A stretch of 64,000 nt of DNA from an uncultured Candidatus Saccharibacteria bacterium (GTDB lineage Bacteria > Patescibacteriota > Saccharimonadia > Saccharimonadales > 2-12-FULL-41-12), in NCBI GenBank assembly GCA_964573095.1, contig CAZNIK010000001.1, forward strand, positions 249,004-313,003, given 5' to 3'. The notes below the pieces were generated by a model. The model worked only from the letters and a program-made list of their open reading frames with translations, was not told the DNA's origin and did no database searches. This document shows, in pieces, positions 1 through 64,000 of the stretch (positions are counted from its first letter, which is position 1; each line of letters begins with the position of its first letter). The position numbers and the translations under genes are program-made.

Positions 1-66
1 ATAAAGTCATGTCAAATAACAGTATAGCGAATTCTTTTATTTTCAGCCTATTCTCAGCATGAAAAA

Positions 67-75
67 TGCTATAAT
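67..75 (+). promoter_or_regulatory. Extended -10 promoter (TGcTATAAT) for the PBP gene
   Basis: aaaaaTGcTATAATggg lies about 58 nt upstream of the ATG at 134. An AAGGA Shine-Dalgarno sits 5 nt before the ATG. Confidence 0.4.
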
Positions 76-133
76 GGGTTGAAATCTAACGAGACCCTCA
101 CCACTGTAAGTAAGGAGAAATGAAAAGGAATAC

Positions 134-3100
134 ATGAAAAATCCTCTTAAGCGTCCGAAGTTTGCACGTGGGGGACTTCACACCCAAAGCCGTAACACCT
201 ACACAACAAAGGGTGGCAACAAAATAAAACTAAATCGTAACCTCAGCGAGAAAGCGAAAGCGCGCAAGGATGCGCAGTTGCGCAAAAAAGCGGCCTATCT
301 TGCCACCTTACCCCAAGGGCGAATCAAACGAACTTTATACCGCATGCACCCGAAGCGGATGGCCAAGTACTGGTTTTCCCGCGAGGGTGGCATTATGGCC
401 CTCAAACTTCTTGGTATCGGCACAGTTGCTATGTTTTTGCTGCTTATTGCCGTGTTTGCATTCTTTAGGAAAGATCTTCCAAACTTGCGAGACATTTCGG
501 GAAAAAATATTGGTGGGTCCGTCCGCTATTACGATCGAACAGGGCAAGTTCTTCTCTGGGAAGACTACGATGCCGTAAAACGAACACCCGTAAAGGACGA
601 GAATATTTCTCCTTACATTAAAGACGCGACTGTGGCGGTGGAAGACAAGGATTTTTATAACCACGGTGGTTTTGATGTAAAAGGAATTACCCGCGCCGGT
701 GTCAATAATGCCCTCGGCAAGAGCAGTACCCAGGGCGGCTCTACCATCACCCAGCAACTCGTAAAGCTGACTCAAAACTGGAGCAAAGAAAAAACCTACA
801 CAAGAAAGGTGAAAGAGTTAATCCTGGCAGTTGAACTTGAGCGGACCTATAGCAAGAAAGAAATCCTGGCCGGCTATCTCAACACCGCCCCCTACGGAGA
901 TATCACCTATGGCGTTGAGTCCTCAATGCAAGACTATTTCAATAAATCAGCCAAGGATATGACTCTCGACGAGGCGGCGTTCTTAGCAGCCATCCCCAAA
1001 TCCCCCACCATATATTCTCCCTATGGAGCACGCTTTAATAAGGAAGCGCTTGTTGGGCGTCAAGGCTATGTACTCGATTTGATGGCCGATCAAGGAAAAA
1101 TTACCCCACAACAACGAGACGAGACGAAAAAAATTGACACCCTTTCTAAAATAAAACCACGACAGCCAAAGTACACCGGCATACAAGCGCCGTGGTTCGT
1201 GCTTACCGCAAAAGAACAGCTCCAAACCGAGCGGGGGGCAGAGACCGTCAAAATAGGCGGCCTCAAAGTCACAACAACCCTCGACATGAAAGTTCAAAAA
1301 ATTGCCGAAGAGCAGGTTGCTAAGGGTTTGCCGCAGGTCAAGAGGCAGGGCGGCGATTCTGTGGCATTTGCCGCTGAGGACGTCAAGACGGGCCAAATGG
1401 TAGCTCTCGTGGGCGGGACAGACTTTAACAACAAAGAATATGGCGAAAATAATTACGCACGACTCAAGCTACCCCCGGGGTCGAGCTATAAGCCTTATGA
1501 TTACGCGGCAATGATCGAAAACACCACCAACACTGGTGCAGGATCAGTACTTTATGACACCCTTGGGCCTTTGGATGGCTATCCATGCACCACAGGACCA
1601 AAAAAGGGTGGTAACTGCGCAGTGGATTATGATTTTCGATTCCCGGGACCGCTTACTCTACGCTACGCGCTTGGTGGTTCAAGAAATATACCAGCCATGA
1701 AAGCCATGCTTACGGCCGGCGTCGATAAAACAAGGGAAACGTCCAAAAAACTGATGCAGTCGCCAGGCACACCTGAGGGTGAAGCAAGAGGTGATTATAA
1801 CTGTTATCGAGATGACGCGCTTACGAAAGAGTCGCAGTGCTACACCGCTGCGGCCATTGGAGATGGTGCGTACCTCAAGCTTGACGAGCACGTGCATGGT
1901 TTTGCATCACTGTCGAGAAACGGCCTCAACATACCTCAAACCTATATCCTAAAAATCGAAGATTCATCGAATAAGGTTATCGATGAGTGGAAAGCAAGCA
2001 AAGGCGTTCAAGCAATTCGCCCCGATACCGCATATATTGTGAGCGACATGGTAAGCGATCCAAAGGCAAGCTATCTTGGCAACAAAACACACAACTATAA
2101 GGGCTGGAAATTTGGCTTTAAAACCGGAACAACCAACGACTCAAAAGATGGCTGGATGATGGGTATGTCGACACAATACGCAGCTGGTACCTGGGTTGGC
2201 TACCATAACCGCCAAAAAGAGTTAGGTGGGTTTATGGAAACCATGACACAGCCAATCGTAGCCGGATTTATGCAAAGGGCACACGAAGGCATCAAACCGG
2301 TTGATAGACCAAAGCCAAGCGGGGTTCAGACACTTCCAGCATTTGTGGTAAGGAACCACGTTGGGGTTGGCTCTGTAGAACCAAGCCCAACAACCGACCT
2401 CTTCCCGTCTTGGTATAAGCGCAGCACTGGAAACACAAAACAAACCATAGACATTGTCTCTAATAAGTTGGCCACGGACTGCACACCAGCTCGCGCCAAG
2501 CAAGATGCGACCAACGCCGCTGCAAATCAATTTTCGAGCGATAAGTTTGTTGGCGGAGCCAACCGGGCTGCGAGCACAACAACCGAAAAAGACGATGTCC
2601 ACAGATGCGAGGACGCGAAGCCAAGCATCACGCTTACAACTCCTGCGACTTGCGACGGATCATGCACCTTTACCGCCACCGCCACCCAAGGCACACACCC
2701 GATATCTAGCGATCGGTTCAAGGGCACCGTGAACTTTAAGGTTGATGGACAAGTTATCCAGTCAATCGGCATCGGGAGCAGCCCTTCCACCGTAAGCACC
2801 AATTACACTGTGGCAGTTTCGCCGGGGCCACACACAGTAAGCGCGGAGGTGATAGACAGTGTGCTATACGACAATGTTGACAGTCGTTCGGTGAACTTCA
2901 CCTCGGCAAGTGTCAGTGCGATAAGTGTGACAAAAGCCCAAATATCTGGACCAAAGACGAAATTTCAGTGGAGCGGGGGCAATGGCTCAGCTTCAATCTA
3001 CAACGCCAACACCGATGCACTAATATGCGGCGGGGGTGGTTCATGTGAGGTGAATGTAGCACTGGCGCCACTAGGAACACCAGTCTATGCCCGTGACACG

Positions 3101-3139
3101 TCTGGCGCACGATCAAGCAACGTCGCTGTGAGCAACTAA
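134..3139 (+). CDS. Class A penicillin-binding protein (bifunctional glycosyltransferase/transpeptidase, PBP1A-like) with a long C-terminal tail
   Basis: GT51 motifs EDKDFYNHGGFD and GGSTITQQL are present. Transpeptidase motifs SxxK (GSSYKPYDY) and KTG (FKTGTTND) are present. There is an N-terminal TM helix (LLGIGTVAMFLLLIAVFAFF). A tail of about 250 aa with Cys pairs and beta-rich Ig-like sequence follows. Confidence 0.92.
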   Translation: MKNPLKRPKFARGGLHTQSRNTYTTKGGNKIKLNRNLSEKAKARKDAQLRKKAAYLATLPQGRIKRTLYRMHPKRMAKYWFSREGGIMALKLLGIGTVAMFLLLIAVFAFFRKDLPNLRDISGKNIGGSVRYYDRTGQVLLWEDYDAVKRTPVKDENISPYIKDATVAVEDKDFYNHGGFDVKGITRAGVNNALGKSSTQGGSTITQQLVKLTQNWSKEKTYTRKVKELILAVELERTYSKKEILAGYLNTAPYGDITYGVESSMQDYFNKSAKDMTLDEAAFLAAIPKSPTIYSPYGARFNKEALVGRQGYVLDLMADQGKITPQQRDETKKIDTLSKIKPRQPKYTGIQAPWFVLTAKEQLQTERGAETVKIGGLKVTTTLDMKVQKIAEEQVAKGLPQVKRQGGDSVAFAAEDVKTGQMVALVGGTDFNNKEYGENNYARLKLPPGSSYKPYDYAAMIENTTNTGAGSVLYDTLGPLDGYPCTTGPKKGGNCAVDYDFRFPGPLTLRYALGGSRNIPAMKAMLTAGVDKTRETSKKLMQSPGTPEGEARGDYNCYRDDALTKESQCYTAAAIGDGAYLKLDEHVHGFASLSRNGLNIPQTYILKIEDSSNKVIDEWKASKGVQAIRPDTAYIVSDMVSDPKASYLGNKTHNYKGWKFGFKTGTTNDSKDGWMMGMSTQYAAGTWVGYHNRQKELGGFMETMTQPIVAGFMQRAHEGIKPVDRPKPSGVQTLPAFVVRNHVGVGSVEPSPTTDLFPSWYKRSTGNTKQTIDIVSNKLATDCTPARAKQDATNAAANQFSSDKFVGGANRAASTTTEKDDVHRCEDAKPSITLTTPATCDGSCTFTATATQGTHPISSDRFKGTVNFKVDGQVIQSIGIGSSPSTVSTNYTVAVSPGPHTVSAEVIDSVLYDNVDSRSVNFTSASVSAISVTKAQISGPKTKFQWSGGNGSASIYNANTDALICGGGGSCEVNVALAPLGTPVYARDTSGARSSNVAVSN

Positions 3140-3870
3140 GGCCTGCGTCGGGCTCGATTAGCGCTCGGTTTTTTGGTGGTTGTATTTATTTTCGCAAACA
3201 GCATTTTTCCAGCTTCCGACTGCAACATTCTTGTTATCTCAACGTGCAGTGATTTACCAACCAAACCGGCGGCACCGGCCACAACCACCATCGTGCCATC
3301 ATCAAGGTAGCCAACCCCTTGGTCTTTGCCGCTCCCCTTTTGTACGATTGCGACCTGCTTTGTTTCGCCAGGAAGCACTACGGCCCGAATCGCATTCGAC
3401 AATTCGTTCACATTCAACACCTTAACTCCTTGCACGGATGCGGCCTTATTTAAGTTGTAGTCAGTGGTACACAAGTCTGCTGACAGCTTTCCTGCGAGCA
3501 TAACCAGCTTATCGTCTGTCGTTTTGGCCTCAAGAAAATCAATGTCTGATATTTCCACATTGGTGTCGGGGTTTGCTTGTAAGGTCTGGATTGCATCAAG
3601 ACCATACCGCGCCCGCTCTCTTTTTTGGGAGTCCTGTCCGTCTGCAAGAAGTTGCAATTCACGAACAATAAATCTCGGAATAACCAGAGAGTCGGGCGTA
3701 AACCCGGCATTGACGATGTCGATAATGCGGCCGTCAATAAGCGCACAACTGTCGAGAATCATTTTTTTTCGAGGCCGAATTTTTGCAAAAGTCGTGTGAT
3801 AACTTCCTCGTGATTGCCAGACGAGCAACACAAGCGCTACGAGCAGAATTGTTTGGATTATATCTATCAT
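3136..3870 (-). CDS. PIN + TRAM domain membrane-anchored protein (YacL-like)
   Basis: It has an N-terminal TM helix, a PIN-like core (MILDSCALIDGRIIDI ... TTDYNLNKAA) and a C-terminal TRAM-like segment (LHVEITRMLQSEAGKMLFAKI). It lies directly downstream of radA, as in many Gram-positive genomes. Confidence 0.8.
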   Translation of the reverse strand: MIDIIQTILLVALVLLVWQSRGSYHTTFAKIRPRKKMILDSCALIDGRIIDIVNAGFTPDSLVIPRFIVRELQLLADGQDSQKRERARYGLDAIQTLQANPDTNVEISDIDFLEAKTTDDKLVMLAGKLSADLCTTDYNLNKAASVQGVKVLNVNELSNAIRAVVLPGETKQVAIVQKGSGKDQGVGYLDDGTMVVVAGAAGLVGKSLHVEITRMLQSEAGKMLFAKINTTTKKPSANRARRRP

Positions 3871-3892
3871 TATTTTGGGTGTCCGCTCCTCG

Positions 3893-5257
3893 TTACTTTG
3901 TTTCTTCCGTCTCTAGGTAGTCGTTTAGAGCACTCCTCACATCGCGGACGGATTTTAGTATAGTATTCTTCTCGGTCTTCTGAGCTTTTGGCCCAATGGC
4001 CTGCTTAAACCCCATTTTTTTCGCCTCCGAAAGACGCTTGTCGACAAATGGGACGTGGCGAACCTCGCCCGACAAACCAACTTCGCCAAAGACTACCGCA
4101 TTCTGCTTTAGCTTCATCCCCTTGGCTGCCGATCCAATCGCCAGGCAAATCGCCAAATCAGCTCCCGGGTCAGATATTTTTATCCCACCAACAATATTAA
4201 TATATATGTCCTTGTCGCTTAGTACGAGTTTTGTGCGCCGCTCGAGCATGGCAACCAACAAGTTTAGTCGGTTTAGCTCCACGCCGCTACTGGCGCGCTT
4301 TGGGTATCCGTAGGAGGTTTTGTTTACCAGCGCCTGCACTTCGACCAGAATGGCCCGAGTTCCTTCAAGCGTCGCCAGCACAACCGACCCATCTGTCACT
4401 TGTCGTTCGGCCAACAGTGCCTCAGAAGGATTGTCGACCTGCAACAGACCGTTGTTGTGCATTTCAAAAATACCTGCCTCATTGGTCGAGCCGAATCGGT
4501 TTTTGGTACTCCTTAGTATCTTAAAGCCTCCGTAACGATCACCCTCAAGCTGTAGTACCGTATCGACAACATGTTCAAGCACTTTTGGGCCAGCGATCGA
4601 GCCTTCTTTTGTCACATGACCAACCAAGACCACCGCCACGTGCATTTGTTTTGCAACGCTCATCAAAAGATTTGCGCAATTTGTAATCTGACTGATCGAA
4701 CCTGGGGCGGTGGCGACAAAACTTGTGCTGAGAGTTTGTATTGAATCAACAATAATTAGCTCATATTCGCTAGTTGCAATTGTCTTGGCGATGTCATCCG
4801 CATCGTTACTTATCGCCAACTGTAATCGCCCATCATTAATTCCGAGCCGAGTAGCTCGAAGACCAACTTGATGAGCTGACTCTTCTCCGCTTACGTAAAG
4901 CGTTTTGCGGTGCTTTGCTACGCCTGCAGACACTTGCAGCAACAGTGTGCTCTTGCCAATTCCTGGCTGTCCAGCAATCAGCGTCACGCTCCCAGGGACA
5001 AAACCGCCACCTAAGACGAGGTCAACATCGCCAATACCGGTTACAATCCGAGTACTATCCTTTTCTCGCGCCCCACTATCGATATTTTTAGCTTCAATAA
5101 CCCGGCCGCCGCCTCTGGCCTTTTGAGAGACCATCGACACAACAATTGCTTCCTCGTGAATAGTGTTCCATTCCCCACAATTACTGCATCGACCTGCCCA
5201 CGCAGGATGTGAAACACCGCAGTTACTACACACAAACTGTGAAGATTTTTTTGCCAT
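3893..5257 (-). CDS. radA: DNA repair protein RadA/Sms
   Basis: It has a Zn finger (CSNCGVSHPAWAGRCSNCGEWNT), a Walker A motif (GQPGIGKST), a KNRFG motif and a Lon-like C-terminal domain. Confidence 0.96.
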   Translation of the reverse strand: MAKKSSQFVCSNCGVSHPAWAGRCSNCGEWNTIHEEAIVVSMVSQKARGGGRVIEAKNIDSGAREKDSTRIVTGIGDVDLVLGGGFVPGSVTLIAGQPGIGKSTLLLQVSAGVAKHRKTLYVSGEESAHQVGLRATRLGINDGRLQLAISNDADDIAKTIATSEYELIIVDSIQTLSTSFVATAPGSISQITNCANLLMSVAKQMHVAVVLVGHVTKEGSIAGPKVLEHVVDTVLQLEGDRYGGFKILRSTKNRFGSTNEAGIFEMHNNGLLQVDNPSEALLAERQVTDGSVVLATLEGTRAILVEVQALVNKTSYGYPKRASSGVELNRLNLLVAMLERRTKLVLSDKDIYINIVGGIKISDPGADLAICLAIGSAAKGMKLKQNAVVFGEVGLSGEVRHVPFVDKRLSEAKKMGFKQAIGPKAQKTEKNTILKSVRDVRSALNDYLETEETK

Positions 5258-5265
5258 TACCTACC

Positions 5266-5271
5266 AGTGTA
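5266..5271 (-). promoter_or_regulatory. -10 box TACACT (TGg-extended) 8 nt upstream of the radA ATG; leaderless-type promoter
   Basis: The minus strand reads aTGgTACACTggtaggtaATG, inside the 24-nt gap after the upstream gene. Confidence 0.45.
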
Positions 5272-5281
5272 CCATTTTGCG

Positions 5282-6250
5282 TCAGAGAGATTTTGGCACC
5301 GAATTTGCGTCAATCGCTTGAATCAGCCCTTGATAGACAACGACGGAATTGTTGTACTTGTTCACGATGTCTTCCGACTCAGCGCTCAAAGCCTTTAGAG
5401 CTGGTACGAGCGAATTTCTTTGAACCACCAGCTGATTATAGTCATCTACGCGACTGTTATATTCGCTGATGCGATCCTGGCTGCGCAACGCATCAAGTTC
5501 GCTTTTAAATTTCACCCGCTCGGCTTCAAACCCGTTTAGTTGAGCGAGTTTCCCGTTGAATTCGGCTTTTATTTCCTCAAGGCGGGACACGTAGCGGTCT
5601 TGTTCCCGTTTTAAGTCTGTGAATACCTGCTCGTATTGTTCGGAGTAGGTAACAACCTTTTTCCGGTCACGGAAGTACTTTGAGTAATACGCTTCAAGTT
5701 GTGGCGATAAATCTCGCACTTCCGACCCCAATATGGAATGAAGCTCATTTGGAACCACCGACGCATCTTTTTTGCGATAATTTTCGACCGTATTCTTTAT
5801 TCTTTCGTCAGTTATTGTCTTGAAAAATTCAGCAGTCATTTGGTCGACCCGCAGCCGCTCTTCACTACTAAGCCGATCGTATTGAGCGTGAAGAATTTCG
5901 TGCGCAGACGTCACCTCCATAACACCCGCCAGACGAGGATCGTTGACGTTCAGCAAGAAGATTCCCTGTCTTTCAATGTAGCAACCAAGCACAATTGACT
6001 GCTCCGTTGTCTTGCAGACGCTTTTAAACCTTTCCTTACCGTCAATTTCCGGCCGATTGACATAAAAAACCCGACGGGTGTTATCCGTCATGGTGGTATT
6101 GTTTGCAAGCTCCACAACCCGGTCTGGTGGCTGGTAGCCTCTAAGCGCCAGAGAGTCATATATGTCTTGGCGGTTCACAATACCGTACACCGAACCTAGT
6201 AGTACCGCGACGAGAGCCGTTCCTGCAACTGCCTTGAGCAATTTATTCAT
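5282..6250 (-). CDS. Hypothetical membrane-anchored protein with an HExxH motif and a long C-terminal coiled coil
   Basis: It has an N-terminal TM helix (AVAGTALVAVLLGSVYGIV), a single zincin-like motif (TSAHEILHAQYD) and a heptad-rich C-terminal half. I chose the ATG at 6250 (MNKLLK); the ORF track begins 2 codons earlier at a TTG. Confidence 0.6.
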   Translation of the reverse strand: MNKLLKAVAGTALVAVLLGSVYGIVNRQDIYDSLALRGYQPPDRVVELANNTTMTDNTRRVFYVNRPEIDGKERFKSVCKTTEQSIVLGCYIERQGIFLLNVNDPRLAGVMEVTSAHEILHAQYDRLSSEERLRVDQMTAEFFKTITDERIKNTVENYRKKDASVVPNELHSILGSEVRDLSPQLEAYYSKYFRDRKKVVTYSEQYEQVFTDLKREQDRYVSRLEEIKAEFNGKLAQLNGFEAERVKFKSELDALRSQDRISEYNSRVDDYNQLVVQRNSLVPALKALSAESEDIVNKYNNSVVVYQGLIQAIDANSVPKSL

Positions 6251-6260
6251 TATCAAGAGT

Positions 6261-6266
6261 AGTATA
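6261..6266 (-). promoter_or_regulatory. -10 box TATACT exactly 10 nt upstream of the ATG at 6250
   Basis: The minus strand reads gggTATACTactcttgataATG, with no SD. Confidence 0.4.
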
Positions 6267-6297
6267 CCCTAGCTTTGCCTAAGAATTAGCTGAAAAA

Positions 6298-8766
6298 CTA
6301 TTCCCTCACGGCTTGATAGTTGAGAACGCCCCCACTAAGCCCAACCTTCACAAGATCGCCTTTTTCATATGTCCCTTCAAGTAGGCCACTCGAGATGTGG
6401 TCTTCGAGAGTATCTTGCAACAACCTCCGTAAGGGGCGTACGCCATTTTTGGGGTCATAACCTTTGTCGGCTAAATATTTCTTGGCATTGGGCTGGACTT
6501 TTAGCATTAATCCATGGCGAACCAGCCTGGCCTCAAGATCACGGAGTTGAATATCCAGAATATGCATAATTTCTGGACGAGTAAGCGCTCGAAAGACAAC
6601 TATATTATCAATTCGATTCAACATCTCGGGCCGCATCATCTTTTTTAGACTATCAAGCACATGATCCTTGTTTCGTTGGTGCAAGGCGTCAAGGTTTGTC
6701 TGATCTTTCTTTGTCTCGGCACTAAAACCAAGCTGTGCCTCTTTTTGGAGTTTTTCTGCCCCAATGTTGCTCGTCATTATCACAATGGTGTTACTAAAAT
6801 CAATGACCCGGCCCTTCCCGTCCGTCAGCCGGCCATCTTCAAGAATTTGAAGCATCATATTGAACACGTCGGGATGAGCTTTCTCTATCTCGTCAAACAA
6901 TACTAAGCTATATGGTTGTCTACGAATTTTATCCGTAAGCTGCCCGCCGTCGTCATAGCCGACATATCCGGCCGGGGCGCCCATTAAGCGCGACACGTTG
7001 TGGTGTTCTCCGAATTCACTCATGTCGATTTTTACAAGTGCGTCATCACTGCCAAAAAATTCCCGCGCTAACACTCTCGCTAGCTCGGTCTTTCCAACGC
7101 CTGTTGGCCCAAGAAAAACGAGAGATCCGATGGGGCGTCGATTATTTGTGATTCCACTTCTACTACGCCGAACGGCGCGCGACACCGCTTGTACGGCCTC
7201 TTCTTGGCCGACGATGTGCTTTGAGAGTGTCTTCTCTAGATTGAGTAAATAATTCGCTTCGGCGCGAATGACTTTCGTGACTGGGACGCCTGTAATCCTG
7301 GCAACAACAGCGGCAACATCATCACTGCTCAACTTAAGCCGCTTGTCGTCCTTGTGTTTACCTTGAAGCTCAGTGATCTCTCTGGAAAGTTGACTCGCCA
7401 TAGTCTTATACCGCGCAGCGGCTTCATAGTCTTCAGTTGCGGCCGCGTCCTCGATGCGGACCTGCAAAAGACGAAGCTCCTTCTGGGCTTTTCTAATTGC
7501 CGGTGGGGTTTTTCCTTTATCAACCCGCAAGTGAGCGCTCGCCTCGTCAAGCAAGTCAATGGCCTTATCCGGCATAAATCTATCGTTTATATATCTTTTG
7601 GCAAAGCGCACTGTGTCCTCGATCACCTCGTCAGAAATTGCAACATTGTGGAATGATTCATAGTGCTTTTTTAGCCCTTTTAGTATAGAAACGGTCTCGG
7701 CTTCGGTTGCTTCCGGCACTTGGATAGGTTGAAAACGACGCTCAAGCGCCGAATCTTTTTCGACATATTTGGTATACTCGTCAGTTGTCGTCGCACCTAT
7801 GAGCTGAATCTTGCCTCTGGCAAGTGCTGGTTTGAGCATATTGCCCGCATCCAAGGCACCTTCGGCGGCACCTGCACCAACGATGAGGTGTAGCTCGTCA
7901 ACAAAAACAATGGTTTTTGTGTCGTTCTCGAGCTCACTCATTACCTTTTTAAGCCGTTCCTCAAACTCACCTCGATATTTGGTCCCGGCAATCATTGCGG
8001 TAAGATCAAGCATAATTATTCGCTTATCAAGTAAGCTGTCGGGCACATCCTCGGCAACGATTCGGGCTGCAAGACCTTCCACGATTGCCGTCTTGCCCAC
8101 GCCAGGCTCTCCGATGAGAACAGGATTGTTTTTTGTCCGACGACTTAAAATCGTGATGACTCGTCTTATTTGATTCTCGCGACCAACTACAGGGTCAAGC
8201 TTATTCTTGCGGGCGAGGGCGGTCAGATCGGTTCCAAAAAAGTCTAAGGCAGTTTTTTTCTGACGCTTATTCTTCTTCATTTCTTCGAGCGTGCCACCAC
8301 TCTCTTGTTCTCGATTTAGAAATTGTTCGAGCTCAGTCATGAGTGTATCGACCTCAACATCCATATTTTTTAACAATTCGGTCGCACGGGCGTTTTTTTG
8401 GGTAAGTATGCTGTAGAGGATATGTTCGGTACCACAAGAATCCTGTGAAAAATCTTGCGCAACTTCGTACGCCATGCGTAACGTCAACTTTGCAACCTCA
8501 CTTAGTCCCTTGGCGCCTTGTAGACTGATTGGGTTTGCTTGTACGTTGAGTGCCGACTTTGCTTTTTGCATAGTCACCCCCGCGCCTTCAAGCAATTTGG
8601 CCCCCATTGAGTTTTCTTGAGCAAGCACGCCGAGCAAAAGGTGTTCGGTGCCGACATAGGCACTGCCACTACCTCGCGCAATCGCGTCAGCGTTACGCAA
8701 ACTCGCCAGCGCATTTTCGGTGAGGTGATTTAAAAAGTCTTGAAAATCTGGTGAACTTGGTATCAT
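6298..8766 (-). CDS. clpC: ATP-dependent Clp protease ATP-binding subunit ClpC (class I AAA+ chaperone)
   Basis: It has a duplicated Clp_N repeat and two AAA+ modules (GEPGVGKTA and GPTGVGKTE Walker A motifs). A UVR-like linker ([10 protein letters not shown]) is present. At 822 aa, without the long ClpB middle domain, it fits ClpC. Confidence 0.9.
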
Positions 8767-8816
8767 GTTATACCCTCGTTTATAGCAACTTCTTATTTCA
8801 AAGTCACTTACGCACT

Positions 8817-8846
8817 ATGATACCAAAACTAGCACTCTAGGGTCAA
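8817..8846 (-). promoter_or_regulatory. clpC promoter: -35 TTGACC, 18-nt spacer, TGg-extended -10 TATCAT
   Basis: The minus strand reads cTTGACCctagagtgctagttttggTATCATagtg. About 45 nt further on there is a GAGGG SD followed by 6 nt and the ATG. Confidence 0.5.
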
Positions 8847-8855
8847 GAGTGCTAG
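8829..8855 (-). promoter_or_regulatory. CIRCE element (HrcA operator) overlapping the clpC promoter
   Basis: CTAGCACTC-tagggtcaa-GAGTGCTAG matches the consensus TTAGCACTC-N9-GAGTGCTAA at 8 of 9 positions per arm, with an exact 9-nt spacer. The spacer contains the -35 hexamer. On the minus strand the element is followed by TTTT. Confidence 0.75.
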
Positions 8856-8861
8856 ATAGTC

Positions 8862-10049
8862 TTACTCGGTTTTTTCTTTGCTGTCTTCGCCGTGTTCTTC
8901 AATTGCTTCGAGCAGGCTGCTCTCGAGAGCCTCTTTTTTCTTTAGCTTTTGACCACCAAGCGGCTTTGAGGTGTTCACTTCAACGGCTTGAGGTACTTCT
9001 ACCTCTTTTGCTGCGTCAGAAACGATGTCAATCTCATACCCCGTTAGCTTGCTCGCAAGGCGAACATTTTGACCACTTTTCCCGATGGCAATACTGAGCT
9101 GATCTTCGGGAACATTTACAGCCGCTTTTTTGCTTTTCTCGTCTAGTTTTACAGAAGTTACTTTTGTAGGGCTCAACGCGTTAGTAAGAAAGGTGACAGG
9201 GTTGTCGTCCCATACAACGATGTCAATCTTTTCTTGTTCTCCAACCTCGCTCATCACGGCATTCACACGAGTCCCGTGTCCACCAACAAAGGTACCGACT
9301 GGATCAACGCCGGGCACCGTACTTGTTACCGCTATTTTGCTTCGGACGCCAGCTTCTCTTGCGATTGCCTTAATCGCGACTGCACCATTCTCCATTTCGG
9401 GAACTTCTCCTCGAAATAGCCATTCCATAAATTCGGTGGAACCTCTTGAAACCACCAGTTGAGGGCCTCGAAAGCCACGTTCGACATCTTTTAGGTAAAA
9501 TTTAAGTCTTTGACCGGGGTGATATCGTTCATTTTGGATTTGTTCGCTGGCGGGCATTATGGCCTGGGCTTTGCCCAAATCAACCCGCACAATACGGCCT
9601 TCGACACGGGCAACAATACCGTTCACCACCGTACCAATTTTGTCTTGGTATTCATTCATGATAATCTCGCGCTCTGCTTCTCTGAGTCGTTGTAAAATAA
9701 CCTGTTTGGCGGTTTGGGCCGCAACTCTTCCGAAGCTGTCGGCTTGTTGATGAAATTCGATTAAATCGCCAATGACCGCGTCTTTCTTTTTTTTCTTGGC
9801 CTCGGCCAACGAAATCTCAAAACGATCATCTCCGACTTTTTCAACGACCTCTTTGCCTACAAACACATCAATTTCGCCACTGTTGAGGTTCATGCTCACC
9901 CTAACTTCTTGCTCTCGATCCCCAAAGTCCTTGCGATAGGCTGCCGCAAGTGCTTGCTCTACTACTTCCTTAACCGAATCTTCTGGTAAGTTCTTCTCTT
10001 CAGCGATTGTTCGTATCACCACAGCCAATTGTTTGACGTCTAAATCCAT
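8862..10049 (-). CDS. nusA: Transcription termination/antitermination factor NusA
   Basis: The N-terminal domain, S1 and two KH regions are recognisable (e.g. GQNVRLASKLTGYEIDI). I chose the ATG at 10049 (MDLDVKQL), preceded by AAGG; the ORF track extends 8 codons further upstream. Confidence 0.9.
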   Translation of the reverse strand: MDLDVKQLAVVIRTIAEEKNLPEDSVKEVVEQALAAAYRKDFGDREQEVRVSMNLNSGEIDVFVGKEVVEKVGDDRFEISLAEAKKKKKDAVIGDLIEFHQQADSFGRVAAQTAKQVILQRLREAEREIIMNEYQDKIGTVVNGIVARVEGRIVRVDLGKAQAIMPASEQIQNERYHPGQRLKFYLKDVERGFRGPQLVVSRGSTEFMEWLFRGEVPEMENGAVAIKAIAREAGVRSKIAVTSTVPGVDPVGTFVGGHGTRVNAVMSEVGEQEKIDIVVWDDNPVTFLTNALSPTKVTSVKLDEKSKKAAVNVPEDQLSIAIGKSGQNVRLASKLTGYEIDIVSDAAKEVEVPQAVEVNTSKPLGGQKLKKKEALESSLLEAIEEHGEDSKEKTE

Positions 10050-10087
10050 CCTTGTGTTTCCTTTCAATTTCAACCGAGTCTGGCATT

Positions 10088-10111
10088 AAAAAATCCGACC
10101 AGGCGGCCGGA
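10088..10111 (-). terminator. Rho-independent terminator-like hairpin in the nusA 5' leader
   Basis: The minus strand reads UCCGGCC-GCCU-GGUCGGA, a 7-bp GC-rich stem with one G-U pair and a tetraloop, followed by UUUUUU. It lies 38 nt upstream of the nusA ATG. The plus strand has no matching T-tract. Confidence 0.55.
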
Positions 10112-10123
10112 CAACTCCCCTAC

Positions 10124-10152
10124 AGTCTATCGCATACTTGAGAGTTTTGCAA
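10124..10152 (-). promoter_or_regulatory. Candidate promoter upstream of the nusA leader hairpin (-35 TTGCAA, 17 nt, -10 TAGACT)
   Basis: The minus strand reads TTGCAAaactctcaagtatgcgaTAGACT. The predicted TSS falls only a few nt before the hairpin. Confidence 0.35.
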
Positions 10153-10177
10153 GTTGTGGCGGGCATCACATTTTGGG

Positions 10178-10183
10178 TACAAT
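10178..10183 (+). promoter_or_regulatory. -10 box TACAAT 7 nt upstream of the pepN ATG; leaderless-type promoter
   Basis: The sequence reads gggTACAATagactaaATG, with no SD. Confidence 0.45.
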
Positions 10184-10190
10184 AGACTAA

Positions 10191-12764
10191 ATGAGCAGAA
10201 ACGTGTCCCGGCTTTACTATCAGTTTGCCCCAATAAATTATGAGCTAGACCTGTCGTTAGATGCCCAGAACCAAAAATTTTTTGGCACCGTAACTATCAC
10301 TGGCAAAAAAACCGGCAGACCAAATAAAAGAATCACCCTGCACCAAAAGGGACTTTCGGTACAGTCGGCAAAAATAGTCAAGCACGACAAATCAACCCCG
10401 CACCCCGTTGCGATCGAAAGAATAAACCTGCATAAAAAATTTGATGAGCTACGTATTCATACAACATCAGTGCTTTATCCAGGAACGTATACTATCGAGG
10501 TCACTTTTTCGGGAAAAATTACCGACCCAATGACGGGACTGTACCCGTGTACTTTTATGAACAATGGGCAGAAAGAGTCCTTGCTGGCGACTCAGTTTGA
10601 AAGTCACCACGCCAGGGAAGTGTTTCCTTGTATTGACGAGCCAGAAGCAAAAGCAACCTTTGATTTACAAATTACCGCCCCGAAAGATGATGTTGTTTTA
10701 TCAAATATGCCTCTTAAAAAAGAAGTTGTGAGAGACAATTCAAAAATATCGTTATTCAAGACGACGCCGGTGATGAGCAGCTACTTACTGGCATTCGTGG
10801 TTGGAAAAATGCACGCCGTCGAGGGCGTGTCGAAAAACGGCATTCAGATACGTACCTGGAGCCACATCAATCAACCAAAGAAAACGCTTGCCTACGCGAA
10901 TGAGCAGGCAATAAAAGTTATCGACTTTTTTGAGGACTATTTTGACATTCCCTTCCCGCTGCCAAAGTGCGACCAGGTGGCTCTACCAGACTTCGAAAGT
11001 GGCGCTATGGAAAACTGGGGACTCATCACATACCGCGAGGTTGCCTTGCTCACAGACCCCGTGAATCGCTCTATCGCCAGCGAACAATACGTGTCCATGG
11101 TGATCGCCCATGAGCTATCACACCAATGGTTTGGAAACTTAGTAACCATGAAATGGTGGGATGACTTATGGCTCAATGAGAGTTTTGCGAGCCTAATGGA
11201 GCATATTGCGCTAGATCACCTTCATCCCACGTGGCACCAATGGGAACAATATGTAAGCGTAGATGTAATTGCTTCGTCTAATCGAGATGTCCATAAGGAT
11301 GTGCAACCAGTTCGAGTTGACGTAAATCACCCAGACGAAATACATACGTTGTTTGATCCCGCAATTGTATACGCCAAGGGTGGACGCCTTCTAAAAATGC
11401 TCATGGATTATATTGGGGAGACCGCCTTTCGTGAAGGTCTAAAAGATTATTTTTCAACTCATAAATACAAGAACACTACCCGTGACGATCTGTGGACTTC
11501 GCTGTCAAAAACCAGCGACAAAAAAGTTCATGATTTTATGAACCCTTGGCTTGAACAATCCGGGATGCCGATAGTTTCCGTTACATCAAAATCCAAAGGC
11601 GTGTTGAGTCTAAGCCAATCACGTTTTTTGCTCGATAATGGAACGTCTAGTTATCTTTGGCCAATTCCGCTACTGGCAAACCAGCCCGTCGCTCCGGACG
11701 TATTTGTTGGTCCTTCCTCTGAAGCACAGTACGACAAAAGTGATGCGCCGCTACTTAACGTAAGGGGGAGTGGGCACTATGTGGTCCACTACAAAACACC
11801 AGCTCAGTCGAAGCACTTATCCGAGGCAATTCGTCGCCGCACAATACCGTCAGAAGCCCGGATAAACTCCCTCAACGATATGGTACTTCTAAACAAAAGG
11901 GGTGACCTTAATCTCGTAGACCTCATTGCTGTTGTTCGTCAATGCAAAGATGAGCCACGAGAAGCGGTGTGGGCATTATTCACAAGGATATTGGCTCTAG
12001 GAAGCCAACTTGGTGAACATAACAAAGCTATCGAAGACGGGATGAAAGAGATAAAGTACGATGTGGCCAATGGTCTGTATGGCAAACTGGGCTGGGTTGA
12101 AGAAAAAGCTGAAGATCCAAATACAAAGCTACTACGCCCAACCGTGCTCGGCCTTATGATTGGCTCCGAAAACGAAGTGGTTATTAATGATGCCATTCAA
12201 AAATATCATGACTGCCCGTCTTTGGAGGAGTTGCCTTCTGATCTTCGCGGACTTATCCTCGGAGCAACCATACGGCATAAAAACGATAAAAAAGACGTTG
12301 ATAGATTAATCGAAGCATACGCCTCAACTACCGATCCCCACTTGCAGCTTTCTATTTCGGCCGCATTGACGCACACAAAAAACGTGGAGGTCGCTCGCAG
12401 AATCATAGAAGAGGGGCTTGGTGCGAAGGGGTTTGTGCGCTCGCAGGATATTTTCCGCTGGTATGCATACCTAATGAGAAATCGATACACCCGAGAACAG
12501 GCGTGGGAGTGGCTAACCTCGTCGTGGGATATGCTTTCAGCCCGGTTTGGAGGCGGAAAGTCGTTTGATCATTTTATTGTGTACTCTTCGGCAAGCATTC
12601 ACACCAAGGACTGGGAAACAAAATTTACGAATTTTTTCGAACCCAAAGAAACTATTATTGCCTTAAAAAGGAACATTGTTATTGCAAAAAGCGAAATCCG
12701 CTCTCGAGTCGCCTGGCACGATCGAAACGAAAAACCACTCGAGCAGTATTTGTTAGATCGATAG
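10191..12764 (+). CDS. pepN: M1-family aminopeptidase N
   Basis: It has the GAMENWG exopeptidase motif, the HELSHQWFGN ... WLNESFA zinc-binding motif and an ERAP1-like C-terminal domain. Confidence 0.92.
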   Translation: MSRNVSRLYYQFAPINYELDLSLDAQNQKFFGTVTITGKKTGRPNKRITLHQKGLSVQSAKIVKHDKSTPHPVAIERINLHKKFDELRIHTTSVLYPGTYTIEVTFSGKITDPMTGLYPCTFMNNGQKESLLATQFESHHAREVFPCIDEPEAKATFDLQITAPKDDVVLSNMPLKKEVVRDNSKISLFKTTPVMSSYLLAFVVGKMHAVEGVSKNGIQIRTWSHINQPKKTLAYANEQAIKVIDFFEDYFDIPFPLPKCDQVALPDFESGAMENWGLITYREVALLTDPVNRSIASEQYVSMVIAHELSHQWFGNLVTMKWWDDLWLNESFASLMEHIALDHLHPTWHQWEQYVSVDVIASSNRDVHKDVQPVRVDVNHPDEIHTLFDPAIVYAKGGRLLKMLMDYIGETAFREGLKDYFSTHKYKNTTRDDLWTSLSKTSDKKVHDFMNPWLEQSGMPIVSVTSKSKGVLSLSQSRFLLDNGTSSYLWPIPLLANQPVAPDVFVGPSSEAQYDKSDAPLLNVRGSGHYVVHYKTPAQSKHLSEAIRRRTIPSEARINSLNDMVLLNKRGDLNLVDLIAVVRQCKDEPREAVWALFTRILALGSQLGEHNKAIEDGMKEIKYDVANGLYGKLGWVEEKAEDPNTKLLRPTVLGLMIGSENEVVINDAIQKYHDCPSLEELPSDLRGLILGATIRHKNDKKDVDRLIEAYASTTDPHLQLSISAALTHTKNVEVARRIIEEGLGAKGFVRSQDIFRWYAYLMRNRYTREQAWEWLTSSWDMLSARFGGGKSFDHFIVYSSASIHTKDWETKFTNFFEPKETIIALKRNIVIAKSEIRSRVAWHDRNEKPLEQYLLDR

Positions 12765-12802
12765 CCAAACTTGGCGTACCACAGCCCTGCTACAGACCTA
12801 AT

Positions 12803-13141
12803 TTATAGTTGTTCAATAAACTCAATTGCAAAATCAACACCGCTGACACTCGCCCCACTGAGCACAACTTCTCCCTCCCATCCATGCCGCGCAATCCAAT
12901 AGCTGGCGGCGAAGCTCATTTGCTTCATTTTCTTAGGCGTTATGTACTCAAATCCCGAGCCCTGCAGAGAGGTTTTTCGATATTTTACTTCAACAAAATA
13001 TAAGCAGTTATCTTTTTTGGCAATGATGTCCACCTCACACTGCGGTGTTTTCCAGTTTCTTGCGATAACCTCGTAGCCATGATTCAGCAAATAGTTGGCA
13101 ACTTTTTCTTCGGCACATATCCCACTGTTTGTCTTTTTCAT
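12803..13141 (-). CDS. YraN-family (UPF0102) endonuclease-like protein
   Basis: GYEVIARNWKTPQCEVDIIAKKDNCLYFVEVKYR is the typical YraN core. It overlaps rnhB by 4 nt. Confidence 0.8.
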   Translation of the reverse strand: MKKTNSGICAEEKVANYLLNHGYEVIARNWKTPQCEVDIIAKKDNCLYFVEVKYRKTSLQGSGFEYITPKKMKQMSFAASYWIARHGWEGEVVLSGASVSGVDFAIEFIEQL

Positions 13142-13686
13142 ACATACGCCCGCAGCGGCCGAATGCTTGTACGGTGATGGATGGTAAGTCCATATTTTTT
13201 TATTGCTTCACGATGTTTTTCTGTGCCGTAGCCAACGTGAGTATCAAAGCCGTATTGTTTGTGTGCATTTGATAACGACAGCATGTACTTGTCTCGTGTG
13301 ACCTTTGCAATAATGCTGGCGGCTGATATTGCAGGAATAATACTATCACCGTGAACTAGTGTTGTAGTCCCTTGGATATGTTTCAGATAATTAATTGAGC
13401 CATCGATGATAATCTCGCTATCTGCTGGTGCGTCAACAATTGAGCGCTGACAGGCCAAAGTGGTCGCGGCGGTTAAACCAATAACATCGACTTCTTTCGG
13501 GCTCGCCCGCCCCACCCCAATAAACTCTGCGCCCTCAACTATCCGACCATACAGCGCTTCGCGTTGCGTGGCGGTCAACTTCTTAGAATCATTAAGCCCA
13601 TCGATTTGAGAGCGAAGCGAGACGGCGGCAACGACTAATGGTCCCGCCCATGCGCCTCGTCCGACCTCGTCAATTCCAACGACCAT
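13138..13686 (-). CDS. rnhB: Ribonuclease HII
   Basis: It has the VGIDEVGRGAWAGPLVVAAV N-terminal catalytic motif and the DSKKLT motif. Confidence 0.92.
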   Translation of the reverse strand: MVVGIDEVGRGAWAGPLVVAAVSLRSQIDGLNDSKKLTATQREALYGRIVEGAEFIGVGRASPKEVDVIGLTAATTLACQRSIVDAPADSEIIIDGSINYLKHIQGTTTLVHGDSIIPAISAASIIAKVTRDKYMLSLSNAHKQYGFDTHVGYGTEKHREAIKKYGLTIHHRTSIRPLRAYV

Positions 13687-13693
13687 AGTCGCT

Positions 13694-13702
13694 ATTATAC
13701 CA
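13694..13702 (-). promoter_or_regulatory. Extended -10 (TGgTATAAT) 7 nt upstream of the rnhB ATG; leaderless-type promoter
   Basis: The minus strand reads cTTGgTATAATagcgactATG, with no SD. Confidence 0.5.
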
Positions 13703-13718
13703 AGATCACTTGTATCAA

Positions 13719-14234
13719 TTACTTCTGGCTGTCTGTGGGGGTAGCGGCATCATTCTTCGATGACTCAGTGTCCAGCGCCTTCTGGTTTTTTTCTTCGTTT
13801 CTTATTGGAGCTTCTGGGGTATCCGCCGGTTCAACAACGTGTTCTTCAGTAGGCTTTGCTTCAACCGCATTAACCTTATTTCGATCAAATGCAACATTTG
13901 CTAAACGAGCCGACTTTCCTGTTCGAGCCCGCATATACGTCAAATAATTGCGTCGAACTTTACCGCGTTTGGTTATTTCAACCTTCACCACGAGTGGACT
14001 GTGCAATAGATAGGATTTTTCAACACCAACCCCGCTCGCAATACGTCGAACAGTAATGCTGCTGGTGTGACTGCCTTTTCGGTCAGTCCTAATCACCAAT
14101 CCCTCAAATACTTGCACGCGCTCTTTGTTGCCCTCCCGAATTTTTTGGTGAACTCTCACCGTATCTCCGCTCTGAACATTCACAACGTCGTGCTTCTTAT
14201 ACTTGTCTTCGATTTTTTGAATCACTGATTGCAT
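13719..14234 (-). CDS. rplS: 50S ribosomal protein L19 with an acidic C-terminal extension of about 55 aa
   Basis: MQSVIQKIEDKYKKHDVVNVQSGDTVRV aligns residue-for-residue with the canonical L19 N-terminus, so I chose the ATG at 14234 rather than the ORF-track start at 14300. The tail after ...ARLANV is Glu/Pro/Thr/Lys-rich. Confidence 0.9.
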   Translation of the reverse strand: MQSVIQKIEDKYKKHDVVNVQSGDTVRVHQKIREGNKERVQVFEGLVIRTDRKGSHTSSITVRRIASGVGVEKSYLLHSPLVVKVEITKRGKVRRNYLTYMRARTGKSARLANVAFDRNKVNAVEAKPTEEHVVEPADTPEAPIRNEEKNQKALDTESSKNDAATPTDSQK

Positions 14235-14352
14235 AGAAATATAACTCTTAGTTGTGCCTAACTCTTTAAATCTTTCATCTACCATAACATATCCAAGCAA
14301 ATAATGAAACTGGTACGCGAGGGCGACGTTGGGCGTAGACCAGCCTATCGTT

Positions 14353-14358
14353 TACAAT
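14353..14358 (+). promoter_or_regulatory. -10 box TACAAT 7 nt upstream of the malic enzyme ATG; leaderless-type promoter
   Basis: The sequence reads cgttTACAATatacgtaATG, with no SD. Confidence 0.45.
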
Positions 14359-14365
14359 ATACGTA

Positions 14366-15499
14366 ATGGATTATGCAAAAGAGGCACTTAGGCAACACAA
14401 GGAGCTTAAGGGCAAGATAGAAATACGCTTAAAAGACACCTTGGACACCAAGGACAAATTGAGCACGTACTATACCCCAGGCGTCGGTACGGTTAGCAGC
14501 TACGTTGCTGCGCACCCCAACGAGGCTCGTGAGTATACATGGACGAACAACTCGGTGGCAATCGTAAGCGACGGGTCGGCTGTACTCGGTCTCGGGAACA
14601 TTGGGCCACTCGGCGCACTGCCTGTTATGGAAGGAAAGGCAATGCTTTTTAAGCATTTTGCTGACGTAGACGCGGTGCCAATAGTAATTAATGCGCACAG
14701 TGCAGACGAGATTGTTGCGACCGTTCGCGCCATTGCCCCCACCTTTGGTGGCATTAACCTTGAAGATATTGCCGCGCCAATATGTTTTGAGGTCGAGGAA
14801 CGATTAATTTCCGAGCTTGATATTCCTGTCTTTCACGATGACCAGCACGGAACAGCTGTTGTGGTACTCGCTGGACTAATAAACGCCATGAAGGTTGTCG
14901 GTCGTTCGCTGAGTGACACAAAGATAGTCGTTGTGGGGGCTGGAGCAGCTGGCGTAGCCATCATGAAGCTTTTGCATCAGTACGCCAAGCCATCGATGTT
15001 TGCGGTTGACAGCAAAGGGGTTATCAGCAAGAACCGCACCGACCTCAATGAAGAGAAGAAGCGATTGCTCAAGTTCAGCAACTTGACGAACATTGGCGGC
15101 TCTCTTGAAGACATTATAGAAGGCGCTGATGTCTTTATCGGTGTATCCAAAGCAGGGCTGCTCAGCCAAGCCATGGTCAAGTCGATGAACAAGGACCCCA
15201 TTATTTTTGCAATGGCAAACCCAATTCCAGAAATTATGCCCGATGAAGCTGAACAAGCCGGAGTGGCAATAATGGCCACCGGGCGGAGCGATTTCCCCAA
15301 TCAAGTCAATAACGCACTGGCCTTCCCGGGTATCTTTCGCGGCGCACTAGACAATAAGCTTAGCGCCATCACTGACGACCACAAGATCGCCGCCGCCGAA
15401 GCAATAGCCGCCCTCGTCGAGAACCCTACACCGCAGGAGATTATTCCTTCAGTTCTTGACGATAGGCTGGTGCCCGCGATTGCAAAAGTAGTGATCTAA
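14366..15499 (+). CDS. NAD(P)-dependent malic enzyme (short prokaryotic type)
   Basis: Recognisable segments are LSTYYTPGV, VSDGSAVLGLGNIG, FGGINLEDI and the GAGAAG Rossmann motif. The 377-aa length fits the short ME class. Confidence 0.85.
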   Translation: MDYAKEALRQHKELKGKIEIRLKDTLDTKDKLSTYYTPGVGTVSSYVAAHPNEAREYTWTNNSVAIVSDGSAVLGLGNIGPLGALPVMEGKAMLFKHFADVDAVPIVINAHSADEIVATVRAIAPTFGGINLEDIAAPICFEVEERLISELDIPVFHDDQHGTAVVVLAGLINAMKVVGRSLSDTKIVVVGAGAAGVAIMKLLHQYAKPSMFAVDSKGVISKNRTDLNEEKKRLLKFSNLTNIGGSLEDIIEGADVFIGVSKAGLLSQAMVKSMNKDPIIFAMANPIPEIMPDEAEQAGVAIMATGRSDFPNQVNNALAFPGIFRGALDNKLSAITDDHKIAAAEAIAALVENPTPQEIIPSVLDDRLVPAIAKVVI

Positions 15500-15507
15500 A
15501 AACCTAT

Positions 15508-17109
15508 TTAGCTAACTACTCGATACACCTCTTCAAGCGTGGTTTCGCCGCGTATGGCCTTCAATATGCCGTCGTGTAACATCGTAATCATGCCGTCCTC
15601 AACGGCTTTTGCTTGGAGCATATCAGAAGTAAGCTGATTTGCCGGTTTTCTAAGAAGCTGCTGTATCCCAGGCGTCATCTCTAGCTGCTCTCGAATTGCA
15701 ATCTGCCCCTTATAGCCAAACGGGTTTTCGTCTGACTTCCCGGGTGTATAAAGCGTAATTTCGTCAATATTTGGACGCTCTAGCTCTGGCGGTAAGCTGT
15801 CGATTACACTTTTGAGCTGCGCTTTTAGTCCGTCGTCGGGTTGATACGGCTGCTTGGTTTCATCATCAAGACGCCGAATTAGTCGTTGCGCCATGACCAA
15901 ATGCATTGCACTCGCAAAAAGCGGATTGATTCCGATAGCATCGAGCATTCTCATGATTGCTGCCGACGCGGAGGCGGCGTGGAAGGTAGACAATACTAAA
16001 TGCCCAGTAAGTGCCGCTTGAAGGGCTGTTTTCGCGGTATCTTGATCACGAATTTCGCCAACCATAACTATGTCTGGATCGAGGCGAAGAACCGCACGAA
16101 GTTTTTCAGCAAATCCGAGCTGATTTTTGTCACCATGAACTGGAATCTGCACTACTCCAGGGAGAAAATACTCAATTGGATCCTCTAGTGTAATAATCTT
16201 TCGTTCGGGCGAGTTAAGTGTATTGATCAACGAATACAGTGTGGTTGTTTTTCCAGAACCGGTTGGACCAACGACGAGCACCATCCCCGAGGGGTGTCGA
16301 ATAACATCGTCGACGACATCCCTTTCTTTTTCGCTCAGACCAAGGCTGTCGAGGTTTAGAAGTTCCATTCTGAGATTAAACAAACGCATTACTACATCGG
16401 TGCCATAGGCAGTTGGAACGGTTTCGACACGCAGATTAACGTTTACTTCTTCGCCGGTGGCGAGTGTATAGATCTTGTTTATGTGTCCTGTCTCGGGATC
16501 TGGATTATTTGTACTCACATTTGCAGCGATTGCGATTGAAGATAACACTTGATGATACTTATCGGGGGCAATATGGGCAATTGGATGCAAAACCCCATCA
16601 ACACGAACACGAACGCGAACGTGATCTTTTTGACATTCAAGATGGATATCGGACCCTTTCAGTTGATAGGTTTGTTTCACGAGATACGCAAGAATGTCAT
16701 CAGCTAAAACTCTGTCCAGCGTGGCGGTTACCTCACTTATTAAGGTATCGTTTTGTTGATCGCTAAACTTAACATCTTGATACTCAATTTTTTCTGGTGG
16801 GTTATAAAGCTTCATGTATTCTAAAAAGCCGTTATCAGAGATGAGCGAAAATGACACCCTCTGATCCAGAAATCTTCCGCGAATGGTTTGCATGGTTTGC
16901 TGCGAAGTGTTGTTGGTAATACCAAACAATATGTTGTGTTCGTCGGCCTGCAATGGAACCACCTTAAAGTCCTTCAGCTCTTGGACGGTGAGAAGATCAT
17001 GATAGAGCGTTTTTTCAGTGTCTGTAGACGTATCAAAATAAGTCATACCCAATATTTGGGACCGTCTTTGGGTGGACTGTTCTTCGGAACGCCTTGCATC
17101 TTGGCTCAT
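15508..17109 (-). CDS. GspE/PilB-family secretion ATPase (type IV pilus assembly ATPase-like)
   Basis: It has a Walker A motif (GPTGSGKTT), the Asp box and His box region (VGEIRD ... TGHLVLSTFH) and an N-terminal GSPII_E_N-like domain. Confidence 0.87.
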   Translation of the reverse strand: MSQDARRSEEQSTQRRSQILGMTYFDTSTDTEKTLYHDLLTVQELKDFKVVPLQADEHNILFGITNNTSQQTMQTIRGRFLDQRVSFSLISDNGFLEYMKLYNPPEKIEYQDVKFSDQQNDTLISEVTATLDRVLADDILAYLVKQTYQLKGSDIHLECQKDHVRVRVRVDGVLHPIAHIAPDKYHQVLSSIAIAANVSTNNPDPETGHINKIYTLATGEEVNVNLRVETVPTAYGTDVVMRLFNLRMELLNLDSLGLSEKERDVVDDVIRHPSGMVLVVGPTGSGKTTTLYSLINTLNSPERKIITLEDPIEYFLPGVVQIPVHGDKNQLGFAEKLRAVLRLDPDIVMVGEIRDQDTAKTALQAALTGHLVLSTFHAASASAAIMRMLDAIGINPLFASAMHLVMAQRLIRRLDDETKQPYQPDDGLKAQLKSVIDSLPPELERPNIDEITLYTPGKSDENPFGYKGQIAIREQLEMTPGIQQLLRKPANQLTSDMLQAKAVEDGMITMLHDGILKAIRGETTLEEVYRVVS

Positions 17110-17117
17110 TACCGTCT

Positions 17118-17126
17118 ATTTAACCA
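17118..17126 (-). promoter_or_regulatory. Extended -10 (TGgTTAAAT) 8 nt upstream of the pilB-like ATG; leaderless-type promoter
   Basis: The minus strand reads gTGgTTAAATagacggtaATG, with no SD. Confidence 0.45.
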
Positions 17127-17154
17127 CAAGGGTTATCCATCGGTCCACGAATAA

Positions 17155-17673
17155 ATGTATACTTTAAAAAACATGGACAGAGATATTGTTGTTATCGCCC
17201 ATAACATACGAAGCGCCCATAACATCGGTGCGCTTTTTCGAACCTGCGAAGGATTGGGCATCAAAAAGCTTTATCTTTCGGGGTATTCGCCCTACCCTAA
17301 ACGAACTATCGAGGATCGCTTGCCGCACACCTACCGAAAGCTCACGGCCCAAATCCAGAAAGTCTCCCTCGGCGCCGAGGCGACTCTCAACTGGCAGTAC
17401 GTACAAGACATCCAATCAGTTCTTGAAACACTGGCGCAGGAAAAGTATATAGTTGCGGCACTCGAACAAACCCCAATGAGTCAAAGCATACAAAATTATT
17501 TGCCACCAAAGAAAATTGCCATCATTATCGGCTCGGAGGTTTCGGGCGTAGACCCATCTCTGCTCAAGAAAAGTTCAATACACCTCGAAATTCCAATGCT
17601 TGGAAAGAAAGAGTCTTTTAACGTTGTTGAGGCTGCCGCGATGGCCTTGTTCCGCTTTCGTTTCGCAAAATAG
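17155..17673 (+). CDS. SpoU/TrmH-family RNA 2'-O-methyltransferase
   Basis: The sequence shows the SPOUT fold, with NIGALFRTCEGLG, IIIGSEVSGV and SFNVVEAAAMALF motifs. Confidence 0.82.
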   Translation: MYTLKNMDRDIVVIAHNIRSAHNIGALFRTCEGLGIKKLYLSGYSPYPKRTIEDRLPHTYRKLTAQIQKVSLGAEATLNWQYVQDIQSVLETLAQEKYIVAALEQTPMSQSIQNYLPPKKIAIIIGSEVSGVDPSLLKKSSIHLEIPMLGKKESFNVVEAAAMALFRFRFAK

Positions 17674-17706
17674 CTAATTTTGTGGTACTATTTCCTCATA
17701 AAATAA

Positions 17707-18642
17707 GTGGCTTCTACAAGAGTACCCATGGCCAGAAAACCAAAAACACCAAAACCTCATCACACTACCCATAGGAAAGAAAAGCGGACAAAGCGATTTC
17801 TGAAGGTCTACGCGCCTTATATTCCCTTGCTATTGATAGTCGGGCTTGGGCTGTTTTTATCAAACTTTAGTGACTTCAAACAACGTAAAGATCAAACCGT
17901 TTTAAGCTACGCGACAAACATTAGCGATGAGGGGCTACTGGAGGCCACAAATCAGTCAAGAACTGAGAATAATCTTCCTATTCTTGCGACAAATCCGCTG
18001 CTCGACAAAGCTGCTCAAGCCAAAGCAAACGACATGGCTCAACGCAATTATTGGGCCCATAGTACTCCCGAAGGCAAAGAACCGTGGTACTTCATCGAGC
18101 AGGCTGGATATGGATACTACCGAGCAGCAGAAAACTTGGCATATGGATTTGATACAAGCAAATTAACGGTGGTAGGTTGGATGAATAGTCCAAGTCACCG
18201 GGCAAATGTGCTTGATCCTGTGCTCAGTGAAGTAGGCTTTGGGATCGCAAATGTCGCAAACTATCAAGGTAAGGGCGCACAAACTATCGTGGTGGCGATG
18301 TACGGCAAACCCATGGCGCTCCCGAGCACAACCCAAAGCAAAAAGCAGCCCACCGCAACGCCAATAACCAAACCGAACACTTCAATCCCTCCGAGAGAAG
18401 AAACAAAAATTAGCTACATCCAAACACTCACTAACGGTCAAGCGCCGTGGAGTAGTTTTGCGCTTGGTTTATTGATTGGCATCATTGCAGCCTACCTTTT
18501 AATAAAACATGGCCATGGACTTCACAAACGGTTCCGAAAGGGAGAAAAGTTTATTTTGCACCATCCACTACTCGACACAACTCTGCTGGCGCTGCTTGCG
18601 CTTGCAGCCATCGTCAGTCAAACCGCAGGAACAATTTACTGA
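17707..18642 (+). CDS. CAP/SCP (YkwD-like) domain protein with an N-terminal anchor and C-terminal TM helices
   Basis: The CAP core is LDKAAQAKANDMAQRNYWAHSTPEG ... GWMNSPSHRANVL. The start is uncertain between the GTG at 17707 and the ATG at 17728. A TGgTACTAT box lies upstream at about 17683-17691. Confidence 0.7.
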   Translation: MASTRVPMARKPKTPKPHHTTHRKEKRTKRFLKVYAPYIPLLLIVGLGLFLSNFSDFKQRKDQTVLSYATNISDEGLLEATNQSRTENNLPILATNPLLDKAAQAKANDMAQRNYWAHSTPEGKEPWYFIEQAGYGYYRAAENLAYGFDTSKLTVVGWMNSPSHRANVLDPVLSEVGFGIANVANYQGKGAQTIVVAMYGKPMALPSTTQSKKQPTATPITKPNTSIPPREETKISYIQTLTNGQAPWSSFALGLLIGIIAAYLLIKHGHGLHKRFRKGEKFILHHPLLDTTLLALLALAAIVSQTAGTIY

Positions 18643-21600
18643 TATTTTACTGCCGCTTCGCCGAAAATTTCTGAAAGTTGCATAAAAAATGCATCATTCG
18701 GCTCAACCGCAGTTGGAAGCTTAATTACTTTTTTGTTGCTATCCTCGCCCACCACCAGCACAATTGGGGTGTTTCCAGTCCGCGCATCGATCAACCGCTT
18801 AAGTCGTGTCAATTTTTCGTGATCGTCGGTGTTTAGCAGTCGTATGTAAAGTCTTTTCTCGACGGCGGTAGCAACGTCTTGAGTGGTTGACTTCTTTATT
18901 GTCGCTTTCGGCGCCTTTGGTTTTTTCCCAACTGGTTCATAGGCCTTGGCTTGCGCTTCTGTTATTGGGCGGGCATCATCAACTAGTATCTTGACCTCTT
19001 CGTTTGTATTTCCATTTCTATCAGTCGATGATATCTTACCTTTGACCAGCACAACCTCGTCCCGCTCCCACATGCCAAGAGTTTTTTGATAGGCGTTCGG
19101 AAAAAGCACAAGTTCAATTTCTTTTGATAGGTCAGCCAAGGTCGCAAAGGCCATCTTTTGGCCGGTTTTTGTGGTAACTTCCTTGATTTCAACAACTGAG
19201 CCGCCCACCTCAACCGTCTTCCCATCCATATCAGACTTTATTTCGCCAATTGGTATGCATTGTTCACTTAGAATAGCTTCAAATTCTTGAAGCGGATGCT
19301 GACTTAAATATAATCCCAGTAACTCTCTTTCCCATGAAAGTAAGGTCCGATTATCAATCGAGTCAGAAACTTCGCTCAAGGCAAGCTTTGGGGCAATATG
19401 GGTATTGTCCTCAAGCGCTCCAAATAAGTCAGTTTGGCCGGTGTTGCTGTCCTTTTGGACGCGGTTCGCGTATGCGATAAGAGTGTCAATATTGTGTACC
19501 AGAACACTACGATCACCAAACCCATCAAGCGCCCCAGACTTTGCAAGACTTTCAAGTGCTTTTCGATTCACAACACGTACGCTCGTCTTTGATAAGAAAT
19601 CCTCAAGACTGGAGAAACCCCCATCTATCTGGCGGGCCCTTAGAATTTCTTCAACTGCACCAGCACCAACATTTTTTATGGCTCTCATCCCAAATCGAAT
19701 CTGGTCGTTGCCTTCTTTGTCTTTAATAACTGCAAATTCCAAAAACGACTCTTGGACGTCTGGGGGTAGCACTGTAATTCCCATATGTTTACACTCATTA
19801 ATTTCGATCGCCAACCGATCAATATCGTCATAGTCGCTGGTCATGAGGGCTGCCATGAACGCTGCAGGATAGTTCGCCTTCAAATATGCAGTTTGATAGG
19901 CAATAGTCGCATAGCACGACGAGTGCGACTTGGGAAAGCAATACGCAGCGAAGGCTTCAAGTGAAACCCAAAATTCCTCAATTTTTGATCGACTAATATC
20001 AGAATTCTTGAGGGCCCCTTCGATAAAGTCCTTCTTGAGGGCAGCCAGAACCTCGGGTCTCTTTTTGGCAACCCCTTTGCGCAAGGTGTCGGCTTGACCA
20101 CCGGTGAATCCACAAAGATCTTTTGCAATCTGCATGACTTGTTCTTGATACACCAATACACCATACGTATTTTTGAGGGCGCCTTCAGTTTTTTTGTGCA
20201 AGTAATCAATCTTGGTTTTACCGTGCTTGCGATCAATAAAATCGCCTATCCATTGCATCGGCCCAGGTCGATACAGCGCATTCATTGCGATCAGATCGTC
20301 AAAAACTGTCGGCTTCAATTGCTTAAGATAACGCTTCATTCCTGCCGATTCAAATTGAAACACGCCGGTCGTGTCGCCTTTTTGAAATAACTCAAATGTC
20401 TTCTTGTCGTCGAGGGGAATCTCGCCTATGTCGATTGTTACGGCGTAGACTTTCCGAATAATACGCATTGCGTTTTTTATTATTGTGAGGTTTGACAAGC
20501 CCAAAAAATCTATTTTAAGCAAGCCCAATTCTTCTATCGGCCCCATTGAATACTGGGTTGCAATCACGCCTTTTTGGGCCATTTCCAAGGGCACGTATTG
20601 GATAATTTCTCCTGGCGCAATTACGACACCCGCAGCGTGAACCCCATGGCTACGAATTGTACCCTCCAGTTTTACTGCTAAATCAAAAACTGCTTGGGCT
20701 TGTTCATTTGTTTTATATTCATTTCTTAGCTCGTTGTTCTCGCGAAGCGACGCTTCAAGAGGAATATGCCGACCTTGAATCGGCGGCGGAATCATCTTGG
20801 CTATTCGATCAGACTCTGAGTAGGGAACTTGCAGAACGCGGGCCACATCGCGGACCGCATTCCTGGCAGCCATACGACCAAATGTAACGATATTGGCCAC
20901 GCGGTCCTCGCCGTATTTATCGATACAATACTGGATTACCTCGTCGCGTCGAGTGTCTTGAATATCAATATCGATATCGGGCATACTAATTCGATCGGGG
21001 TTCAAAAATCGCTCAAATAGCAGATCGTATTCAAGTGGGTCAAGTTCAGTGATATTAAGCGCATACGAAATAATCGATCCGGCAGCACTTCCCCTGCCTG
21101 GACCAAAGACAATGCCTTGTAATTTTCCCCAGTTAACAAAATCAGCAATAATCAGAAAATATCCGTTAAACCCCATGTCGTTGATAACCGAGAGTTCGTA
21201 TTTGGCTCGTTGAAGGATGTCTTTGCCGAGAACTCTTTTGGCTTCACCAATAGTCAGTTTTTTGGCAGTGTCTTTTTTTGCGTTTCCATAGCGCCACGCT
21301 AAACCTTGATAGACAAGAGTTTCTAGTAGTGATTTCTCGGTCTGGTTTTTTGGAACGGGAAATTTGGGAATCAGTATTTTGCCCAGTTCAATATCGACAT
21401 TACAACGATCGGCAATTATGCGCGTGTTTCTTATCGCTTGCGGATACTCACCACCCCAACGAGCTATAACTTCTTTTGGATCAGCAACATGAAGCTCAAA
21501 ATCCTTTAAGCTCATGCGCTTTTCGTCAGATAAAAATGAACCAGTTTGAACACACAGCAGTATTTCGTGCGCCTCTTGATCTGAATGCTTTAAGTAGTGC

Positions 21601-22313
21601 GCATCGCCAGTTACAACAAGAGGAATGTCCAGCTCTGCCGAAAGCCTCACGGCTTGTTCATTGACTTTTATCTGCTCATCCCAGGAACTAGTGTGCTCAA
21701 CATGTCCATGATCTTGAAGTTCGATATAGTAACGATCACCAAAAATACCTTTGTACCACGTTGCTATTTTTTTGGCATTGTCGTATTGTTCTTGCCTTAG
21801 AGCATCTCCAACCTCGCCGTTAATGCAGCCCGACAACACAATAAGCCCGTCATTATACTTCTCGAGTAACTCGTGATCTATTCGTGGCTTATAATAAAAT
21901 CCGTCCAAATTTGCGATCGTCGAGAGCCGCATTAAATTTTGGTAGCCTTTGTTGTTCATTGCCAATAAAATCAAATGGTAGTATTGCTTATCATGTGCTG
22001 GATCTTTGTCGGTGTGCCTCCTGGGAGAAACGTAGGCCTCAATACCAATTATTGGTTTCACGCCTTTTTCTTTGCATGTTTTATAGAACTCTATTGCGCC
22101 GGATAATGTCCCATGATCCGTCATTGCAACCGAATCCATGCCCATGGCTTTCACCTCATCAACCAGAGCCGGTATCTTTGTGAGGCCGTCGAGTAAACTG
22201 TACTGTGTGTGGTTGTGTAGGTGAACGAAATCGCCCGAATCAAGCAATTTAGGAACAGTCGAAACCTTGTTCTTGTCCACTTTTTTATTAATGACGAACT
22301 TCTCCCCTGCCAA
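18636..22313 (-). CDS. dnaE: DNA polymerase III alpha subunit
   Basis: It has a PHP domain (HLHNHTQYSLLDG), the polymerase core (GPGRGSAAGS, PDIDIDI) and an OB-fold C-terminal region. The ORF-track start is a TTG and the true start is uncertain. Confidence 0.95.
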   Translation of the reverse strand: MAGEKFVINKKVDKNKVSTVPKLLDSGDFVHLHNHTQYSLLDGLTKIPALVDEVKAMGMDSVAMTDHGTLSGAIEFYKTCKEKGVKPIIGIEAYVSPRRHTDKDPAHDKQYYHLILLAMNNKGYQNLMRLSTIANLDGFYYKPRIDHELLEKYNDGLIVLSGCINGEVGDALRQEQYDNAKKIATWYKGIFGDRYYIELQDHGHVEHTSSWDEQIKVNEQAVRLSAELDIPLVVTGDAHYLKHSDQEAHEILLCVQTGSFLSDEKRMSLKDFELHVADPKEVIARWGGEYPQAIRNTRIIADRCNVDIELGKILIPKFPVPKNQTEKSLLETLVYQGLAWRYGNAKKDTAKKLTIGEAKRVLGKDILQRAKYELSVINDMGFNGYFLIIADFVNWGKLQGIVFGPGRGSAAGSIISYALNITELDPLEYDLLFERFLNPDRISMPDIDIDIQDTRRDEVIQYCIDKYGEDRVANIVTFGRMAARNAVRDVARVLQVPYSESDRIAKMIPPPIQGRHIPLEASLRENNELRNEYKTNEQAQAVFDLAVKLEGTIRSHGVHAAGVVIAPGEIIQYVPLEMAQKGVIATQYSMGPIEELGLLKIDFLGLSNLTIIKNAMRIIRKVYAVTIDIGEIPLDDKKTFELFQKGDTTGVFQFESAGMKRYLKQLKPTVFDDLIAMNALYRPGPMQWIGDFIDRKHGKTKIDYLHKKTEGALKNTYGVLVYQEQVMQIAKDLCGFTGGQADTLRKGVAKKRPEVLAALKKDFIEGALKNSDISRSKIEEFWVSLEAFAAYCFPKSHSSCYATIAYQTAYLKANYPAAFMAALMTSDYDDIDRLAIEINECKHMGITVLPPDVQESFLEFAVIKDKEGNDQIRFGMRAIKNVGAGAVEEILRARQIDGGFSSLEDFLSKTSVRVVNRKALESLAKSGALDGFGDRSVLVHNIDTLIAYANRVQKDSNTGQTDLFGALEDNTHIAPKLALSEVSDSIDNRTLLSWERELLGLYLSQHPLQEFEAILSEQCIPIGEIKSDMDGKTVEVGGSVVEIKEVTTKTGQKMAFATLADLSKEIELVLFPNAYQKTLGMWERDEVVLVKGKISSTDRNGNTNEEVKILVDDARPITEAQAKAYEPVGKKPKAPKATIKKSTTQDVATAVEKRLYIRLLNTDDHEKLTRLKRLIDARTGNTPIVLVVGEDSNKKVIKLPTAVEPNDAFFMQLSEIFGEAAVKYQ

Positions 22314-22385
22314 AAAAGACTATTACACTGCTACGCTACTTTAGACACGCCTTATTATAACGTGTAAACAAAAAGTCTTTAGGAA

Positions 22386-22793
22386 TTACTTCTTAATAAA
22401 ACGACTAAGGTTTTGTTTTGCAAGCTTAACTTCATCGATGACCGCTTGAAGATGGGGGTCGTCGGCATCTCCGTGATGAATGGCACTGAGAAGTAGCTTG
22501 GCTTTTCCGCGGGCAATTTTTGCTTGCTCAAGGGCTTCTGCGTACTCTTTGCTGGCCTTTGATTTTGCGCTTTTCACTTTCTCATCACCTTGCTTAATGA
22601 GATCGCCAAGATCGCTGTGTAGCTTTTTCAGTTGCTTATCGGCTTTAGCTCTTGCGTTAGTAACGCCACCCGCAATGTCTCGCCTAGTTTCCTTGCCGCT
22701 TTTTGGTGCTGTTAGAATTCCTGTGACATACCCAATTCCCGCAGCAATAATTGCCCCGAGAGCGATCGTTCTCCCTTTGCTATTTTTGGTCAT
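22386..22793 (-). CDS. YtxH-domain protein
   Basis: It has an N-terminal TM helix followed by the APKSGKETRRDI motif, then helical Lys/Ala-rich sequence. Confidence 0.72.
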   Translation of the reverse strand: MTKNSKGRTIALGAIIAAGIGYVTGILTAPKSGKETRRDIAGGVTNARAKADKQLKKLHSDLGDLIKQGDEKVKSAKSKASKEYAEALEQAKIARGKAKLLLSAIHHGDADDPHLQAVIDEVKLAKQNLSRFIKK

Positions 22794-23050
22794 TTCTTCT
22801 TCTCCTTGCCTTGTAGCATTTCACTCACATTCGAGAGCAGTTTTACCACCGCAACCGGCGTGGCAGTTTTTGCAAAAAATTCACTCACATGCTCGGCTTG
22901 ATCCGCAACTTTTTCAGCGTGCTCCGTAATGCGCTTGGCAGTGTTGGCTATTTGGATTAACTTCACTGTCAAGACAATAAATAAAATCAAGAACAACGCC
23001 AGTGCTGCTCCAAGAATAATAACTAACGCTTCATACCAACTCGAGTCCAT
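22790..23050 (-). CDS. Small DUF948-like membrane protein
   Basis: It has a single TM helix (ALVIILGAALALFLILFIVLTV) followed by an amphipathic helix. It overlaps the YtxH gene by 4 nt; this pairing is common in Firmicutes. Confidence 0.55.
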   Translation of the reverse strand: MDSSWYEALVIILGAALALFLILFIVLTVKLIQIANTAKRITEHAEKVADQAEHVSEFFAKTATPVAVVKLLSNVSEMLQGKEKKK

Positions 23051-23057
23051 AGTTGTA

Positions 23058-23951
23058 TTATTTTACCACCTTTTTGAGATATTCAAAGAAGTCATCTTTG
23101 ATTTCCTCATTGCGAAGCGCAAAGTCTACGACGGTTTTCAGATATTCAAGCTTATTGCCAGTGTCGTAGTATTTGCTATTTTTTATCTGATAGGCCAGGA
23201 GTTCCTTGCCGTCGTCAATCATCTTTGTCATTGCAGGCTGTATGGTGAACTCTTGACCGTCCTTTACTTCAGATTGCGTCTGTCTCAAATACGCAAAAAT
23301 TTCTGGTGTTAATAAGTACCCGCTCACGCTCGCAAAATTGCTTGGCGCCCTGGCTTTTCCTGGTTTCTCAATAATTGTCGACATTCGCATAAGACCTTCA
23401 CCAATTGGGCTGCCAGCCAAAATTCCATACTGGTCAAAGTCTTTTTCTTCGGTTATTTCTATGCACGGCACTACACATGATCCGTGAGAGTTATATAGAT
23501 CTATCATCTGCCTAAAGCTGCTTGGCTCAGACACAATAAAGTCGTCCGCAAAAGTGTAGATAAATGGTTCATCTCCAATTAGGTGCTCAGCATTTAGCAC
23601 TGGTGTGGCATTTCCATATGGTCCCTTTTGGCGAATATACGCAAAATTTGCGAGCTGCGAAATCTTGCGTGTCTCTTCAAGAAGCGTTAACTTTCCGGCT
23701 TTGCGAAGGTTTGCACGCAATTCAGCACTGGTGTGGTCAAAATGGTCTTCGATTGATCGCTTGTGATACCCGGTTACTATCACAATATCTTCGATACCAG
23801 CATCAGTCAGTTCCTCGACAATGTATTGTATGATCGGCTTGTCGACGAGAGGGAGCATTTCCTTCGGCATTGCTTTAGTTTGCGGCAAAAACCGGGTACC
23901 AAAACCGGCGGCCGCAATCACTGCTTTTCTAACTTTTTTTCTCGAACTCAC
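23058..23951 (-). CDS. galU: UTP--glucose-1-phosphate uridylyltransferase
   Basis: It has KAVIAAAGFGTRFLPQTKAMPKEMLP and VEKP-like (IIEKPG) motifs. The GTG start overlaps the gatB stop. Confidence 0.9.
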   Translation of the reverse strand: MSSRKKVRKAVIAAAGFGTRFLPQTKAMPKEMLPLVDKPIIQYIVEELTDAGIEDIVIVTGYHKRSIEDHFDHTSAELRANLRKAGKLTLLEETRKISQLANFAYIRQKGPYGNATPVLNAEHLIGDEPFIYTFADDFIVSEPSSFRQMIDLYNSHGSCVVPCIEITEEKDFDQYGILAGSPIGEGLMRMSTIIEKPGKARAPSNFASVSGYLLTPEIFAYLRQTQSEVKDGQEFTIQPAMTKMIDDGKELLAYQIKNSKYYDTGNKLEYLKTVVDFALRNEEIKDDFFEYLKKVVK

Positions 23952-25402
23952 GAAAGTCTCTTTCGTATGAGTTGTTGCACGATTGAAGGGTTGGCTTTGC
24001 CTTTTGACTGCTTCATAACTTGCCCGACCAAGAAGCCAATGGCTTTTGCTTCCCCGCGTCTTACATCTTCGACAGCAACTGTGTTTTGTCGTATCACCTC
24101 GTCAACAATCACTGCAATCTCATCAACGTTGGAGACTTGGATGAGACCCTGCGTTTTGGCGTACTCCTCGATGCTTGTGGGCAACTTGTCTGCCATGAGT
24201 AGATCGGTTAATAATTTTTTGGCGTTTGTGGAACTCAATTTGTTTTCTTTTAGTAGTTCATACACCGATTTTTCTAGTTTGATATGAGCCGAATTTTCAA
24301 GCTTTAGTTGTTGCTCCCTTAATAAGGGGACAGTGATATTAACTGTCCAATTTGCAATGTGTTTGGCAAGCTCTTGGTTTTGAAGATTGTCTTGAATCAG
24401 TGGCAAAAAGCTAAGTTCCTCAAATTCAACCTCAGAATCAATAAGGCTTTCTATGTGGTGCGGGTCAAGACCGAGGTCACGAAGAATTTTCCTCCACTCA
24501 TCCGGCATAAGCGGAAAGTCATCTGGCCGATGGGTGAGCTGTTCATCGTCAAGCACCGTAGGTGGAATATCTGGGTCTGGCATGTATCGATAGTCGTGAG
24601 ACTCTTCCTTGCTGCGCTGCGAAAACGTCTTTTGCTTCGCATCATCCCACCCCCTCGTCTCCTGCGGAACGGGCTTCCCGGCTTCCAGAAGATCTATTTG
24701 TCGTTTAATTTCGTACTCAACGGCCTTTTCGACAGCTCGAAAGCTGTTAAGATTTTTGGTTTCGGTTCTGATTCCGAGTTTTTTAGGGTCACTACTTACA
24801 CTTACATTTACATCGAAGCGCATATTGCCTTGAAACAAATCTGCAACACTTACCCCCGCATACTTCATAAGTAAATACAGTTCCCGCGCGTAAGCCTTTG
24901 CTTCGGCAGGGCTCTGGATGTCTGGTTCGCTCACTATTTCCAGCAGCGGCGTGCCCGCTCGATTCAAGTCAACCAAGCTGTAGTTTTTGCCCTGTGGGTG
25001 AGTGTTTTTTCCGGCGTCCTCTTCTAGATGTGCCCTAGTAATACCAATCCGCTTGCGCGCACCGTCAGCAACGATATTGACATGTCCCCCCATGATAATC
25101 GGGTGATTAAATTGGGATATTTGGTAGCCTTTTGGAAGATCTGGATAAAAATAATGTTTACGATCGAAGGAACTAAACTTTTGGGGTGGCGTGTTTAGTG
25201 CATATGAAGCCCGTATTGCTAAGTGAACCGCCTGTTGGTTTAGCACAGGAAGTGCACCAGGCATACCCATACACACATGGCTAATTAGGCTGTTTGGTTC
25301 GGCGCTTGTGGCATCGTTTCCTACGGCCACAAACAGTTTTGTTTTGGTCTTTAGTTGTACATGACACTCTATTCCAATAGTCGGTAGATAGCTGACGCTC
25401 AT
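23948..25402 (-). CDS. gatB: Asp/Glu-tRNA amidotransferase subunit B
   Basis: It has PTIGIECHVQL, YFYPDLPKGYQISQ and a C-terminal YqeY-like domain. Confidence 0.96.
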   Translation of the reverse strand: MSVSYLPTIGIECHVQLKTKTKLFVAVGNDATSAEPNSLISHVCMGMPGALPVLNQQAVHLAIRASYALNTPPQKFSSFDRKHYFYPDLPKGYQISQFNHPIIMGGHVNIVADGARKRIGITRAHLEEDAGKNTHPQGKNYSLVDLNRAGTPLLEIVSEPDIQSPAEAKAYARELYLLMKYAGVSVADLFQGNMRFDVNVSVSSDPKKLGIRTETKNLNSFRAVEKAVEYEIKRQIDLLEAGKPVPQETRGWDDAKQKTFSQRSKEESHDYRYMPDPDIPPTVLDDEQLTHRPDDFPLMPDEWRKILRDLGLDPHHIESLIDSEVEFEELSFLPLIQDNLQNQELAKHIANWTVNITVPLLREQQLKLENSAHIKLEKSVYELLKENKLSSTNAKKLLTDLLMADKLPTSIEEYAKTQGLIQVSNVDEIAVIVDEVIRQNTVAVEDVRRGEAKAIGFLVGQVMKQSKGKANPSIVQQLIRKRLS

Positions 25403-25806
25403 AGTGCCCCAAGATCCTTTAGGCCCTGTCGAATGCCGAACAGTGCATCCTTGACTTCGACTTTTTTCAGCTTGATCGATGGTTCAGCTTCGATTTTTTT
25501 TCTGAGCTTGTGGGCATACCAAACACTGTCGTTATCGGTGAATATTTTTTGGGCTTCAACAAGTCTTTCTCCCATTGAGTTACCCTTGTAGCGCCTTTTT
25601 TTCAGCACATCATCGAGCAGATTATCAGCTTCAATAACTGCTTGGGGCCATGTCTCTTTACTCGGGCACAGTTTTTGAATGTCTTTCCATCGTTTTGAAT
25701 AATGTCGAATCTTTACGCGTTTTGGGCGTTTTTTGTTGAACACAAAGCCGAGCACGCAGACCGCCAACACCCCCACGGCGCTCGCAACAATAGCCTCAAA
25801 ACTCAT
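25399..25806 (-). CDS. Hypothetical single-pass membrane protein inserted between gatA and gatB
   Basis: It overlaps both neighbours by ATGA. It has an N-terminal TM helix (AIVASAVGVLAVCVLGFVF), a basic stretch, then a helical soluble part. I recognise no family. Confidence 0.6.
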   Translation of the reverse strand: MSFEAIVASAVGVLAVCVLGFVFNKKRPKRVKIRHYSKRWKDIQKLCPSKETWPQAVIEADNLLDDVLKKRRYKGNSMGERLVEAQKIFTDNDSVWYAHKLRKKIEAEPSIKLKKVEVKDALFGIRQGLKDLGAL

Positions 25807-27227
25807 ACGAGAACTCCCTCCACAGACATAGCCACCGATAACACTCCTCGATCAGCCGTCTGATCACCGATAATTTGAAGTCCTACTGGCAAACCGTCAA
25901 CTTGGGCGCATGGAATCGAAATAGCAGGATTCCCTGCGAGGTTAACAGCAGCCGTCATAATATCTACTAAATACATCTCTAGAGGGTCGTTGCTGTGTTC
26001 ACCTACTTTAAATGGCGTCATTGGCGCAGTTGGTCCCATTAAAATGTCATATTTTTGAAACGCAGCCTGGAACTCTTTAATAATTTTCGTCCGCACCAAT
26101 TGAGCCTGCTGATAATAGGCATCGTAGTAACCACTGCTAAGCACGTATGTGCCTATCATGATTCTTCTTTTCGCCTCATCACCAAAACCAATTGACCGGC
26201 TTTTTATATAACTTTCTTCAAGAGTCTTGGCGCTGGGGTCAGAATAGCCATATCGCTGCCCATCATACCGGCTCAAATTGCTGCTTACCTCGGCTGGACA
26301 GAGTACGTAATAGCAAGCGAGTGCCAGAGATAGACTTGGCAGACTCGTATACTCTACGTCCGCTCCCGCCGCTTTAATTTTTGTGATTGCGGTTTCGACA
26401 GCATCTTTTACGCCCGGCTCAAGCCCCTCCCCAAAATACTCCTTGATAATACCAACCTTCAGCCCGTCTAACTGCGTTGGCTTAGAAACATAGCTATGAG
26501 AGTCCCGTTCAATAGTTGTGCCATCTAGCTCATCTTTCCCGGCAATGCAGTCAAGCACGAGCGCTGCGTCTTCTACGTTTCGCGCGAGTGGTCCAATCAC
26601 ATCCGTGCTACTCGCCATTGCCACCACACCACTTCTCGATACCAGTCCGTAGGTAGGCTTATAGCCCACAACACCACAGAAGCTCGCTGGTAATCGAATT
26701 GAGCCGCCAGTGTCAGTCCCAAGCGCGAACGGCACGACATCCAAGGCAACTGAGGCAGCAGATCCACCAGAACTGCCACCAGGAACCCTCTGGGAGTCGT
26801 GAGGATTAAGGGTTGTCATGAAGTCACTGTTTTCGGTGCTACTGCCGTGCGCAAACGCGTCAAGATTAGCCTTCGCCACACAAATAGCTCCTTCGGCCTC
26901 AAGAAGCTCAATTGCAGTTGACTGATAGGGAGCAGCAAAACCCTTAAGGATGTTGCTGCCAGCTGTTGTATCCGCACCGAATACTAAAAAATTGTCTTTT
27001 GCAACAAAAGGCACCCCGGCAAGCTTACCAGGATCTTCACCTTTTTTAACCTGGGCATCTATCTCTTTCGCCCGACTTTTTGCCCGCTCCTTCACCACCG
27101 AAATAATTGATCGATATGATTCGACCTCCTCAATTCGTTTCAGTGAGATGTCAACCAAGTGTTCGGCCGTAGTTTTGCCACTTCGAACATCTTCGGCAAT
27201 TTGGGAAATGTTTTTCCAGTGACTCAT
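25803..27227 (-). CDS. gatA: Glutamyl-tRNA(Gln) amidotransferase subunit A
   Basis: The amidase signature GGSSGGSAASVA is present, and the length is typical of the family. Confidence 0.96.
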   Translation of the reverse strand: MSHWKNISQIAEDVRSGKTTAEHLVDISLKRIEEVESYRSIISVVKERAKSRAKEIDAQVKKGEDPGKLAGVPFVAKDNFLVFGADTTAGSNILKGFAAPYQSTAIELLEAEGAICVAKANLDAFAHGSSTENSDFMTTLNPHDSQRVPGGSSGGSAASVALDVVPFALGTDTGGSIRLPASFCGVVGYKPTYGLVSRSGVVAMASSTDVIGPLARNVEDAALVLDCIAGKDELDGTTIERDSHSYVSKPTQLDGLKVGIIKEYFGEGLEPGVKDAVETAITKIKAAGADVEYTSLPSLSLALACYYVLCPAEVSSNLSRYDGQRYGYSDPSAKTLEESYIKSRSIGFGDEAKRRIMIGTYVLSSGYYDAYYQQAQLVRTKIIKEFQAAFQKYDILMGPTAPMTPFKVGEHSNDPLEMYLVDIMTAAVNLAGNPAISIPCAQVDGLPVGLQIIGDQTADRGVLSVAMSVEGVLV

Positions 27228-27511
27228 AGAACCCGTCGTACCTTGATAAGGTTCCCTTCCGTGGCTGGAACGTTCTTAAGTAGCTGCGGTGTCGACTCAA
27301 AGGGCCTTACTTCATCTACCCGCGTCACGTTCTGAAGCCCGGTAACTTGAAAGGTTGGCTCAAGCCCTTCGACATCCACAGACTGTAGTTGCTCGACATA
27401 TTGAACAATCTCATCCAACTCTTTCGTAAATCGAACCAGCTGGTCTTCCGAAAGCTCAATCATGCTGAGCTTGGCCAACTTTAATACATCTTCTCGGGAT
27501 ATTTTTGCCAT
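27224..27511 (-). CDS. gatC: Asp/Glu-tRNA amidotransferase subunit C
   Basis: This 95-aa protein (ISREDVLKLAKLSMIELSEDQL...) overlaps gatA by ATGA. Confidence 0.88.
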   Translation of the reverse strand: MAKISREDVLKLAKLSMIELSEDQLVRFTKELDEIVQYVEQLQSVDVEGLEPTFQVTGLQNVTRVDEVRPFESTPQLLKNVPATEGNLIKVRRVL

Positions 27512-27623
27512 AGGTATTAGTAAGTAGTATATCGAAAATTATTAGTGGTAGCTATAAATGATCTTTACAACACCCCAAAATAGGCATAGGATTAAGCCAT
27601 AATAAGAATATTGCCCGCAAATC

Positions 27624-28772
27624 ATGAATCTTAATCAGCTACCGCACGAAGGTCGAGGCCCGCAGCACGAGGCCAACCCTTATGTCACCCCTCTCGAAAA
27701 TGAGGGGTTTTTTGATGCAAAAGAGGCTGAGTTATTGCCAAGTTTTGATACCGAACTGATTGCAATTCACACGCAAAAGACCGATACGTTTTCGAGGGGA
27801 TCGGTCTACGAAGAGGTTGCCGAAATGGACGATGGAACACTCTATCCAGTTGTAACCGGCCTTCCGAATTATCCAAGAAGCGACACAGCGGTAGTGTTCA
27901 CCACTGCTTGGCTGACCTCGTCCAAGGGCCACAATCGACACACCCTATTTCGAATGATGAAAGCCGGCTACCCGACAATTATGATCGGACCAGAAAGCGA
28001 AATTCCAAACCCGTCTTTAAGTTTTGAACGACGAATGAAATTGGCTCTGAGCGCGACACAATTTAAGATCGCCCATGACCTCAATCGCATCTTGGATGAA
28101 GCACTACCAAGCCTTGGGCATGTGAGAGAAAAGGAGGTCATTGCCCTCGGAGAATCACGCGGCGCAATGCTCGCATCTGGATTTTTTACCCCGCAGTATA
28201 GCGGAGAGCGAAAAATTGCCTATGGGGATACCGTCGCCCCTTGCTTTGCCCGAGCAGCCAAAAAACGAGAGCTGGGGGCAATTGCCCTTCAACTTGCACC
28301 AGAGACGCTCACGCTTGTAAAGCACGGGGTGAATCTCCTTACTCGCCCGGCCGGAAAACACTATATTGACACACTCCACAAGGACCCCGAGTATTACGCT
28401 CATCAGCCCTTCAAAATCCCCTACCTACTCAACGGCGATGCCGGGATATTAGCGCGGGCGGCAATGTCTGCACACCCCACCACAAAGCAGCACATTGTTA
28501 TTTTCAAAGGAGACGGTTGGTCACAAGCAGAGGATTATCAAAAACTGTATCAACCCTACGACGGGGTTACGCTTGAGTTTTCAAAGGGCTATCACCTTGA
28601 CATAGCTCGAAAGGACACCTTGGACAATCAAGAACTGCGCCTTGCAATGATTGCTGAAATGCGAGGCTATGATGGAAGTTTTGATGCGGTTGATTTTAAG
28701 ACTGTCACCCACGCCCACCTGGAGCCAACTTATAAAGTAGTTGGCCGGGCCGCGCTCAATCAAGCTGCCTAG
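27624..28772 (+). CDS. Hypothetical alpha/beta-hydrolase-like protein
   Basis: There is a nucleophile-elbow-like GESRG motif in IALGESRGAMLASG, with later candidate Asp (KGDGW) and His (KGYHLD) residues. I recognise no specific family. Confidence 0.5.
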   Translation: MNLNQLPHEGRGPQHEANPYVTPLENEGFFDAKEAELLPSFDTELIAIHTQKTDTFSRGSVYEEVAEMDDGTLYPVVTGLPNYPRSDTAVVFTTAWLTSSKGHNRHTLFRMMKAGYPTIMIGPESEIPNPSLSFERRMKLALSATQFKIAHDLNRILDEALPSLGHVREKEVIALGESRGAMLASGFFTPQYSGERKIAYGDTVAPCFARAAKKRELGAIALQLAPETLTLVKHGVNLLTRPAGKHYIDTLHKDPEYYAHQPFKIPYLLNGDAGILARAAMSAHPTTKQHIVIFKGDGWSQAEDYQKLYQPYDGVTLEFSKGYHLDIARKDTLDNQELRLAMIAEMRGYDGSFDAVDFKTVTHAHLEPTYKVVGRAALNQAA

Positions 28773-28779
28773 GATCGTC

Positions 28780-30750
28780 TCAGAGCTTGGCTTTAATCTC
28801 GGTTATAAAGTCTCTGAGTTCAGCAGCGCGCTCAAATTGCAAATTTGCAGAAGCCATTTCCATCTGAGCCGTGAGATCGCGGATTAAGTGTGTATACTCG
28901 TCCTTTGGCACCTTTCTCAGATCAAGTTTTGGCTTCTCGCTATCTGGAATGTCTGGACGTAAGCCTTTTTCAATATTTTTTATGATGCTTGATGGTGTAA
29001 TGTTGTGCGCCGTATTGTAAGCTTCTTGTAGCGTACGACGCCGGTTGGTTTCATGTATGGCACGCTTCATGCTGCCGGTTTCTGTATTTGCATACATGAT
29101 CACCCTCCCCTCTTGGTGCCGCGCGGCTCGTCCAATCGTTTGCACTAACGCTTGTTCACTTCGAAGAAAGCCTTCCTTGTCAGCATCAAGAATAGCAACG
29201 AGACTAACCTCTGGAAGATCAAGCCCTTCTCGAAGCAGATTTATCCCGACGACAACATCGTAGACGCCAAGCCTAAGATCCCTAAGGATGTCTGTTCTAT
29301 CAAGCGTATCGACTTCGCTATGAAGATAGGTTACTTTAATATTTATTTCTTGTAGATAATCGGTGAGGTCTTCCGCCATTCTCTTGGTAAGCGTCGTAAC
29401 CAACACCCGTTGTCGCTTCGCAGTAACTGCTCGAATTTCGGCAATAAGATCGTCAACTTGGTGATCCACGGGACGAATTTCGATGCGGGGGTCAAGCAAT
29501 CCAGTCGGCCGTATCACTTGCTCAATTGGCTTTGGACTCCGTGAAAGCTCATATTCTGAAGGAGTCGCACTTACATAAATAACTTGGTTAATGTGCTGTT
29601 CGAATTCAGAAAAAGTAAGCGGCCGATTATCCAAGGCGCTTGGCAGCCGAAAACCATGCTCAACCAAGACTTCTTTTCGAGCCCTATCGCCGTTATACAT
29701 ACCCCGAACTTGGGGAATTGTCATATGACTCTCGTCAATCAACAACAGATAATCATCTGGAAAATAGTCCATGAGGGTTGCTGGCTGTTCGCCCGGTTCA
29801 CGGTTGGTGAGGTACCTACTATAGTTTTCGATACCTTTTACAAACCCAGTCTCTTCGAGCATCTCAAGATCAAAGTTAGTCCGCTGTTCTAGCCGCTGCG
29901 CCTCAAGAAGCTGGCCATTTTTCTTGAAGGTCGCCAGGCGCTCTGCAAGTTCGTTTCTAATTTTTCCAAGTGCACCTTTTAGTTTTTGTTCTGGCGTAAC
30001 GTAGTGACTCCCGGGGTAAATTTTTAGAGATGACAAATTTTTTAAAATTTCCCCAGTAAGGGGGTCTATTCTGGTAATTTTTTCTACTTCGTCGCCAAAA
30101 AAGTCTACCTTGTAGGCAGACTCTTCACTGGCAGGAAATACGTCAACCACGTCTCCGCGAACCCTAAATGTGCCACGATGAAAATCGATATCGTTCCTTT
30201 GGTACTGTATGTCGGTTAGATGACGCATAAACTTATCGCGCTTTTTCATCTCCCCAACGGACACTTGAACTGCCATTTCTCCGTAGTCTTCGACTGAACC
30301 AATGCCATAAATGCAGCTCACGCTTGCAACGATAATTACGTCCCTTCGACTCAATAATGAGGCCGTGGCGGCATGGCGAAGCCGATCAATCTCTTCGTTG
30401 ATCTGGCTGTCTTTTTCAATGTAGGTATCAGACCGAGCAATATACGCCTCTGGCTGATAGTAATCAAAGTAACTCACAAAATAGTGAACAGCATTGTTTG
30501 GAAAAAATTGCTTGAACTCACTGTAAAGCTGCGCGGCTAACGTTTTATTGTGACACAGCACGAGCGTCGGCTTTTGGGTATTTTGGATAACGTTTGCCAT
30601 GGTAAACGTTTTGCCGGATCCAGTCACGCCCAACAGTGTCTGCTCCCTCACATTGTGGTTAAGATTTTTTGTCAGCTCGGCAATTGCAACTGGCTGATCA
30701 CCGGTCGGCGTGTAGTCGGATTTTAGCATCAAGGCACTCACGTCTACCAT
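28780..30750 (-). CDS. uvrB: Excinuclease ABC subunit B
   Basis: It has GVTGSGKTF, a DESH box and a C-terminal UVR domain ([18 protein letters not shown]). I chose the ATG at 30750 (MVDVSAL...) because the longer ORF would overlap the upstream gene by about 120 nt. Confidence 0.95.
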
Positions 30751-30772
30751 TGTAGCAATCGCCGACGGTGAT

Positions 30773-31336
30773 TTAAGAATAAATGTCGCGATATTCTTTG
30801 TGGCGTTCATCAAGAAGTTTGGTGAGCTGCCGAATAAGGTCTTCTGGATCCTCACTGAAAACGACATTTTCGCTTTGCAGTTCACCGGCCGCATGCAAAA
30901 TGTCCATTATCTGTGAGCTCACTCCTCCGGCGCCTTGTAAGAAACCGATCGGTGTTTTTGTCTCCATGGCAATCGTAAACTCGTGGAGCGTCCCCAGTCG
31001 ACCACCAATGCTCACCACCGCATCGCTCGAGTTTATTAACAGAGAATCACGACCAACATAATGCAGCCCCGTATATAAGATGCTGTCGTAGGCTTTGGTG
31101 GGCAGACGATACTTGCGTACGTGCTCAATCTTGCTCGAAGCTGGACTTATACCAAGACTCATTACGCCACCGGCTTTTTTATAGCCCTCAGCTGCAAAAT
31201 TCGGTAAACCGATTGTCGCTCCCGTCAGAAGCGCATGGTGGGCTTTCGCAATGGCAGCACCAGCGTGCACGGCAAGCTGTCGACCCTCTTCAACACTGTG
31301 ACCCTTTGCAGCGCCGCTTACACAAATTTGATACAC
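30773..31336 (-). CDS. TIGR00725-type SLOG/LOG-like Rossmann protein
   Basis: [10 protein letters not shown] at the N-terminus and [11 protein letters not shown] (a GGxxGTxxE variant of the LOG PGGxGTxxE motif) are present. The start is GTG, preceded by AGGTGGG. Confidence 0.7.
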
Positions 31337-31376
31337 TTAATTTTCCCACCTGTTTTGTTGTTATGTACGTGCCACA

Positions 31377-32588
31377 TTATAGTTTGTTCTGGTCAAAAAA
31401 TGAACCAACCACTTCATCATGGAGCACCTGGTGTGAAAGATAGTTCGCCCATAGCTCCTCCCAAAGTTGACTTCTGGCATACATCGACAAAGATACTTCA
31501 AACCCACTATGATTACTCGCATTTATTGCCACGTCGGCGAGATGTACGGAAACTGGCTTGTGCGGCGCAGCAGCAAATAGAACGAATTCGTTGCCTTGCC
31601 AGAATTTAAATCGCTCACTTCCTCGAGCTAAGACTTCAACACTGCTGGAAGTCCTTAGGTCGGCGTGCGTAAGATGGGGCTGCTCTATCCGATTCATGTA
31701 CTCGCTGTTTCCTAAAAGGTGTCTATGAATTGGATTCCAGTGAAAGTTGTAGTGCATGGCAGAAGATTGGTTTAGGCCAAAGTTGCACGCATCGGCTACC
31801 TTTGAACCAAACCGGCTTTCGGTGCTAATAAGCCGAAAATATGCGCTGTATCTTCTCATATCTCTCGTTGTTTCGATAAGTGAAGTTGCTACGCTCAATA
31901 CATCAGAGGAGAATCGTTTGCGGGGAGGTATGACCACAATAGCTCCCGTTTCGTAGCACGCAGACACAACACGCGATGTTCGAAATCCAGTTCGCTCTAG
32001 TTTGAGTCGCTGCTCACCACCGACAACATGGACTCTTGCTTGGATAGGGTGAAAGTTGATAGGTTTTAATTTTTTATATTCGCTGCGAAACTTTATCTGC
32101 CAATCTGGCTTTTCGATTAACTTCGATAGCGTAATAATGATGCTAGGATCGCAGCGCTTCAACATAGAATCGACCGAGCGAAATCCAAGTGCCTTCATGA
32201 ACTGTTTGGGGTTAGTCTTTTTGAGGCACGCTTTAATAGTGCTCTCTTTTATAACCCACAATTCCTTTTCTAGCTCAAGACTGTCGTACCACGTGGCAAT
32301 TTTTTGAACCATTTGTTCAGCACTGTCTTCCCCGGAAACCCCAAGCCGTTTTGCGAGATCATTACTATCTTGATTCACTCGATCAAGCAAGGCGTAATAC
32401 AGCTCCTTCGGCGTTGTATCGTTTTCGTCGAGTCCAAGCTCCGCAATTACTCGCTTTGCGCGAGTACTCACTTCAGCTACCAGCTGAATGTCGTGGCCTT
32501 TTTTGCCAACTTTTGCTTCCCAGTCTCTTATGAGATGTGAAAATTCTGGCTCTTTTGCTTCAAGCAATAATGAAAGCGCACGACTCAA
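31377..32588 (-). CDS. Hypothetical protein, 403 aa, no recognisable domain
   Basis: This long ORF has a TTG start preceded by AAGGAG at 7-nt spacing. It is tightly packed between the PfkB kinase (15-nt gap) and the SLOG gene (40-nt gap). It has no TM helices. Confidence 0.7.
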   Translation of the reverse strand: MSRALSLLLEAKEPEFSHLIRDWEAKVGKKGHDIQLVAEVSTRAKRVIAELGLDENDTTPKELYYALLDRVNQDSNDLAKRLGVSGEDSAEQMVQKIATWYDSLELEKELWVIKESTIKACLKKTNPKQFMKALGFRSVDSMLKRCDPSIIITLSKLIEKPDWQIKFRSEYKKLKPINFHPIQARVHVVGGEQRLKLERTGFRTSRVVSACYETGAIVVIPPRKRFSSDVLSVATSLIETTRDMRRYSAYFRLISTESRFGSKVADACNFGLNQSSAMHYNFHWNPIHRHLLGNSEYMNRIEQPHLTHADLRTSSSVEVLARGSERFKFWQGNEFVLFAAAPHKPVSVHLADVAINASNHSGFEVSLSMYARSQLWEELWANYLSHQVLHDEVVGSFFDQNKL

Positions 32589-32603
32589 AAGACAGCTCCT
32601 TTG

Positions 32604-33602
32604 CTATATTCTGGTTGGTACGTACCACTCTGGCGCCTTTTGAAGATATTCCGCAAGTTTTCGCTCTGCCAAAAGACCAGCTTGGGCGCCAACATGCTGC
32701 ACAACGTTCATCGAGCTAATCGGCGCCCACTGCAGTGCACCTTCAACTGTATTGCCCTTAATTATTGCCGCAACGAATGTTGAGGTGAAGGCATCGCCAG
32801 CGCCCGTTCGCTCCACCGGAGGACCAATATCTGGATAAATTGGCATCTGGTATCGATTCTCTCCATCGCTCGCATAGCTACCTTTTGGACCATCGCTAAT
32901 CACAATAATCTTTGGTCCAAGAGCATGGATCTTATTAAAAAGATCGTGCAGGTCGTCGTAGTTGCCACCACTCACAAATACAGCTTCTTCTCGGTTGCAT
33001 GCAAAAACCTCAGTGCGGGCGTAGATTCTCTTGAGTCTTTCCACCCCGGCTTCCATTTGAAAGGTACCGGGCTGAAAGGCAAGTTTTACTTCGTCATGTT
33101 TTTCCAGCCAATCAGCTAAATCATCATGAAACTCCATCGCGCCTTGGCTGATAGAGCTAAAGTAAATCCATCTCGGCACTTCCTTGGGTTTTAGGTGCGG
33201 CCAGTGGTAATCATAGTCCTCGTGTTTTATCAAAATCGTTCGCTCATTTTTGTACCACAACACGTAGTGATAGTTACTCATTTTTTTAGAATTTATGTGC
33301 ACAAAGCGAGTATCAACATCAGCTTTCTGTAGTGTTGCGATTATATCCCGACCCGCCGAGTCTCCACCGACATTTGCCGCCAGCGCACTCTCAAGTCCAA
33401 GTTTTGCGAAATTCACAGCTGCATTTGGCGCATTGCCCACACCGTTTAGAACCTCACTGTGATCAAACGGTATCTTTGTGGCAAATGGCATTGCCAACAT
33501 TGGTCCATGATCAGATTCATGAACTTCCGCGCGATCATCAAGAAGCTTGATAAACGCGTCTGTCACTACATCACCTACACTGAGTACATCGATTTGCGCC
33601 AC
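32604..33602 (-). CDS. PfkB-family carbohydrate/nucleoside kinase
   Basis: An N-terminal VGDVVTD and a C-terminal TGAGDAFTSTFVAAI anion-hole motif are present. The start is GTG, preceded by AGGGTGG. Confidence 0.82.
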   Translation of the reverse strand: MAQIDVLSVGDVVTDAFIKLLDDRAEVHESDHGPMLAMPFATKIPFDHSEVLNGVGNAPNAAVNFAKLGLESALAANVGGDSAGRDIIATLQKADVDTRFVHINSKKMSNYHYVLWYKNERTILIKHEDYDYHWPHLKPKEVPRWIYFSSISQGAMEFHDDLADWLEKHDEVKLAFQPGTFQMEAGVERLKRIYARTEVFACNREEAVFVSGGNYDDLHDLFNKIHALGPKIIVISDGPKGSYASDGENRYQMPIYPDIGPPVERTGAGDAFTSTFVAAIIKGNTVEGALQWAPISSMNVVQHVGAQAGLLAERKLAEYLQKAPEWYVPTRI

Positions 33603-33677
33603 TCTTGTTCCACCCTTTTGTTTATGCTTATGCTCTGTATTCTACAGATCCGTGATATCTGTTGCAATAGCTCGTCT

Positions 33678-34592
33678 TCACGCGCGCTGCGCCTTACCGA
33701 CGCTGCCAAACGCGTCCATTTTTGTCTCGACCACGCCTTGGACGGAGTCAATGACCCTATCCATCAGCTTTATCACCGCAAATTCGTCTGGATTTTCTTC
33801 TAGAACTTTCACCAGCGTGTTTCGAAACGCAACCCGCATATCAGAGTTTATATTGATCTTACTCACCCCTATCTTGGCCGCGCTCTCGAAGTAGTGGAGA
33901 GGCGTGCCGCTCCCCCCATGAAGACTAATGTTGCAGTCAACTGCGTGTCGTATCTCGCGGAGTAAATCAAGATCAATTTTTTTTGGAACTGGATACTTGC
34001 CATGAAGATTTCCGACTGCCGCGGCGAAGGTGTCAATGCCAGTTGCTTCTACGAAGGCCCGTGCCCCTTCGGGTGTGCTGAAGGTTTTTTTTATCAACCC
34101 ATAGTCGATTTTTTCTTTGTGTACGTTAGAACTACCTCCAAAATAGTGGGGTTCGCTTTCTACCAAGGCGCCTGTCAGCCTGGCATAATCTACCACTTCT
34201 TTGGTTTTTTCGACTATTACCTCATCACTGGCATCGTGGTCAGCTTGAGATATATCAATATGGATAAACTCAAACCCTGCTTCAATACCTGCAATTGCTT
34301 TTTCTACACTGGGGCTGTGGTCCAGATTAATATATATTTCAATCCCGAACTCTTCTTTGTAGTTGTCAACGAGGTCGCGGATATTCTCTATACCAAGCGA
34401 TGTTACTTCACCGTCGCTCACCTCAACAAGTACGGGCGCTTTTTTGGCGAGGGCTGCCCGCACGACCGCTTTGAGGGTTTCTTGATTATCGAGATTGAAT
34501 GCACCGACCGCAAAGCGTTCAGCTCTTGCTCGCTGCATAAGCGCTCGAGCATGGGTCGAGTTTTCTCTCATTTGCCTAAGCGTAAGCGACAT
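33678..34592 (-). CDS. fba: Class II fructose-bisphosphate aldolase
   Basis: It has FAVGAFNLDN, HLDHS-like (NLDHSPS) and SLHGGSGTP motifs. The start is ambiguous between the ATGs at 34592 and 34601. The ORF-track N-terminal extension to 34718 is not aldolase-like. Confidence 0.85.
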   Translation of the reverse strand: MSLTLRQMRENSTHARALMQRARAERFAVGAFNLDNQETLKAVVRAALAKKAPVLVEVSDGEVTSLGIENIRDLVDNYKEEFGIEIYINLDHSPSVEKAIAGIEAGFEFIHIDISQADHDASDEVIVEKTKEVVDYARLTGALVESEPHYFGGSSNVHKEKIDYGLIKKTFSTPEGARAFVEATGIDTFAAAVGNLHGKYPVPKKIDLDLLREIRHAVDCNISLHGGSGTPLHYFESAAKIGVSKININSDMRVAFRNTLVKVLEENPDEFAVIKLMDRVIDSVQGVVETKMDAFGSVGKAQRA

Positions 34593-34602
34593 AATGATCA
34601 TT

Positions 34603-34610
34603 AGTATAGC
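34603..34610 (-). promoter_or_regulatory. Extended -10 (TGcTATACT) 10 nt upstream of the fba ATG at 34592
   Basis: The minus strand reads ttctTTGcTATACTaatgatcattATG, with no SD. Confidence 0.4.
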
Positions 34611-34719
34611 AAAGAAACCACACGACAGTAGCTTGGCTCTTTTTTGTATAATGGCATCAGAACTGAAAATACGGAGTTCGGTATGCCCCACGAAGCGCCG
34701 AGAGAAAAGGAGAGGCACA

Positions 34720-35697
34720 TTAAAGGTCGTTTAGTAGGTGGTGTGCTTGAAGAATGATGTGCTTCGCAGTGAGACCAAAGTGTTCAAGCAGTTCATCTGG
34801 CGTTCCTGACTCGCCAAATCTATCTTTCATTCCCATGCGGACGATTCTTGTTGGGTGATGTTCGCTGAGAAGTTCGCTAATCGCACCACCGAGACCCCCG
34901 ATTACTTGGCCCTCTTCGATGGTAATAACGGCCTTTGTTTTTTGCACACTCTTCAGAATAGTGACGGCGTCAAGCGGCTTGATGGTTGGTGTATGTACAA
35001 CTTCGACATCAATCCCTTGCGTAAATAATTTCTCGGCGGCCACCAAGGCTTGAAACGTCATAGTTCCAGTAGCGATAATGGTGAGATCATTGCCGTGGAC
35101 AAGCTCGTAGGCTTTACCGATTTCAAACGGTGTATCCGCGGTAGTAAAAACTGGGGTCGGCTCCCTCGCGAGGCGCAAGTACGCAGGTCTGGGGTCTTTT
35201 GCAAGCGCCAAAGTGGCTTTTTCAGCTTCAACGCTGTCGCCCGGGGCAATCACAACCATATTCGGGAGTACTCTCATTAGTGCAATGTCTTCAAGCATTT
35301 GGTGGGTTGCGCCGTCGGGCCCAACGCTTATTCCTGCGTGTGAACCAACAACCTTAACCGGCATATCATTGAGACAAATTGTGGTTCTTATCTGCTCCCA
35401 GTTGCGTCCAGGACTAAATGCCGCATAACTGCTCACGAAGGGGATTTTTCCCATGGCAGCCATACCGGAACCCACCGTGACTAAGTTTTGTTCCGCGACA
35501 CCAATTTCTACAAATCTGTCGGGAAATGCTGCCTTAAACAAACTCATTTGGGTGCTGTCGGTTAGATCAGCACACGCCGCAACCACCTCTTGGTTTTGTT
35601 TCCCGGCTTCTAATAAACCTCTTCCAAACCCTTTTCTTACAGGCTCTTTTGGAATGTTGGCATCCAAGATATTCTGAACGAGATGCATATTACTCAT
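34720..35697 (-). CDS. Transketolase, C-terminal (pyrimidine-binding) subunit
   Basis: It has FVEIGVAEQNLV and GATHQMLEDIALMR motifs. It overlaps the N-terminal subunit gene by 4 nt. Confidence 0.92.
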   Translation of the reverse strand: MSNMHLVQNILDANIPKEPVRKGFGRGLLEAGKQNQEVVAACADLTDSTQMSLFKAAFPDRFVEIGVAEQNLVTVGSGMAAMGKIPFVSSYAAFSPGRNWEQIRTTICLNDMPVKVVGSHAGISVGPDGATHQMLEDIALMRVLPNMVVIAPGDSVEAEKATLALAKDPRPAYLRLAREPTPVFTTADTPFEIGKAYELVHGNDLTIIATGTMTFQALVAAEKLFTQGIDVEVVHTPTIKPLDAVTILKSVQKTKAVITIEEGQVIGGLGGAISELLSEHHPTRIVRMGMKDRFGESGTPDELLEHFGLTAKHIILQAHHLLNDL

Positions 35698-36551
35698 TCG
35701 TGCTCTCCGCGTATTTTGCCTTGAAGCGTCCGAATGTCATGCAATGCTTTCTTGGCCTGTTCATGATTCGGCGGCATGCCATGCCAATGAAAATCGTACT
35801 CCATAAAATGCACACCCTTGCCAGGTATAGTGTGCGCAATAATCACGACAGGCTTGTCAACAATAGCCCTCGCTAGCGAGCACGCTTCAATAACTGCTTC
35901 AATATCGTTTCCGTCAATTTCCAGGACATGCCACCCAAACGACTCCCATTTTGCACGTAAATCCTCGAGTGGCATCACATGTTCTGTTTGCCCGTCAATT
36001 TGTATGTTATTTCTGTCAACAATTCCAACCAAATTTCCAAGCTTATATTTTCCAGCCAACATTGCGGCTTCCCATATATTGCCCTCATCCAACTCGCCGT
36101 CACCCATAACGACATACACCCATCGATGGACGTCATTGTTCATCCTCATGGCAAGCGCCATGCCCGCGCCTTGACTAAGACCCGATCCGAGCGGCCCGCT
36201 GGTTGTTTCGAGTCCAGGAAGTTTTGTTCTTTCGGGGTGTCCTTGAAGCCGAGACCCAAGCTTTCGAAGTGTCATAAGCTCTTTTTTTTCAAAATAGCCA
36301 GCATGCGCCATGGCAACGTAACGAACAGGGACACAATGACCATTGCTGAGAAGTAGAATGTCTCGTTGATCCCACTCCGGCCGCTTGGGGTCGTGCTTAA
36401 GTACGTCGAAGTATAATGCCGTAAAAACGTCAGCCAGCCCCAGCGGACCGGCGCTGTGCCCACTACCAGCCTCCTCGAGGCTTCGAATAATGTCAACTCG
36501 AAGCGCCGTCGATAGCTCTTGAAGCTGTTTTAGTGTGTGTGTTTTTGGCAT
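35694..36551 (-). CDS. Transketolase, N-terminal (TPP-binding) subunit
   Basis: It has SGHSAGPLG, GDGELDEGNIWEA and IAHTIPGKGV motifs. I chose the ATG at 36551 (MPKTHTLKQL). Confidence 0.92.
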   Translation of the reverse strand: MPKTHTLKQLQELSTALRVDIIRSLEEAGSGHSAGPLGLADVFTALYFDVLKHDPKRPEWDQRDILLLSNGHCVPVRYVAMAHAGYFEKKELMTLRKLGSRLQGHPERTKLPGLETTSGPLGSGLSQGAGMALAMRMNNDVHRWVYVVMGDGELDEGNIWEAAMLAGKYKLGNLVGIVDRNNIQIDGQTEHVMPLEDLRAKWESFGWHVLEIDGNDIEAVIEACSLARAIVDKPVVIIAHTIPGKGVHFMEYDFHWHGMPPNHEQAKKALHDIRTLQGKIRGEHE

Positions 36552-36561
36552 CTTGCTTACG

Positions 36562-36570
36562 ATTATAGCA
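36562..36570 (-). promoter_or_regulatory. Extended -10 (TGcTATAAT) 10 nt upstream of the transketolase ATG
   Basis: The minus strand reads aatTGcTATAATcgtaagcaagATG, in the 31-nt gap after rpe. Confidence 0.45.
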
Positions 36571-36582
36571 ATTCGAGATAAA

Positions 36583-37212
36583 TTATCTAATTTGTTGACG
36601 CATATGCTCAAAGGCGAGCTCGGGGTCATCAGCATTTTGAATGTAGCCACCAACATTTAAAACATCAATACCGCCCTCGATAAGGAGTTTTGCGTTCTGA
36701 TCATTCACTCCTCCGTCCCACCCAATTTCTAAGTCCTTGTGATGAGCTTTGGCTTCTGCCGCTTTTGGCAATTGCTGCAGATCAGCCTCGCCACCGAAAT
36801 GCCCCAAATGCCCACCAAAGATAAGTAAATGATCAAAGCTGTGGAGTATCTGCTCAATATTTTTTATCGGTGTCTCTGGCAAAACTGCCAGGCCTGCCTT
36901 AATCCCCTCTTTGTGCAGCTCGGCGGCAAAGTGCATATGGTGAATCATTGCCTCGACATGAATAATTGCCATCTGTGGTTTTATAAGGATAACCTGTTCA
37001 ATGACTTCAAAAGGATTTTGATACATCAAGTGCAGGTCGACAACCAGCGTCGGCGGCCACCAGACATCTTTTGGGGCTATGGTTTTTGGGTCGGTAAATA
37101 TTCCGTCAGTGAGATCAACCTGTATTCGGGTGGCAAACGGTGTTAGCCGTTTAATCTGAGAGTTGTATTCTTCGACGGAATGGGCCAGCACCGTCGGACA
37201 AACTGTACTCAT
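36583..37212 (-). CDS. rpe: Ribulose-phosphate 3-epimerase family protein (divergent)
   Basis: The TIM-barrel pattern is VDLHLMYQNP, IHVEA, GLAVLP and GWDGGVN. It is more divergent than typical Rpe. Confidence 0.7.
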   Translation of the reverse strand: MSTVCPTVLAHSVEEYNSQIKRLTPFATRIQVDLTDGIFTDPKTIAPKDVWWPPTLVVDLHLMYQNPFEVIEQVILIKPQMAIIHVEAMIHHMHFAAELHKEGIKAGLAVLPETPIKNIEQILHSFDHLLIFGGHLGHFGGEADLQQLPKAAEAKAHHKDLEIGWDGGVNDQNAKLLIEGGIDVLNVGGYIQNADDPELAFEHMRQQIR

Positions 37213-37218
37213 GACGTT

Positions 37219-37659
37219 CTATTGATCAAGTTCATTTAAGCGCCGGATAAATCGGGGGGCGTTGGCAAATGGAGTATTGAGCCACGTCTCTACAATCACA
37301 TCTGCTTCTTTCTCTTCGATAATTCTCGCCGGCAAACAAAGCATGTTGCTATTGTCATCGTTTCGGACTTCTTTTGCCGACTGACGATCCCAGCACAAAC
37401 CAGCCCGTATACCCTTGTGCCTATTCGCCGCCATGCACATGCCCTGCCCACTACCACACAGCAATATACCCCGAGGGTCTGGGTCATCAGAGTTACGAAT
37501 CGCGTTTACCACCTTGGCGGCAAATAACGGAAAATCATCTTCGGGGTCGAGATGGTCATCCCCCTCATCAACCACTTTGTAGCCCGCGCGAGTGAGATAC
37601 TCAACTAGCTTGTACTTCAACGCAAATCCGTTATGATCTGCGCCAATATAGATAATCAC
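37219..37659 (-). CDS. rpiB: Ribose-5-phosphate isomerase B (RpiB/LacAB family)
   Basis: It has IIYIGADHNGFALK and LLCGSGQGMCMAANR motifs. I chose the GTG at 37659, since no ATG lies nearby. The longer ORF-track N-terminus would overlap gap. Confidence 0.85.
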   Translation of the reverse strand: MIIYIGADHNGFALKYKLVEYLTRAGYKVVDEGDDHLDPEDDFPLFAAKVVNAIRNSDDPDPRGILLCGSGQGMCMAANRHKGIRAGLCWDRQSAKEVRNDDNSNMLCLPARIIEEKEADVIVETWLNTPFANAPRFIRRLNELDQ

Positions 37660-37669
37660 AGCTTGCCTA

Positions 37670-38686
37670 CTATACTTTCTTGATGGTCTTGCCGACGTCA
37701 GCAACCAACTCGACCAAACGATTACTATATCCCCATTCGTTGTCATACCACACGACAACTTTTGCGAGATTTCCGCCAACCACATTGGTCAGTAATAGAT
37801 CCACAACACCGCTGTGACTATTACCAACATAGTCTTTGCTCACCAAGGGTTCTTCGCTCACATCAAGTATTCCTTGGTAATAAGGCTCCTTCACGGCTTT
37901 TTTGAACACCGAATTAATCTCTTGGATCGTCGCGTCTTTTTTTAGCACCATCGTGACGTCACTAATACTCACAACAGGACTTGGGACGCGTATGCTGAGT
38001 CCATCAAATTTTCCTTTTAGCTCGGGCACAGCCAGCGTCACTGCAATTGCCGCCCCGGTCGTAGTTGGCACGATATTTTCGGCTGCCGCTCGAGATTCTC
38101 GTAAGTCCTTTGCGGGCGCATCTTGCAGTGCTTGAGTTGCGGTGTAACTATGAACGGTCGTAAGCATGGCGTTTTCAATCCCAAAAGCCTCGCTCATAAT
38201 AGACATAATTGCCGCAACTGAGTTCGTCGTACAGCTTGCGTTACTCACAATATCACCGGCGTGCTCGAGCGCGTCTTCGTTTGCACCAATCACAAGCGTG
38301 TCGACATCTGCACTCTTCGTGGGCGCAGAAATAACTACTTTCTTGGCGCCCGCCGTAAGATGTTGGCTGGCATCTTCCTTTTTCGTGAAGCGCCCCGTTG
38401 ACTCAATCACCACATCAACGCCGTACTCGCCCCAAGGAAGTTTTGTCGGATCCTTCTCGGCACTCACTGGAATCTTGTGTCCGTCGACAATAATATGAGA
38501 TTCATCAGAGGACACCTCGTGGTCATATGCACCATAGCTACTATCGTGCTTGAGCAGATAGCCCAACGTTGATGTAGCAGTAAGATCGTTAATTGCGACT
38601 ATCTCTAGATCCGTTCGATCAAACGCAATTTTGAAGGCATTTCTTCCAATTCTTCCAAAACCGTTAATAGCCACCTTTGTCTTCAT
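37670..38686 (-). CDS. gap: Glyceraldehyde-3-phosphate dehydrogenase
   Basis: It has INGFGRIGR and the active site ASCTTNS. The SD is AGAGGTGG. Confidence 0.96.
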   Translation of the reverse strand: MKTKVAINGFGRIGRNAFKIAFDRTDLEIVAINDLTATSTLGYLLKHDSSYGAYDHEVSSDESHIIVDGHKIPVSAEKDPTKLPWGEYGVDVVIESTGRFTKKEDASQHLTAGAKKVVISAPTKSADVDTLVIGANEDALEHAGDIVSNASCTTNSVAAIMSIMSEAFGIENAMLTTVHSYTATQALQDAPAKDLRESRAAAENIVPTTTGAAIAVTLAVPELKGKFDGLSIRVPSPVVSISDVTMVLKKDATIQEINSVFKKAVKEPYYQGILDVSEEPLVSKDYVGNSHSGVVDLLLTNVVGGNLAKVVVWYDNEWGYSNRLVELVADVGKTIKKV

Positions 38687-38716
38687 TTTTCCACCTCTTT
38701 AGTTTAGCTAATGGTT

Positions 38717-38746
38717 ATTTTAGCCCTACACCGTCAGCTTACGCAA
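38717..38746 (-). promoter_or_regulatory. Candidate gap promoter (-35 TTGCGT, 18 nt, -10 TAAAAT)
   Basis: The minus strand reads TTGCGTaagctgacggtgtagggcTAAAAT, about 30 nt upstream of the SD. Confidence 0.4.
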
Positions 38747-38818
38747 GTACATGGTTGCCTTTAGACCGTCCTTGCCCAAGGCGGCTCCTTGCAAAGCTTT
38801 CAAGTACTTTTCCGCGTA

Positions 38819-39346
38819 CTACGAACCAAACCGGGCCACACACTCTTGAATAACCGCGCGCGCCTCGTTCGCATCACCCCAGCCCAAGACCTTGGTTGAC
38901 CCTGGTTTTTTTAGGTCTTTATAGTGATTAAAGTGATGTTCTATTTTTTGCTTCCATTGTGCGTGTAGATCATCAAGTGTCTCAATTGCGTCACCAGTAT
39001 TTCGGTCGTCCGCGGGCACACAGACAACCTTGTGATCGGCTTCACCATCATCCTCAAAATTGAGGATGCCGACGACTTTGGCTTTTAGATATACTCCTGT
39101 GGGGATCGGGTCGTTCGTCAAAATCAATGTGTCCAACTCGTCTCCGTCCTCGTCAAGAGTGCGTGGAATAAAGCCATAGTTTGTCGGCTTCGCAAAGATA
39201 CTAGGCTCGACCCTATCGAGTTCAAAACACGCGAGGTCCCGATTCCACTCGATCTTGAGTGTCGACCACTTGGGTATTTCGACAACAGTATTGATAATGC
39301 CTTCCGCAACAGCACCGGCATCAAGAATTTTGTTAAAGTCTGGCAT
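38819..39346 (-). CDS. ppa: Inorganic pyrophosphatase (family I)
   Basis: It has VVEIPKWS, YGFIPRTLDEDGDELD and DHKVV motifs. The ATG at 39346 is preceded by AAGAGGTG at 6-nt spacing. Confidence 0.9.
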   Translation of the reverse strand: MPDFNKILDAGAVAEGIINTVVEIPKWSTLKIEWNRDLACFELDRVEPSIFAKPTNYGFIPRTLDEDGDELDTLILTNDPIPTGVYLKAKVVGILNFEDDGEADHKVVCVPADDRNTGDAIETLDDLHAQWKQKIEHHFNHYKDLKKPGSTKVLGWGDANEARAVIQECVARFGS

Positions 39347-39385
39347 ATGAAGCACCTCTTTTATTCAATTTGCTTTTAGATACTC

Positions 39386-39391
39386 TATACT
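39386..39391 (+). promoter_or_regulatory. -10 box TATACT 7 nt upstream of the GDPD ATG; leaderless-type promoter
   Basis: The sequence reads actcTATACTataacaaATG. A possible -35 TTCAAT lies 16 nt upstream. Confidence 0.45.
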
Positions 39392-39398
39392 ATAACAA

Positions 39399-40094
39399 AT
39401 GTTACTCATAGGTCATCGAGGTGCCGCTGGCATTCAGCCCGAAAACACCATCGCGAGCTTAAAAGCTGCCCTGGCTGAAAAAGTCGATATGGTTGAGTTT
39501 GATGTACGCGTCACCAAAGATAAGAAATTTGTGCTTGTTCACGATAGTGATCTACTTAGAATTGCCAATAATCCTAGTAAAGTCTGCGAACTCACACAAC
39601 GTGAACTAGTCGATATTCCAACCGTGAGCGGCGAACCAATTCCGACGATTGACCAGGCCATAAAAACATGCGGCAACACGCCAATACTGTTTGACTGCAA
39701 GGGCAAGGGTTGGGCAACTCTGCTGGCTGAGAAACTTAAGGCTTTTCGCGGTCCAACGCCCGCAGTTACTGCCATCGATCGCCGCGAGCTTGTGCTTTTT
39801 AGTCAGCTCATGCCGCACATCGAAACCTACGTGTCTGAGCTCACCAAACCTTTTGATGCAATTCACTCGGCCAAAACAATGGGCTTATGTGGCGTATCGC
39901 TTAATTTTTGGGTACTCCATCCGCTCAGCTATCACTACGCCCGTCGCAGTAATCAAAAGCTGCTTGTATATACAGTCGATCACCCTTGGTTTGCGCGCTT
40001 TTTGCACTTCTTTTTTCCCAAAGCGGGAATTATTACCAATAAACCAGACCTGCTTAATAAGACATTCAAGCGCAGCCGAGCTCGAAGAAAATGA
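39399..40094 (+). CDS. Glycerophosphodiester phosphodiesterase family protein
   Basis: It has LIGHRGAAGIQPENT and VEFDVRVTKD motifs. Confidence 0.8.
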   Translation: MLLIGHRGAAGIQPENTIASLKAALAEKVDMVEFDVRVTKDKKFVLVHDSDLLRIANNPSKVCELTQRELVDIPTVSGEPIPTIDQAIKTCGNTPILFDCKGKGWATLLAEKLKAFRGPTPAVTAIDRRELVLFSQLMPHIETYVSELTKPFDAIHSAKTMGLCGVSLNFWVLHPLSYHYARRSNQKLLVYTVDHPWFARFLHFFFPKAGIITNKPDLLNKTFKRSRARRK

Positions 40095-40774
40095 TTTCAG
40101 TAAAGTTTTTATCAAAAGAAAAGGTTGCGCGTGATACCTACTCGTTTTACTTTACCCCCGAAAAGCCAGTTTCATTCGTCGCTGGTCAATTCATTGAGCT
40201 GTTTTTAACCGACCACGCACACAACCACGCTCAGAAGCGCTGGTTCACCCTTTCAAGCTCACCTTCCGAAAATCGACTCGCAATCACCACCCGAATTAAT
40301 CCTTCGACTACAAGCGACTACAAACGAGCACTATTCCATCTATCGCCGCAAGTAAAGCTCAAAATGGCAAACCCAATGGGAGATTTCGTACTACCAGTGG
40401 ATAGCGCTATCCCCCTAATATTTATTGCGGGCGGTATTGGATGTACGCCATTTCGCAGCATCATAAAAGAGCTTGGCGACAAAAGAGAAAAACGCAATAT
40501 TCGCCTCCTTCACGCGGTAAGACACAAAGAAGAGGCGGCTTTTCAAGATGTTTTTGGGGTACTTGGCGACAACTACATCGTACTAGAAACTGCAAAAAGC
40601 GGGCCGCTCAGCACAAAAGATATCTTGTCTTTTTCGAGCCATAATCCGAGTTGCTACTACTACGTTTCTGGACCAGAACCTATGGTCGAAGCACTGTATA
40701 GCGAACTCCAAAAACAAGGCGTACAAAAAAACCGAATTCTGGGAGACTATTTCCCGGGCTACAACGCCCCTTAG
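40091..40774 (+). CDS. FNR-like FAD/NAD(P)-binding oxidoreductase
   Basis: It has an RxYS-type FAD motif (KRWFTLSSSP) and an NAD(P) motif (IAGGIGCTPF). It overlaps the GDPD gene by ATGA. Confidence 0.7.
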   Translation: MISVKFLSKEKVARDTYSFYFTPEKPVSFVAGQFIELFLTDHAHNHAQKRWFTLSSSPSENRLAITTRINPSTTSDYKRALFHLSPQVKLKMANPMGDFVLPVDSAIPLIFIAGGIGCTPFRSIIKELGDKREKRNIRLLHAVRHKEEAAFQDVFGVLGDNYIVLETAKSGPLSTKDILSFSSHNPSCYYYVSGPEPMVEALYSELQKQGVQKNRILGDYFPGYNAP

Positions 40775-40808
40775 TAACTATTTTTGAGCTTTTGGCGTGC
40801 TTGATATA

Positions 40809-41759
40809 TTATTTTTGACGTTCGAGCTCGTCGAGGTATTCGCGGATTCTTAAGGCCGCGGTCGCGCCCTCGCCTACCGCGCTGGCAATCTGCATTGTCG
40901 CACCGCTCCGTACATCTCCTGCAGCGAACACTCCAGATATCGCCGTCTCAAGGCGGGTATTTGTTTTCACAAGACCTACTTCGTCGAGCTCGATGGCGCT
41001 GGTGTGTAAAAATTCAGTATTTGGTAGCAGACCAATGAAGATAAATACTCCGTCGGTGTCAATGCGCACTGCTTCTGTGCGATTGCGAGTCGATTTCACG
41101 CATACAACTTTGCCGTCTGTTGCCACAATTTCATCCGTCGTGGTATTGAGGTGGACAGTTATTTTGTCGTTGTGCTTGACCAGTTCTTTTTGCAGCACAT
41201 CTGAGGCTCGCATTTTGGGTCCCCTCACCAGCAGATCAATGTGGCTGGCGTACTTGGTTAGAAAAATCGCTTCTTGAACGGCAGAATTACCACCGCCAAC
41301 TACCACAAGTTTCTTGTCGCGATAAAACGCACCGTCACATGTTGCACAGTAATGCACGCCTCGGGCAAAGTACTCGGCTTCGCCTGGAATACCTAACTTT
41401 TTGTAATCACTGCCCGTAGCAATAAGCACTGCCTTTGCGCGGATTGGCCCATCGGTGGTTTCGAGCCGGACCCCGCCTTTTTCCTTATGAATACTCAATA
41501 CCTCGCCCAACTCAATCTTTGCACCAAAGCGTTCTGCTTGTTTGCGTAAGTTTTCCCCAAGCTCGAGACCAGAAATGCCTTCTGCAAAGCCTGGGTAGTT
41601 GTCCACCCAATCAGTAATTGACGCCAGCCCACCTATTACACCCTTCTCATACAGAACGGTTTCGATATCCTCACGCGTAGTGTAGATGGCGGCTGCAAGC
41701 GCCGTTGGTCCTGCCCCAACCATTACCACCTCGTAGGATTTCTCAGTGCTATCCGACAT
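40809..41759 (-). CDS. trxB: Thioredoxin-disulfide reductase
   Basis: It has the GAGPTALAAAIY and GGGNSAVQEA dinucleotide motifs and the redox CATCDG motif. Confidence 0.92.
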   Translation of the reverse strand: MSDSTEKSYEVVMVGAGPTALAAAIYTTREDIETVLYEKGVIGGLASITDWVDNYPGFAEGISGLELGENLRKQAERFGAKIELGEVLSIHKEKGGVRLETTDGPIRAKAVLIATGSDYKKLGIPGEAEYFARGVHYCATCDGAFYRDKKLVVVGGGNSAVQEAIFLTKYASHIDLLVRGPKMRASDVLQKELVKHNDKITVHLNTTTDEIVATDGKVVCVKSTRNRTEAVRIDTDGVFIFIGLLPNTEFLHTSAIELDEVGLVKTNTRLETAISGVFAAGDVRSGATMQIASAVGEGATAALRIREYLDELERQK

Positions 41760-41900
41760 TCACTCTCCTCATAATTACCTTTTTAGACGCTCCGCTTCTA
41801 ACCAGCAAAACGATCAATCTTGCGCCGCTACATCACAGCTACGGCAGAAGAAGACATTCTTGCTACCTCATTCGCGATAGTACGATTAACCAAGTATCGC

Positions 41901-42149
41901 CTACGCAACTGCTGGAGCGAGTTTGGCTAGATTATATCCGACCACCACTTCCTTGGCGTTGTCTTCTTTGGTGACTACCGTTATCGGCACAGAAAGCTGC
42001 CCGCTCATTTCATAGGCCTCTTTTTGGCGGTCTGGGAATTCGTCAAGATTAACTTCTTCGTAGCCCATACCCTTTGCCCCCAACCACTTCTTTACCATGC
42101 CGCAATAGGCACAGGTGTTCGTCGTATAGATAGTGATATTCTTTGCCAT
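41901..42149 (-). CDS. Glutaredoxin-like protein (NrdH/YruB-like)
   Basis: This 82-aa protein has a CAYC redox motif near the N-terminus and a thioredoxin-fold length. Confidence 0.75.
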   Translation of the reverse strand: MAKNITIYTTNTCAYCGMVKKWLGAKGMGYEEVNLDEFPDRQKEAYEMSGQLSVPITVVTKEDNAKEVVVGYNLAKLAPAVA

Positions 42150-42191
42150 CTTCTTTTCCTTTTTTTATTTATTGTTAACTTTTGTAGTTTT

Positions 42192-42220
42192 AGTATATAT
42201 AGCGTGTTTTTTTAAATCAA
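42192..42220 (-). promoter_or_regulatory. Candidate promoter of the glutaredoxin-like gene (-35 TTGATT, 17 nt, -10 TATACT)
   Basis: The minus strand reads aTTGATTtaaaaaaacacgctataTATACT. An AAGGA SD lies further downstream. Confidence 0.45.
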
Positions 42221-42232
42221 TACGCTATATAT
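42195..42232. repeat. Perfect 11-bp inverted repeat ATATATAGCGT-N16-ACGCTATATAT
   Basis: I read both arms directly from the sequence. The loop carries the -35 and one arm overlaps the -10 of the promoter above. The repeat lies just downstream of the FKBP gene stop. Confidence 0.6.
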
Positions 42233-42240
42233 TGTGTTAT

Positions 42241-42792
42241 TTACTTCGTATCGATTAACTCGATATCGAAAACCAGAGCGGAGTTAGCAGGAATATTTCC
42301 TTGTGCTTTATCCCCATATGCCAGGTTTGCAGGAATAATAATTCGTCGCACACCCCCAGCTTTCATGCCGGGAATGCCCTGCTGCCAACCTTGGATCACA
42401 CCCCCAAGCGGAGATGTAAAGGGCTGGCCGGTATCTTTGCTGCTCTGAAAGATTATTCCGTCCTTTGCGAGCGCACCGGTGTAATGAGCGGTAACAGTGC
42501 CACCTTGCTTCACTTCTGCGCCAGTTCCTGGCTTAATGTCGATGACTTTCAACTCAGTGACTTGCTCAACTGGAGTGAAATCACTCAATTTTGTCCCTTC
42601 CAACTTACCCTCCTTATTTTGATTTTTTTGTAACTCATCTAGCTGTTTTTGGATATCTGCATTATTCGCACCAGTGGTGTCTTTTCGAAGCGCTTCGTAA
42701 ATAACAAGCCCGGTAAAACCGACTGATGATAAGAAAAACGCCCCCACCATAACCAAGATAAACATCCTACGACCGTGTGCCTTTACGCCCAT
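42241..42792 (-). CDS. FKBP-type peptidyl-prolyl cis-trans isomerase, membrane-anchored
   Basis: It has an N-terminal TM helix and an FKBP core (VTAHYTGAL.DG..F.SS ... GVIQGWQQGIPGMKAGGVRRIIIP). The SD is AGGAGGG. Confidence 0.87.
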   Translation of the reverse strand: MGVKAHGRRMFILVMVGAFFLSSVGFTGLVIYEALRKDTTGANNADIQKQLDELQKNQNKEGKLEGTKLSDFTPVEQVTELKVIDIKPGTGAEVKQGGTVTAHYTGALAKDGIIFQSSKDTGQPFTSPLGGVIQGWQQGIPGMKAGGVRRIIIPANLAYGDKAQGNIPANSALVFDIELIDTK

Positions 42793-42861
42793 TAACCCTC
42801 CTGTTTTGTCTATGTCTGTTTTATTCTAGCGTACGATTGGTGGTCCGTCTACCTGCAAACT

Positions 42862-44568
42862 TCACCAACCACCACCACCGCCACCACCGCCACCACCGCC
42901 CGATCCGCCCGAGCTACTCGAACGTGACTCTACACTCGAACTAAACGTTTGCGTCGCCGAGCCAATGCCCGACGCAAGCTGTGATGCATTAAACCCAACG
43001 ATGGTGCTTCCAGAGTACCAACTTGGCGGCTCGGTTAGTATGGACTGGAATTGTTTCGACCAGCTCTTTTCCACCCCCAGCGCCACTGCGAAAGGTAAAA
43101 GCTTCTCAAAAAGTTCGACCGTCTTGGTTGGTTCAGCGTAAGGACGATCTGTGCTTTGCAGCATCTTAAGGCGATCCTTCTGTGTAGTGTTCATGTACAG
43201 TTTTAGGCCAAGTACTTTCTCATACATTTCTACGCCCGCATGCGTCCGGCGCTTCATCAGTATCCCGAACACAAAAAAGCTAAGACCAACGATTATCATT
43301 CCAAGCACGTAGCCAACATTGGGGTGAATGAATATTAGTCCACTCCAGGCAAGAATTCCTAAGGCTACAAAAGTTGCTTGGAGTGATGAAGCCGACACGT
43401 CAATCAGCCCATACTCCTTTGTAAGTTCACTTTTTACATCCTTTTGTATGGTGCGCATGGCTTTTTGCATACTTGTTCTATTCACTTTATTAAGAGAAAT
43501 CTTTTTGCCTACAACCACATCGCCAAATAAACCGCGAATAAGCTCGGCTTCGTAAGACTTGAGCTTATCGATATCAGCCTTTGTAAGCTCCAGACTAAAC
43601 TGTCTTTGCTTAAACACAAGTAGCTTCTTTGTATCGTCGTAAATTTTTATATAACCACGTACTGCGAGGTCAATAATTGTCGCCGAAACGTCACGGCCGT
43701 CTATGTTGTAGTCAGCCAGCATCCCCACCTCAGCGGGGCCAAGCCCTTTTGGTGGTTGGTATTCGGGAATAATGACACCACTCCCCCTATAATCTCTTCC
43801 CCGCCTCCACCAATAAACCATCGGAACCAGAGAAATCAAGAGCCCAAAGCCCAAACCGACGATATTCAGATAATTATCGGCTACTTTATTCTTCCAGGTG
43901 GGCTCTACAAAAGGTGTTCCATCAAAAAATACTTCCAGCGACATGTTCTCATTGGGGCGGAGCGCTTGAGTGGTAGCGGCGTTGAGTTTTGATACATCTT
44001 GAGTGACTACGCAGTTGCGGGACTGACTGCCGAGACCACCAGTCACACAAGTTCCGCTCGCGGGAACAAACTTAGTTGAGGCAGCAACAACACTCGCCGA
44101 AACACTTTCGAAAGGCTGTGACCAGTCTGTGCCATTCACATCCCAATAAAACGATTGCTTGCCATCAACAAAGTTAACAACTCTCTCTTGAGAGTAACGT
44201 ATGGTGTAGCTATGAGGCCCAGTTATGGTGCGCTGCGCATCACCAATGCGTAGCACTTTATTATCTCCTTGGCTCTCTACCTTATAAGGTTCTTTTTGGC
44301 CATCACGCTCAACACTTAAAACCTTTAATTTTGTGTCATACCCTCGATAGGTTTTCGGTATGGCCCGCAGAATACCATGATTAAAGCTTGCATAGGTTAC
44401 GTCAATTTTTTCGGTGGTATCCAATGAACCGCCAACTGCTTTTGTATCGAGAGCGTAATTTGCATGAAAGCTTCTAATCACAAAGTTATTGACGTCTGCG
44501 GAGACCTTCGGAGAGACGATAGCTGTCGCCGCGAACAATAGGCAACCAAGAATAAATACTTTTTTCAT
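42862..44568 (-). CDS. DUF2207-like membrane protein with a poly-Gly C-terminus
   Basis: It has a signal peptide, a beta-rich ectodomain and several TM helices in the C-terminal half. It ends SSSGGSGGGGGGGGGGGW. It overlaps pheT by ATGA. Confidence 0.7.
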   Translation of the reverse strand: MKKVFILGCLLFAATAIVSPKVSADVNNFVIRSFHANYALDTKAVGGSLDTTEKIDVTYASFNHGILRAIPKTYRGYDTKLKVLSVERDGQKEPYKVESQGDNKVLRIGDAQRTITGPHSYTIRYSQERVVNFVDGKQSFYWDVNGTDWSQPFESVSASVVAASTKFVPASGTCVTGGLGSQSRNCVVTQDVSKLNAATTQALRPNENMSLEVFFDGTPFVEPTWKNKVADNYLNIVGLGFGLLISLVPMVYWWRRGRDYRGSGVIIPEYQPPKGLGPAEVGMLADYNIDGRDVSATIIDLAVRGYIKIYDDTKKLLVFKQRQFSLELTKADIDKLKSYEAELIRGLFGDVVVGKKISLNKVNRTSMQKAMRTIQKDVKSELTKEYGLIDVSASSLQATFVALGILAWSGLIFIHPNVGYVLGMIIVGLSFFVFGILMKRRTHAGVEMYEKVLGLKLYMNTTQKDRLKMLQSTDRPYAEPTKTVELFEKLLPFAVALGVEKSWSKQFQSILTEPPSWYSGSTIVGFNASQLASGIGSATQTFSSSVESRSSSSGGSGGGGGGGGGGGW

Positions 44569-47096
44569 ATTCTTGTCGCAGGTATCGTTTTGGACATTCT
44601 TTGCGAAGCATCGTCCAACACTTCTGATACTGTTTTATCGGTCAAAGTGTGCGTTCGACTGGTTATTTTGATTCTAAATGTAATTCGCTTTTTCCCAGCC
44701 AGTTGTTGACTCGAAAAAATATCGAGGGGCCGCCAAGACACTTCTTGATCAGAGCTCCGCGCTTGCGTGAGTGCCTCCTCGAACGCCGCAGCAAGCTCGC
44801 CAAAGTTCATTGAGCTTGGAATTTCATAGGTAATATCCGCGTTAACATTTGGAAACTTCGAGAGCGGTAGGTACGAAGATTGAGGACCATCTGCAAGTGT
44901 CGACAAGAAAACCTCGAACCCAGCTGCATGAGGCGGCAGCTTGAAAGCCCGCTGCACCGAAGAAGTAAATTCGCCAACGATACCGACAACCTTTTTCCCG
45001 TCCCAGAGCAACGCGCTGCGTGTTGTGTCAAACGGTTTTGTCATCTGGGTCAACAATTTGTGTCCACCCAACAGCGACTCCTTGAATGGAATTTGTTGTA
45101 TTTGTAGGATTTTTGATACGTACTGCTTAGCATCAAAGTACGCCGCTGCCCTTTGTCCCTTGCGGTTATCGGCATACACTAGGCCCAACCTGCCAAATTC
45201 TCTCGGGATGCCGCTGTCGTCGATCTCAGAGGTGCTATGTACTTTACCAAGCTCAAACAAGGCAAACCTATCGTGACCAGCTTTTATGTTTGGATGCACT
45301 TGTTGCAGCAAGCTAGGAATAAGACTAAGCCTATAGTACTGCAACTCTGGACTTAGCGCGTTACTGAGCTGGAAAGCTAAATCAACATCTTGCCCAGCCT
45401 TCAAAAGCAAGTCGCTGTGGACAAACGTATACGTCAAAACTTCATTTGCTCCCAGACTCGAAAGCAGACGCCTCGTCGTCGCTTTACGTGCCAGTTTGGG
45501 GTCGATCAGCGCGGGCATGATTGATCGTAGTGGCAAATCAAGCGGCAAATGATCAAACCCATATAATCGAGCCACCTCTTCTACGACATCTTCTTCGATC
45601 TCAATATCGGTTCGCCAAAACGGCGGCTTTACAGTTAGTGAACCCTCTTTATGGTGAACCTCAAATTCGACATTCTTAAGTAGTTGAGCCATGTCTTTAT
45701 CTGAAATTACAAAACCAAGACGGCTTCGAATGAAATCTCCAGTTACAGTAACGTTTTCATGGCGGGAGACCTTTTGGGTGTGATCTTTGCTCAGCGTGTC
45801 GAGCACTGGCCCCGCCTGCCTGCCATGCGCAAGCTTTTGGATTTGTTCAATGGCGTAGTTAATAACTGCAATATTCTGTCGATAACTCTGACCTTTATTA
45901 AAACGTGTCACCGCGTCGGAGAATATACCGTACTTCATGCTCATACGACGTATTGTGTACATGTCAAAATTTGCACACTCAAGAACAATATTGGTCGTTG
46001 ATTCATCAACCTCGGTGTCGTGCCCGCCCATAACTCCCCCGAGGCCTATCGGCCCGGCAGCGTCCGCAATTACGATCGTCGCCTCAGCTTCCAAATCCAC
46101 CGTTTTACCATTAAGCATCGTCAGTTTTTCGCTGTCATTTGGGCTTCGAATAATAATTTTTGGCGTCCCTCCAGGCGCGCGAGCTACCAGCTTATCGTAA
46201 TCATATGCATGAAGTGGCTGCCCGGTGAGGTACATCACATAATTGGTAATGTCGACGATGTTGTTGATCGGCCGAATACCAACCCGGGCTAACCCAGCTT
46301 GCAGCCAAAGCGGACTTGGCTCGACTCGAACATCTTTTATTGGCACCATCACAAATCGAGGAGCAAGCTTAGGTAGTTGGTTATCAACCTCTAGCGCCAG
46401 CCCGTCTTGCTCTTTAAACAACTTTGGCTGTGCATCTTCGCGGTACCAATCTGGGCTCTTATACTCAAGACCTTGAATACCGGCAATCTCTCTTGCAACA
46501 CCCAAAACTCCAAAGCAGTCTGGTCGGTGTGTAAACATCTTGTTTTCGATGTCGATTACCACGTCATCAAGCCCGTATAGTTTGCGAAAAGGCGTGCCCG
46601 GCAACATCAACTCCTCACCAACATCCTTCTTGTCTATCACAACAATACCGCCATGATCATCGTTGATGCCAAGCTCGCTCGAACTGGCAATCATGCCATT
46701 GCTCACCACGCCTCTTAGCTCCTTTGACTCCAAAGTGAAAGGGTTTTTGCCGTAAGTGCTTGGAACTGTGACACCAGGCGGAATCCAAGCTACTGTTTGG
46801 CCTTCCGCAACGTTTGGCGCACCACACACAACCTCAACCAACCCTTTTGAGTCACGAGAAACATTTTTGACCACCCCGCCGTCATCCAATGCACACACCT
46901 GGAGCTTGTCGGCATTGGGATGCTTTTTGCATGACACAACTCGGGCAACAACAACCCCTCCGTAACGCGCTCCAAAATCGGTAACCTCATCAACCGCCCC
47001 AAGCTGCGCCCCGATCTTTGTGACGAGCTCGTCAATCCCTGCCGGCATCAGCTCAACGTTGCTATGCCACTGCGCAAAACGCAAACTTACCTTCAT
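44565..47096 (-). CDS. pheT: Phenylalanine--tRNA ligase beta subunit
   Basis: The tRNA-binding OB domain, B3/4, B5 and FDX-ACB-like C-terminal regions are present. It overlaps pheS by 4 nt. Confidence 0.95.
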   Translation of the reverse strand: MKVSLRFAQWHSNVELMPAGIDELVTKIGAQLGAVDEVTDFGARYGGVVVARVVSCKKHPNADKLQVCALDDGGVVKNVSRDSKGLVEVVCGAPNVAEGQTVAWIPPGVTVPSTYGKNPFTLESKELRGVVSNGMIASSSELGINDDHGGIVVIDKKDVGEELMLPGTPFRKLYGLDDVVIDIENKMFTHRPDCFGVLGVAREIAGIQGLEYKSPDWYREDAQPKLFKEQDGLALEVDNQLPKLAPRFVMVPIKDVRVEPSPLWLQAGLARVGIRPINNIVDITNYVMYLTGQPLHAYDYDKLVARAPGGTPKIIIRSPNDSEKLTMLNGKTVDLEAEATIVIADAAGPIGLGGVMGGHDTEVDESTTNIVLECANFDMYTIRRMSMKYGIFSDAVTRFNKGQSYRQNIAVINYAIEQIQKLAHGRQAGPVLDTLSKDHTQKVSRHENVTVTGDFIRSRLGFVISDKDMAQLLKNVEFEVHHKEGSLTVKPPFWRTDIEIEEDVVEEVARLYGFDHLPLDLPLRSIMPALIDPKLARKATTRRLLSSLGANEVLTYTFVHSDLLLKAGQDVDLAFQLSNALSPELQYYRLSLIPSLLQQVHPNIKAGHDRFALFELGKVHSTSEIDDSGIPREFGRLGLVYADNRKGQRAAAYFDAKQYVSKILQIQQIPFKESLLGGHKLLTQMTKPFDTTRSALLWDGKKVVGIVGEFTSSVQRAFKLPPHAAGFEVFLSTLADGPQSSYLPLSKFPNVNADITYEIPSSMNFGELAAAFEEALTQARSSDQEVSWRPLDIFSSQQLAGKKRITFRIKITSRTHTLTDKTVSEVLDDASQRMSKTIPATRI

Positions 47097-48121
47097 CGCA
47101 CGACCCCAAACTGCCTAAGAAAATCCAACCGCGCGCTATGGAAATGGCGAATATCTTCGATACCATGTTTCATCATAACAAGGCGCTCTAAGCCACCACC
47201 CCACGCAAACCCGGTGTACGTCCTTGGATCGATCCCGGCCTCCTTGAGCACATTCGGATGGATCATGCCACATCCGAGAAGCTCAATCCATCCAGTTTGG
47301 CTGCAAATATGGCAACCCTTTTTTTGACAAAACGGACAGCTAAGCGCGAACTCAAAACTCGGTTCGGTAAACGGAAAATAAAACGGCTGAGTCATGACAT
47401 CGATCTCTTGCTTGTAATATTCTTGCAGAAAGGTTTTCAGCGTTGCAATCAGCATACCGGCGTGCGTCCCCTTCGCCACGTAAACCCCCTCAAGTTGGTG
47501 AAACGTGTGTTCGTGTCTCGCATCGAGGTCTTCGTTACGAAATACTCTGCCTGGTATAACGAATGCGATCGGATTGCCCTCGTCTAAAAGATGCGTGTGT
47601 GCCTTCAAAACCCGATGCTGCATGGTGCTGGTGTGGGCTGGAGCAATAAAACCTTCTTTCGTCATAAAAGAATCGTAGTCATCTCTCGCTGGGTGGCCTG
47701 GGGGAAAGTTTAAGCTTCCAAACATATGGTAGTCGTCGTCAATTTGGGTTGACTCTACCACCGAAAAGCCCATTCGGGCATAAATGTCGAGCACCGCCTC
47801 GAGCTCGCTCATTAGTGGATGGACTGATCCTTCGGTCGCTCGGAGAACTCGCGGCCGGTCAGAGGGCGGCGTATTATCAGCCCACGGTGCGGTTACATCA
47901 ATCTGTTCCCTTTTCTCGTCAACTTCTTTGCTCGAGGCCAGCAATGACTCGAGTTCGTGGCGCAGGGCGTTCACCGCTTTCCCAAACGCAGCTCGCTCGT
48001 CTTTGGGCAAAATTTTTAGTTCGTCATATAAGCTCTTAAGCTCCGGGCTCCGCAGCACCGCGCGCTCTCCCGACTTTGCCCGCGTGCGCAAACCCTCAAC
48101 AAGTTCGTGGTGTTGTTCCAT
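47093..48121 (-). CDS. pheS: Phenylalanine--tRNA ligase alpha subunit
   Basis: The class II motifs are present (FPPGHPARD, VIPGRVFRNE, GFAWGGGLERLVM). I prefer the ATG at 48121, because the longer ORF to 48181 would overlap the divergent yajQ start. Confidence 0.93.
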   Translation of the reverse strand: MEQHHELVEGLRTRAKSGERAVLRSPELKSLYDELKILPKDERAAFGKAVNALRHELESLLASSKEVDEKREQIDVTAPWADNTPPSDRPRVLRATEGSVHPLMSELEAVLDIYARMGFSVVESTQIDDDYHMFGSLNFPPGHPARDDYDSFMTKEGFIAPAHTSTMQHRVLKAHTHLLDEGNPIAFVIPGRVFRNEDLDARHEHTFHQLEGVYVAKGTHAGMLIATLKTFLQEYYKQEIDVMTQPFYFPFTEPSFEFALSCPFCQKKGCHICSQTGWIELLGCGMIHPNVLKEAGIDPRTYTGFAWGGGLERLVMMKHGIEDIRHFHSARLDFLRQFGVVR

Positions 48122-48131
48122 CTTGCATTCA

Positions 48132-48140
48132 ATTGTAGCA
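48132..48140 (-). promoter_or_regulatory. Extended -10 (TGcTACAAT) 10 nt upstream of the pheS ATG
   Basis: The minus strand reads ttctTTGcTACAATtgaatgcaagATG, with no SD. Confidence 0.45.
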
Positions 48141-48150
48141 AAGAAGTCTG

Positions 48151-48159
48151 TGCTAGCAT
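48151..48159 (+). promoter_or_regulatory. Extended -10 (TGcTAGCAT) 6 nt upstream of the yajQ ATG; leaderless-type promoter
   Basis: The sequence reads gTGcTAGCATtaatgtATG. It sits back-to-back with the pheS promoter. Confidence 0.42.
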
Positions 48160-48165
48160 TAATGT

Positions 48166-48663
48166 ATGGCAAGTTTTTCATTTGACGCGGTGAGTGATTA
48201 CGATAAATCCGAAATGAATAATGCGATCGAGCAGGCTAAACGCGAGCTTGACAATCGGTATGATTTCAAGGGGACGGCCGCTTCGCTTGATTGGTTAGAC
48301 AACGACAAAACTGGCCTAAAAATTGTTGGTGACAGCGAATATCACATCGATGCCATACTCGAAATTGTTCGGAAAAAACTCGCCAGTCGGGGCCTTAGTC
48401 AAAAAGTATTAGACGTCAGCTCAGAAACATCCACATCGAATCTTAAAACGACCAAAGAAGTGCGGTTTGTAAAAGGTCTTTCGAGCGAGAATGCTAAAAA
48501 GATTTCATCAACCATTAGGCAGTCTTATCCAAAGGTGAAGCCGCAAATTCAAGGCGACACGGTTCGCGTTTCTAGCCCCAAAAAGGACGAGCTGCAAGCA
48601 GTAATGACGCTGCTTCGAAGCCAAGATTTTGATTTCCCAATTGACTTTACTAATTTCCGCTAA
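48166..48663 (+). CDS. yajQ: YajQ-family (UPF0234) nucleotide-binding protein
   Basis: SFSFDAVSDYDKSEMNNAIEQAKRELDNRYDFKG matches the YajQ N-terminal signature, and the 165-aa length fits. Confidence 0.87.
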   Translation: MASFSFDAVSDYDKSEMNNAIEQAKRELDNRYDFKGTAASLDWLDNDKTGLKIVGDSEYHIDAILEIVRKKLASRGLSQKVLDVSSETSTSNLKTTKEVRFVKGLSSENAKKISSTIRQSYPKVKPQIQGDTVRVSSPKKDELQAVMTLLRSQDFDFPIDFTNFR

Positions 48664-48709
48664 TCAATATCGGCAAACCACCAAGATTCTGGGGACACCT
48701 TTGGGCGAT

Positions 48710-48994
48710 TTATTTTGATTGCTGAATAGTATTTTTGGTTTCGTCAAATAACGGACCGATAAGTGGAACACTATCAAACAATGACAAGAACCAGATCAAG
48801 AACGCAATAACCACAGTTGCGCCAATAACTCCGCCGACTCCAAAGAATATTCCGCGAACAAAGTTTTCCCAATACAGTTTTTTTCGATCAACATAGCCGG
48901 CCGCAAACAAAATCTCTAGTGCTTTGGCAACTTCTTCACGATTCTCAATTAAAATTCTTTTGGGCGATTTTGGACGCTGGCTCTGTTCTTGCAT
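48710..48994 (-). CDS. Small membrane protein (DUF5665-like, tentative)
   Basis: This 94-aa protein has the segment YWENFVRGIFFGVGGVIGATVVIAFLIWFLSLF. The family name is from memory and has not been checked. Confidence 0.6.
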   Translation of the reverse strand: MQEQSQRPKSPKRILIENREEVAKALEILFAAGYVDRKKLYWENFVRGIFFGVGGVIGATVVIAFLIWFLSLFDSVPLIGPLFDETKNTIQQSK

Positions 48995-49000
48995 ATGGCT

Positions 49001-49009
49001 ATTTTAGCA
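49001..49009 (-). promoter_or_regulatory. Extended -10 (TGcTAAAAT) 6 nt upstream of the ATG at 48994; leaderless-type promoter
   Basis: The minus strand reads agTGcTAAAATagccatATG, with no SD. Confidence 0.48.
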
Positions 49010-49025
49010 CTAGTTCGGAAGCGAG

Positions 49026-50093
49026 CTAGTCATCACTTTTCGGTTTTTCTAAAACCAGCGGATCAATTCCAGGACTCTTCTTTGAAATTCGAACCACATC
49101 TTTATCTATCTTCTTGAGCTCTTTATGTGCACTATTGTAGTGGTTTACAGTCGTACCCAAACTACCACCCAGTTTTTGCATAAAATTCTCGTAGGCCGAA
49201 AGATGGGTACCCAACTGACCAACTCGAAGCTGAATTTCTTTGGCCTGTTCTTCGATCTGGAGACTGCGCAGCCCCTGCAGCACGGTTTGCAGGTACGCCA
49301 TAAAACTGGTTGGGCTTACAATGATGACTTTTTTATCACGAAACGCATACTCCATAAGATCACGAGCACTGGTGTTCGCAGAACCAACCTTATTTATCAG
49401 CAAGTCATAGTAAATTGCTTCACTTGGGATAAACATAAACGCAAAATCCATGGTATTTTCATCGGCGCGAATATACTTTGCTGTTTCGTCGATTCTAAGC
49501 TTTAAGTCTGCTTTAAAATTCGCAACTATTTTTTCTCTGCGCTGCTTATCCTTTTCTTCAATCAGCCGGTTATAGTTTTCCAAGCTAAACTTGCTGTCTA
49601 TCGGCAACACCTTACCCTTGTCAAGAAAAATTACCGCATCAACAACCTCGCCATTTTTAAACTTGTACTGCAACTGATATCTGTCTGGCGGCATCACGTT
49701 TTCCAACACTTGGCCCAAATAATACTCTCCCAATACGCCTCTTTGTTTTGGGTTTTGCAACACGTTTTGGAGCGTTTTCAGCTCATCAGCAACATCCACA
49801 ACTCGCCTATTTGTTTCATCGAGCTTTGTAAGTCGCTGGGTGACATCGGTAACAAGTTTAGTGGATTCCTTGAACTGATTCATCATGCTCTTTTGCATTT
49901 GCTCATTGTTGCGATCGAGTCGCTCATTTATCTGCACGCCCAGAGAATCTTTTAGTTTTGTAACGCTGTCTGCCAAGCTAGTAATGTCTTGTTTGATAAG
50001 GGACGCCGAATCGTTGGTTGGGGCTTGACGGCGAAGAAGCAAGACTATCAGAACAATGTTTAGAACGCCCAAGATCGCAACTATTACTTCCAT
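49026..50093 (-). CDS. rmuC: DNA recombination protein RmuC
   Basis: It has an N-terminal TM helix, a coiled coil, and a RmuC nuclease-like C-terminus (FAFMFIPSEAIYYDL ... VIIVSPTSFMAYL). I chose the ATG at 50093 (MEVIVAIL). Confidence 0.87.
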   Translation of the reverse strand: MEVIVAILGVLNIVLIVLLLRRQAPTNDSASLIKQDITSLADSVTKLKDSLGVQINERLDRNNEQMQKSMMNQFKESTKLVTDVTQRLTKLDETNRRVVDVADELKTLQNVLQNPKQRGVLGEYYLGQVLENVMPPDRYQLQYKFKNGEVVDAVIFLDKGKVLPIDSKFSLENYNRLIEEKDKQRREKIVANFKADLKLRIDETAKYIRADENTMDFAFMFIPSEAIYYDLLINKVGSANTSARDLMEYAFRDKKVIIVSPTSFMAYLQTVLQGLRSLQIEEQAKEIQLRVGQLGTHLSAYENFMQKLGGSLGTTVNHYNSAHKELKKIDKDVVRISKKSPGIDPLVLEKPKSDD

Positions 50094-50101
50094 GTCATTT
50101 A

Positions 50102-50107
50102 AGTATA
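50102..50107 (-). promoter_or_regulatory. -10 box TATACT 8 nt upstream of the rmuC ATG; leaderless-type promoter
   Basis: The minus strand reads gcgTATACTtaaatgacATG, in the 16-nt gap after the ZIP gene. Confidence 0.42.
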
Positions 50108-50109
50108 CG

Positions 50110-50943
50110 CTAAACGCTATTATTTGGGATCTGAACGCTGTACCTACTGTTTTGCGATTGGGAATTTGCCGATTCAGAATGATTGGTGTCGATAAAGCTA
50201 TGCGACAACACAATCCCAATACCAACCACCATTACGCCTAGTAGCAATAGGACAGTTTGAGTGTGTAGCAATTGAGAATTGTCGGCTTTGGCATGCAGGC
50301 TCGGAAGTATGTCACTGAGTGCAATGTACAATAGAAATCCAGCACTCAAGCCCAACAACAGTCCCACCGGCAACTTTTCGCTCTCGCCGAGGGCGAAGGT
50401 AAGAACGGCTGCAACGGTCGTCGCAAGTGCGCTAAACACGTTAAACCACAACACTCTCCCGCGCTTCATGCCTTTTGACAAAAGAAGCCCAAAGTCGCCA
50501 ATTTCTTGGGGAATTTCATGAAGCGCAACAGCTATGGTCGTCACAATCCCGGTCGGCACGTTTATCAAAAAAGCTGAGGCAATTGCTACTCCGTCGAGCG
50601 CATTATGAAGCGTATCACCAATAATTATTAGGCTGGTGGTTGGATCCTTTTTATCTTCGTCGTCGTGGTGGTGATGAAACCAGTGCAAAAATCGTTCGGC
50701 AATAAAAAACAGCAAAATACCTACCATTGTTGCGGCGAGCACGGTGCTCGCCTGCTCTTGCTCAACACCCTCTGGAAGAAGATCCAAAAATACTGCCGCC
50801 AACAAGCTCCCCGCTGCAAACGGCGTTGCGTAGTAGGCAATCTTCTTTGCCGAATCTTTTTTTAGGAGCAATAAGGCCCCTCCAATAAGCGAAAATAGGC
50901 CGCCTAGCAGCGAAAAAAAGATCACATCAAAATAGGTTGCCAT
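50110..50943 (-). CDS. ZIP-family divalent metal (zinc) transporter
   Basis: It has multiple TM helices, a His-rich loop (HWFHHHHDDEDKKD) and HEIPQEIGDF and HNALDG motifs. I chose the ATG at 50943 (MATYFD). Confidence 0.87.
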   Translation of the reverse strand: MATYFDVIFFSLLGGLFSLIGGALLLLKKDSAKKIAYYATPFAAGSLLAAVFLDLLPEGVEQEQASTVLAATMVGILLFFIAERFLHWFHHHHDDEDKKDPTTSLIIIGDTLHNALDGVAIASAFLINVPTGIVTTIAVALHEIPQEIGDFGLLLSKGMKRGRVLWFNVFSALATTVAAVLTFALGESEKLPVGLLLGLSAGFLLYIALSDILPSLHAKADNSQLLHTQTVLLLLGVMVVGIGIVLSHSFIDTNHSESANSQSQNSRYSVQIPNNSV

Positions 50944-50972
50944 TAAAAACAGATTACTTTTACACATTCATT

Positions 50973-51014
50973 ATTGCAACTTTGTCGCAATATTTTTATA
51001 ATTGTCGCAGTTAT
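50973..51014. promoter_or_regulatory. Two imperfect palindromes sharing a TTGTCGCA core in the ZIP/Zur divergent region (candidate Zur boxes)
   Basis: The first is ATTGCAAC-ttt-GTCGCAAT (50973-50991). The second is ATAATTG-tcg-CAGTTAT (50998-51014). The second overlaps the TATAAT box and the start codon of the Fur-family gene. Confidence 0.4.
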
Positions 51015-51441
51015 GGCTACTCCCGTCCCGCTTTATTTGCAAAAGCTAAAAGACCATCGACGAAGCGACACCACAGCGCGACGAGCGGTTTTTCGGGTTA
51101 TTACCAATCACACCCCTGCTCCAATTAGCATGAACGAACTGCTGCGGGAGCTTGAAGGAAAAATTGACCGCGCCAGCGCGTACAGAGCAATTGAGCTATT
51201 TGAAGCATTGGGAATCATCAAAAAAATTTACACTGGATGGAAATATAAACTAGAGCTCGGAGACGAGTTTCACGACCATCATCACCACATGAATTGTATC
51301 GGTTGCGGGCGAATCATCGCACTTCAAGACACCAAATTAGAACAAAAAATCGCCACACTGGGCGACAAAAACCACTTTAAAATAATCGAGCATCAACTAG
51401 AGATACGGGGATACTGTGAGCACTGCAAACCTTACAGATAA
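51013..51441 (+). CDS. zur: Fur-family metalloregulator (Zur-like)
   Basis: It has a winged-helix N-terminus, a HDHHHH stretch and two CxxC pairs (CIGCG, CEHCK). It is divergent from a ZIP transporter gene. The ATG at 51013 lies 10 nt after a TATAAT box (50997-51002). Confidence 0.85.
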   Translation: MATPVPLYLQKLKDHRRSDTTARRAVFRVITNHTPAPISMNELLRELEGKIDRASAYRAIELFEALGIIKKIYTGWKYKLELGDEFHDHHHHMNCIGCGRIIALQDTKLEQKIATLGDKNHFKIIEHQLEIRGYCEHCKPYR

Positions 51442-51447
51442 TTAATG

Positions 51448-51470
51448 GAACCCCGAGTAACTCGAGGTTC
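51448..51470 (+). terminator. Terminator-like hairpin after zur
   Basis: GAACCcCGAG-taa-CTCGaGGTTC has one mismatch and is followed by TTGGG, a weak U-tract. Confidence 0.35.
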
Positions 51471-51546
51471 TTGGGAAGCCTCACACTTCCACTTATTATT
51501 ATACTCCCCATTGTCAATAGCATAAACGCTCATTTCGCCTGCCAAA

Positions 51547-51564
51547 CTCTGATCAAAATCAGAG
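51547..51564 (-). terminator. Terminator-like hairpin after corA
   Basis: The minus strand reads CTCTGAT-tttg-ATCAGAG followed by TTTGG. Confidence 0.35.
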
Positions 51565-51601
51565 CTACCGGTGACGTAATTCCCAACGGAGGTGCAAAAA
51601 A

Positions 51602-52528
51602 TTATAGCCAACGTTTTTTATGAAAGAAGTAGATTGCCAAGTATGTGACAACTGCAACCCCAAAGGTAAGCTTCCAAAAGGCAAGACGATCGTCTTGAAA
51701 CGGAAGAACAATGTTCATACCCCACACCCCCGCCGCAATCATTGGAATCGTAAGAAAAATGCCGATTGAAGTGAGGCGCTTGAATGTTCGGTTAAGATTG
51801 TTGGTGGCAATCGTGTCATAGGCTTGGCGTATGTTGACGAGGGTTCTCAGCCTCGACTTCGTGAGCTCAATCAACTCAGTAGTGCTCAAAGAGATGTCGT
51901 CTATTAAGTCTCGATCCTCTTCGTACAACTTCATGTATCGCCCGGTTTTTAAGCTGTTGAGCACGGCTGATTGTGGCTGCAAGGCGGTTAAAAATTCGTT
52001 GAGGTCTTCTTCGAGTTCCAAGAAACTCACAAACTCGTAGTTTGAAATCTCTGCCTTGCGGAGGCCGGTTCTTACCTGTAAAACGCGTTTAGAAATTGTC
52101 GTAAGCTGTATTCGATACGACCGGTTTATCTCGTCAAGGATGTGCAAGAAAAATTTAGTTTTCTGGGTGGTCAACGTTTCGATTTGGTCATTGATCAGCT
52201 GATCTAGCACCGAGTCGTCTTTGCGCATAACCGTGATAATGTTGTTTGGCGTATAAATAATGAGCAGTGGTTCGGTGGCAATGTCTTGACCGGCAGGATG
52301 ACAATAGCGCGTAAACACATACACTGTCTCGCCCTCTGTCTCGACTCGAGGCGCTTCATATATGTCAGTTGCGTCATGCAAAATATCCTCTTCGAGCTTA
52401 AATAATTTTGCAACTTTGGCTAACTCTTCTTTGGTCGGATCAACTACATGACACCACGCTCCAGCCTTAGGCTCAGAGATTTTGGTTAGGTTTCTGGCAC
52501 GTGCATTACTGTAAAAAATAGTGACCAT
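51602..52528 (-). CDS. corA: CorA-family magnesium transporter
   Basis: Two C-terminal TM helices carry the GMN motif (VWGMNIV). It lies 18 nt downstream of metK. Confidence 0.87.
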   Translation of the reverse strand: MVTIFYSNARARNLTKISEPKAGAWCHVVDPTKEELAKVAKLFKLEEDILHDATDIYEAPRVETEGETVYVFTRYCHPAGQDIATEPLLIIYTPNNIITVMRKDDSVLDQLINDQIETLTTQKTKFFLHILDEINRSYRIQLTTISKRVLQVRTGLRKAEISNYEFVSFLELEEDLNEFLTALQPQSAVLNSLKTGRYMKLYEEDRDLIDDISLSTTELIELTKSRLRTLVNIRQAYDTIATNNLNRTFKRLTSIGIFLTIPMIAAGVWGMNIVLPFQDDRLAFWKLTFGVAVVTYLAIYFFHKKRWL

Positions 52529-52546
52529 CGCCCACTATTGTACCAG

Positions 52547-53653
52547 TTACTTGCCGACGATCTGTTCCCATGGCAGTCCAGCTTTGCCGAAATGACCATA
52601 TGCGGAGGTTTGCGAATAAATCGGCCGACGTAAGTCAAGTCCCTCGATTATCCCTTTCACGGATAGGTCGAGCAACTTATCTGCAAACGACTGTATTGTG
52701 GCGAGTCTGACTTTTTCGGTGCCAAACGTTTCGATACTAAACTGCACCGGTTTGTGGGCACCAATAAAGTAGGCGAGTCCAACTTCACAGTGTGTCGCGT
52801 AACCTTTGGCGACGATGTTTTTTGCCAGAAAACGCGCCGCGTAGGCCCCAGACCTATCGACTTTGCTCGGATCTTTACCGGAAAACGCACCTCCACCAAC
52901 TCGTGCATAGCCACCGTACGTATCCACAACAATTTTTCTCCCCGTTAATCCCGCGTCACTGCCTGGCCCGGGCGTGTGCCAGACCCCAGTTCCGTTCACA
53001 ACTAACTGATCGGAGGTAATGCGATAGCCATACTCAGCAAGTGTGGGTGCTAAGACCTCTTTTTGTACGTCTTGAGTGACCCGCTCTAAAGACAAGGATT
53101 CGTGGTGAGGCACAGCAACCGTTACGTGCTCAACGCTCTTTGGTTTGCCGTCTACATAATTTACAACTACTTGGGCTTTTCCGTCTGGTCTCAAATGAGG
53201 CAACCTACCAGATTCACGGGCATTATCTATCCCGCGCACAATCTGATGAGCGAGCGTTATTGGCAAGGGCATGAGTTCTTTTGTCTCGTCGCAGGCATAC
53301 CCAAACATTAAGCCTTGGTCGCCAGCTCCATCGTCATCGACACCCACTGAGATTTCTCGCGACTGCTCATGAATGAAACATTCTATCGTCGACTCGTCAC
53401 TAAATCCCCACGACGGTTCGATATAGCCAAGTTCTCGAATTTTTTCTCTAGCAATTGCCACAAAGTCAACTTTTGCACTTGTGGTCACTTCGCCGGCCAG
53501 CGTGAGGTGCTCAAAGCTGGCGAGCGTTTCTACTGCCACGCGTCCATGGGGGTCTTGGGCCAAAACCGCATCTAGTATGGCGTCACTTATTGCATCGGCT
53601 ACTTTATCGGGGTGACCCGCACAAACTGATTCACTGGCAAATAATTTATTCAT
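52547..53653 (-). CDS. metK: S-adenosylmethionine synthetase
   Basis: It has GHPDKVADAISDA, GAGDQGLMFGYA and GGGAFSGKDPSKVDRS motifs. I chose the ATG at 53653; the ORF track adds one TTG codon. Confidence 0.96.
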   Translation of the reverse strand: MNKLFASESVCAGHPDKVADAISDAILDAVLAQDPHGRVAVETLASFEHLTLAGEVTTSAKVDFVAIAREKIRELGYIEPSWGFSDESTIECFIHEQSREISVGVDDDGAGDQGLMFGYACDETKELMPLPITLAHQIVRGIDNARESGRLPHLRPDGKAQVVVNYVDGKPKSVEHVTVAVPHHESLSLERVTQDVQKEVLAPTLAEYGYRITSDQLVVNGTGVWHTPGPGSDAGLTGRKIVVDTYGGYARVGGGAFSGKDPSKVDRSGAYAARFLAKNIVAKGYATHCEVGLAYFIGAHKPVQFSIETFGTEKVRLATIQSFADKLLDLSVKGIIEGLDLRRPIYSQTSAYGHFGKAGLPWEQIVGK

Positions 53654-53705
53654 CAAAAAAATCCTTTCTTTTAAGTACCCCGGTAAACTCCCGGGAAGAA
53701 AGGAT
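53654..53705 (-). terminator. Riboswitch expression platform: intrinsic terminator that also contains the metK SD
   Basis: The minus strand reads AUCCUUUCUU-[CCCGG gaguuua CCGGG guacuua]-AAGAAAGGAU followed by UUUUUUU and then G-AUG. The 3' arm carries the AAAGGA SD. Confidence 0.75.
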
Positions 53706-53717
53706 GTGCGCTATGCA

Positions 53718-53834
53718 AAATATCTTCTCCCGGCAAACCAGGATCTAGATGGAGCACCTTATCAAACACACGAAGCTAGTGACAGGTTGCTGGCAGGTCA
53801 ACGGGCTAGATCCCTCACTGCGCTCTTTATATTT
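53718..53834 (-). promoter_or_regulatory. SAM-I (S-box) riboswitch aptamer
   Basis: On the minus strand, P1 is AAAUAU...AUAUUU. The conserved core AAGAG..GAGGGA..GCCC..UGA..CAGCAACC...AAGGUGCU is present. P4 is CCUGG-uuug-CCGGG, followed by the AGAAGAU closing segment. The P2-loop UCUAG can pair with the J3/4 CUAGA (pseudoknot). Confidence 0.85.
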
Positions 53835-53854
53835 ACTTGATTGTTAAGTCTTTA

Positions 53855-53860
53855 ATTGTA
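53855..53860 (-). promoter_or_regulatory. Candidate -10 (TACAAT) for the riboswitch-metK-corA transcript
   Basis: The minus strand reads cttcTACAATtaaag. It lies about 20 nt upstream of P1, immediately after the PAP2 gene stop. Confidence 0.4.
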
Positions 53861-53868
53861 GAAGAATT

Positions 53869-54777
53869 TTAGGTGCGACGCAATGCCACCCAGGCGGTTT
53901 TCAGCTTGCCTTTACAGACATGCAGGAGGCGAAAAAGGTTTTTGGTAAGCCACGGGCTAAGAAAAAATACAACGACAGCTAATAGTGCGCCCAATATCTC
54001 ATCAATTGCATAGTGCTCTCCTTGATACACGGTGCCTACATAAATTAGACAAGGATAAATCCAGGCTAAAAACCGCAACCGACTTCTGAAGAGAGCACTG
54101 ATGTAAAGGGCAAACAATGTCGAGTAAGCCGCATGCAAAGAAGGCACGGCTGCAACGGCATTTGGCGATATTTGGTTATAAACCGAAGGAAAATCATGAA
54201 TACCAAGCGAAAACCACACATCGGAAGATATTCTGCGAATTGGTTCGATCAAACCCATGTCGCTCGCCATCCAGGTCGGAGCTGCGGGAAACACGAGAAA
54301 AACTACAAACCCAATAAAAGACACCGCCAAATAGGAAATTACCAATTGCCAATATTTTTTTGGAAACAGCTTCCAAACCAACACCGCAAGCCCAATTGGC
54401 AGCACAAAATGCAACATATAAGCCAGATAAAAAAGGTAGTCGTACCACATGGTCTGGCCGTGCCACCACCACTGCTGGAGAGTCGTTGTCGGCAATGTTC
54501 CGCCAAACAGCCACCGATCAACATCGATCATCCACATATATTCGACTCGCCTATTTAGCCCGTCTGCAAGTCCGCGAAACGACTCATACACGATGAGTAT
54601 CAACACAAACGGAAGAAAACGCTTCAGCATCTCCTTGGCTTGGTGAAAAATCATAAATACAAAAATCAGAAAAATCAGCAATTTATCTGGAGTTGGAAAG
54701 CTCGGTTCAAGCGCAAATAATACTACGCACGCAACGCTGCCGACTACCCCAACAGCCTGCAATATTTTTGGAAGCAT
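53869..54777 (-). CDS. PAP2-superfamily polytopic membrane protein
   Basis: It has multiple TM helices, with C2 and C3-like motifs PSLHAAYS and GEHYAIDEILG. Confidence 0.7.
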   Translation of the reverse strand: MLPKILQAVGVVGSVACVVLFALEPSFPTPDKLLIFLIFVFMIFHQAKEMLKRFLPFVLILIVYESFRGLADGLNRRVEYMWMIDVDRWLFGGTLPTTTLQQWWWHGQTMWYDYLFYLAYMLHFVLPIGLAVLVWKLFPKKYWQLVISYLAVSFIGFVVFLVFPAAPTWMASDMGLIEPIRRISSDVWFSLGIHDFPSVYNQISPNAVAAVPSLHAAYSTLFALYISALFRSRLRFLAWIYPCLIYVGTVYQGEHYAIDEILGALLAVVVFFLSPWLTKNLFRLLHVCKGKLKTAWVALRRT

Positions 54778-54784
54778 TAGACCT

Positions 54785-54790
54785 ATTGTA
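54785..54790 (-). promoter_or_regulatory. -10 box TACAAT 7 nt upstream of the PAP2 ATG; leaderless-type promoter
   Basis: The minus strand reads gcgcTACAATaggtctaATG, with no SD. Confidence 0.45.
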
Positions 54791-54817
54791 GCGCACTAAG
54801 AGCGCAGAAAAATATAG

Positions 54818-54823
54818 TATAAT
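54818..54823 (+). promoter_or_regulatory. Candidate -10 (TATAAT) for tRNA-Gln
   Basis: TATAAT lies 20 nt upstream of the mature tRNA 5' end. A 10-nt palindrome TAGTGCACTA (54832-54841) sits between them. Confidence 0.4.
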
Positions 54824-54843
54824 CTAATCTGTTAGTGCACTAG

Positions 54844-54917
54844 TGGGGATTAGCCAAGTGGTAAGGCAACGGGTTCTGGTCCCGTGATCGGGGGTTCGAA
54901 TCCCTCATCCCCAGCCA
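54844..54917 (+). tRNA. tRNA-Gln (anticodon CUG), CCA-encoded
   Basis: I folded the cloverleaf by hand. The acceptor stem is UGGGGAU/AUCCCCA with the U1-A72 pair typical of bacterial tRNA-Gln. The anticodon stem is ACGGG/CCCGU with loop UUCUGGU. The T arm is GGGGG-UUCGAAU-CCCUC. The discriminator is G, followed by CCA. Confidence 0.92.
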
Positions 54918-54950
54918 GATGCGACAGTTGAAAATCAAACCTATCTCCCT
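54913..54950 (+). repeat. Direct repeat copy 1, starting in the last 5 nt of tRNA-Gln
   Basis: The sequence is AGCCAGATGCGACAGttgaaaatcaaACCTATcTCCCT. The first 15 nt are identical to copy 2, and 30 of 38 nt match overall. Confidence 0.7.
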
Positions 54951-55014
54951 ATTGTTATATATAGGACAGAAGGTCTGATTTAGTATCAGGCTGGTGTACC
55001 AGACCTGTAAGTCT

Positions 55015-55052
55015 AGCCAGATGCGACAGCAGAATTTGAGACCTATGTCCCT
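55015..55052 (+). repeat. Direct repeat copy 2, 102 nt downstream of copy 1
   Basis: The sequence is AGCCAGATGCGACAGcagaatttgagACCTATgTCCCT. Weaker similarity continues for about 15 nt (TTATATATAGGA vs TTACATATGGATA). Confidence 0.7.
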
Positions 55053-55123
55053 CATTCTGCTCTTACATATGGATAGTAGTTATGTTGAAAAGTTGTATGT
55101 TGAGTTAGTAAACAGGATCGATC

Positions 55124-56221
55124 TCACTTAACTATATTGTATTTAATCGTCTTAAGCTTAAATGCTCCGTAGAGAAAATCTCCTTTAGGGTAATTCCAGA
55201 TGGTTTTTCCAACTGTGGGCACTTTTCTGCCATCAATTTCTTTATAATTTGAGACCGGCGTTGTCCAACGTGCTTGCTTCATAGTTCCATCATCTTGCAA
55301 GGCAGAGCGGTCATCTGACACAAATTTTAATAATTCACCTGCTTGATTAAAATATAGAATTGCTGACACAACGTACTTACCATTTGTAAGTGTTACCTTG
55401 GAAGATAGCGAGTCCATATTTTGCCAGCTCAAACGGCTATCAGTCAAACTTCCTGGAGCAAAAATGCACATATCGTTTAGTAATGTTACGGTTTCTGCTT
55501 TAGCTAATTCTTCGTTACTAATATTAACCACCTTAATTAACGAGGCGACTTTTACCATAAAACTCGCATGAGTTTTTTTGTAGATATGCAAGGCTGTGAA
55601 AGGGATACCCATTTTGGTTGCTTTCATCAGAAACGAACGTGAGTAAGTTCCAAAGAAATTGTATTGAACAGATTTAGATTTTATTGGTGTGTCGCCTAGC
55701 TTCCTATACATTTCTGCATCAAATTCTATGTACATATTTTGAGTTTTAGGCTTGCCAATTGACCCAGTGTATGCCAAGTATTTTTGGACTGGGACGGGTA
55801 GGTGTGCTGTGTCGCCTTTTGTTAGTTTCTTTGTAATGCGACCGTCATTGTCTTCGAAGGCTATCCTTACAGAGCTATCAAACTGCCGTTGAGTGAAAAA
55901 TGAGCCTATGCCCATAACCGACATAATCAGAAAAACAAAATTGAGAATAGTACCTGCCTTAGCGTCAGACCAAGAGCTTATGATCAGTATCTGCGAAAAC
56001 AAGACCGCGAGAATCATAACAAAACCCCACCAACTCTTACCCAAAGCAAATATTATTGCTGCAAGTAAAAACAAGATAGCTGCCATAAGCCAAAACACTC
56101 CGATAACATGCGAGATTGGGATAGTTAGTTGGTCAGTATTCACAATATTAAACGCTTCCACAAAGCCCAGGCCGTTAATGAGTCCGTGAAGCGCAACTAA
56201 CGCGACAAATAAATATTTCAT
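55124..56221 (-). CDS. Hypothetical membrane protein (about 4 N-terminal TM helices plus a soluble C-terminal domain of about 230 aa)
   Basis: I chose the ATG at 56221 (MKYLFVALVA), preceded by GGGAG at 5-nt spacing. The region looks AT-richer than the flanks. I cannot confidently assign a family. Confidence 0.6.
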   Translation of the reverse strand: MKYLFVALVALHGLINGLGFVEAFNIVNTDQLTIPISHVIGVFWLMAAILFLLAAIIFALGKSWWGFVMILAVLFSQILIISSWSDAKAGTILNFVFLIMSVMGIGSFFTQRQFDSSVRIAFEDNDGRITKKLTKGDTAHLPVPVQKYLAYTGSIGKPKTQNMYIEFDAEMYRKLGDTPIKSKSVQYNFFGTYSRSFLMKATKMGIPFTALHIYKKTHASFMVKVASLIKVVNISNEELAKAETVTLLNDMCIFAPGSLTDSRLSWQNMDSLSSKVTLTNGKYVVSAILYFNQAGELLKFVSDDRSALQDDGTMKQARWTTPVSNYKEIDGRKVPTVGKTIWNYPKGDFLYGAFKLKTIKYNIVK

Positions 56222-56244
56222 AATAACTCCCATATTACTGTTAA

Positions 56245-57129
56245 TTAATGCACAGAATGACGTTGGGTTAATTCGGCTCTTTGAGGTGAGAATCCCGCAA
56301 ACAGTATCAAACATGACCCCAAACCAGAAAGATACCAGCCCCATCCTAGAGAACTTAACAAACTTGCATGGCTTAGGGGTGGGTTAATAAATTCTAGTAT
56401 TCTGGGAAGCCAGAGTAGACTACCAAGTAAACTGAAAAAGACAATGCCGCCACCAATCTGCATAAATAGGCGAGATGCAGTCAAGCTGGCCAAAACTGCA
56501 ATGGCAGAACCAAGTAATAGCAATATATAGATGGTCATTACATATCCGACCTCGACATTTGTCGAGAGAATTTGATCATTAGATATCGTTGTGCCATAAA
56601 CAAGATCCATCGGTAAGATGTCGTAGTAAAATCGATTCGCCATGAACGACGCCTCGGCATGAAACATACTGAACGGTCTGTACCAAAATGCTAAAATGGT
56701 GGAGGCAATAATGACTAGACCACCGGTTCCTGCCATAAGTCTTGATCTAGTTGCAAGTACAACCGATGATAATTTTGTTTTGGGCGTAATAAAAAGATCC
56801 TGCGCCAAAAGAGAAAGCGCAACTACCAACAGACACCCAGGTAAGTACCAGAGTTTACCGACAGTTGTAAAACAAATAACTGTCGGTAACAGCACACCCA
56901 AAAAAATCACCAGTTTCCTGTCGTTATCTTGAGGATCACGCTTTTGGTACAAAATAAAGGTAAGTAGCGCCATGCTACTTAAGATTATTGTAATCATTCC
57001 TAGCACAAACGGCTTTTCTTTGTTGCCAATCCAAGATCTGATTTGCGTTCCAATACTCAGCTCAATCATGCCAACAACCACCCCAATCGAGCTGCCTAAT
57101 ACACCCAATTGAAAGGAAAGTTTCTTCAT
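56245..57129 (-). CDS. Hypothetical polytopic membrane protein (about 8 TM helices)
   Basis: This 294-aa hydrophobic ORF starts MKKLSF. It overlaps the upstream fragment ORF by ATGA. Confidence 0.6.
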   Translation of the reverse strand: MKKLSFQLGVLGSSIGVVVGMIELSIGTQIRSWIGNKEKPFVLGMITIILSSMALLTFILYQKRDPQDNDRKLVIFLGVLLPTVICFTTVGKLWYLPGCLLVVALSLLAQDLFITPKTKLSSVVLATRSRLMAGTGGLVIIASTILAFWYRPFSMFHAEASFMANRFYYDILPMDLVYGTTISNDQILSTNVEVGYVMTIYILLLLGSAIAVLASLTASRLFMQIGGGIVFFSLLGSLLWLPRILEFINPPLSHASLLSSLGWGWYLSGLGSCLILFAGFSPQRAELTQRHSVH

Positions 57130-57260
57130 ACTCGCCCGCCCAAATCAATTGCCTTTAGATCTAGTACCAAGATTGTCATAGCGATCGCAAAGACGCCATC
57201 GGTTAGCATTTCTACCCGCCGTGTCGAAAATGTTTGAATACTGTTGCGTTTGTGCACCAT
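57126..57260 (-). pseudogene. Remnant of a TMEM175/DUF1211-family channel gene (first helix only)
   Basis: RRVEMLTDGVFAIAMTILVLDLK matches the family's TM1 signature (R.E.FSDGVFAIAITLLVLE). The ORF stops about 10 codons later, and the following ORF has its own MKK start and no further family motifs. Confidence 0.5.
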
Positions 57261-57347
57261 TAAGATTTCAGTATACTCGTCGTTTGTTTTCGGTTCTAGA
57301 GCTGCATACACAACCAAGCATGAGCAATATGTATAGCGAAGCTATTG

Positions 57348-57356
57348 TGGTATTTT
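57348..57356 (+). promoter_or_regulatory. Extended -10 (TGgTATTTT) 6 nt upstream of the ATG at 57363; leaderless-type promoter
   Basis: The sequence reads tgTGgTATTTTtgtcatATG, with no SD. Confidence 0.4.
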
Positions 57357-57362
57357 TGTCAT

Positions 57363-57608
57363 ATGTTAGAGAAAGGTCCGTTTGTAATACAATGCTACGA
57401 TTCCTTTGAGGGTGAGTACTACAATATTCACCCGGTATCGGAACATACTCATGACACCCTGGAACAAGCTGAAGCTGATGCCGAAGCCGAATGGCAAAAA
57501 ATACGGATAGATCAGACGACTGACCCAGAAGAAGATGACTATGAGCTGCAAGATGAAGTGTATATTGTTGACTTGAACGGCAATAGAGAACCTTATCCCT
57601 TAGGCTGA
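57363..57608 (+). CDS. Small, strongly acidic hypothetical protein (81 aa)
   Basis: The sequence is MLEKGPFVIQCYDSFEGEYY...DPEEDDYELQDEVYIVDL, rich in Asp and Glu. I recognise no family. Confidence 0.5.
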   Translation: MLEKGPFVIQCYDSFEGEYYNIHPVSEHTHDTLEQAEADAEAEWQKIRIDQTTDPEEDDYELQDEVYIVDLNGNREPYPLG

Positions 57609-57725
57609 AAAGTATGTCAAGCGCATCAATTAGCCCCAGCCAAGCATAGGCACTAAAAAAACTTCCTGGTGAGCCTTTCTATCTTAAGCCGCCTTAGTTT
57701 TGATTGATGGCTATGTCATATTTAG

Positions 57726-57734
57726 TGGTATAGT
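57726..57734 (+). promoter_or_regulatory. Extended -10 (TGgTATAGT) 6 nt upstream of the EEP ATG; leaderless-type promoter
   Basis: The sequence reads agTGgTATAGTcaaattATG, with no SD. Confidence 0.48.
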
Positions 57735-57740
57735 CAAATT

Positions 57741-58448
57741 ATGCGATGTGCCACATTTAACGTACTTGCCGATGCCTACATTGGTTATGGCGATTACTCG
57801 CATGTGGACACTAGGTTACTATTGCCAAACGCACGCACACAAGGCATTGTGCGGTTAATAGACAATCTACAGGTTGATGTCATTGGTTTGCAAGAAGTAG
57901 AGGAACCCTTAGTCCGCGCATTAGATGAAACGGGCAATTGGCAAGCGCTTTGGTCGCCAAAAGAACGCGGTAAATCAGACGGTTGCCTAACGCTCGTAAG
58001 AAATGGTATCGACGTGAACGAGTTTAATACGCATCCATACAATGATCAGTCGGGCCATATATTGCAGACCGTACGTATCGGGCAACTGGTTTTTGCTAAC
58101 ACTCATATTAAGTGGGCACCGTCAGACACCCCGAAACATATCGGCGTCACCCAAACCGCTGAACTGTTAGAGCGAATTAGTCCAGAGAAGCCGACGGTTA
58201 TTTTTGCCGATTGTAATGATAGACCAGGCGGACCGGTAAGGCAGTTAATTAAAGAGGCGGGATTCATAAGTGTGTGCGAAGACACGCCGACCGCTCTCGT
58301 TAATCAAGAACAAGTCGCCCTAGATTTATTGGCAATCCGTGGAGTTACAGCAAAATGCAGTACCGACAAATACCCTCTGACTGAAATACCCAACGAAGAC
58401 TGCCCTTCTGATCACATACCTGTTGTTGCAGAGATAGAAATCAATTAA
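57741..58448 (+). CDS. Endonuclease/exonuclease/phosphatase (EEP) family protein
   Basis: It has the N-terminal TFNVLAD motif, IGLQEVE and the C-terminal SDHIPVVAEI motif. There is no signal peptide. Confidence 0.82.
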   Translation: MRCATFNVLADAYIGYGDYSHVDTRLLLPNARTQGIVRLIDNLQVDVIGLQEVEEPLVRALDETGNWQALWSPKERGKSDGCLTLVRNGIDVNEFNTHPYNDQSGHILQTVRIGQLVFANTHIKWAPSDTPKHIGVTQTAELLERISPEKPTVIFADCNDRPGGPVRQLIKEAGFISVCEDTPTALVNQEQVALDLLAIRGVTAKCSTDKYPLTEIPNEDCPSDHIPVVAEIEIN

Positions 58449-58457
58449 CGTAGACCT

Positions 58458-60152
58458 CTATCTAAGTTGTAGGAAATTAGCATCCTCTTGGCTGCCACTA
58501 TCTTCGGCATTTGCGCTGTCGGGTATATCTGAAACTGTGAGCGCACCCGGGTCTACCCCTAGTTTATCGAGGACTTCTTTGATCGGTATGGCGCCTGCTG
58601 GTTTCTCAATCTTTATATCGCCAGAGTATGGTTTGGCTTCCAGAGTAACTTTAACTTCGTAACGCTCCTCCTTGCCTCCCTCAACGGTAATTGTTCCTTT
58701 GGTTGCGTTCGACTTGATGCTGGTATCGAGAGTTAGCTTAGCGTCTGTCTGGCCATCGTCATCGTGATAGGCAACAAACAACGAAAAGTTATCACCACCT
58801 TTGTAGGTCTGCCCCAAGTCAATGTACGTTTTTTTATTCTCTGTATCTGTAAATCGGACTTTGTGTATGAGCTTGTACTTGGCATCTATCCACATATCGA
58901 ACTCATCCTCTTCTTTTAAGCCCTCGTCAATAGATTTTTGGCAATCGCTTATTGCTGGATCTTTTTCTTTTGTCGGGCTGTCTTTGTCTACACCGGGAAC
59001 TTTTTTGATTGCATTTGTAGCATAGATCTTTTCGATGAGCGCCTTGCAGTACTGCTTTGCATGCTCCTTGTCGACCCCTACTTTGTAATGATAGGCGTCT
59101 AGCGAGTCTACCTTTTCCTTACCAACGAAGGACTTTTGCTTAAAAATTGCTTTATCCGTCTTGCCACTTAAGACATACTCACTCGTTACAGATGACACTG
59201 CCCGGGCAAACTCAGCGACATCTGCCGAAGTGATTTGCTCTTTTTCTACTTCTTCTTTCGTGCTCGTTGTTGCGCCGATGGACTTTAGGTATGCTTCTTC
59301 AACTGCAATCCACTTATTCTCGTATGCAACAAGTTCGGGTGCATAAACATCAACACCCAGTGTTTTAAGCCCCGCATATTTGAAGTATATATTTGGGAGT
59401 TGGCTTTGTTCGGGTAGCTCACTCAAAAAATCTAGGCGAACATCGCCAGCTGGCTTCCCTGCTTCATTGAGCGTAACCCTTAGCCCACCATCGGCTTTTG
59501 TAGAATCAAATTTGGTAGTAAATGATCCAGAATAATTAAAATCCTTTGACGAAGCCTCGATGGTGGCCATCATCTCAGATTTCTTGTAAGATTCTAATTT
59601 TTTCTCTTCTGTGGCACTGACAACAAGTTTGTCTACGGCCTTGCCGGTTCGGCTGAGGCCTGTTTTCCAAACATTGTCGGGTTTGTTTGGTAAGTAGTAA
59701 CCAAACACAAATCCACTAGTCAACAACAAAACGACGAGCGTGGCTCCACCTATTGCAAACAGCTTCTTTTTGCCACGCTTACCGCCACCCGTGCTGCTCG
59801 CAGCGCTATAAGGAGAAAACCGTGGACTAGGATTTGGGTTTGTCTGAATGGGGGGTTGTTGTGTTGGAGTCGGCGGTACATTGGCATTTGCAGGCATATA
59901 CGGCTGTTGCTGCGCTGCTTGAGGTGGTGTTTGAAGTTGGGTGGGTGCCGTCGGCTGAGGCTCGATCGGCGGTGTGGCGGCTGGAAAAGTGGCTTGCGGT
60001 TGACTGGGTGCGAATACTACGGGTTCCGGTTGCGAAAACTGAGGGGTGGGCTGAGCTTGTGGAACATCTTGAGTCGGCTTCGGAATACTGCTTGATTGAG
60101 CAGGTTCGTCATATGGTTGAAATGTTGGATCTTGTTTGTTGTTGGGTTGCAC
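58458..60152 (-). CDS. Hypothetical single-pass membrane protein with a Pro/Gln-rich N-terminal region and a large ectodomain
   Basis: About 120 aa of P/Q/T-rich low-complexity sequence is followed by a TM helix (LFAIGGATLVVLLLTSGFVFGYYL) and a mixed alpha/beta domain of about 410 aa. No in-frame ATG occurs before residue ~121 of the ORF. I propose the GTG at 60152, downstream of a TGgTATACT box (60194-60202); this start is uncertain. Confidence 0.6.
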   Translation of the reverse strand: MQPNNKQDPTFQPYDEPAQSSSIPKPTQDVPQAQPTPQFSQPEPVVFAPSQPQATFPAATPPIEPQPTAPTQLQTPPQAAQQQPYMPANANVPPTPTQQPPIQTNPNPSPRFSPYSAASSTGGGKRGKKKLFAIGGATLVVLLLTSGFVFGYYLPNKPDNVWKTGLSRTGKAVDKLVVSATEEKKLESYKKSEMMATIEASSKDFNYSGSFTTKFDSTKADGGLRVTLNEAGKPAGDVRLDFLSELPEQSQLPNIYFKYAGLKTLGVDVYAPELVAYENKWIAVEEAYLKSIGATTSTKEEVEKEQITSADVAEFARAVSSVTSEYVLSGKTDKAIFKQKSFVGKEKVDSLDAYHYKVGVDKEHAKQYCKALIEKIYATNAIKKVPGVDKDSPTKEKDPAISDCQKSIDEGLKEEDEFDMWIDAKYKLIHKVRFTDTENKKTYIDLGQTYKGGDNFSLFVAYHDDDGQTDAKLTLDTSIKSNATKGTITVEGGKEERYEVKVTLEAKPYSGDIKIEKPAGAIPIKEVLDKLGVDPGALTVSDIPDSANAEDSGSQEDANFLQLR

Positions 60153-60306
60153 GATATTCTCGAGCCAAAGCCTAAGAGTTGCTATTAAGCCGTAGTATAC
60201 CACTAACTGAAGTCCTGCACAGCAAAATAGGGCTTGGGTTGTCCAAGCTGGCGCACAATTTAAGTATTGCAACAAACAATACAACCAGGTTTATTGCTGC
60301 TTTTAT

Positions 60307-60864
60307 CTATACAAGGGGCACAAAAACAAAGCCTGGATGTGTCTTGGTTTCGTGATCGCTCTTGGAAGTTTTAATAATTTCTAAAATATCGTTTTGCACG
60401 GGTATCACCAGCTTGCCTCCGACTTTTAGCTGAGTTAGTAACTCGGCTGGCAGCTTTTGCGCCGACGCGCTTACTAATATGCGGTCGTAGGGGGCGTGCT
60501 TGGATAAACCATATTCTTTGCCTGCGTGAAAAAACTTTGCGTTCTGGACGCCCACTCTATCGCAGTTGTCTCTGCCGAACTCTACCAATTGGGGAATTTT
60601 TTCGACAGCAAACACGCGGCCTTTTGGGCCGACAATCTGCGACAAAAGTGCCGTGGTCCACCCCGACCCAAAGCCTACGTCTAGAATTGTTTCGCCTGGT
60701 TTTGCATCTAGCCAACCTAACATTAGCCGGACTGTCGTGGGCTGACTAATCGTCTGGCCAAAGCCTATGGGCAAGGGCGCATCGATTTCTGCCTGGCTTT
60801 GCAAAGCTTTGGGCACAAAATTCCTACGATGTACTTTATGAAAAGCCTTCTCAATCACGTCCAT
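60307..60864 (-). CDS. pcm: Protein-L-isoaspartate O-methyltransferase
   Basis: It has GQTISQPTTVRLM and the SAM-binding motif ILDVGFGSGWTTALLSQ. Confidence 0.87.
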   Translation of the reverse strand: MDVIEKAFHKVHRRNFVPKALQSQAEIDAPLPIGFGQTISQPTTVRLMLGWLDAKPGETILDVGFGSGWTTALLSQIVGPKGRVFAVEKIPQLVEFGRDNCDRVGVQNAKFFHAGKEYGLSKHAPYDRILVSASAQKLPAELLTQLKVGGKLVIPVQNDILEIIKTSKSDHETKTHPGFVFVPLV

Positions 60865-60871
60865 AGTAATA

Positions 60872-60877
60872 ATTATA
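60872..60877 (-). promoter_or_regulatory. -10 box TATAAT 7 nt upstream of the pcm ATG; leaderless-type promoter
   Basis: The minus strand reads ggcaTATAATtattactATG, with no SD. Confidence 0.48.
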
Positions 60878-60948
60878 TGCCTACTAAGCTACATCACGAA
60901 CACAGCAAAAACCTTTATCGAGATTGCGCAAATTACAGCTTAGTTGCG

Positions 60949-61224
60949 TCAAATATTTCTGGGTACGTACGTCACGCTGACGCGATCACCAAGTTTTAGG
61001 TCGAACCTTTTTCTGACCTTTGCGTTTAGGGCAATGAACTGGGTGCCATCCCCCATCGGAAGCAGCGAAGTATCCCAGCTGTAATCGTTGAGACTAACCT
61101 TAATTGCAACCAGTCCACGTTGAGCGAGCGACTTTAGTTCTTCTGTGTGAGTTTTTGGAACGCTCACGTAGTACCAACCGCCTTGCTGAGGAAATATTTT
61201 TACGGTATCGGTCACTTTATACAT
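60949..61224 (-). CDS. DUF1905-like small beta-barrel protein
   Basis: GGWYYVSVPKTHTEELK ... GDRVSVTY resembles the DUF1905 pattern. I chose the ATG at 61224 (MYKV), which overlaps the upstream gene end. Confidence 0.62.
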   Translation of the reverse strand: MYKVTDTVKIFPQQGGWYYVSVPKTHTEELKSLAQRGLVAIKVSLNDYSWDTSLLPMGDGTQFIALNAKVRKRFDLKLGDRVSVTYVPRNI

Positions 61225-61864
61225 TGTTTTTTGCCCTCGAATAGTACCAGTCGGACGTACCAACAACATAAAATGACGGAATCAAGGTGGCACCAAGACA
61301 AACCCAGAAGAACAAGAACCAGTCTTGTTGCAAGGTTCCTCCAAGCGCAATGCCGTGGGCAAACAATAACGTCATAGCTAACATCTGGGCAAAGCTCACA
61401 AAAAACCATTTAGAGCGAATGGCGGGCTTTCTTCGATACCTGTCAAAAAGTTCAAATGATAAAAGAATTAATAGCGCCAAACTGCCAAAGAACACGTAGA
61501 CCTTTAGTGATGAAGCTACATAACCATAGAGGCTGCCTGGCGGCAACACGTCATTCACCTTCCATTGATTCCATATCAATAAACCGGGGTGTAGCAGAAT
61601 TAAGCCAAGAACCGCATAGCGGCTTGCGTTCCGATAGCTTGCGCTGCCCTTTAGTGATGGGAAAGTTGAAGCGAGTAAACCCACACTATAGTGAGTCCAC
61701 ATCAACCCCCACGCCAGCAAGCCAAGGAGTGGAAAAAGACTAAGGACCGTAACTGTACCCAGTCGCCAGTCAAGACCAGCTGCCCACGCAACGAAAACCA
61801 CCACCGACACACCGATACCCAACAACCACGGCATAGTACCGTTACTTTTATTGTCGACACTCAT
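61217..61864 (-). CDS. Hypothetical 6-TM membrane protein with membrane-embedded histidines (possible heme b-binding, ferric-reductase/MsrQ-like)
   Basis: There are six hydrophobic helices. His residues lie inside predicted helices (MWTHYSVG, LILLHPGL, LLFAHGIALG). The family assignment is tentative. Confidence 0.5.
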   Translation of the reverse strand: MSVDNKSNGTMPWLLGIGVSVVVFVAWAAGLDWRLGTVTVLSLFPLLGLLAWGLMWTHYSVGLLASTFPSLKGSASYRNASRYAVLGLILLHPGLLIWNQWKVNDVLPPGSLYGYVASSLKVYVFFGSLALLILLSFELFDRYRRKPAIRSKWFFVSFAQMLAMTLLFAHGIALGGTLQQDWFLFFWVCLGATLIPSFYVVGTSDWYYSRAKNNV

Positions 61865-61915
61865 ATACGTAATACCGTATCATGTAGTGAGCAGATTGTT
61901 GATAAGGAGGACGTT

Positions 61916-62350
61916 TTGGCAAGTAAAAAAATCACTATTGTGCTTGTTGGTGTGGCGATAATTGTTGCAGGAGGATTTGGTATCTACCTGCTTACGAACA
62001 ACGAGCAAGCCTCGGCCCCAGCCACAAATCAAACACCGAGTTCTACCGCGACAGAAACGCCGCAAGGCCAAAACCAAACTGATTCAAAAACCATTACGGT
62101 TGCAGAGGTCCAAAAACACGCGAGCAAGGATGATTGTTGGACCATTGTCGAAAATAGAGTTTTTGATATCACTTCTTACGTGCCGCGACACCCTGGTGGA
62201 GATGAGATACTGCAAGCCTGCGGCAAGGACGGCACAAGCTTGTTCACCCAGAGGAAAACAAGCGGAGGTCAATCGGTTGGTTCTGGAACCCCACACTCAT
62301 CAAGCGCAACGAGACAACTTGAACAGTTCCAAATTGGAATCCTTCAATAG
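61916..62350 (+). CDS. Membrane-anchored cytochrome b5-like heme-binding domain protein
   Basis: The TTG start at 61916 is preceded by AAGGAGG at 5-nt spacing. An N-terminal signal-anchor (KKITIVLVGVAIIVAGGFGIYLL) and a low-complexity linker lead into the b5 core VAEVQKHASKDDCWTIVENRVFDITSYVPRHPGGDEIL. The ORF-track extension back to 61691 overlaps the divergent gene and I rejected it. Confidence 0.75.
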   Translation: MASKKITIVLVGVAIIVAGGFGIYLLTNNEQASAPATNQTPSSTATETPQGQNQTDSKTITVAEVQKHASKDDCWTIVENRVFDITSYVPRHPGGDEILQACGKDGTSLFTQRKTSGGQSVGSGTPHSSSATRQLEQFQIGILQ

Positions 62351-62364
62351 ACTAATCTTTCTCC

Positions 62365-63126
62365 ATGACAAAGCTTAAAAATCTTTTGGGTGACTCTTCG
62401 GCTATATACCCTGCAAAATTTCATAGGTACGACGAACCACATGATGGGAAGAATAATGCCCAGCTCAACTGGTTGCGAGCAGCAGTATTGGGTGCTAATG
62501 ACGGTATTGTTTCGGTAGCAGCTTTGGTGGTTGGCGTCGCCGGTGCAACTAATGACCGTACGGTTGTGTTGACAGCCGGTATCGCCGGATTGATTGCTGG
62601 CGCCCTTTCTATGGCTGCTGGCGAATACGTATCGGTGAGTTCTCAGAGGGACAGCGAAAAAGCCATGCTGGCTCGTGAAAAAGCCGAACTGGAACAGTTT
62701 CCAGACAATGAATTAAAAGAGTTGGCCTATATATACGAGCAAAAAGGATTGTCGGCCAAGACAGCAAAAACGGTCGCAAAAGAGCTAACCGCCAATGATG
62801 CGTTTGCTGCCCACGTAGATGCCGAGCTTGGAATTGATCCAGAGGACCTAACAAACCCATGGCATGCTGCGGTTGCGTCGGCACTGTCTTTCACTGCCGG
62901 TGCAATAATTCCGCTCTCAACCATAATTTTGTTCTCAACGTCTCTACGCGTCCCTGCGACATTTGTGGCAGTCGTTGTTGCACTAGCAATTACTGGTTCG
63001 CTTAGTGCGTGGGTTGGAAGAGCACCAGTCTTAAGGGCAACCGGCAGAGTTGTTGTGGGCGGATTGATTGCGATGGCAATCACCTTTGCGGTTGGCCACA
63101 TTTTCCGCATAAATGGCGCAATCTAA
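62365..63126 (+). CDS. VIT1/CCC1-family iron/manganese transporter
   Basis: It has LRAAVLGANDGIVSVAALVVGVAGA and GEYVSVSSQRD motifs and C-terminal TM helices. Confidence 0.87.
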   Translation: MTKLKNLLGDSSAIYPAKFHRYDEPHDGKNNAQLNWLRAAVLGANDGIVSVAALVVGVAGATNDRTVVLTAGIAGLIAGALSMAAGEYVSVSSQRDSEKAMLAREKAELEQFPDNELKELAYIYEQKGLSAKTAKTVAKELTANDAFAAHVDAELGIDPEDLTNPWHAAVASALSFTAGAIIPLSTIILFSTSLRVPATFVAVVVALAITGSLSAWVGRAPVLRATGRVVVGGLIAMAITFAVGHIFRINGAI

Positions 63127-63296
63127 ATCTAGCTTTCTATTTTTTTGAAACCAACGTCGAAGGGATATGCTTGAACGCCGTTCAACAGCATGAGCTCGAG
63201 GAAAGAACCATCACAAACTGGACAATAGCGAGCAGGATTACTACCGACCACTTCTTCGTGCGGTCACTATACCACATGCTGGATCTGAATTTGAGG

Positions 63297-63302
63297 TATG
63301 CT
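63297..63302 (+). promoter_or_regulatory. -10 box TATGCT 8 nt upstream of the ATG at 63311; leaderless-type promoter
   Basis: The sequence reads gaggTATGCTatagacatATG, with no SD. Confidence 0.35.
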
Positions 63303-63310
63303 ATAGACAT

Positions 63311-63610
63311 ATGAATTCAAACAAAAAAGGCTCCACGCCGTCGCTTATTGATAAGTTTTTTCGAGATAAAAATGGTGAGCGCGTTTTGCTGCAACCACCG
63401 AACCTGCCGATTGTCGGATGGTTCATATTCACAGTACTTGAAAAATTAGTGGATGACGGACAGCTCAACACACTCGCGTCCTTGTTGGCGTTTGGTTGCG
63501 TGTTTACGTGGGCATGGCTGGAGTTATTTTCGGGTGCAAATTATTTTCGAAGACTGCTTGGCCTGCTCGTCCTCGTGGCAGTAATAACCAATAGGTTGAA
63601 TCTCGCGTAA
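63311..63610 (+). CDS. Small hypothetical membrane protein (99 aa)
   Basis: It has two or three hydrophobic helices. Its stop overlaps the next gene's start (TAATG). Confidence 0.45.
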   Translation: MNSNKKGSTPSLIDKFFRDKNGERVLLQPPNLPIVGWFIFTVLEKLVDDGQLNTLASLLAFGCVFTWAWLELFSGANYFRRLLGLLVLVAVITNRLNLA

Positions 63611-63993
63611 TGCAACACCTGGAAATATCAGATAAACAATTTGACCACATTATTTCTGAGGCACTTGATAGATTGCCCCAAAAATATATCAAGGGCCTTA
63701 ATAACGTTGCGATCATCTACGAAGACGAACCAACCAAAGAACAGCGAGTCAAACTAAAACTTAGGTGTAACGAAACGCTTCTTGGTCTATACGAGGGGAT
63801 TCCGCTCACTCGCCGTAACTCTGGGTATAACTTGGTGTTGCCAGACAAGATTACGCTTTTTAAGAACCCTCTCATTGCCACATCCGAATCGTTTGACGAT
63901 TTTAAAGAACACGTTCGGCACACGCTTTGGCACGAGATCGCCCATTTTTATGGACTTGACCACGATCGAATTCACAAGCTTGAAGCCAAGTAA
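63610..63993 (+). CDS. Minimal zinc metallopeptidase family protein (COG3824-like)
   Basis: NVAIIYEDEP ... LLGLYEGIPLTRR ... HEIAHFYGLDH is the characteristic architecture of this small zincin family. Confidence 0.75.
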   Translation: MQHLEISDKQFDHIISEALDRLPQKYIKGLNNVAIIYEDEPTKEQRVKLKLRCNETLLGLYEGIPLTRRNSGYNLVLPDKITLFKNPLIATSESFDDFKEHVRHTLWHEIAHFYGLDHDRIHKLEAK

Positions 63994-64000
63994 GCATCTT

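What the first reader, a model, noticed from the sequence alone, without database searches (positions are those of the whole stretch)
5258..63310. Near-consensus -10 boxes at a fixed 6-8 nt (or exactly 10 nt) from start codons, without Shine-Dalgarno: pervasive leaderless transcription units
Reading the 40 nt upstream of genes that begin a transcription unit, I repeatedly find a TAnnnT hexamer, usually TATAAT, TACAAT or TATACT, at a fixed distance from the ATG with no purine-rich SD between them. About half of these hexamers carry a TGn extension. At 6-8 nt spacing the cases are radA (8), pepN (7), rnhB (7), malic enzyme (7), the pilB-like gene (8), GDPD (7), yajQ (6), the 48994 small membrane protein (6), rmuC (8), PAP2 (7), the 57363 acidic protein (6), EEP (6), pcm (7) and the 63311 gene (8). 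At exactly 10 nt the cases are the 6250 gene, fba, transketolase-N, pheS and zur. Three of the 10-nt cases share the context TTGcTA(T/C)A(C/A)T. A -10 box 6-8 nt from the ATG would place the transcription start on or next to the A of the start codon. Genes internal to operons or carrying regulated leaders instead have clear SDs; examples are clpC, gap, ppa, trxB, FKBP, the 403-aa ORF, PfkB and cytochrome b5, with AGGAGG, AAGGAG or GGTGG. This two-mode organisation, leaderless at operon heads and SD-dependent internally, is well known in Actinobacteria, Deinococcus and archaea. I am not aware of it being established for CPR/Saccharibacteria-like genomes. It also affects start-codon calling: several ORF-track N-termini are too long.
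Basis: partly seen in the sequence, partly recalled or inferred. Interest (0 to 1): 0.6.

Follow-up and report, generated by a model that had tools for sequence, protein, structure and literature searches.

The report
Leaderless gene starts in a Saccharibacterium
In this Saccharibacteria (CPR) genome and its relatives, about a third of genes have a promoter -10 box only 6-10 bases before the start codon and no ribosome-binding site, so their mRNAs probably start at or next to the AUG; this arrangement is well known in Actinobacteria and Deinococcus but I found no report of it for this phylum.

Summary
In the window, 12 of 54 unbiased ORF starts have TAnnnT 6-8 nt upstream, against 3.0±1.5 in dinucleotide shuffles. 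In 160 related Saccharimonadales loci the count is 396 of 1506 against 121.5±10.

The motif is an extended -10 promoter, T(A/G)TGnTAtA(c/a)T, with no -35 element.
- It almost never co-occurs with a Shine-Dalgarno sequence (SD).
- It is absent from translationally coupled genes (0 of 136, of which 61% have SD).
- It lies 20-45 nt upstream of SD-led genes.
- Each gene family keeps its mode across species: pepN 39 of 44 boxed, rnhB 21 of 29, yajQ 29 of 35, nusA 0 of 53 with 50 SD.

- The boxes also precede genes only 7-47 nt downstream of same-strand neighbours, so they are not confined to classical operon heads.
- "Exactly 10 nt" is the 9-11 nt tail, implying 2-4 nt leaders. It is conserved only for pheS.

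There are no experimental transcription start site (TSS) data. Verdict: a new member of a known kind (GeneMarkS-2 "group C" architecture) in a CPR lineage. It is solid and useful, of moderate interest.

The parts
5255..5274 (-). radA promoter and start: TGgTACACT, 8 nt, ATG 5257
   Evidence: In 80 orthologues, 45 have a box at 6-11 nt and 24 have an SD with the box 15-25 nt further upstream; the same MAKK N-terminus is used in both forms.
6248..6269 (-). Gene 5282-6250: TATACT, 10 nt, ATG 6250 (predicted 3-4 nt leader)
   Evidence: In orthologues, 34 of 58 are boxed, mostly at 6-7 nt and only 3 at 10 nt.
10175..10193 (+). pepN: TACAAT, 7 nt, ATG 10191
   Evidence: 39 of 44 orthologues (38-89% aa identity) have a box at 6-8 nt and only 4 have SD.
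13684..13702 (-). rnhB: TGgTATAAT, 7 nt, ATG 13686; 32 nt behind rplS
   Evidence: 21 of 29 orthologues are boxed (mode 6 nt) and none has SD. In seven orthologues a terminator hairpin and T-tract run straight into the box.
14350..14368 (+). Malic enzyme: TACAAT, 7 nt, ATG 14366
17107..17126 (-). pilB-like ATPase: TGgTTAAAT, 8 nt, ATG 17109 (weak; hexamer lacks the A at position 2)
   Evidence: Only one orthologue was available, so this case is unverified.
23048..23068 (-).
30739..30757 (-). uvrB: TGcTACAAT, 7 nt, GTG 30741 (possible leaderless GUG; the alternative is ATG 30729 with a 12-nt SD-less leader)
   Evidence: The longest ORF is about 50 codons too long compared with the GDQP motif position in E. 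coli UvrB.
34590..34611 (-). fba: TTGcTATACT, 10 nt, ATG 34592 (alternative: ATG 34571 with TACGCT at 7 nt)
   Evidence: The start is not verified by orthologues, and neither version is in public protein sets.
36549..36570 (-). Transketolase N-terminal subunit: TTGcTATAAT, 10 nt, ATG 36551
   Evidence: Public annotations disagree on the start (285, 305, 313 and 320 aa versions).
37657..37677 (-). rpiB: TATAGT, 9 nt, GTG 37659 (ambiguous)
39383..39401 (+). GDPD: TATACT, 7 nt, ATG 39399. The same palindromic stretch read on the other strand gives TGtTATAGT, the likely -10 box of SD-led ppa.
   Evidence: read directly from the sequence.
48119..48140 (-). pheS: TTGcTACAAT, 10 nt, ATG 48121 (predicted 3-4 nt leader)
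   Evidence: 51 of 73 orthologues are boxed with a mode of 10 nt (7:4, 8:11, 9:13, 10:19, 11:4), shifted from other families (Mann-Whitney P=1e-16). The 342-aa form is the common public annotation.
48151..48168 (+). yajQ (DUF520): TGcTAGCAT, 6 nt, ATG 48166; back to back with the pheS box in a 44-bp divergent spacer
   Evidence: 29 of 35 orthologues are boxed at 6-7 nt.
48992..49009 (-). DUF5665 membrane protein: TGcTAAAAT, 6 nt, ATG 48994
50091..50110 (-). rmuC: TATACT, 8 nt, ATG 50093; 16 nt behind the ZIP gene
   Evidence: 12 of 15 orthologues are boxed. The 355-aa form is the public annotation.
50941..50959 (-). ZIP transporter: TAATCT, 7 nt, ATG 50943 (weak box; start uncertain)
50994..51015 (+). 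zur: TATAAT, 10 nt, ATG 51013
   Evidence: All 5 orthologues are boxed, at 6-9 nt. The 142-aa form is the public annotation.
54775..54793 (-). PAP2 phosphatase: TACAAT, 7 nt, ATG 54777
57348..57365 (+). Small acidic protein: TGgTATTTT, 6 nt, ATG 57363 (weak hexamer)
57726..57743 (+). EEP nuclease/phosphatase: TGgTATAGT, 6 nt, ATG 57741
60862..60880 (-). pcm: TATAAT, 7 nt, ATG 60864
62350..62367 (+). VIT1: TAATCT, 6 nt, ATG 62365 (weak)
63294..63313 (+). 99-aa gene: TATGCT, 8 nt, ATG 63311
42797..42802 (-). Contrast class: AGGAGG SD 4 nt before FKBP ATG 42792; a CGcTAGAAT box lies 29 nt upstream
   Evidence: 14 of 16 orthologues have SD and none has a near box.
10059..10062 (-). Contrast class: AGGA core of the nusA SD before ATG 10049
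   Evidence: 50 of 53 orthologues have SD and none has a box.
61905..61910 (+). Contrast class: AGGAGG SD 5 nt before the cytochrome b5 start, TTG 61916
53717..53835 (-). Contrast class: SAM riboswitch leader of metK (a regulated, leadered gene)
   Evidence: RF00162, 49.8 bits.

Best explanation
The hexamers are the -10 elements of housekeeping (sigma-70-type) promoters of the extended -10 kind. Their consensus is T(A/G)TGnTAtA(c/a)T and they have no recognisable -35 element. They sit so that RNA polymerase would start at the A of the ATG (box 6-8 nt upstream) or 2-4 nt before it (box 9-11 nt upstream).

The resulting mRNAs have no Shine-Dalgarno sequence, and the ribosome would start on the 5'-terminal AUG. 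About a third or more of genes in this Saccharimonadales genome and its relatives are built this way. That includes many genes only 7-47 nt downstream of a same-strand neighbour, whose promoter overlaps the end of that neighbour.

Genes that overlap their predecessor by 1 or 4 nt rely on SD-dependent coupling. A further set has the same -10 box 20-45 nt upstream and a short SD-bearing leader.

Shown here: the motif, its position, its exclusivity with SD, and its conservation by gene family. Inferred: the TSS position and the mode of ribosome recruitment.
For: 1. Position. TAnnnT peaks at 6-8 nt before unbiased ORF starts: window 12 of 54 against 3.0±1.5 in shuffles; 160 loci 396 of 1506 against 121.5±10. 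A motif-first scan gives the same peak. Under a stricter box score, 22.5% of gene starts score against 0.4% of internal ATGs.
2. Promoter identity. Positions I did not select carry -10 information: A at hexamer position 4 in 72%, C or A at position 5 in 87%, G at -14 in 60%, T at -15 in 44%. The top hexamers are TATACT, TATAAT, TACACT and TACAAT.
3. The same box lies 20-45 nt upstream of uncoupled SD-led genes and is nearly absent before coupled ones. radA orthologues switch between box-8-ATG and box-leader-GGAGG-ATG while keeping the same N-terminus.
4. Exclusivity. Box and SD co-occur in 12 genes only. Coupled genes have 0 of 136 boxes and 61% SD. In the window, none of 11 coupled genes has a box.
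5. Conservation by family, using homology-mapped starts while flanking sequence has diverged: pepN 39 of 44, rnhB 21 of 29, yajQ 29 of 35, rmuC 12 of 15, pheS 51 of 73 boxed. By contrast nusA 0 of 53, pheT 0 of 41 and FKBP 0 of 16 are boxed and are SD-led.
6. No room for a leader. The pheS/yajQ divergent spacer is 44 bp with back-to-back boxes. Relatives have 18-60 nt divergent spacers boxed in both directions, including a 21-nt spacer with a palindromic TAGTATACTA. In 13 genes a terminator hairpin ends 17-30 nt before the ATG.
7. Features expected of a start site. Start codons are ATG in 94% of boxed genes against 86% of SD genes (P=1.6e-4). The base before the ATG is a pyrimidine in 75% and G in 5%. 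For 10-11 nt spacings, A peaks at +7/+8 after the hexamer.
Against: - No experimental TSS exists for this organism. The only TSS set I found for a Saccharibacterium (N. lyticus TM7x, 188 sites) was inferred from RNA-seq coverage, and its authors note imprecise -10-to-TSS distances (PMC12641261).
- Many boxed genes sit 7-47 nt behind a same-strand gene with no terminator between them, so read-through transcripts probably exist as well. On those transcripts the same ATG would be internal and lack an SD.
- Strict terminators next to boxes are rare (2.7%, no more than in other classes).
- Some window cases rest on weak hexamers (pilB, 57363, ZIP, VIT1) or on GTG starts (uvrB, rpiB).
- Starts for fba and tktN were chosen partly because of the box.
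- How well this organism translates mRNAs with 2-4 nt leaders is unknown.
Confidence: 0.83

Rival explanations
1. The TA-rich hexamer is a non-Shine-Dalgarno translation signal inside a conventional leader, such as an AU-rich S1 or standby site of the GeneMarkS-2 "group B" type. On this view transcription starts further upstream.
For: The box is frequent before genes closely following a same-strand gene (57% at gaps of 16-40 nt). That could be read as a signal used inside operons. CPR ribosomes are unusual (shorter bS1, missing proteins; PMC9297842).
Against: - The motif has the exact anatomy of an extended -10 promoter, with TG one base upstream and invariant T, A and T.
- It is absent from truly coupled internal genes (0 of 136).
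- It also lies 20-45 nt upstream of SD-led genes, where it cannot be an RBS (radA).
- Divergent spacers of 18-60 nt and terminators ending 17-30 nt before the ATG leave no room for an upstream promoter.
Confidence: 0.06
2. The promoters are real but secondary. Most expression of boxed genes that follow a same-strand neighbour comes from polycistronic read-through transcripts, and the leaderless transcripts are a minor supplement.
For: Eleven boxed genes in the window lie 7-47 nt behind a same-strand gene, with no convincing terminator between them. Terminator-like hairpins are only weakly above shuffles, 27-32 found per 20-kb scan (87 in total over 60 kb) against about 21-23 expected per scan.
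Against: These genes lack an SD, so translation from an internal position would be poor. Box position is conserved for such genes across species (rnhB, rmuC). Truly coupled genes use SD instead.
Confidence: 0.1
3. The pattern is an artefact of AT-rich intergenic composition, stop codons of upstream genes (TAA/TAG) or mis-called start codons.
For: TAA and TAG stops can create TAnnnT, and the longest-ORF rule enriches in-frame stops at 0, 3, 6... nt (small peaks at 0-1 nt). Several window starts were chosen with the box in view.
Against: - Dinucleotide shuffles and other distances in the same sequences give 3-4 times fewer hits.
- The dominant hexamers are TATACT, TATAAT and TACAAT, not TAAnnT or TAGnnT.
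- Out-of-frame distances of 7 and 8 nt are also enriched.
- Homology-mapped starts, chosen without reference to the box, give the same result.
Confidence: 0.01

Closest known systems
GeneMarkS-2 "group C" genomes (bacteria with frequent leaderless transcription; Lomsadze et al. 2018, PMC6028130)
   Same: A Pribnow box 6-8 nt from the start codon of promoter-proximal genes, SD sites on the other genes, and predicted leaderless shares of 25-50% of operons. The window and its relatives show 20-56% of genes per locus.
   Different: That paper names Actinobacteria and Deinococcus-Thermus as the main group C lineages. Saccharibacteria and CPR are not mentioned in its text, and its tables were not available to me. 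Here the box is most frequent at same-strand gaps of 16-40 nt, so promoters are close to one per gene rather than only one per operon.
Leaderless transcriptomes of Mycobacterium tuberculosis and M. smegmatis (Cortes 2013, PMC3898074; Shell 2015, PMC4633059)
   Same: A -10 element with little or no -35, a TSS on the A or G of the start codon, no SD, and AUG or GUG sufficing at the 5' end (from my own knowledge of these papers; they were listed but I did not read them here).
   Different: Those cases are mapped experimentally; here the TSS is inferred. The Saccharimonadales consensus is TAtAcT with a frequent TRTGn extension, in a 37-57% GC background.
Deinococcus deserti leaderless mRNAs (de Groot 2014, PMC4007540)
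   Same: A large share of mRNAs starts at the initiation codon (47%) or very close to it (60% in total; abstract). This matches the 6-8 nt class plus the 9-11 nt near-leaderless tail seen here.
   Different: That study used dRNA-seq and proteogenomics. The lineage is different and the organism is not genome-reduced.
Archaeal leaderless genes (GeneMarkS-2 group D)
   Same: Leaderless first genes together with SD on internal genes.
   Different: The archaeal promoter is a TATA box about 26 nt upstream. Here it is a bacterial -10 box at 6-8 nt.
Extended -10 (TGn / TRTGn) promoters of Firmicutes and E. coli
   Same: TG one base upstream of the hexamer, T at -15 and about -17, and a dispensable -35 (profile; the family description is from my own knowledge).
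   Different: In those organisms such promoters normally drive leadered mRNAs.

Membership tests
Bacterial leaderless gene architecture (GeneMarkS-2 group C type) | -10 (Pribnow) box at a fixed distance of about 6-8 nt upstream of start codons, above chance | tested here: met
   The peak is at 6-8 nt: window P=3e-5; loci 396 against 121.5±10.
Bacterial leaderless gene architecture (GeneMarkS-2 group C type) | No Shine-Dalgarno sequence between the box and the start; box and SD mutually exclusive | tested here: met
   12 genes with both signals, against 479 box genes in the seven context classes counted. One search gives the window table.
Bacterial leaderless gene architecture (GeneMarkS-2 group C type) | Internal (coupled) operon genes use SD and lack the box | tested here: met
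   for overlaps of -4 or -1 nt, 0 of 136 have a box and 61% have SD; none of 11 coupled genes in the window has a box.
Bacterial leaderless gene architecture (GeneMarkS-2 group C type) | The box is confined to the first genes of operons | tested here: inconclusive
   The box is commonest at same-strand gaps of 16-40 nt (57%). These genes may head their own units, but operon boundaries cannot be set without RNA data.
Bacterial leaderless gene architecture (GeneMarkS-2 group C type) | Primary transcript 5' end maps on the start codon or within about 5 nt of it | not testable with these tools
   No TSS data. The only published Saccharibacteria TSS set was inferred from RNA-seq coverage.
Bacterial leaderless gene architecture (GeneMarkS-2 group C type) | Start codon at the 5' end is AUG, less often GUG | tested here: met
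   94% ATG, 4% GTG and 2% TTG in the box class, against 86% ATG in the SD class (P=1.6e-4).
Extended -10 sigma-70 promoters | TGn immediately upstream of a TAnnnT hexamer with conserved A at position 2 and T at position 6; -35 dispensable | tested here: met
   G at -14 in 60%, T at -15 in 44%, and no information at the -35 position (0.07 bit or less); two-hexamer matches are not above shuffles.
Extended -10 sigma-70 promoters | The same element drives leadered genes at the appropriate distance | tested here: met
   the box peaks 20-45 nt upstream of uncoupled SD-led genes. Searches show this for radA orthologues.
Non-SD RBS genomes (GeneMarkS-2 group B type) | The same upstream motif before all genes, including coupled internal ones | tested here: not met
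   0 of 136 coupled genes carry the motif.

The most novel reading that the evidence does not exclude
Saccharimonadales, and possibly CPR more widely, run a promoter-per-gene, largely leaderless expression system. Minimal modules of -10 box, 6-8 nt and ATG are packed into 16-40 nt spacers or shared palindromically between divergent genes. The exact box-to-ATG distance is a conserved, gene-specific setting: pheS keeps 9-10 nt, giving a 3-4 nt leader, across species with 59-70% identical proteins. That spacing would tune translation in organisms with very few regulators. The trait may be shared by descent with other leaderless-rich Terrabacteria such as the Actinobacteria, which include the known Saccharibacteria hosts, and it could ease gene exchange with them.
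Probability: 0.3. Interest if true: 0.6.

Novelty: new member of a known kind. Interest (0 to 1): 0.45.

Why it matters
- **Annotation.** Start codons in Saccharibacteria/CPR genomes are called inconsistently; tktN exists publicly as 285, 305, 313 and 320 aa versions. A leaderless model fixes the start from the promoter.
- **Genetic tools.** Genetics in Saccharibacteria is only now becoming possible. A defined minimal promoter, TRTGnTAtAcT followed by 6-8 nt and ATG, with no RBS needed, is directly usable for expression constructs.
- **Biology.** The pattern suggests that these regulator-poor, genome-reduced epibionts express many genes from individual constitutive promoters. It also adds a CPR lineage to the leaderless-rich clades, which bears on the view that leaderless initiation is ancestral.
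- **Limit.** The mechanism itself is not new.

Tried and rejected
- **-35 element.** The anchored profile shows none, and the two-hexamer consensus scan is not above shuffles in any of three 20-kb scans.
- **Terminators as boundary markers.** A strict hairpin plus T-tract directly upstream of a box occurs in only 13 of 489 boxed genes. That is no more than in other classes, so these cases are illustrative rather than statistical.
- **Other CPR classes.** I tried to reach them to ask whether the trait is CPR-wide.
- **Published TSS data or group C lists.** No supplements were held for PMC6028130 or PMC12641261. The TM7x transcriptome preprint has no promoter or TSS analysis.
- **"Exactly 10 nt" as a separate mode.** Rejected. 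In relatives, 10 nt is the tail of one distribution, except in the pheS family.
- **Stop-codon artefact.** Considered and rejected on hexamer identity.

Full report
**What the window is.** The radA protein of the window finds 80 genome loci, nearly all labelled Candidatus Saccharimonadales or Saccharibacteria, at 62-95% identity with conserved gene order. The window is therefore a Saccharibacteria (TM7, CPR/Patescibacteria) genome of about 47% GC. Rfam finds only a tRNA-Gln and a SAM riboswitch in front of metK.

**Checking the observation.** I printed the 40-50 nt upstream of every long ORF and of alternative in-frame starts.
- The only formal exception is the pilB-like gene, whose hexamer is TTAAAT rather than TAnnnT.
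- Three further hexamers (TATTTT, TAGCAT, TATGCT) are weak.
- Ten of the 19 hexamers carry TG one base upstream.
- The three TTGcTAnAnT contexts exist.
- The listed SD examples are real, including cytochrome b5, whose true start is TTG 61916 behind AGGAGG.

**Is it more than chance?** To avoid circular start choice, I took every ATG that is the first in-frame start after a stop and opens at least 100 codons.
- In the window, 12 of 54 such starts have TAnnnT ending 6-8 nt upstream. Dinucleotide shuffles of the same upstream regions give 3.0±1.5, and other distances give 2.2 (P=3e-5).
- In the 80 radA loci plus 80 metagenome loci around pheS, about 2 Mb in total, the count is 396 of 1506 against 121.5±10. 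The 80 radA loci show a sharp peak at 6, 7, 8 and 9 nt (12.7, 8.6, 7.0 and 5.5%) over a baseline of 2.5-3%.
- A motif-first scan asks where an ORF-opening ATG falls after TGnTAnnnT. It gives the same peak.
- With a stricter box score, 22.5% of gene starts qualify against 0.4% of internal in-frame ATGs.
- The flat histogram that would have refuted the finding is excluded.

**What the motif is.** I anchored 302 boxed starts from relatives on the hexamer. The positions I had not selected carry the information expected of a sigma-70 -10 element: A at hexamer position 4 (72%), C or A at position 5 (87%), G at -14 (60%), T at -15 (44%), T near -17, and A just downstream.
- The commonest hexamers are TATACT, TATAAT, TACACT, TACAAT and TAAACT, not stop-codon-derived TAAnnT or TAGnnT.
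- There is no -35 signal (0.07 bit or less per position). The two-hexamer consensus scan of the window is not above shuffles.
- The element is thus an extended -10 promoter, T(A/G)TGnTAtA(c/a)T.
- The same element peaks 20-45 nt upstream of SD-led genes that are not coupled to a predecessor, and it is almost absent before coupled genes. That is what a promoter would do and what an RBS would not.

**Relation to SD and gene context.**

| Context of the gene start | Box at 6-10 nt | SD |
|---|---|---|
| Overlaps predecessor by 4 or 1 nt | 0 of 136 | 61% |
| Same-strand gap 0-15 nt | 19% | 28% |
| Same-strand gap 16-40 nt | 57% | 16% |
| Same-strand gap 41-100 nt | 37% | 25% |
| Divergent neighbour | 33% | 20% |

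- Box and SD co-occur in only 12 genes.
- In the window, none of the 11 coupled genes has a box. Eleven boxed genes (radA, the 6250 gene, rnhB, the 23050 gene, uvrB, tktN, rpiB, the 48994 gene, rmuC, corA, VIT1) lie 7-47 nt behind a same-strand gene.
- The two-mode picture is therefore right. "Operon head", however, must be read as any gene with room for a -10 box: promoters overlap the 3' ends of upstream genes and come close to one per gene.

**Comparative evidence.** I mapped starts in orthologues by protein alignment to the window protein, without looking at the upstream DNA. Each family keeps its mode even though the flanking DNA is otherwise unalignable.

| Family | Boxed | SD |
|---|---|---|
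| pepN | 39 of 44 (6-8 nt) | 4 |
| rnhB | 21 of 29 (mode 6 nt) | 0 |
| yajQ | 29 of 35 | 3 |
| rmuC | 12 of 15 | 1 |
| 6250 gene | 34 of 58 | 5 |
| nusA | 0 of 53 | 50 |
| pheT | 0 of 41 | 30 |
| FKBP | 0 of 16 | 14 |
| glutaredoxin | 0 of 15 | 10 |

- radA switches between modes. Forty-five of 80 orthologues have the box at 6-11 nt. Twenty-four have GGAGG, with the same TGnTAnAnT box 15-25 nt further upstream. The MAKK N-terminus is unchanged in both forms.
- So the same ATG is used in both modes, and a short SD-bearing leader is gained or lost between box and ATG.

**Space constraints.**
- pheS and yajQ diverge from a 44-bp spacer that holds two back-to-back boxes.
- The GDPD box and the likely ppa box share one palindromic TATAGTATA.
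- Relatives have 57 divergent pairs with spacers under 60 nt. Twelve are boxed in both directions, including a 21-nt spacer whose palindromic TAGTATACTA serves both genes.
- In 13 boxed genes, seven of them rnhB orthologues, a terminator hairpin and T-tract end 17-30 nt before the ATG and run into the box. This is rare, so it illustrates the point rather than proving it.

**Features expected of start sites.**
- Boxed genes start with ATG in 94% of cases, against 86% for SD genes (P=1.6e-4).
- The base before the ATG is a pyrimidine in 75% and G in only 5%.
- With a box 6, 7 or 8 nt away, the A of the ATG is the 7th to 9th base after the hexamer. That is the usual TSS window, centred 7 bp downstream of the -10 element (PMC12641261).

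**The 10-nt class.**
- In relatives, 10 nt is the tail of one distribution.
- For spacings of 10-11 nt, an A or purine peak appears at +7/+8 after the hexamer, preceded by a pyrimidine. This predicts a TSS there and a 3-4 nt leader.
- The class is conserved only for pheS, with distances of 7:4, 8:11, 9:13, 10:19 and 11:4. That is shifted from the other leaderless families (median 9 against 7; Mann-Whitney P=1e-16).
- Orthologues of the 6250 gene are mostly at 6-7 nt, and the five zur orthologues are at 6-9 nt.
- fba and tktN could not be checked. For fba, an alternative ATG at 34571 (TACGCT-7) remains possible.

**Extent.**
- Under the longest-ORF rule, 30% of gene starts in relatives are boxed. 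The per-locus median is 30% and the range 6-56%.
- The curated window table gives about 18 good cases, 5 near-leaderless cases and a few weak ones among 62 genes.
- That is roughly 35-40%, with about 15-18 SD-led genes.

**Prior knowledge.**
- The architecture is that of GeneMarkS-2 "group C" genomes, with a Pribnow box 6-8 nt from the start. That paper names Actinobacteria and Deinococcus-Thermus as the main lineages (PMC6028130).
- Experimentally it matches M. tuberculosis and Deinococcus deserti.
- Six full-text searches found no paper connecting leaderless mRNAs with Saccharibacteria, TM7, CPR or Patescibacteria.
- A CPR ribosome survey reports shortened bS1 and loss of the anti-SD in some Parcubacteria, but it does not discuss leaderless initiation (PMC9297842).
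- The only TSS set for a Saccharibacterium was inferred from RNA-seq coverage (PMC12641261).
- Public gene calls already use the leaderless starts for pheS, rmuC and zur but are inconsistent for tktN. Gene finders therefore capture this in part, without it having been described.
- The library I searched is incomplete, so an existing description cannot be excluded.

**Verdict.** Two refinements apply: promoters are close to one per gene rather than one per operon, and the 10-nt cases are a near-leaderless tail conserved for pheS. It is a well-known mechanism in a lineage where I found no description of it. It is useful for annotation and for genetic tools, and of moderate general interest. Direct TSS mapping is the missing proof.

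Noticed in passing
window 53717-53835 (-): A SAM (S-box) riboswitch lies in the leader of metK (RF00162, 49.8 bits). It is one of the few clearly regulated, long-leadered genes in the window.
   Followed up: partly
window 10093-10112 (-): A terminator-like hairpin (GTCCGGCCGCCTGGTCGGAT followed by TTTTT) sits about 45 nt upstream of the nusA start, in the 141-nt nusA/pepN divergent spacer. It could be a leader attenuator for NusA autoregulation. No rimP gene precedes nusA.
   Followed up: no
window 50974-51012 (+), the ZIP/zur divergent spacer: A near-palindrome, TTGCAACTTTGTCGCAA, and a second half-site, TTGTCGCA, flank the zur -10 box. This looks like a Zur operator controlling both zur and the divergent ZIP zinc transporter gene.
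   Followed up: no
window 39383-39396: The palindromic TATACTATAACAA / TTGTTATAGTATA reads as a -10 box on both strands. One reading is leaderless GDPD and the other is SD-led ppa, so two divergent promoters share overlapping -10 elements.
   Followed up: partly
L096 (Ga0325400_1000943), a divergent gene pair with a 21-nt spacer: The spacer reads CAT-cttttTAGTATACTAgaagtc-ATG. A single palindromic -10 box appears to serve two leaderless genes in opposite directions. Twelve such doubly boxed spacers under 60 nt were seen in the relatives.
   Followed up: partly
window 35694-36656 (-), tktN: Public protein sets hold four different N-termini for this same gene cluster (285, 305, 313 and 320 aa), so gene callers disagree on the start. 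Transketolase is split into N-terminal and C-terminal subunit genes overlapping by 4 nt.
   Followed up: partly
window 25399-25806 (-): A 135-aa ORF with no Pfam match is inserted between gatA and gatB. It overlaps both by 4 nt and has a GGAGG SD, so it is an unexpected fourth cistron in the gatCAB operon.
   Followed up: no
window 61217-61864 (-) versus 61691-62350 (+): The longest cytochrome b5 ORF overlaps an opposite-strand 215-aa ORF by 174 nt. The overlap disappears when cytochrome b5 starts at TTG 61916 behind AGGAGG. The 215-aa ORF and the 106-aa ORF at 60949-61269 have no family match and uncertain starts.
   Followed up: partly
L013, L017, L019, L027, L031, L069, L075 (rnhB orthologues): The rplS terminator hairpin and its T-tract run directly into the rnhB TGnTAnnnT box, giving a terminator-promoter-ATG module of about 45 nt.
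   Followed up: partly
L005, L052, L063, L068 (record titles): Contigs with Saccharimonadales-like radA (62-68% identity) and synteny are labelled Burkholderiaceae, Dormiibacterota, Parcubacteria and Babeliales. These are probably mis-binned or mis-labelled MAG contigs.
   Followed up: no
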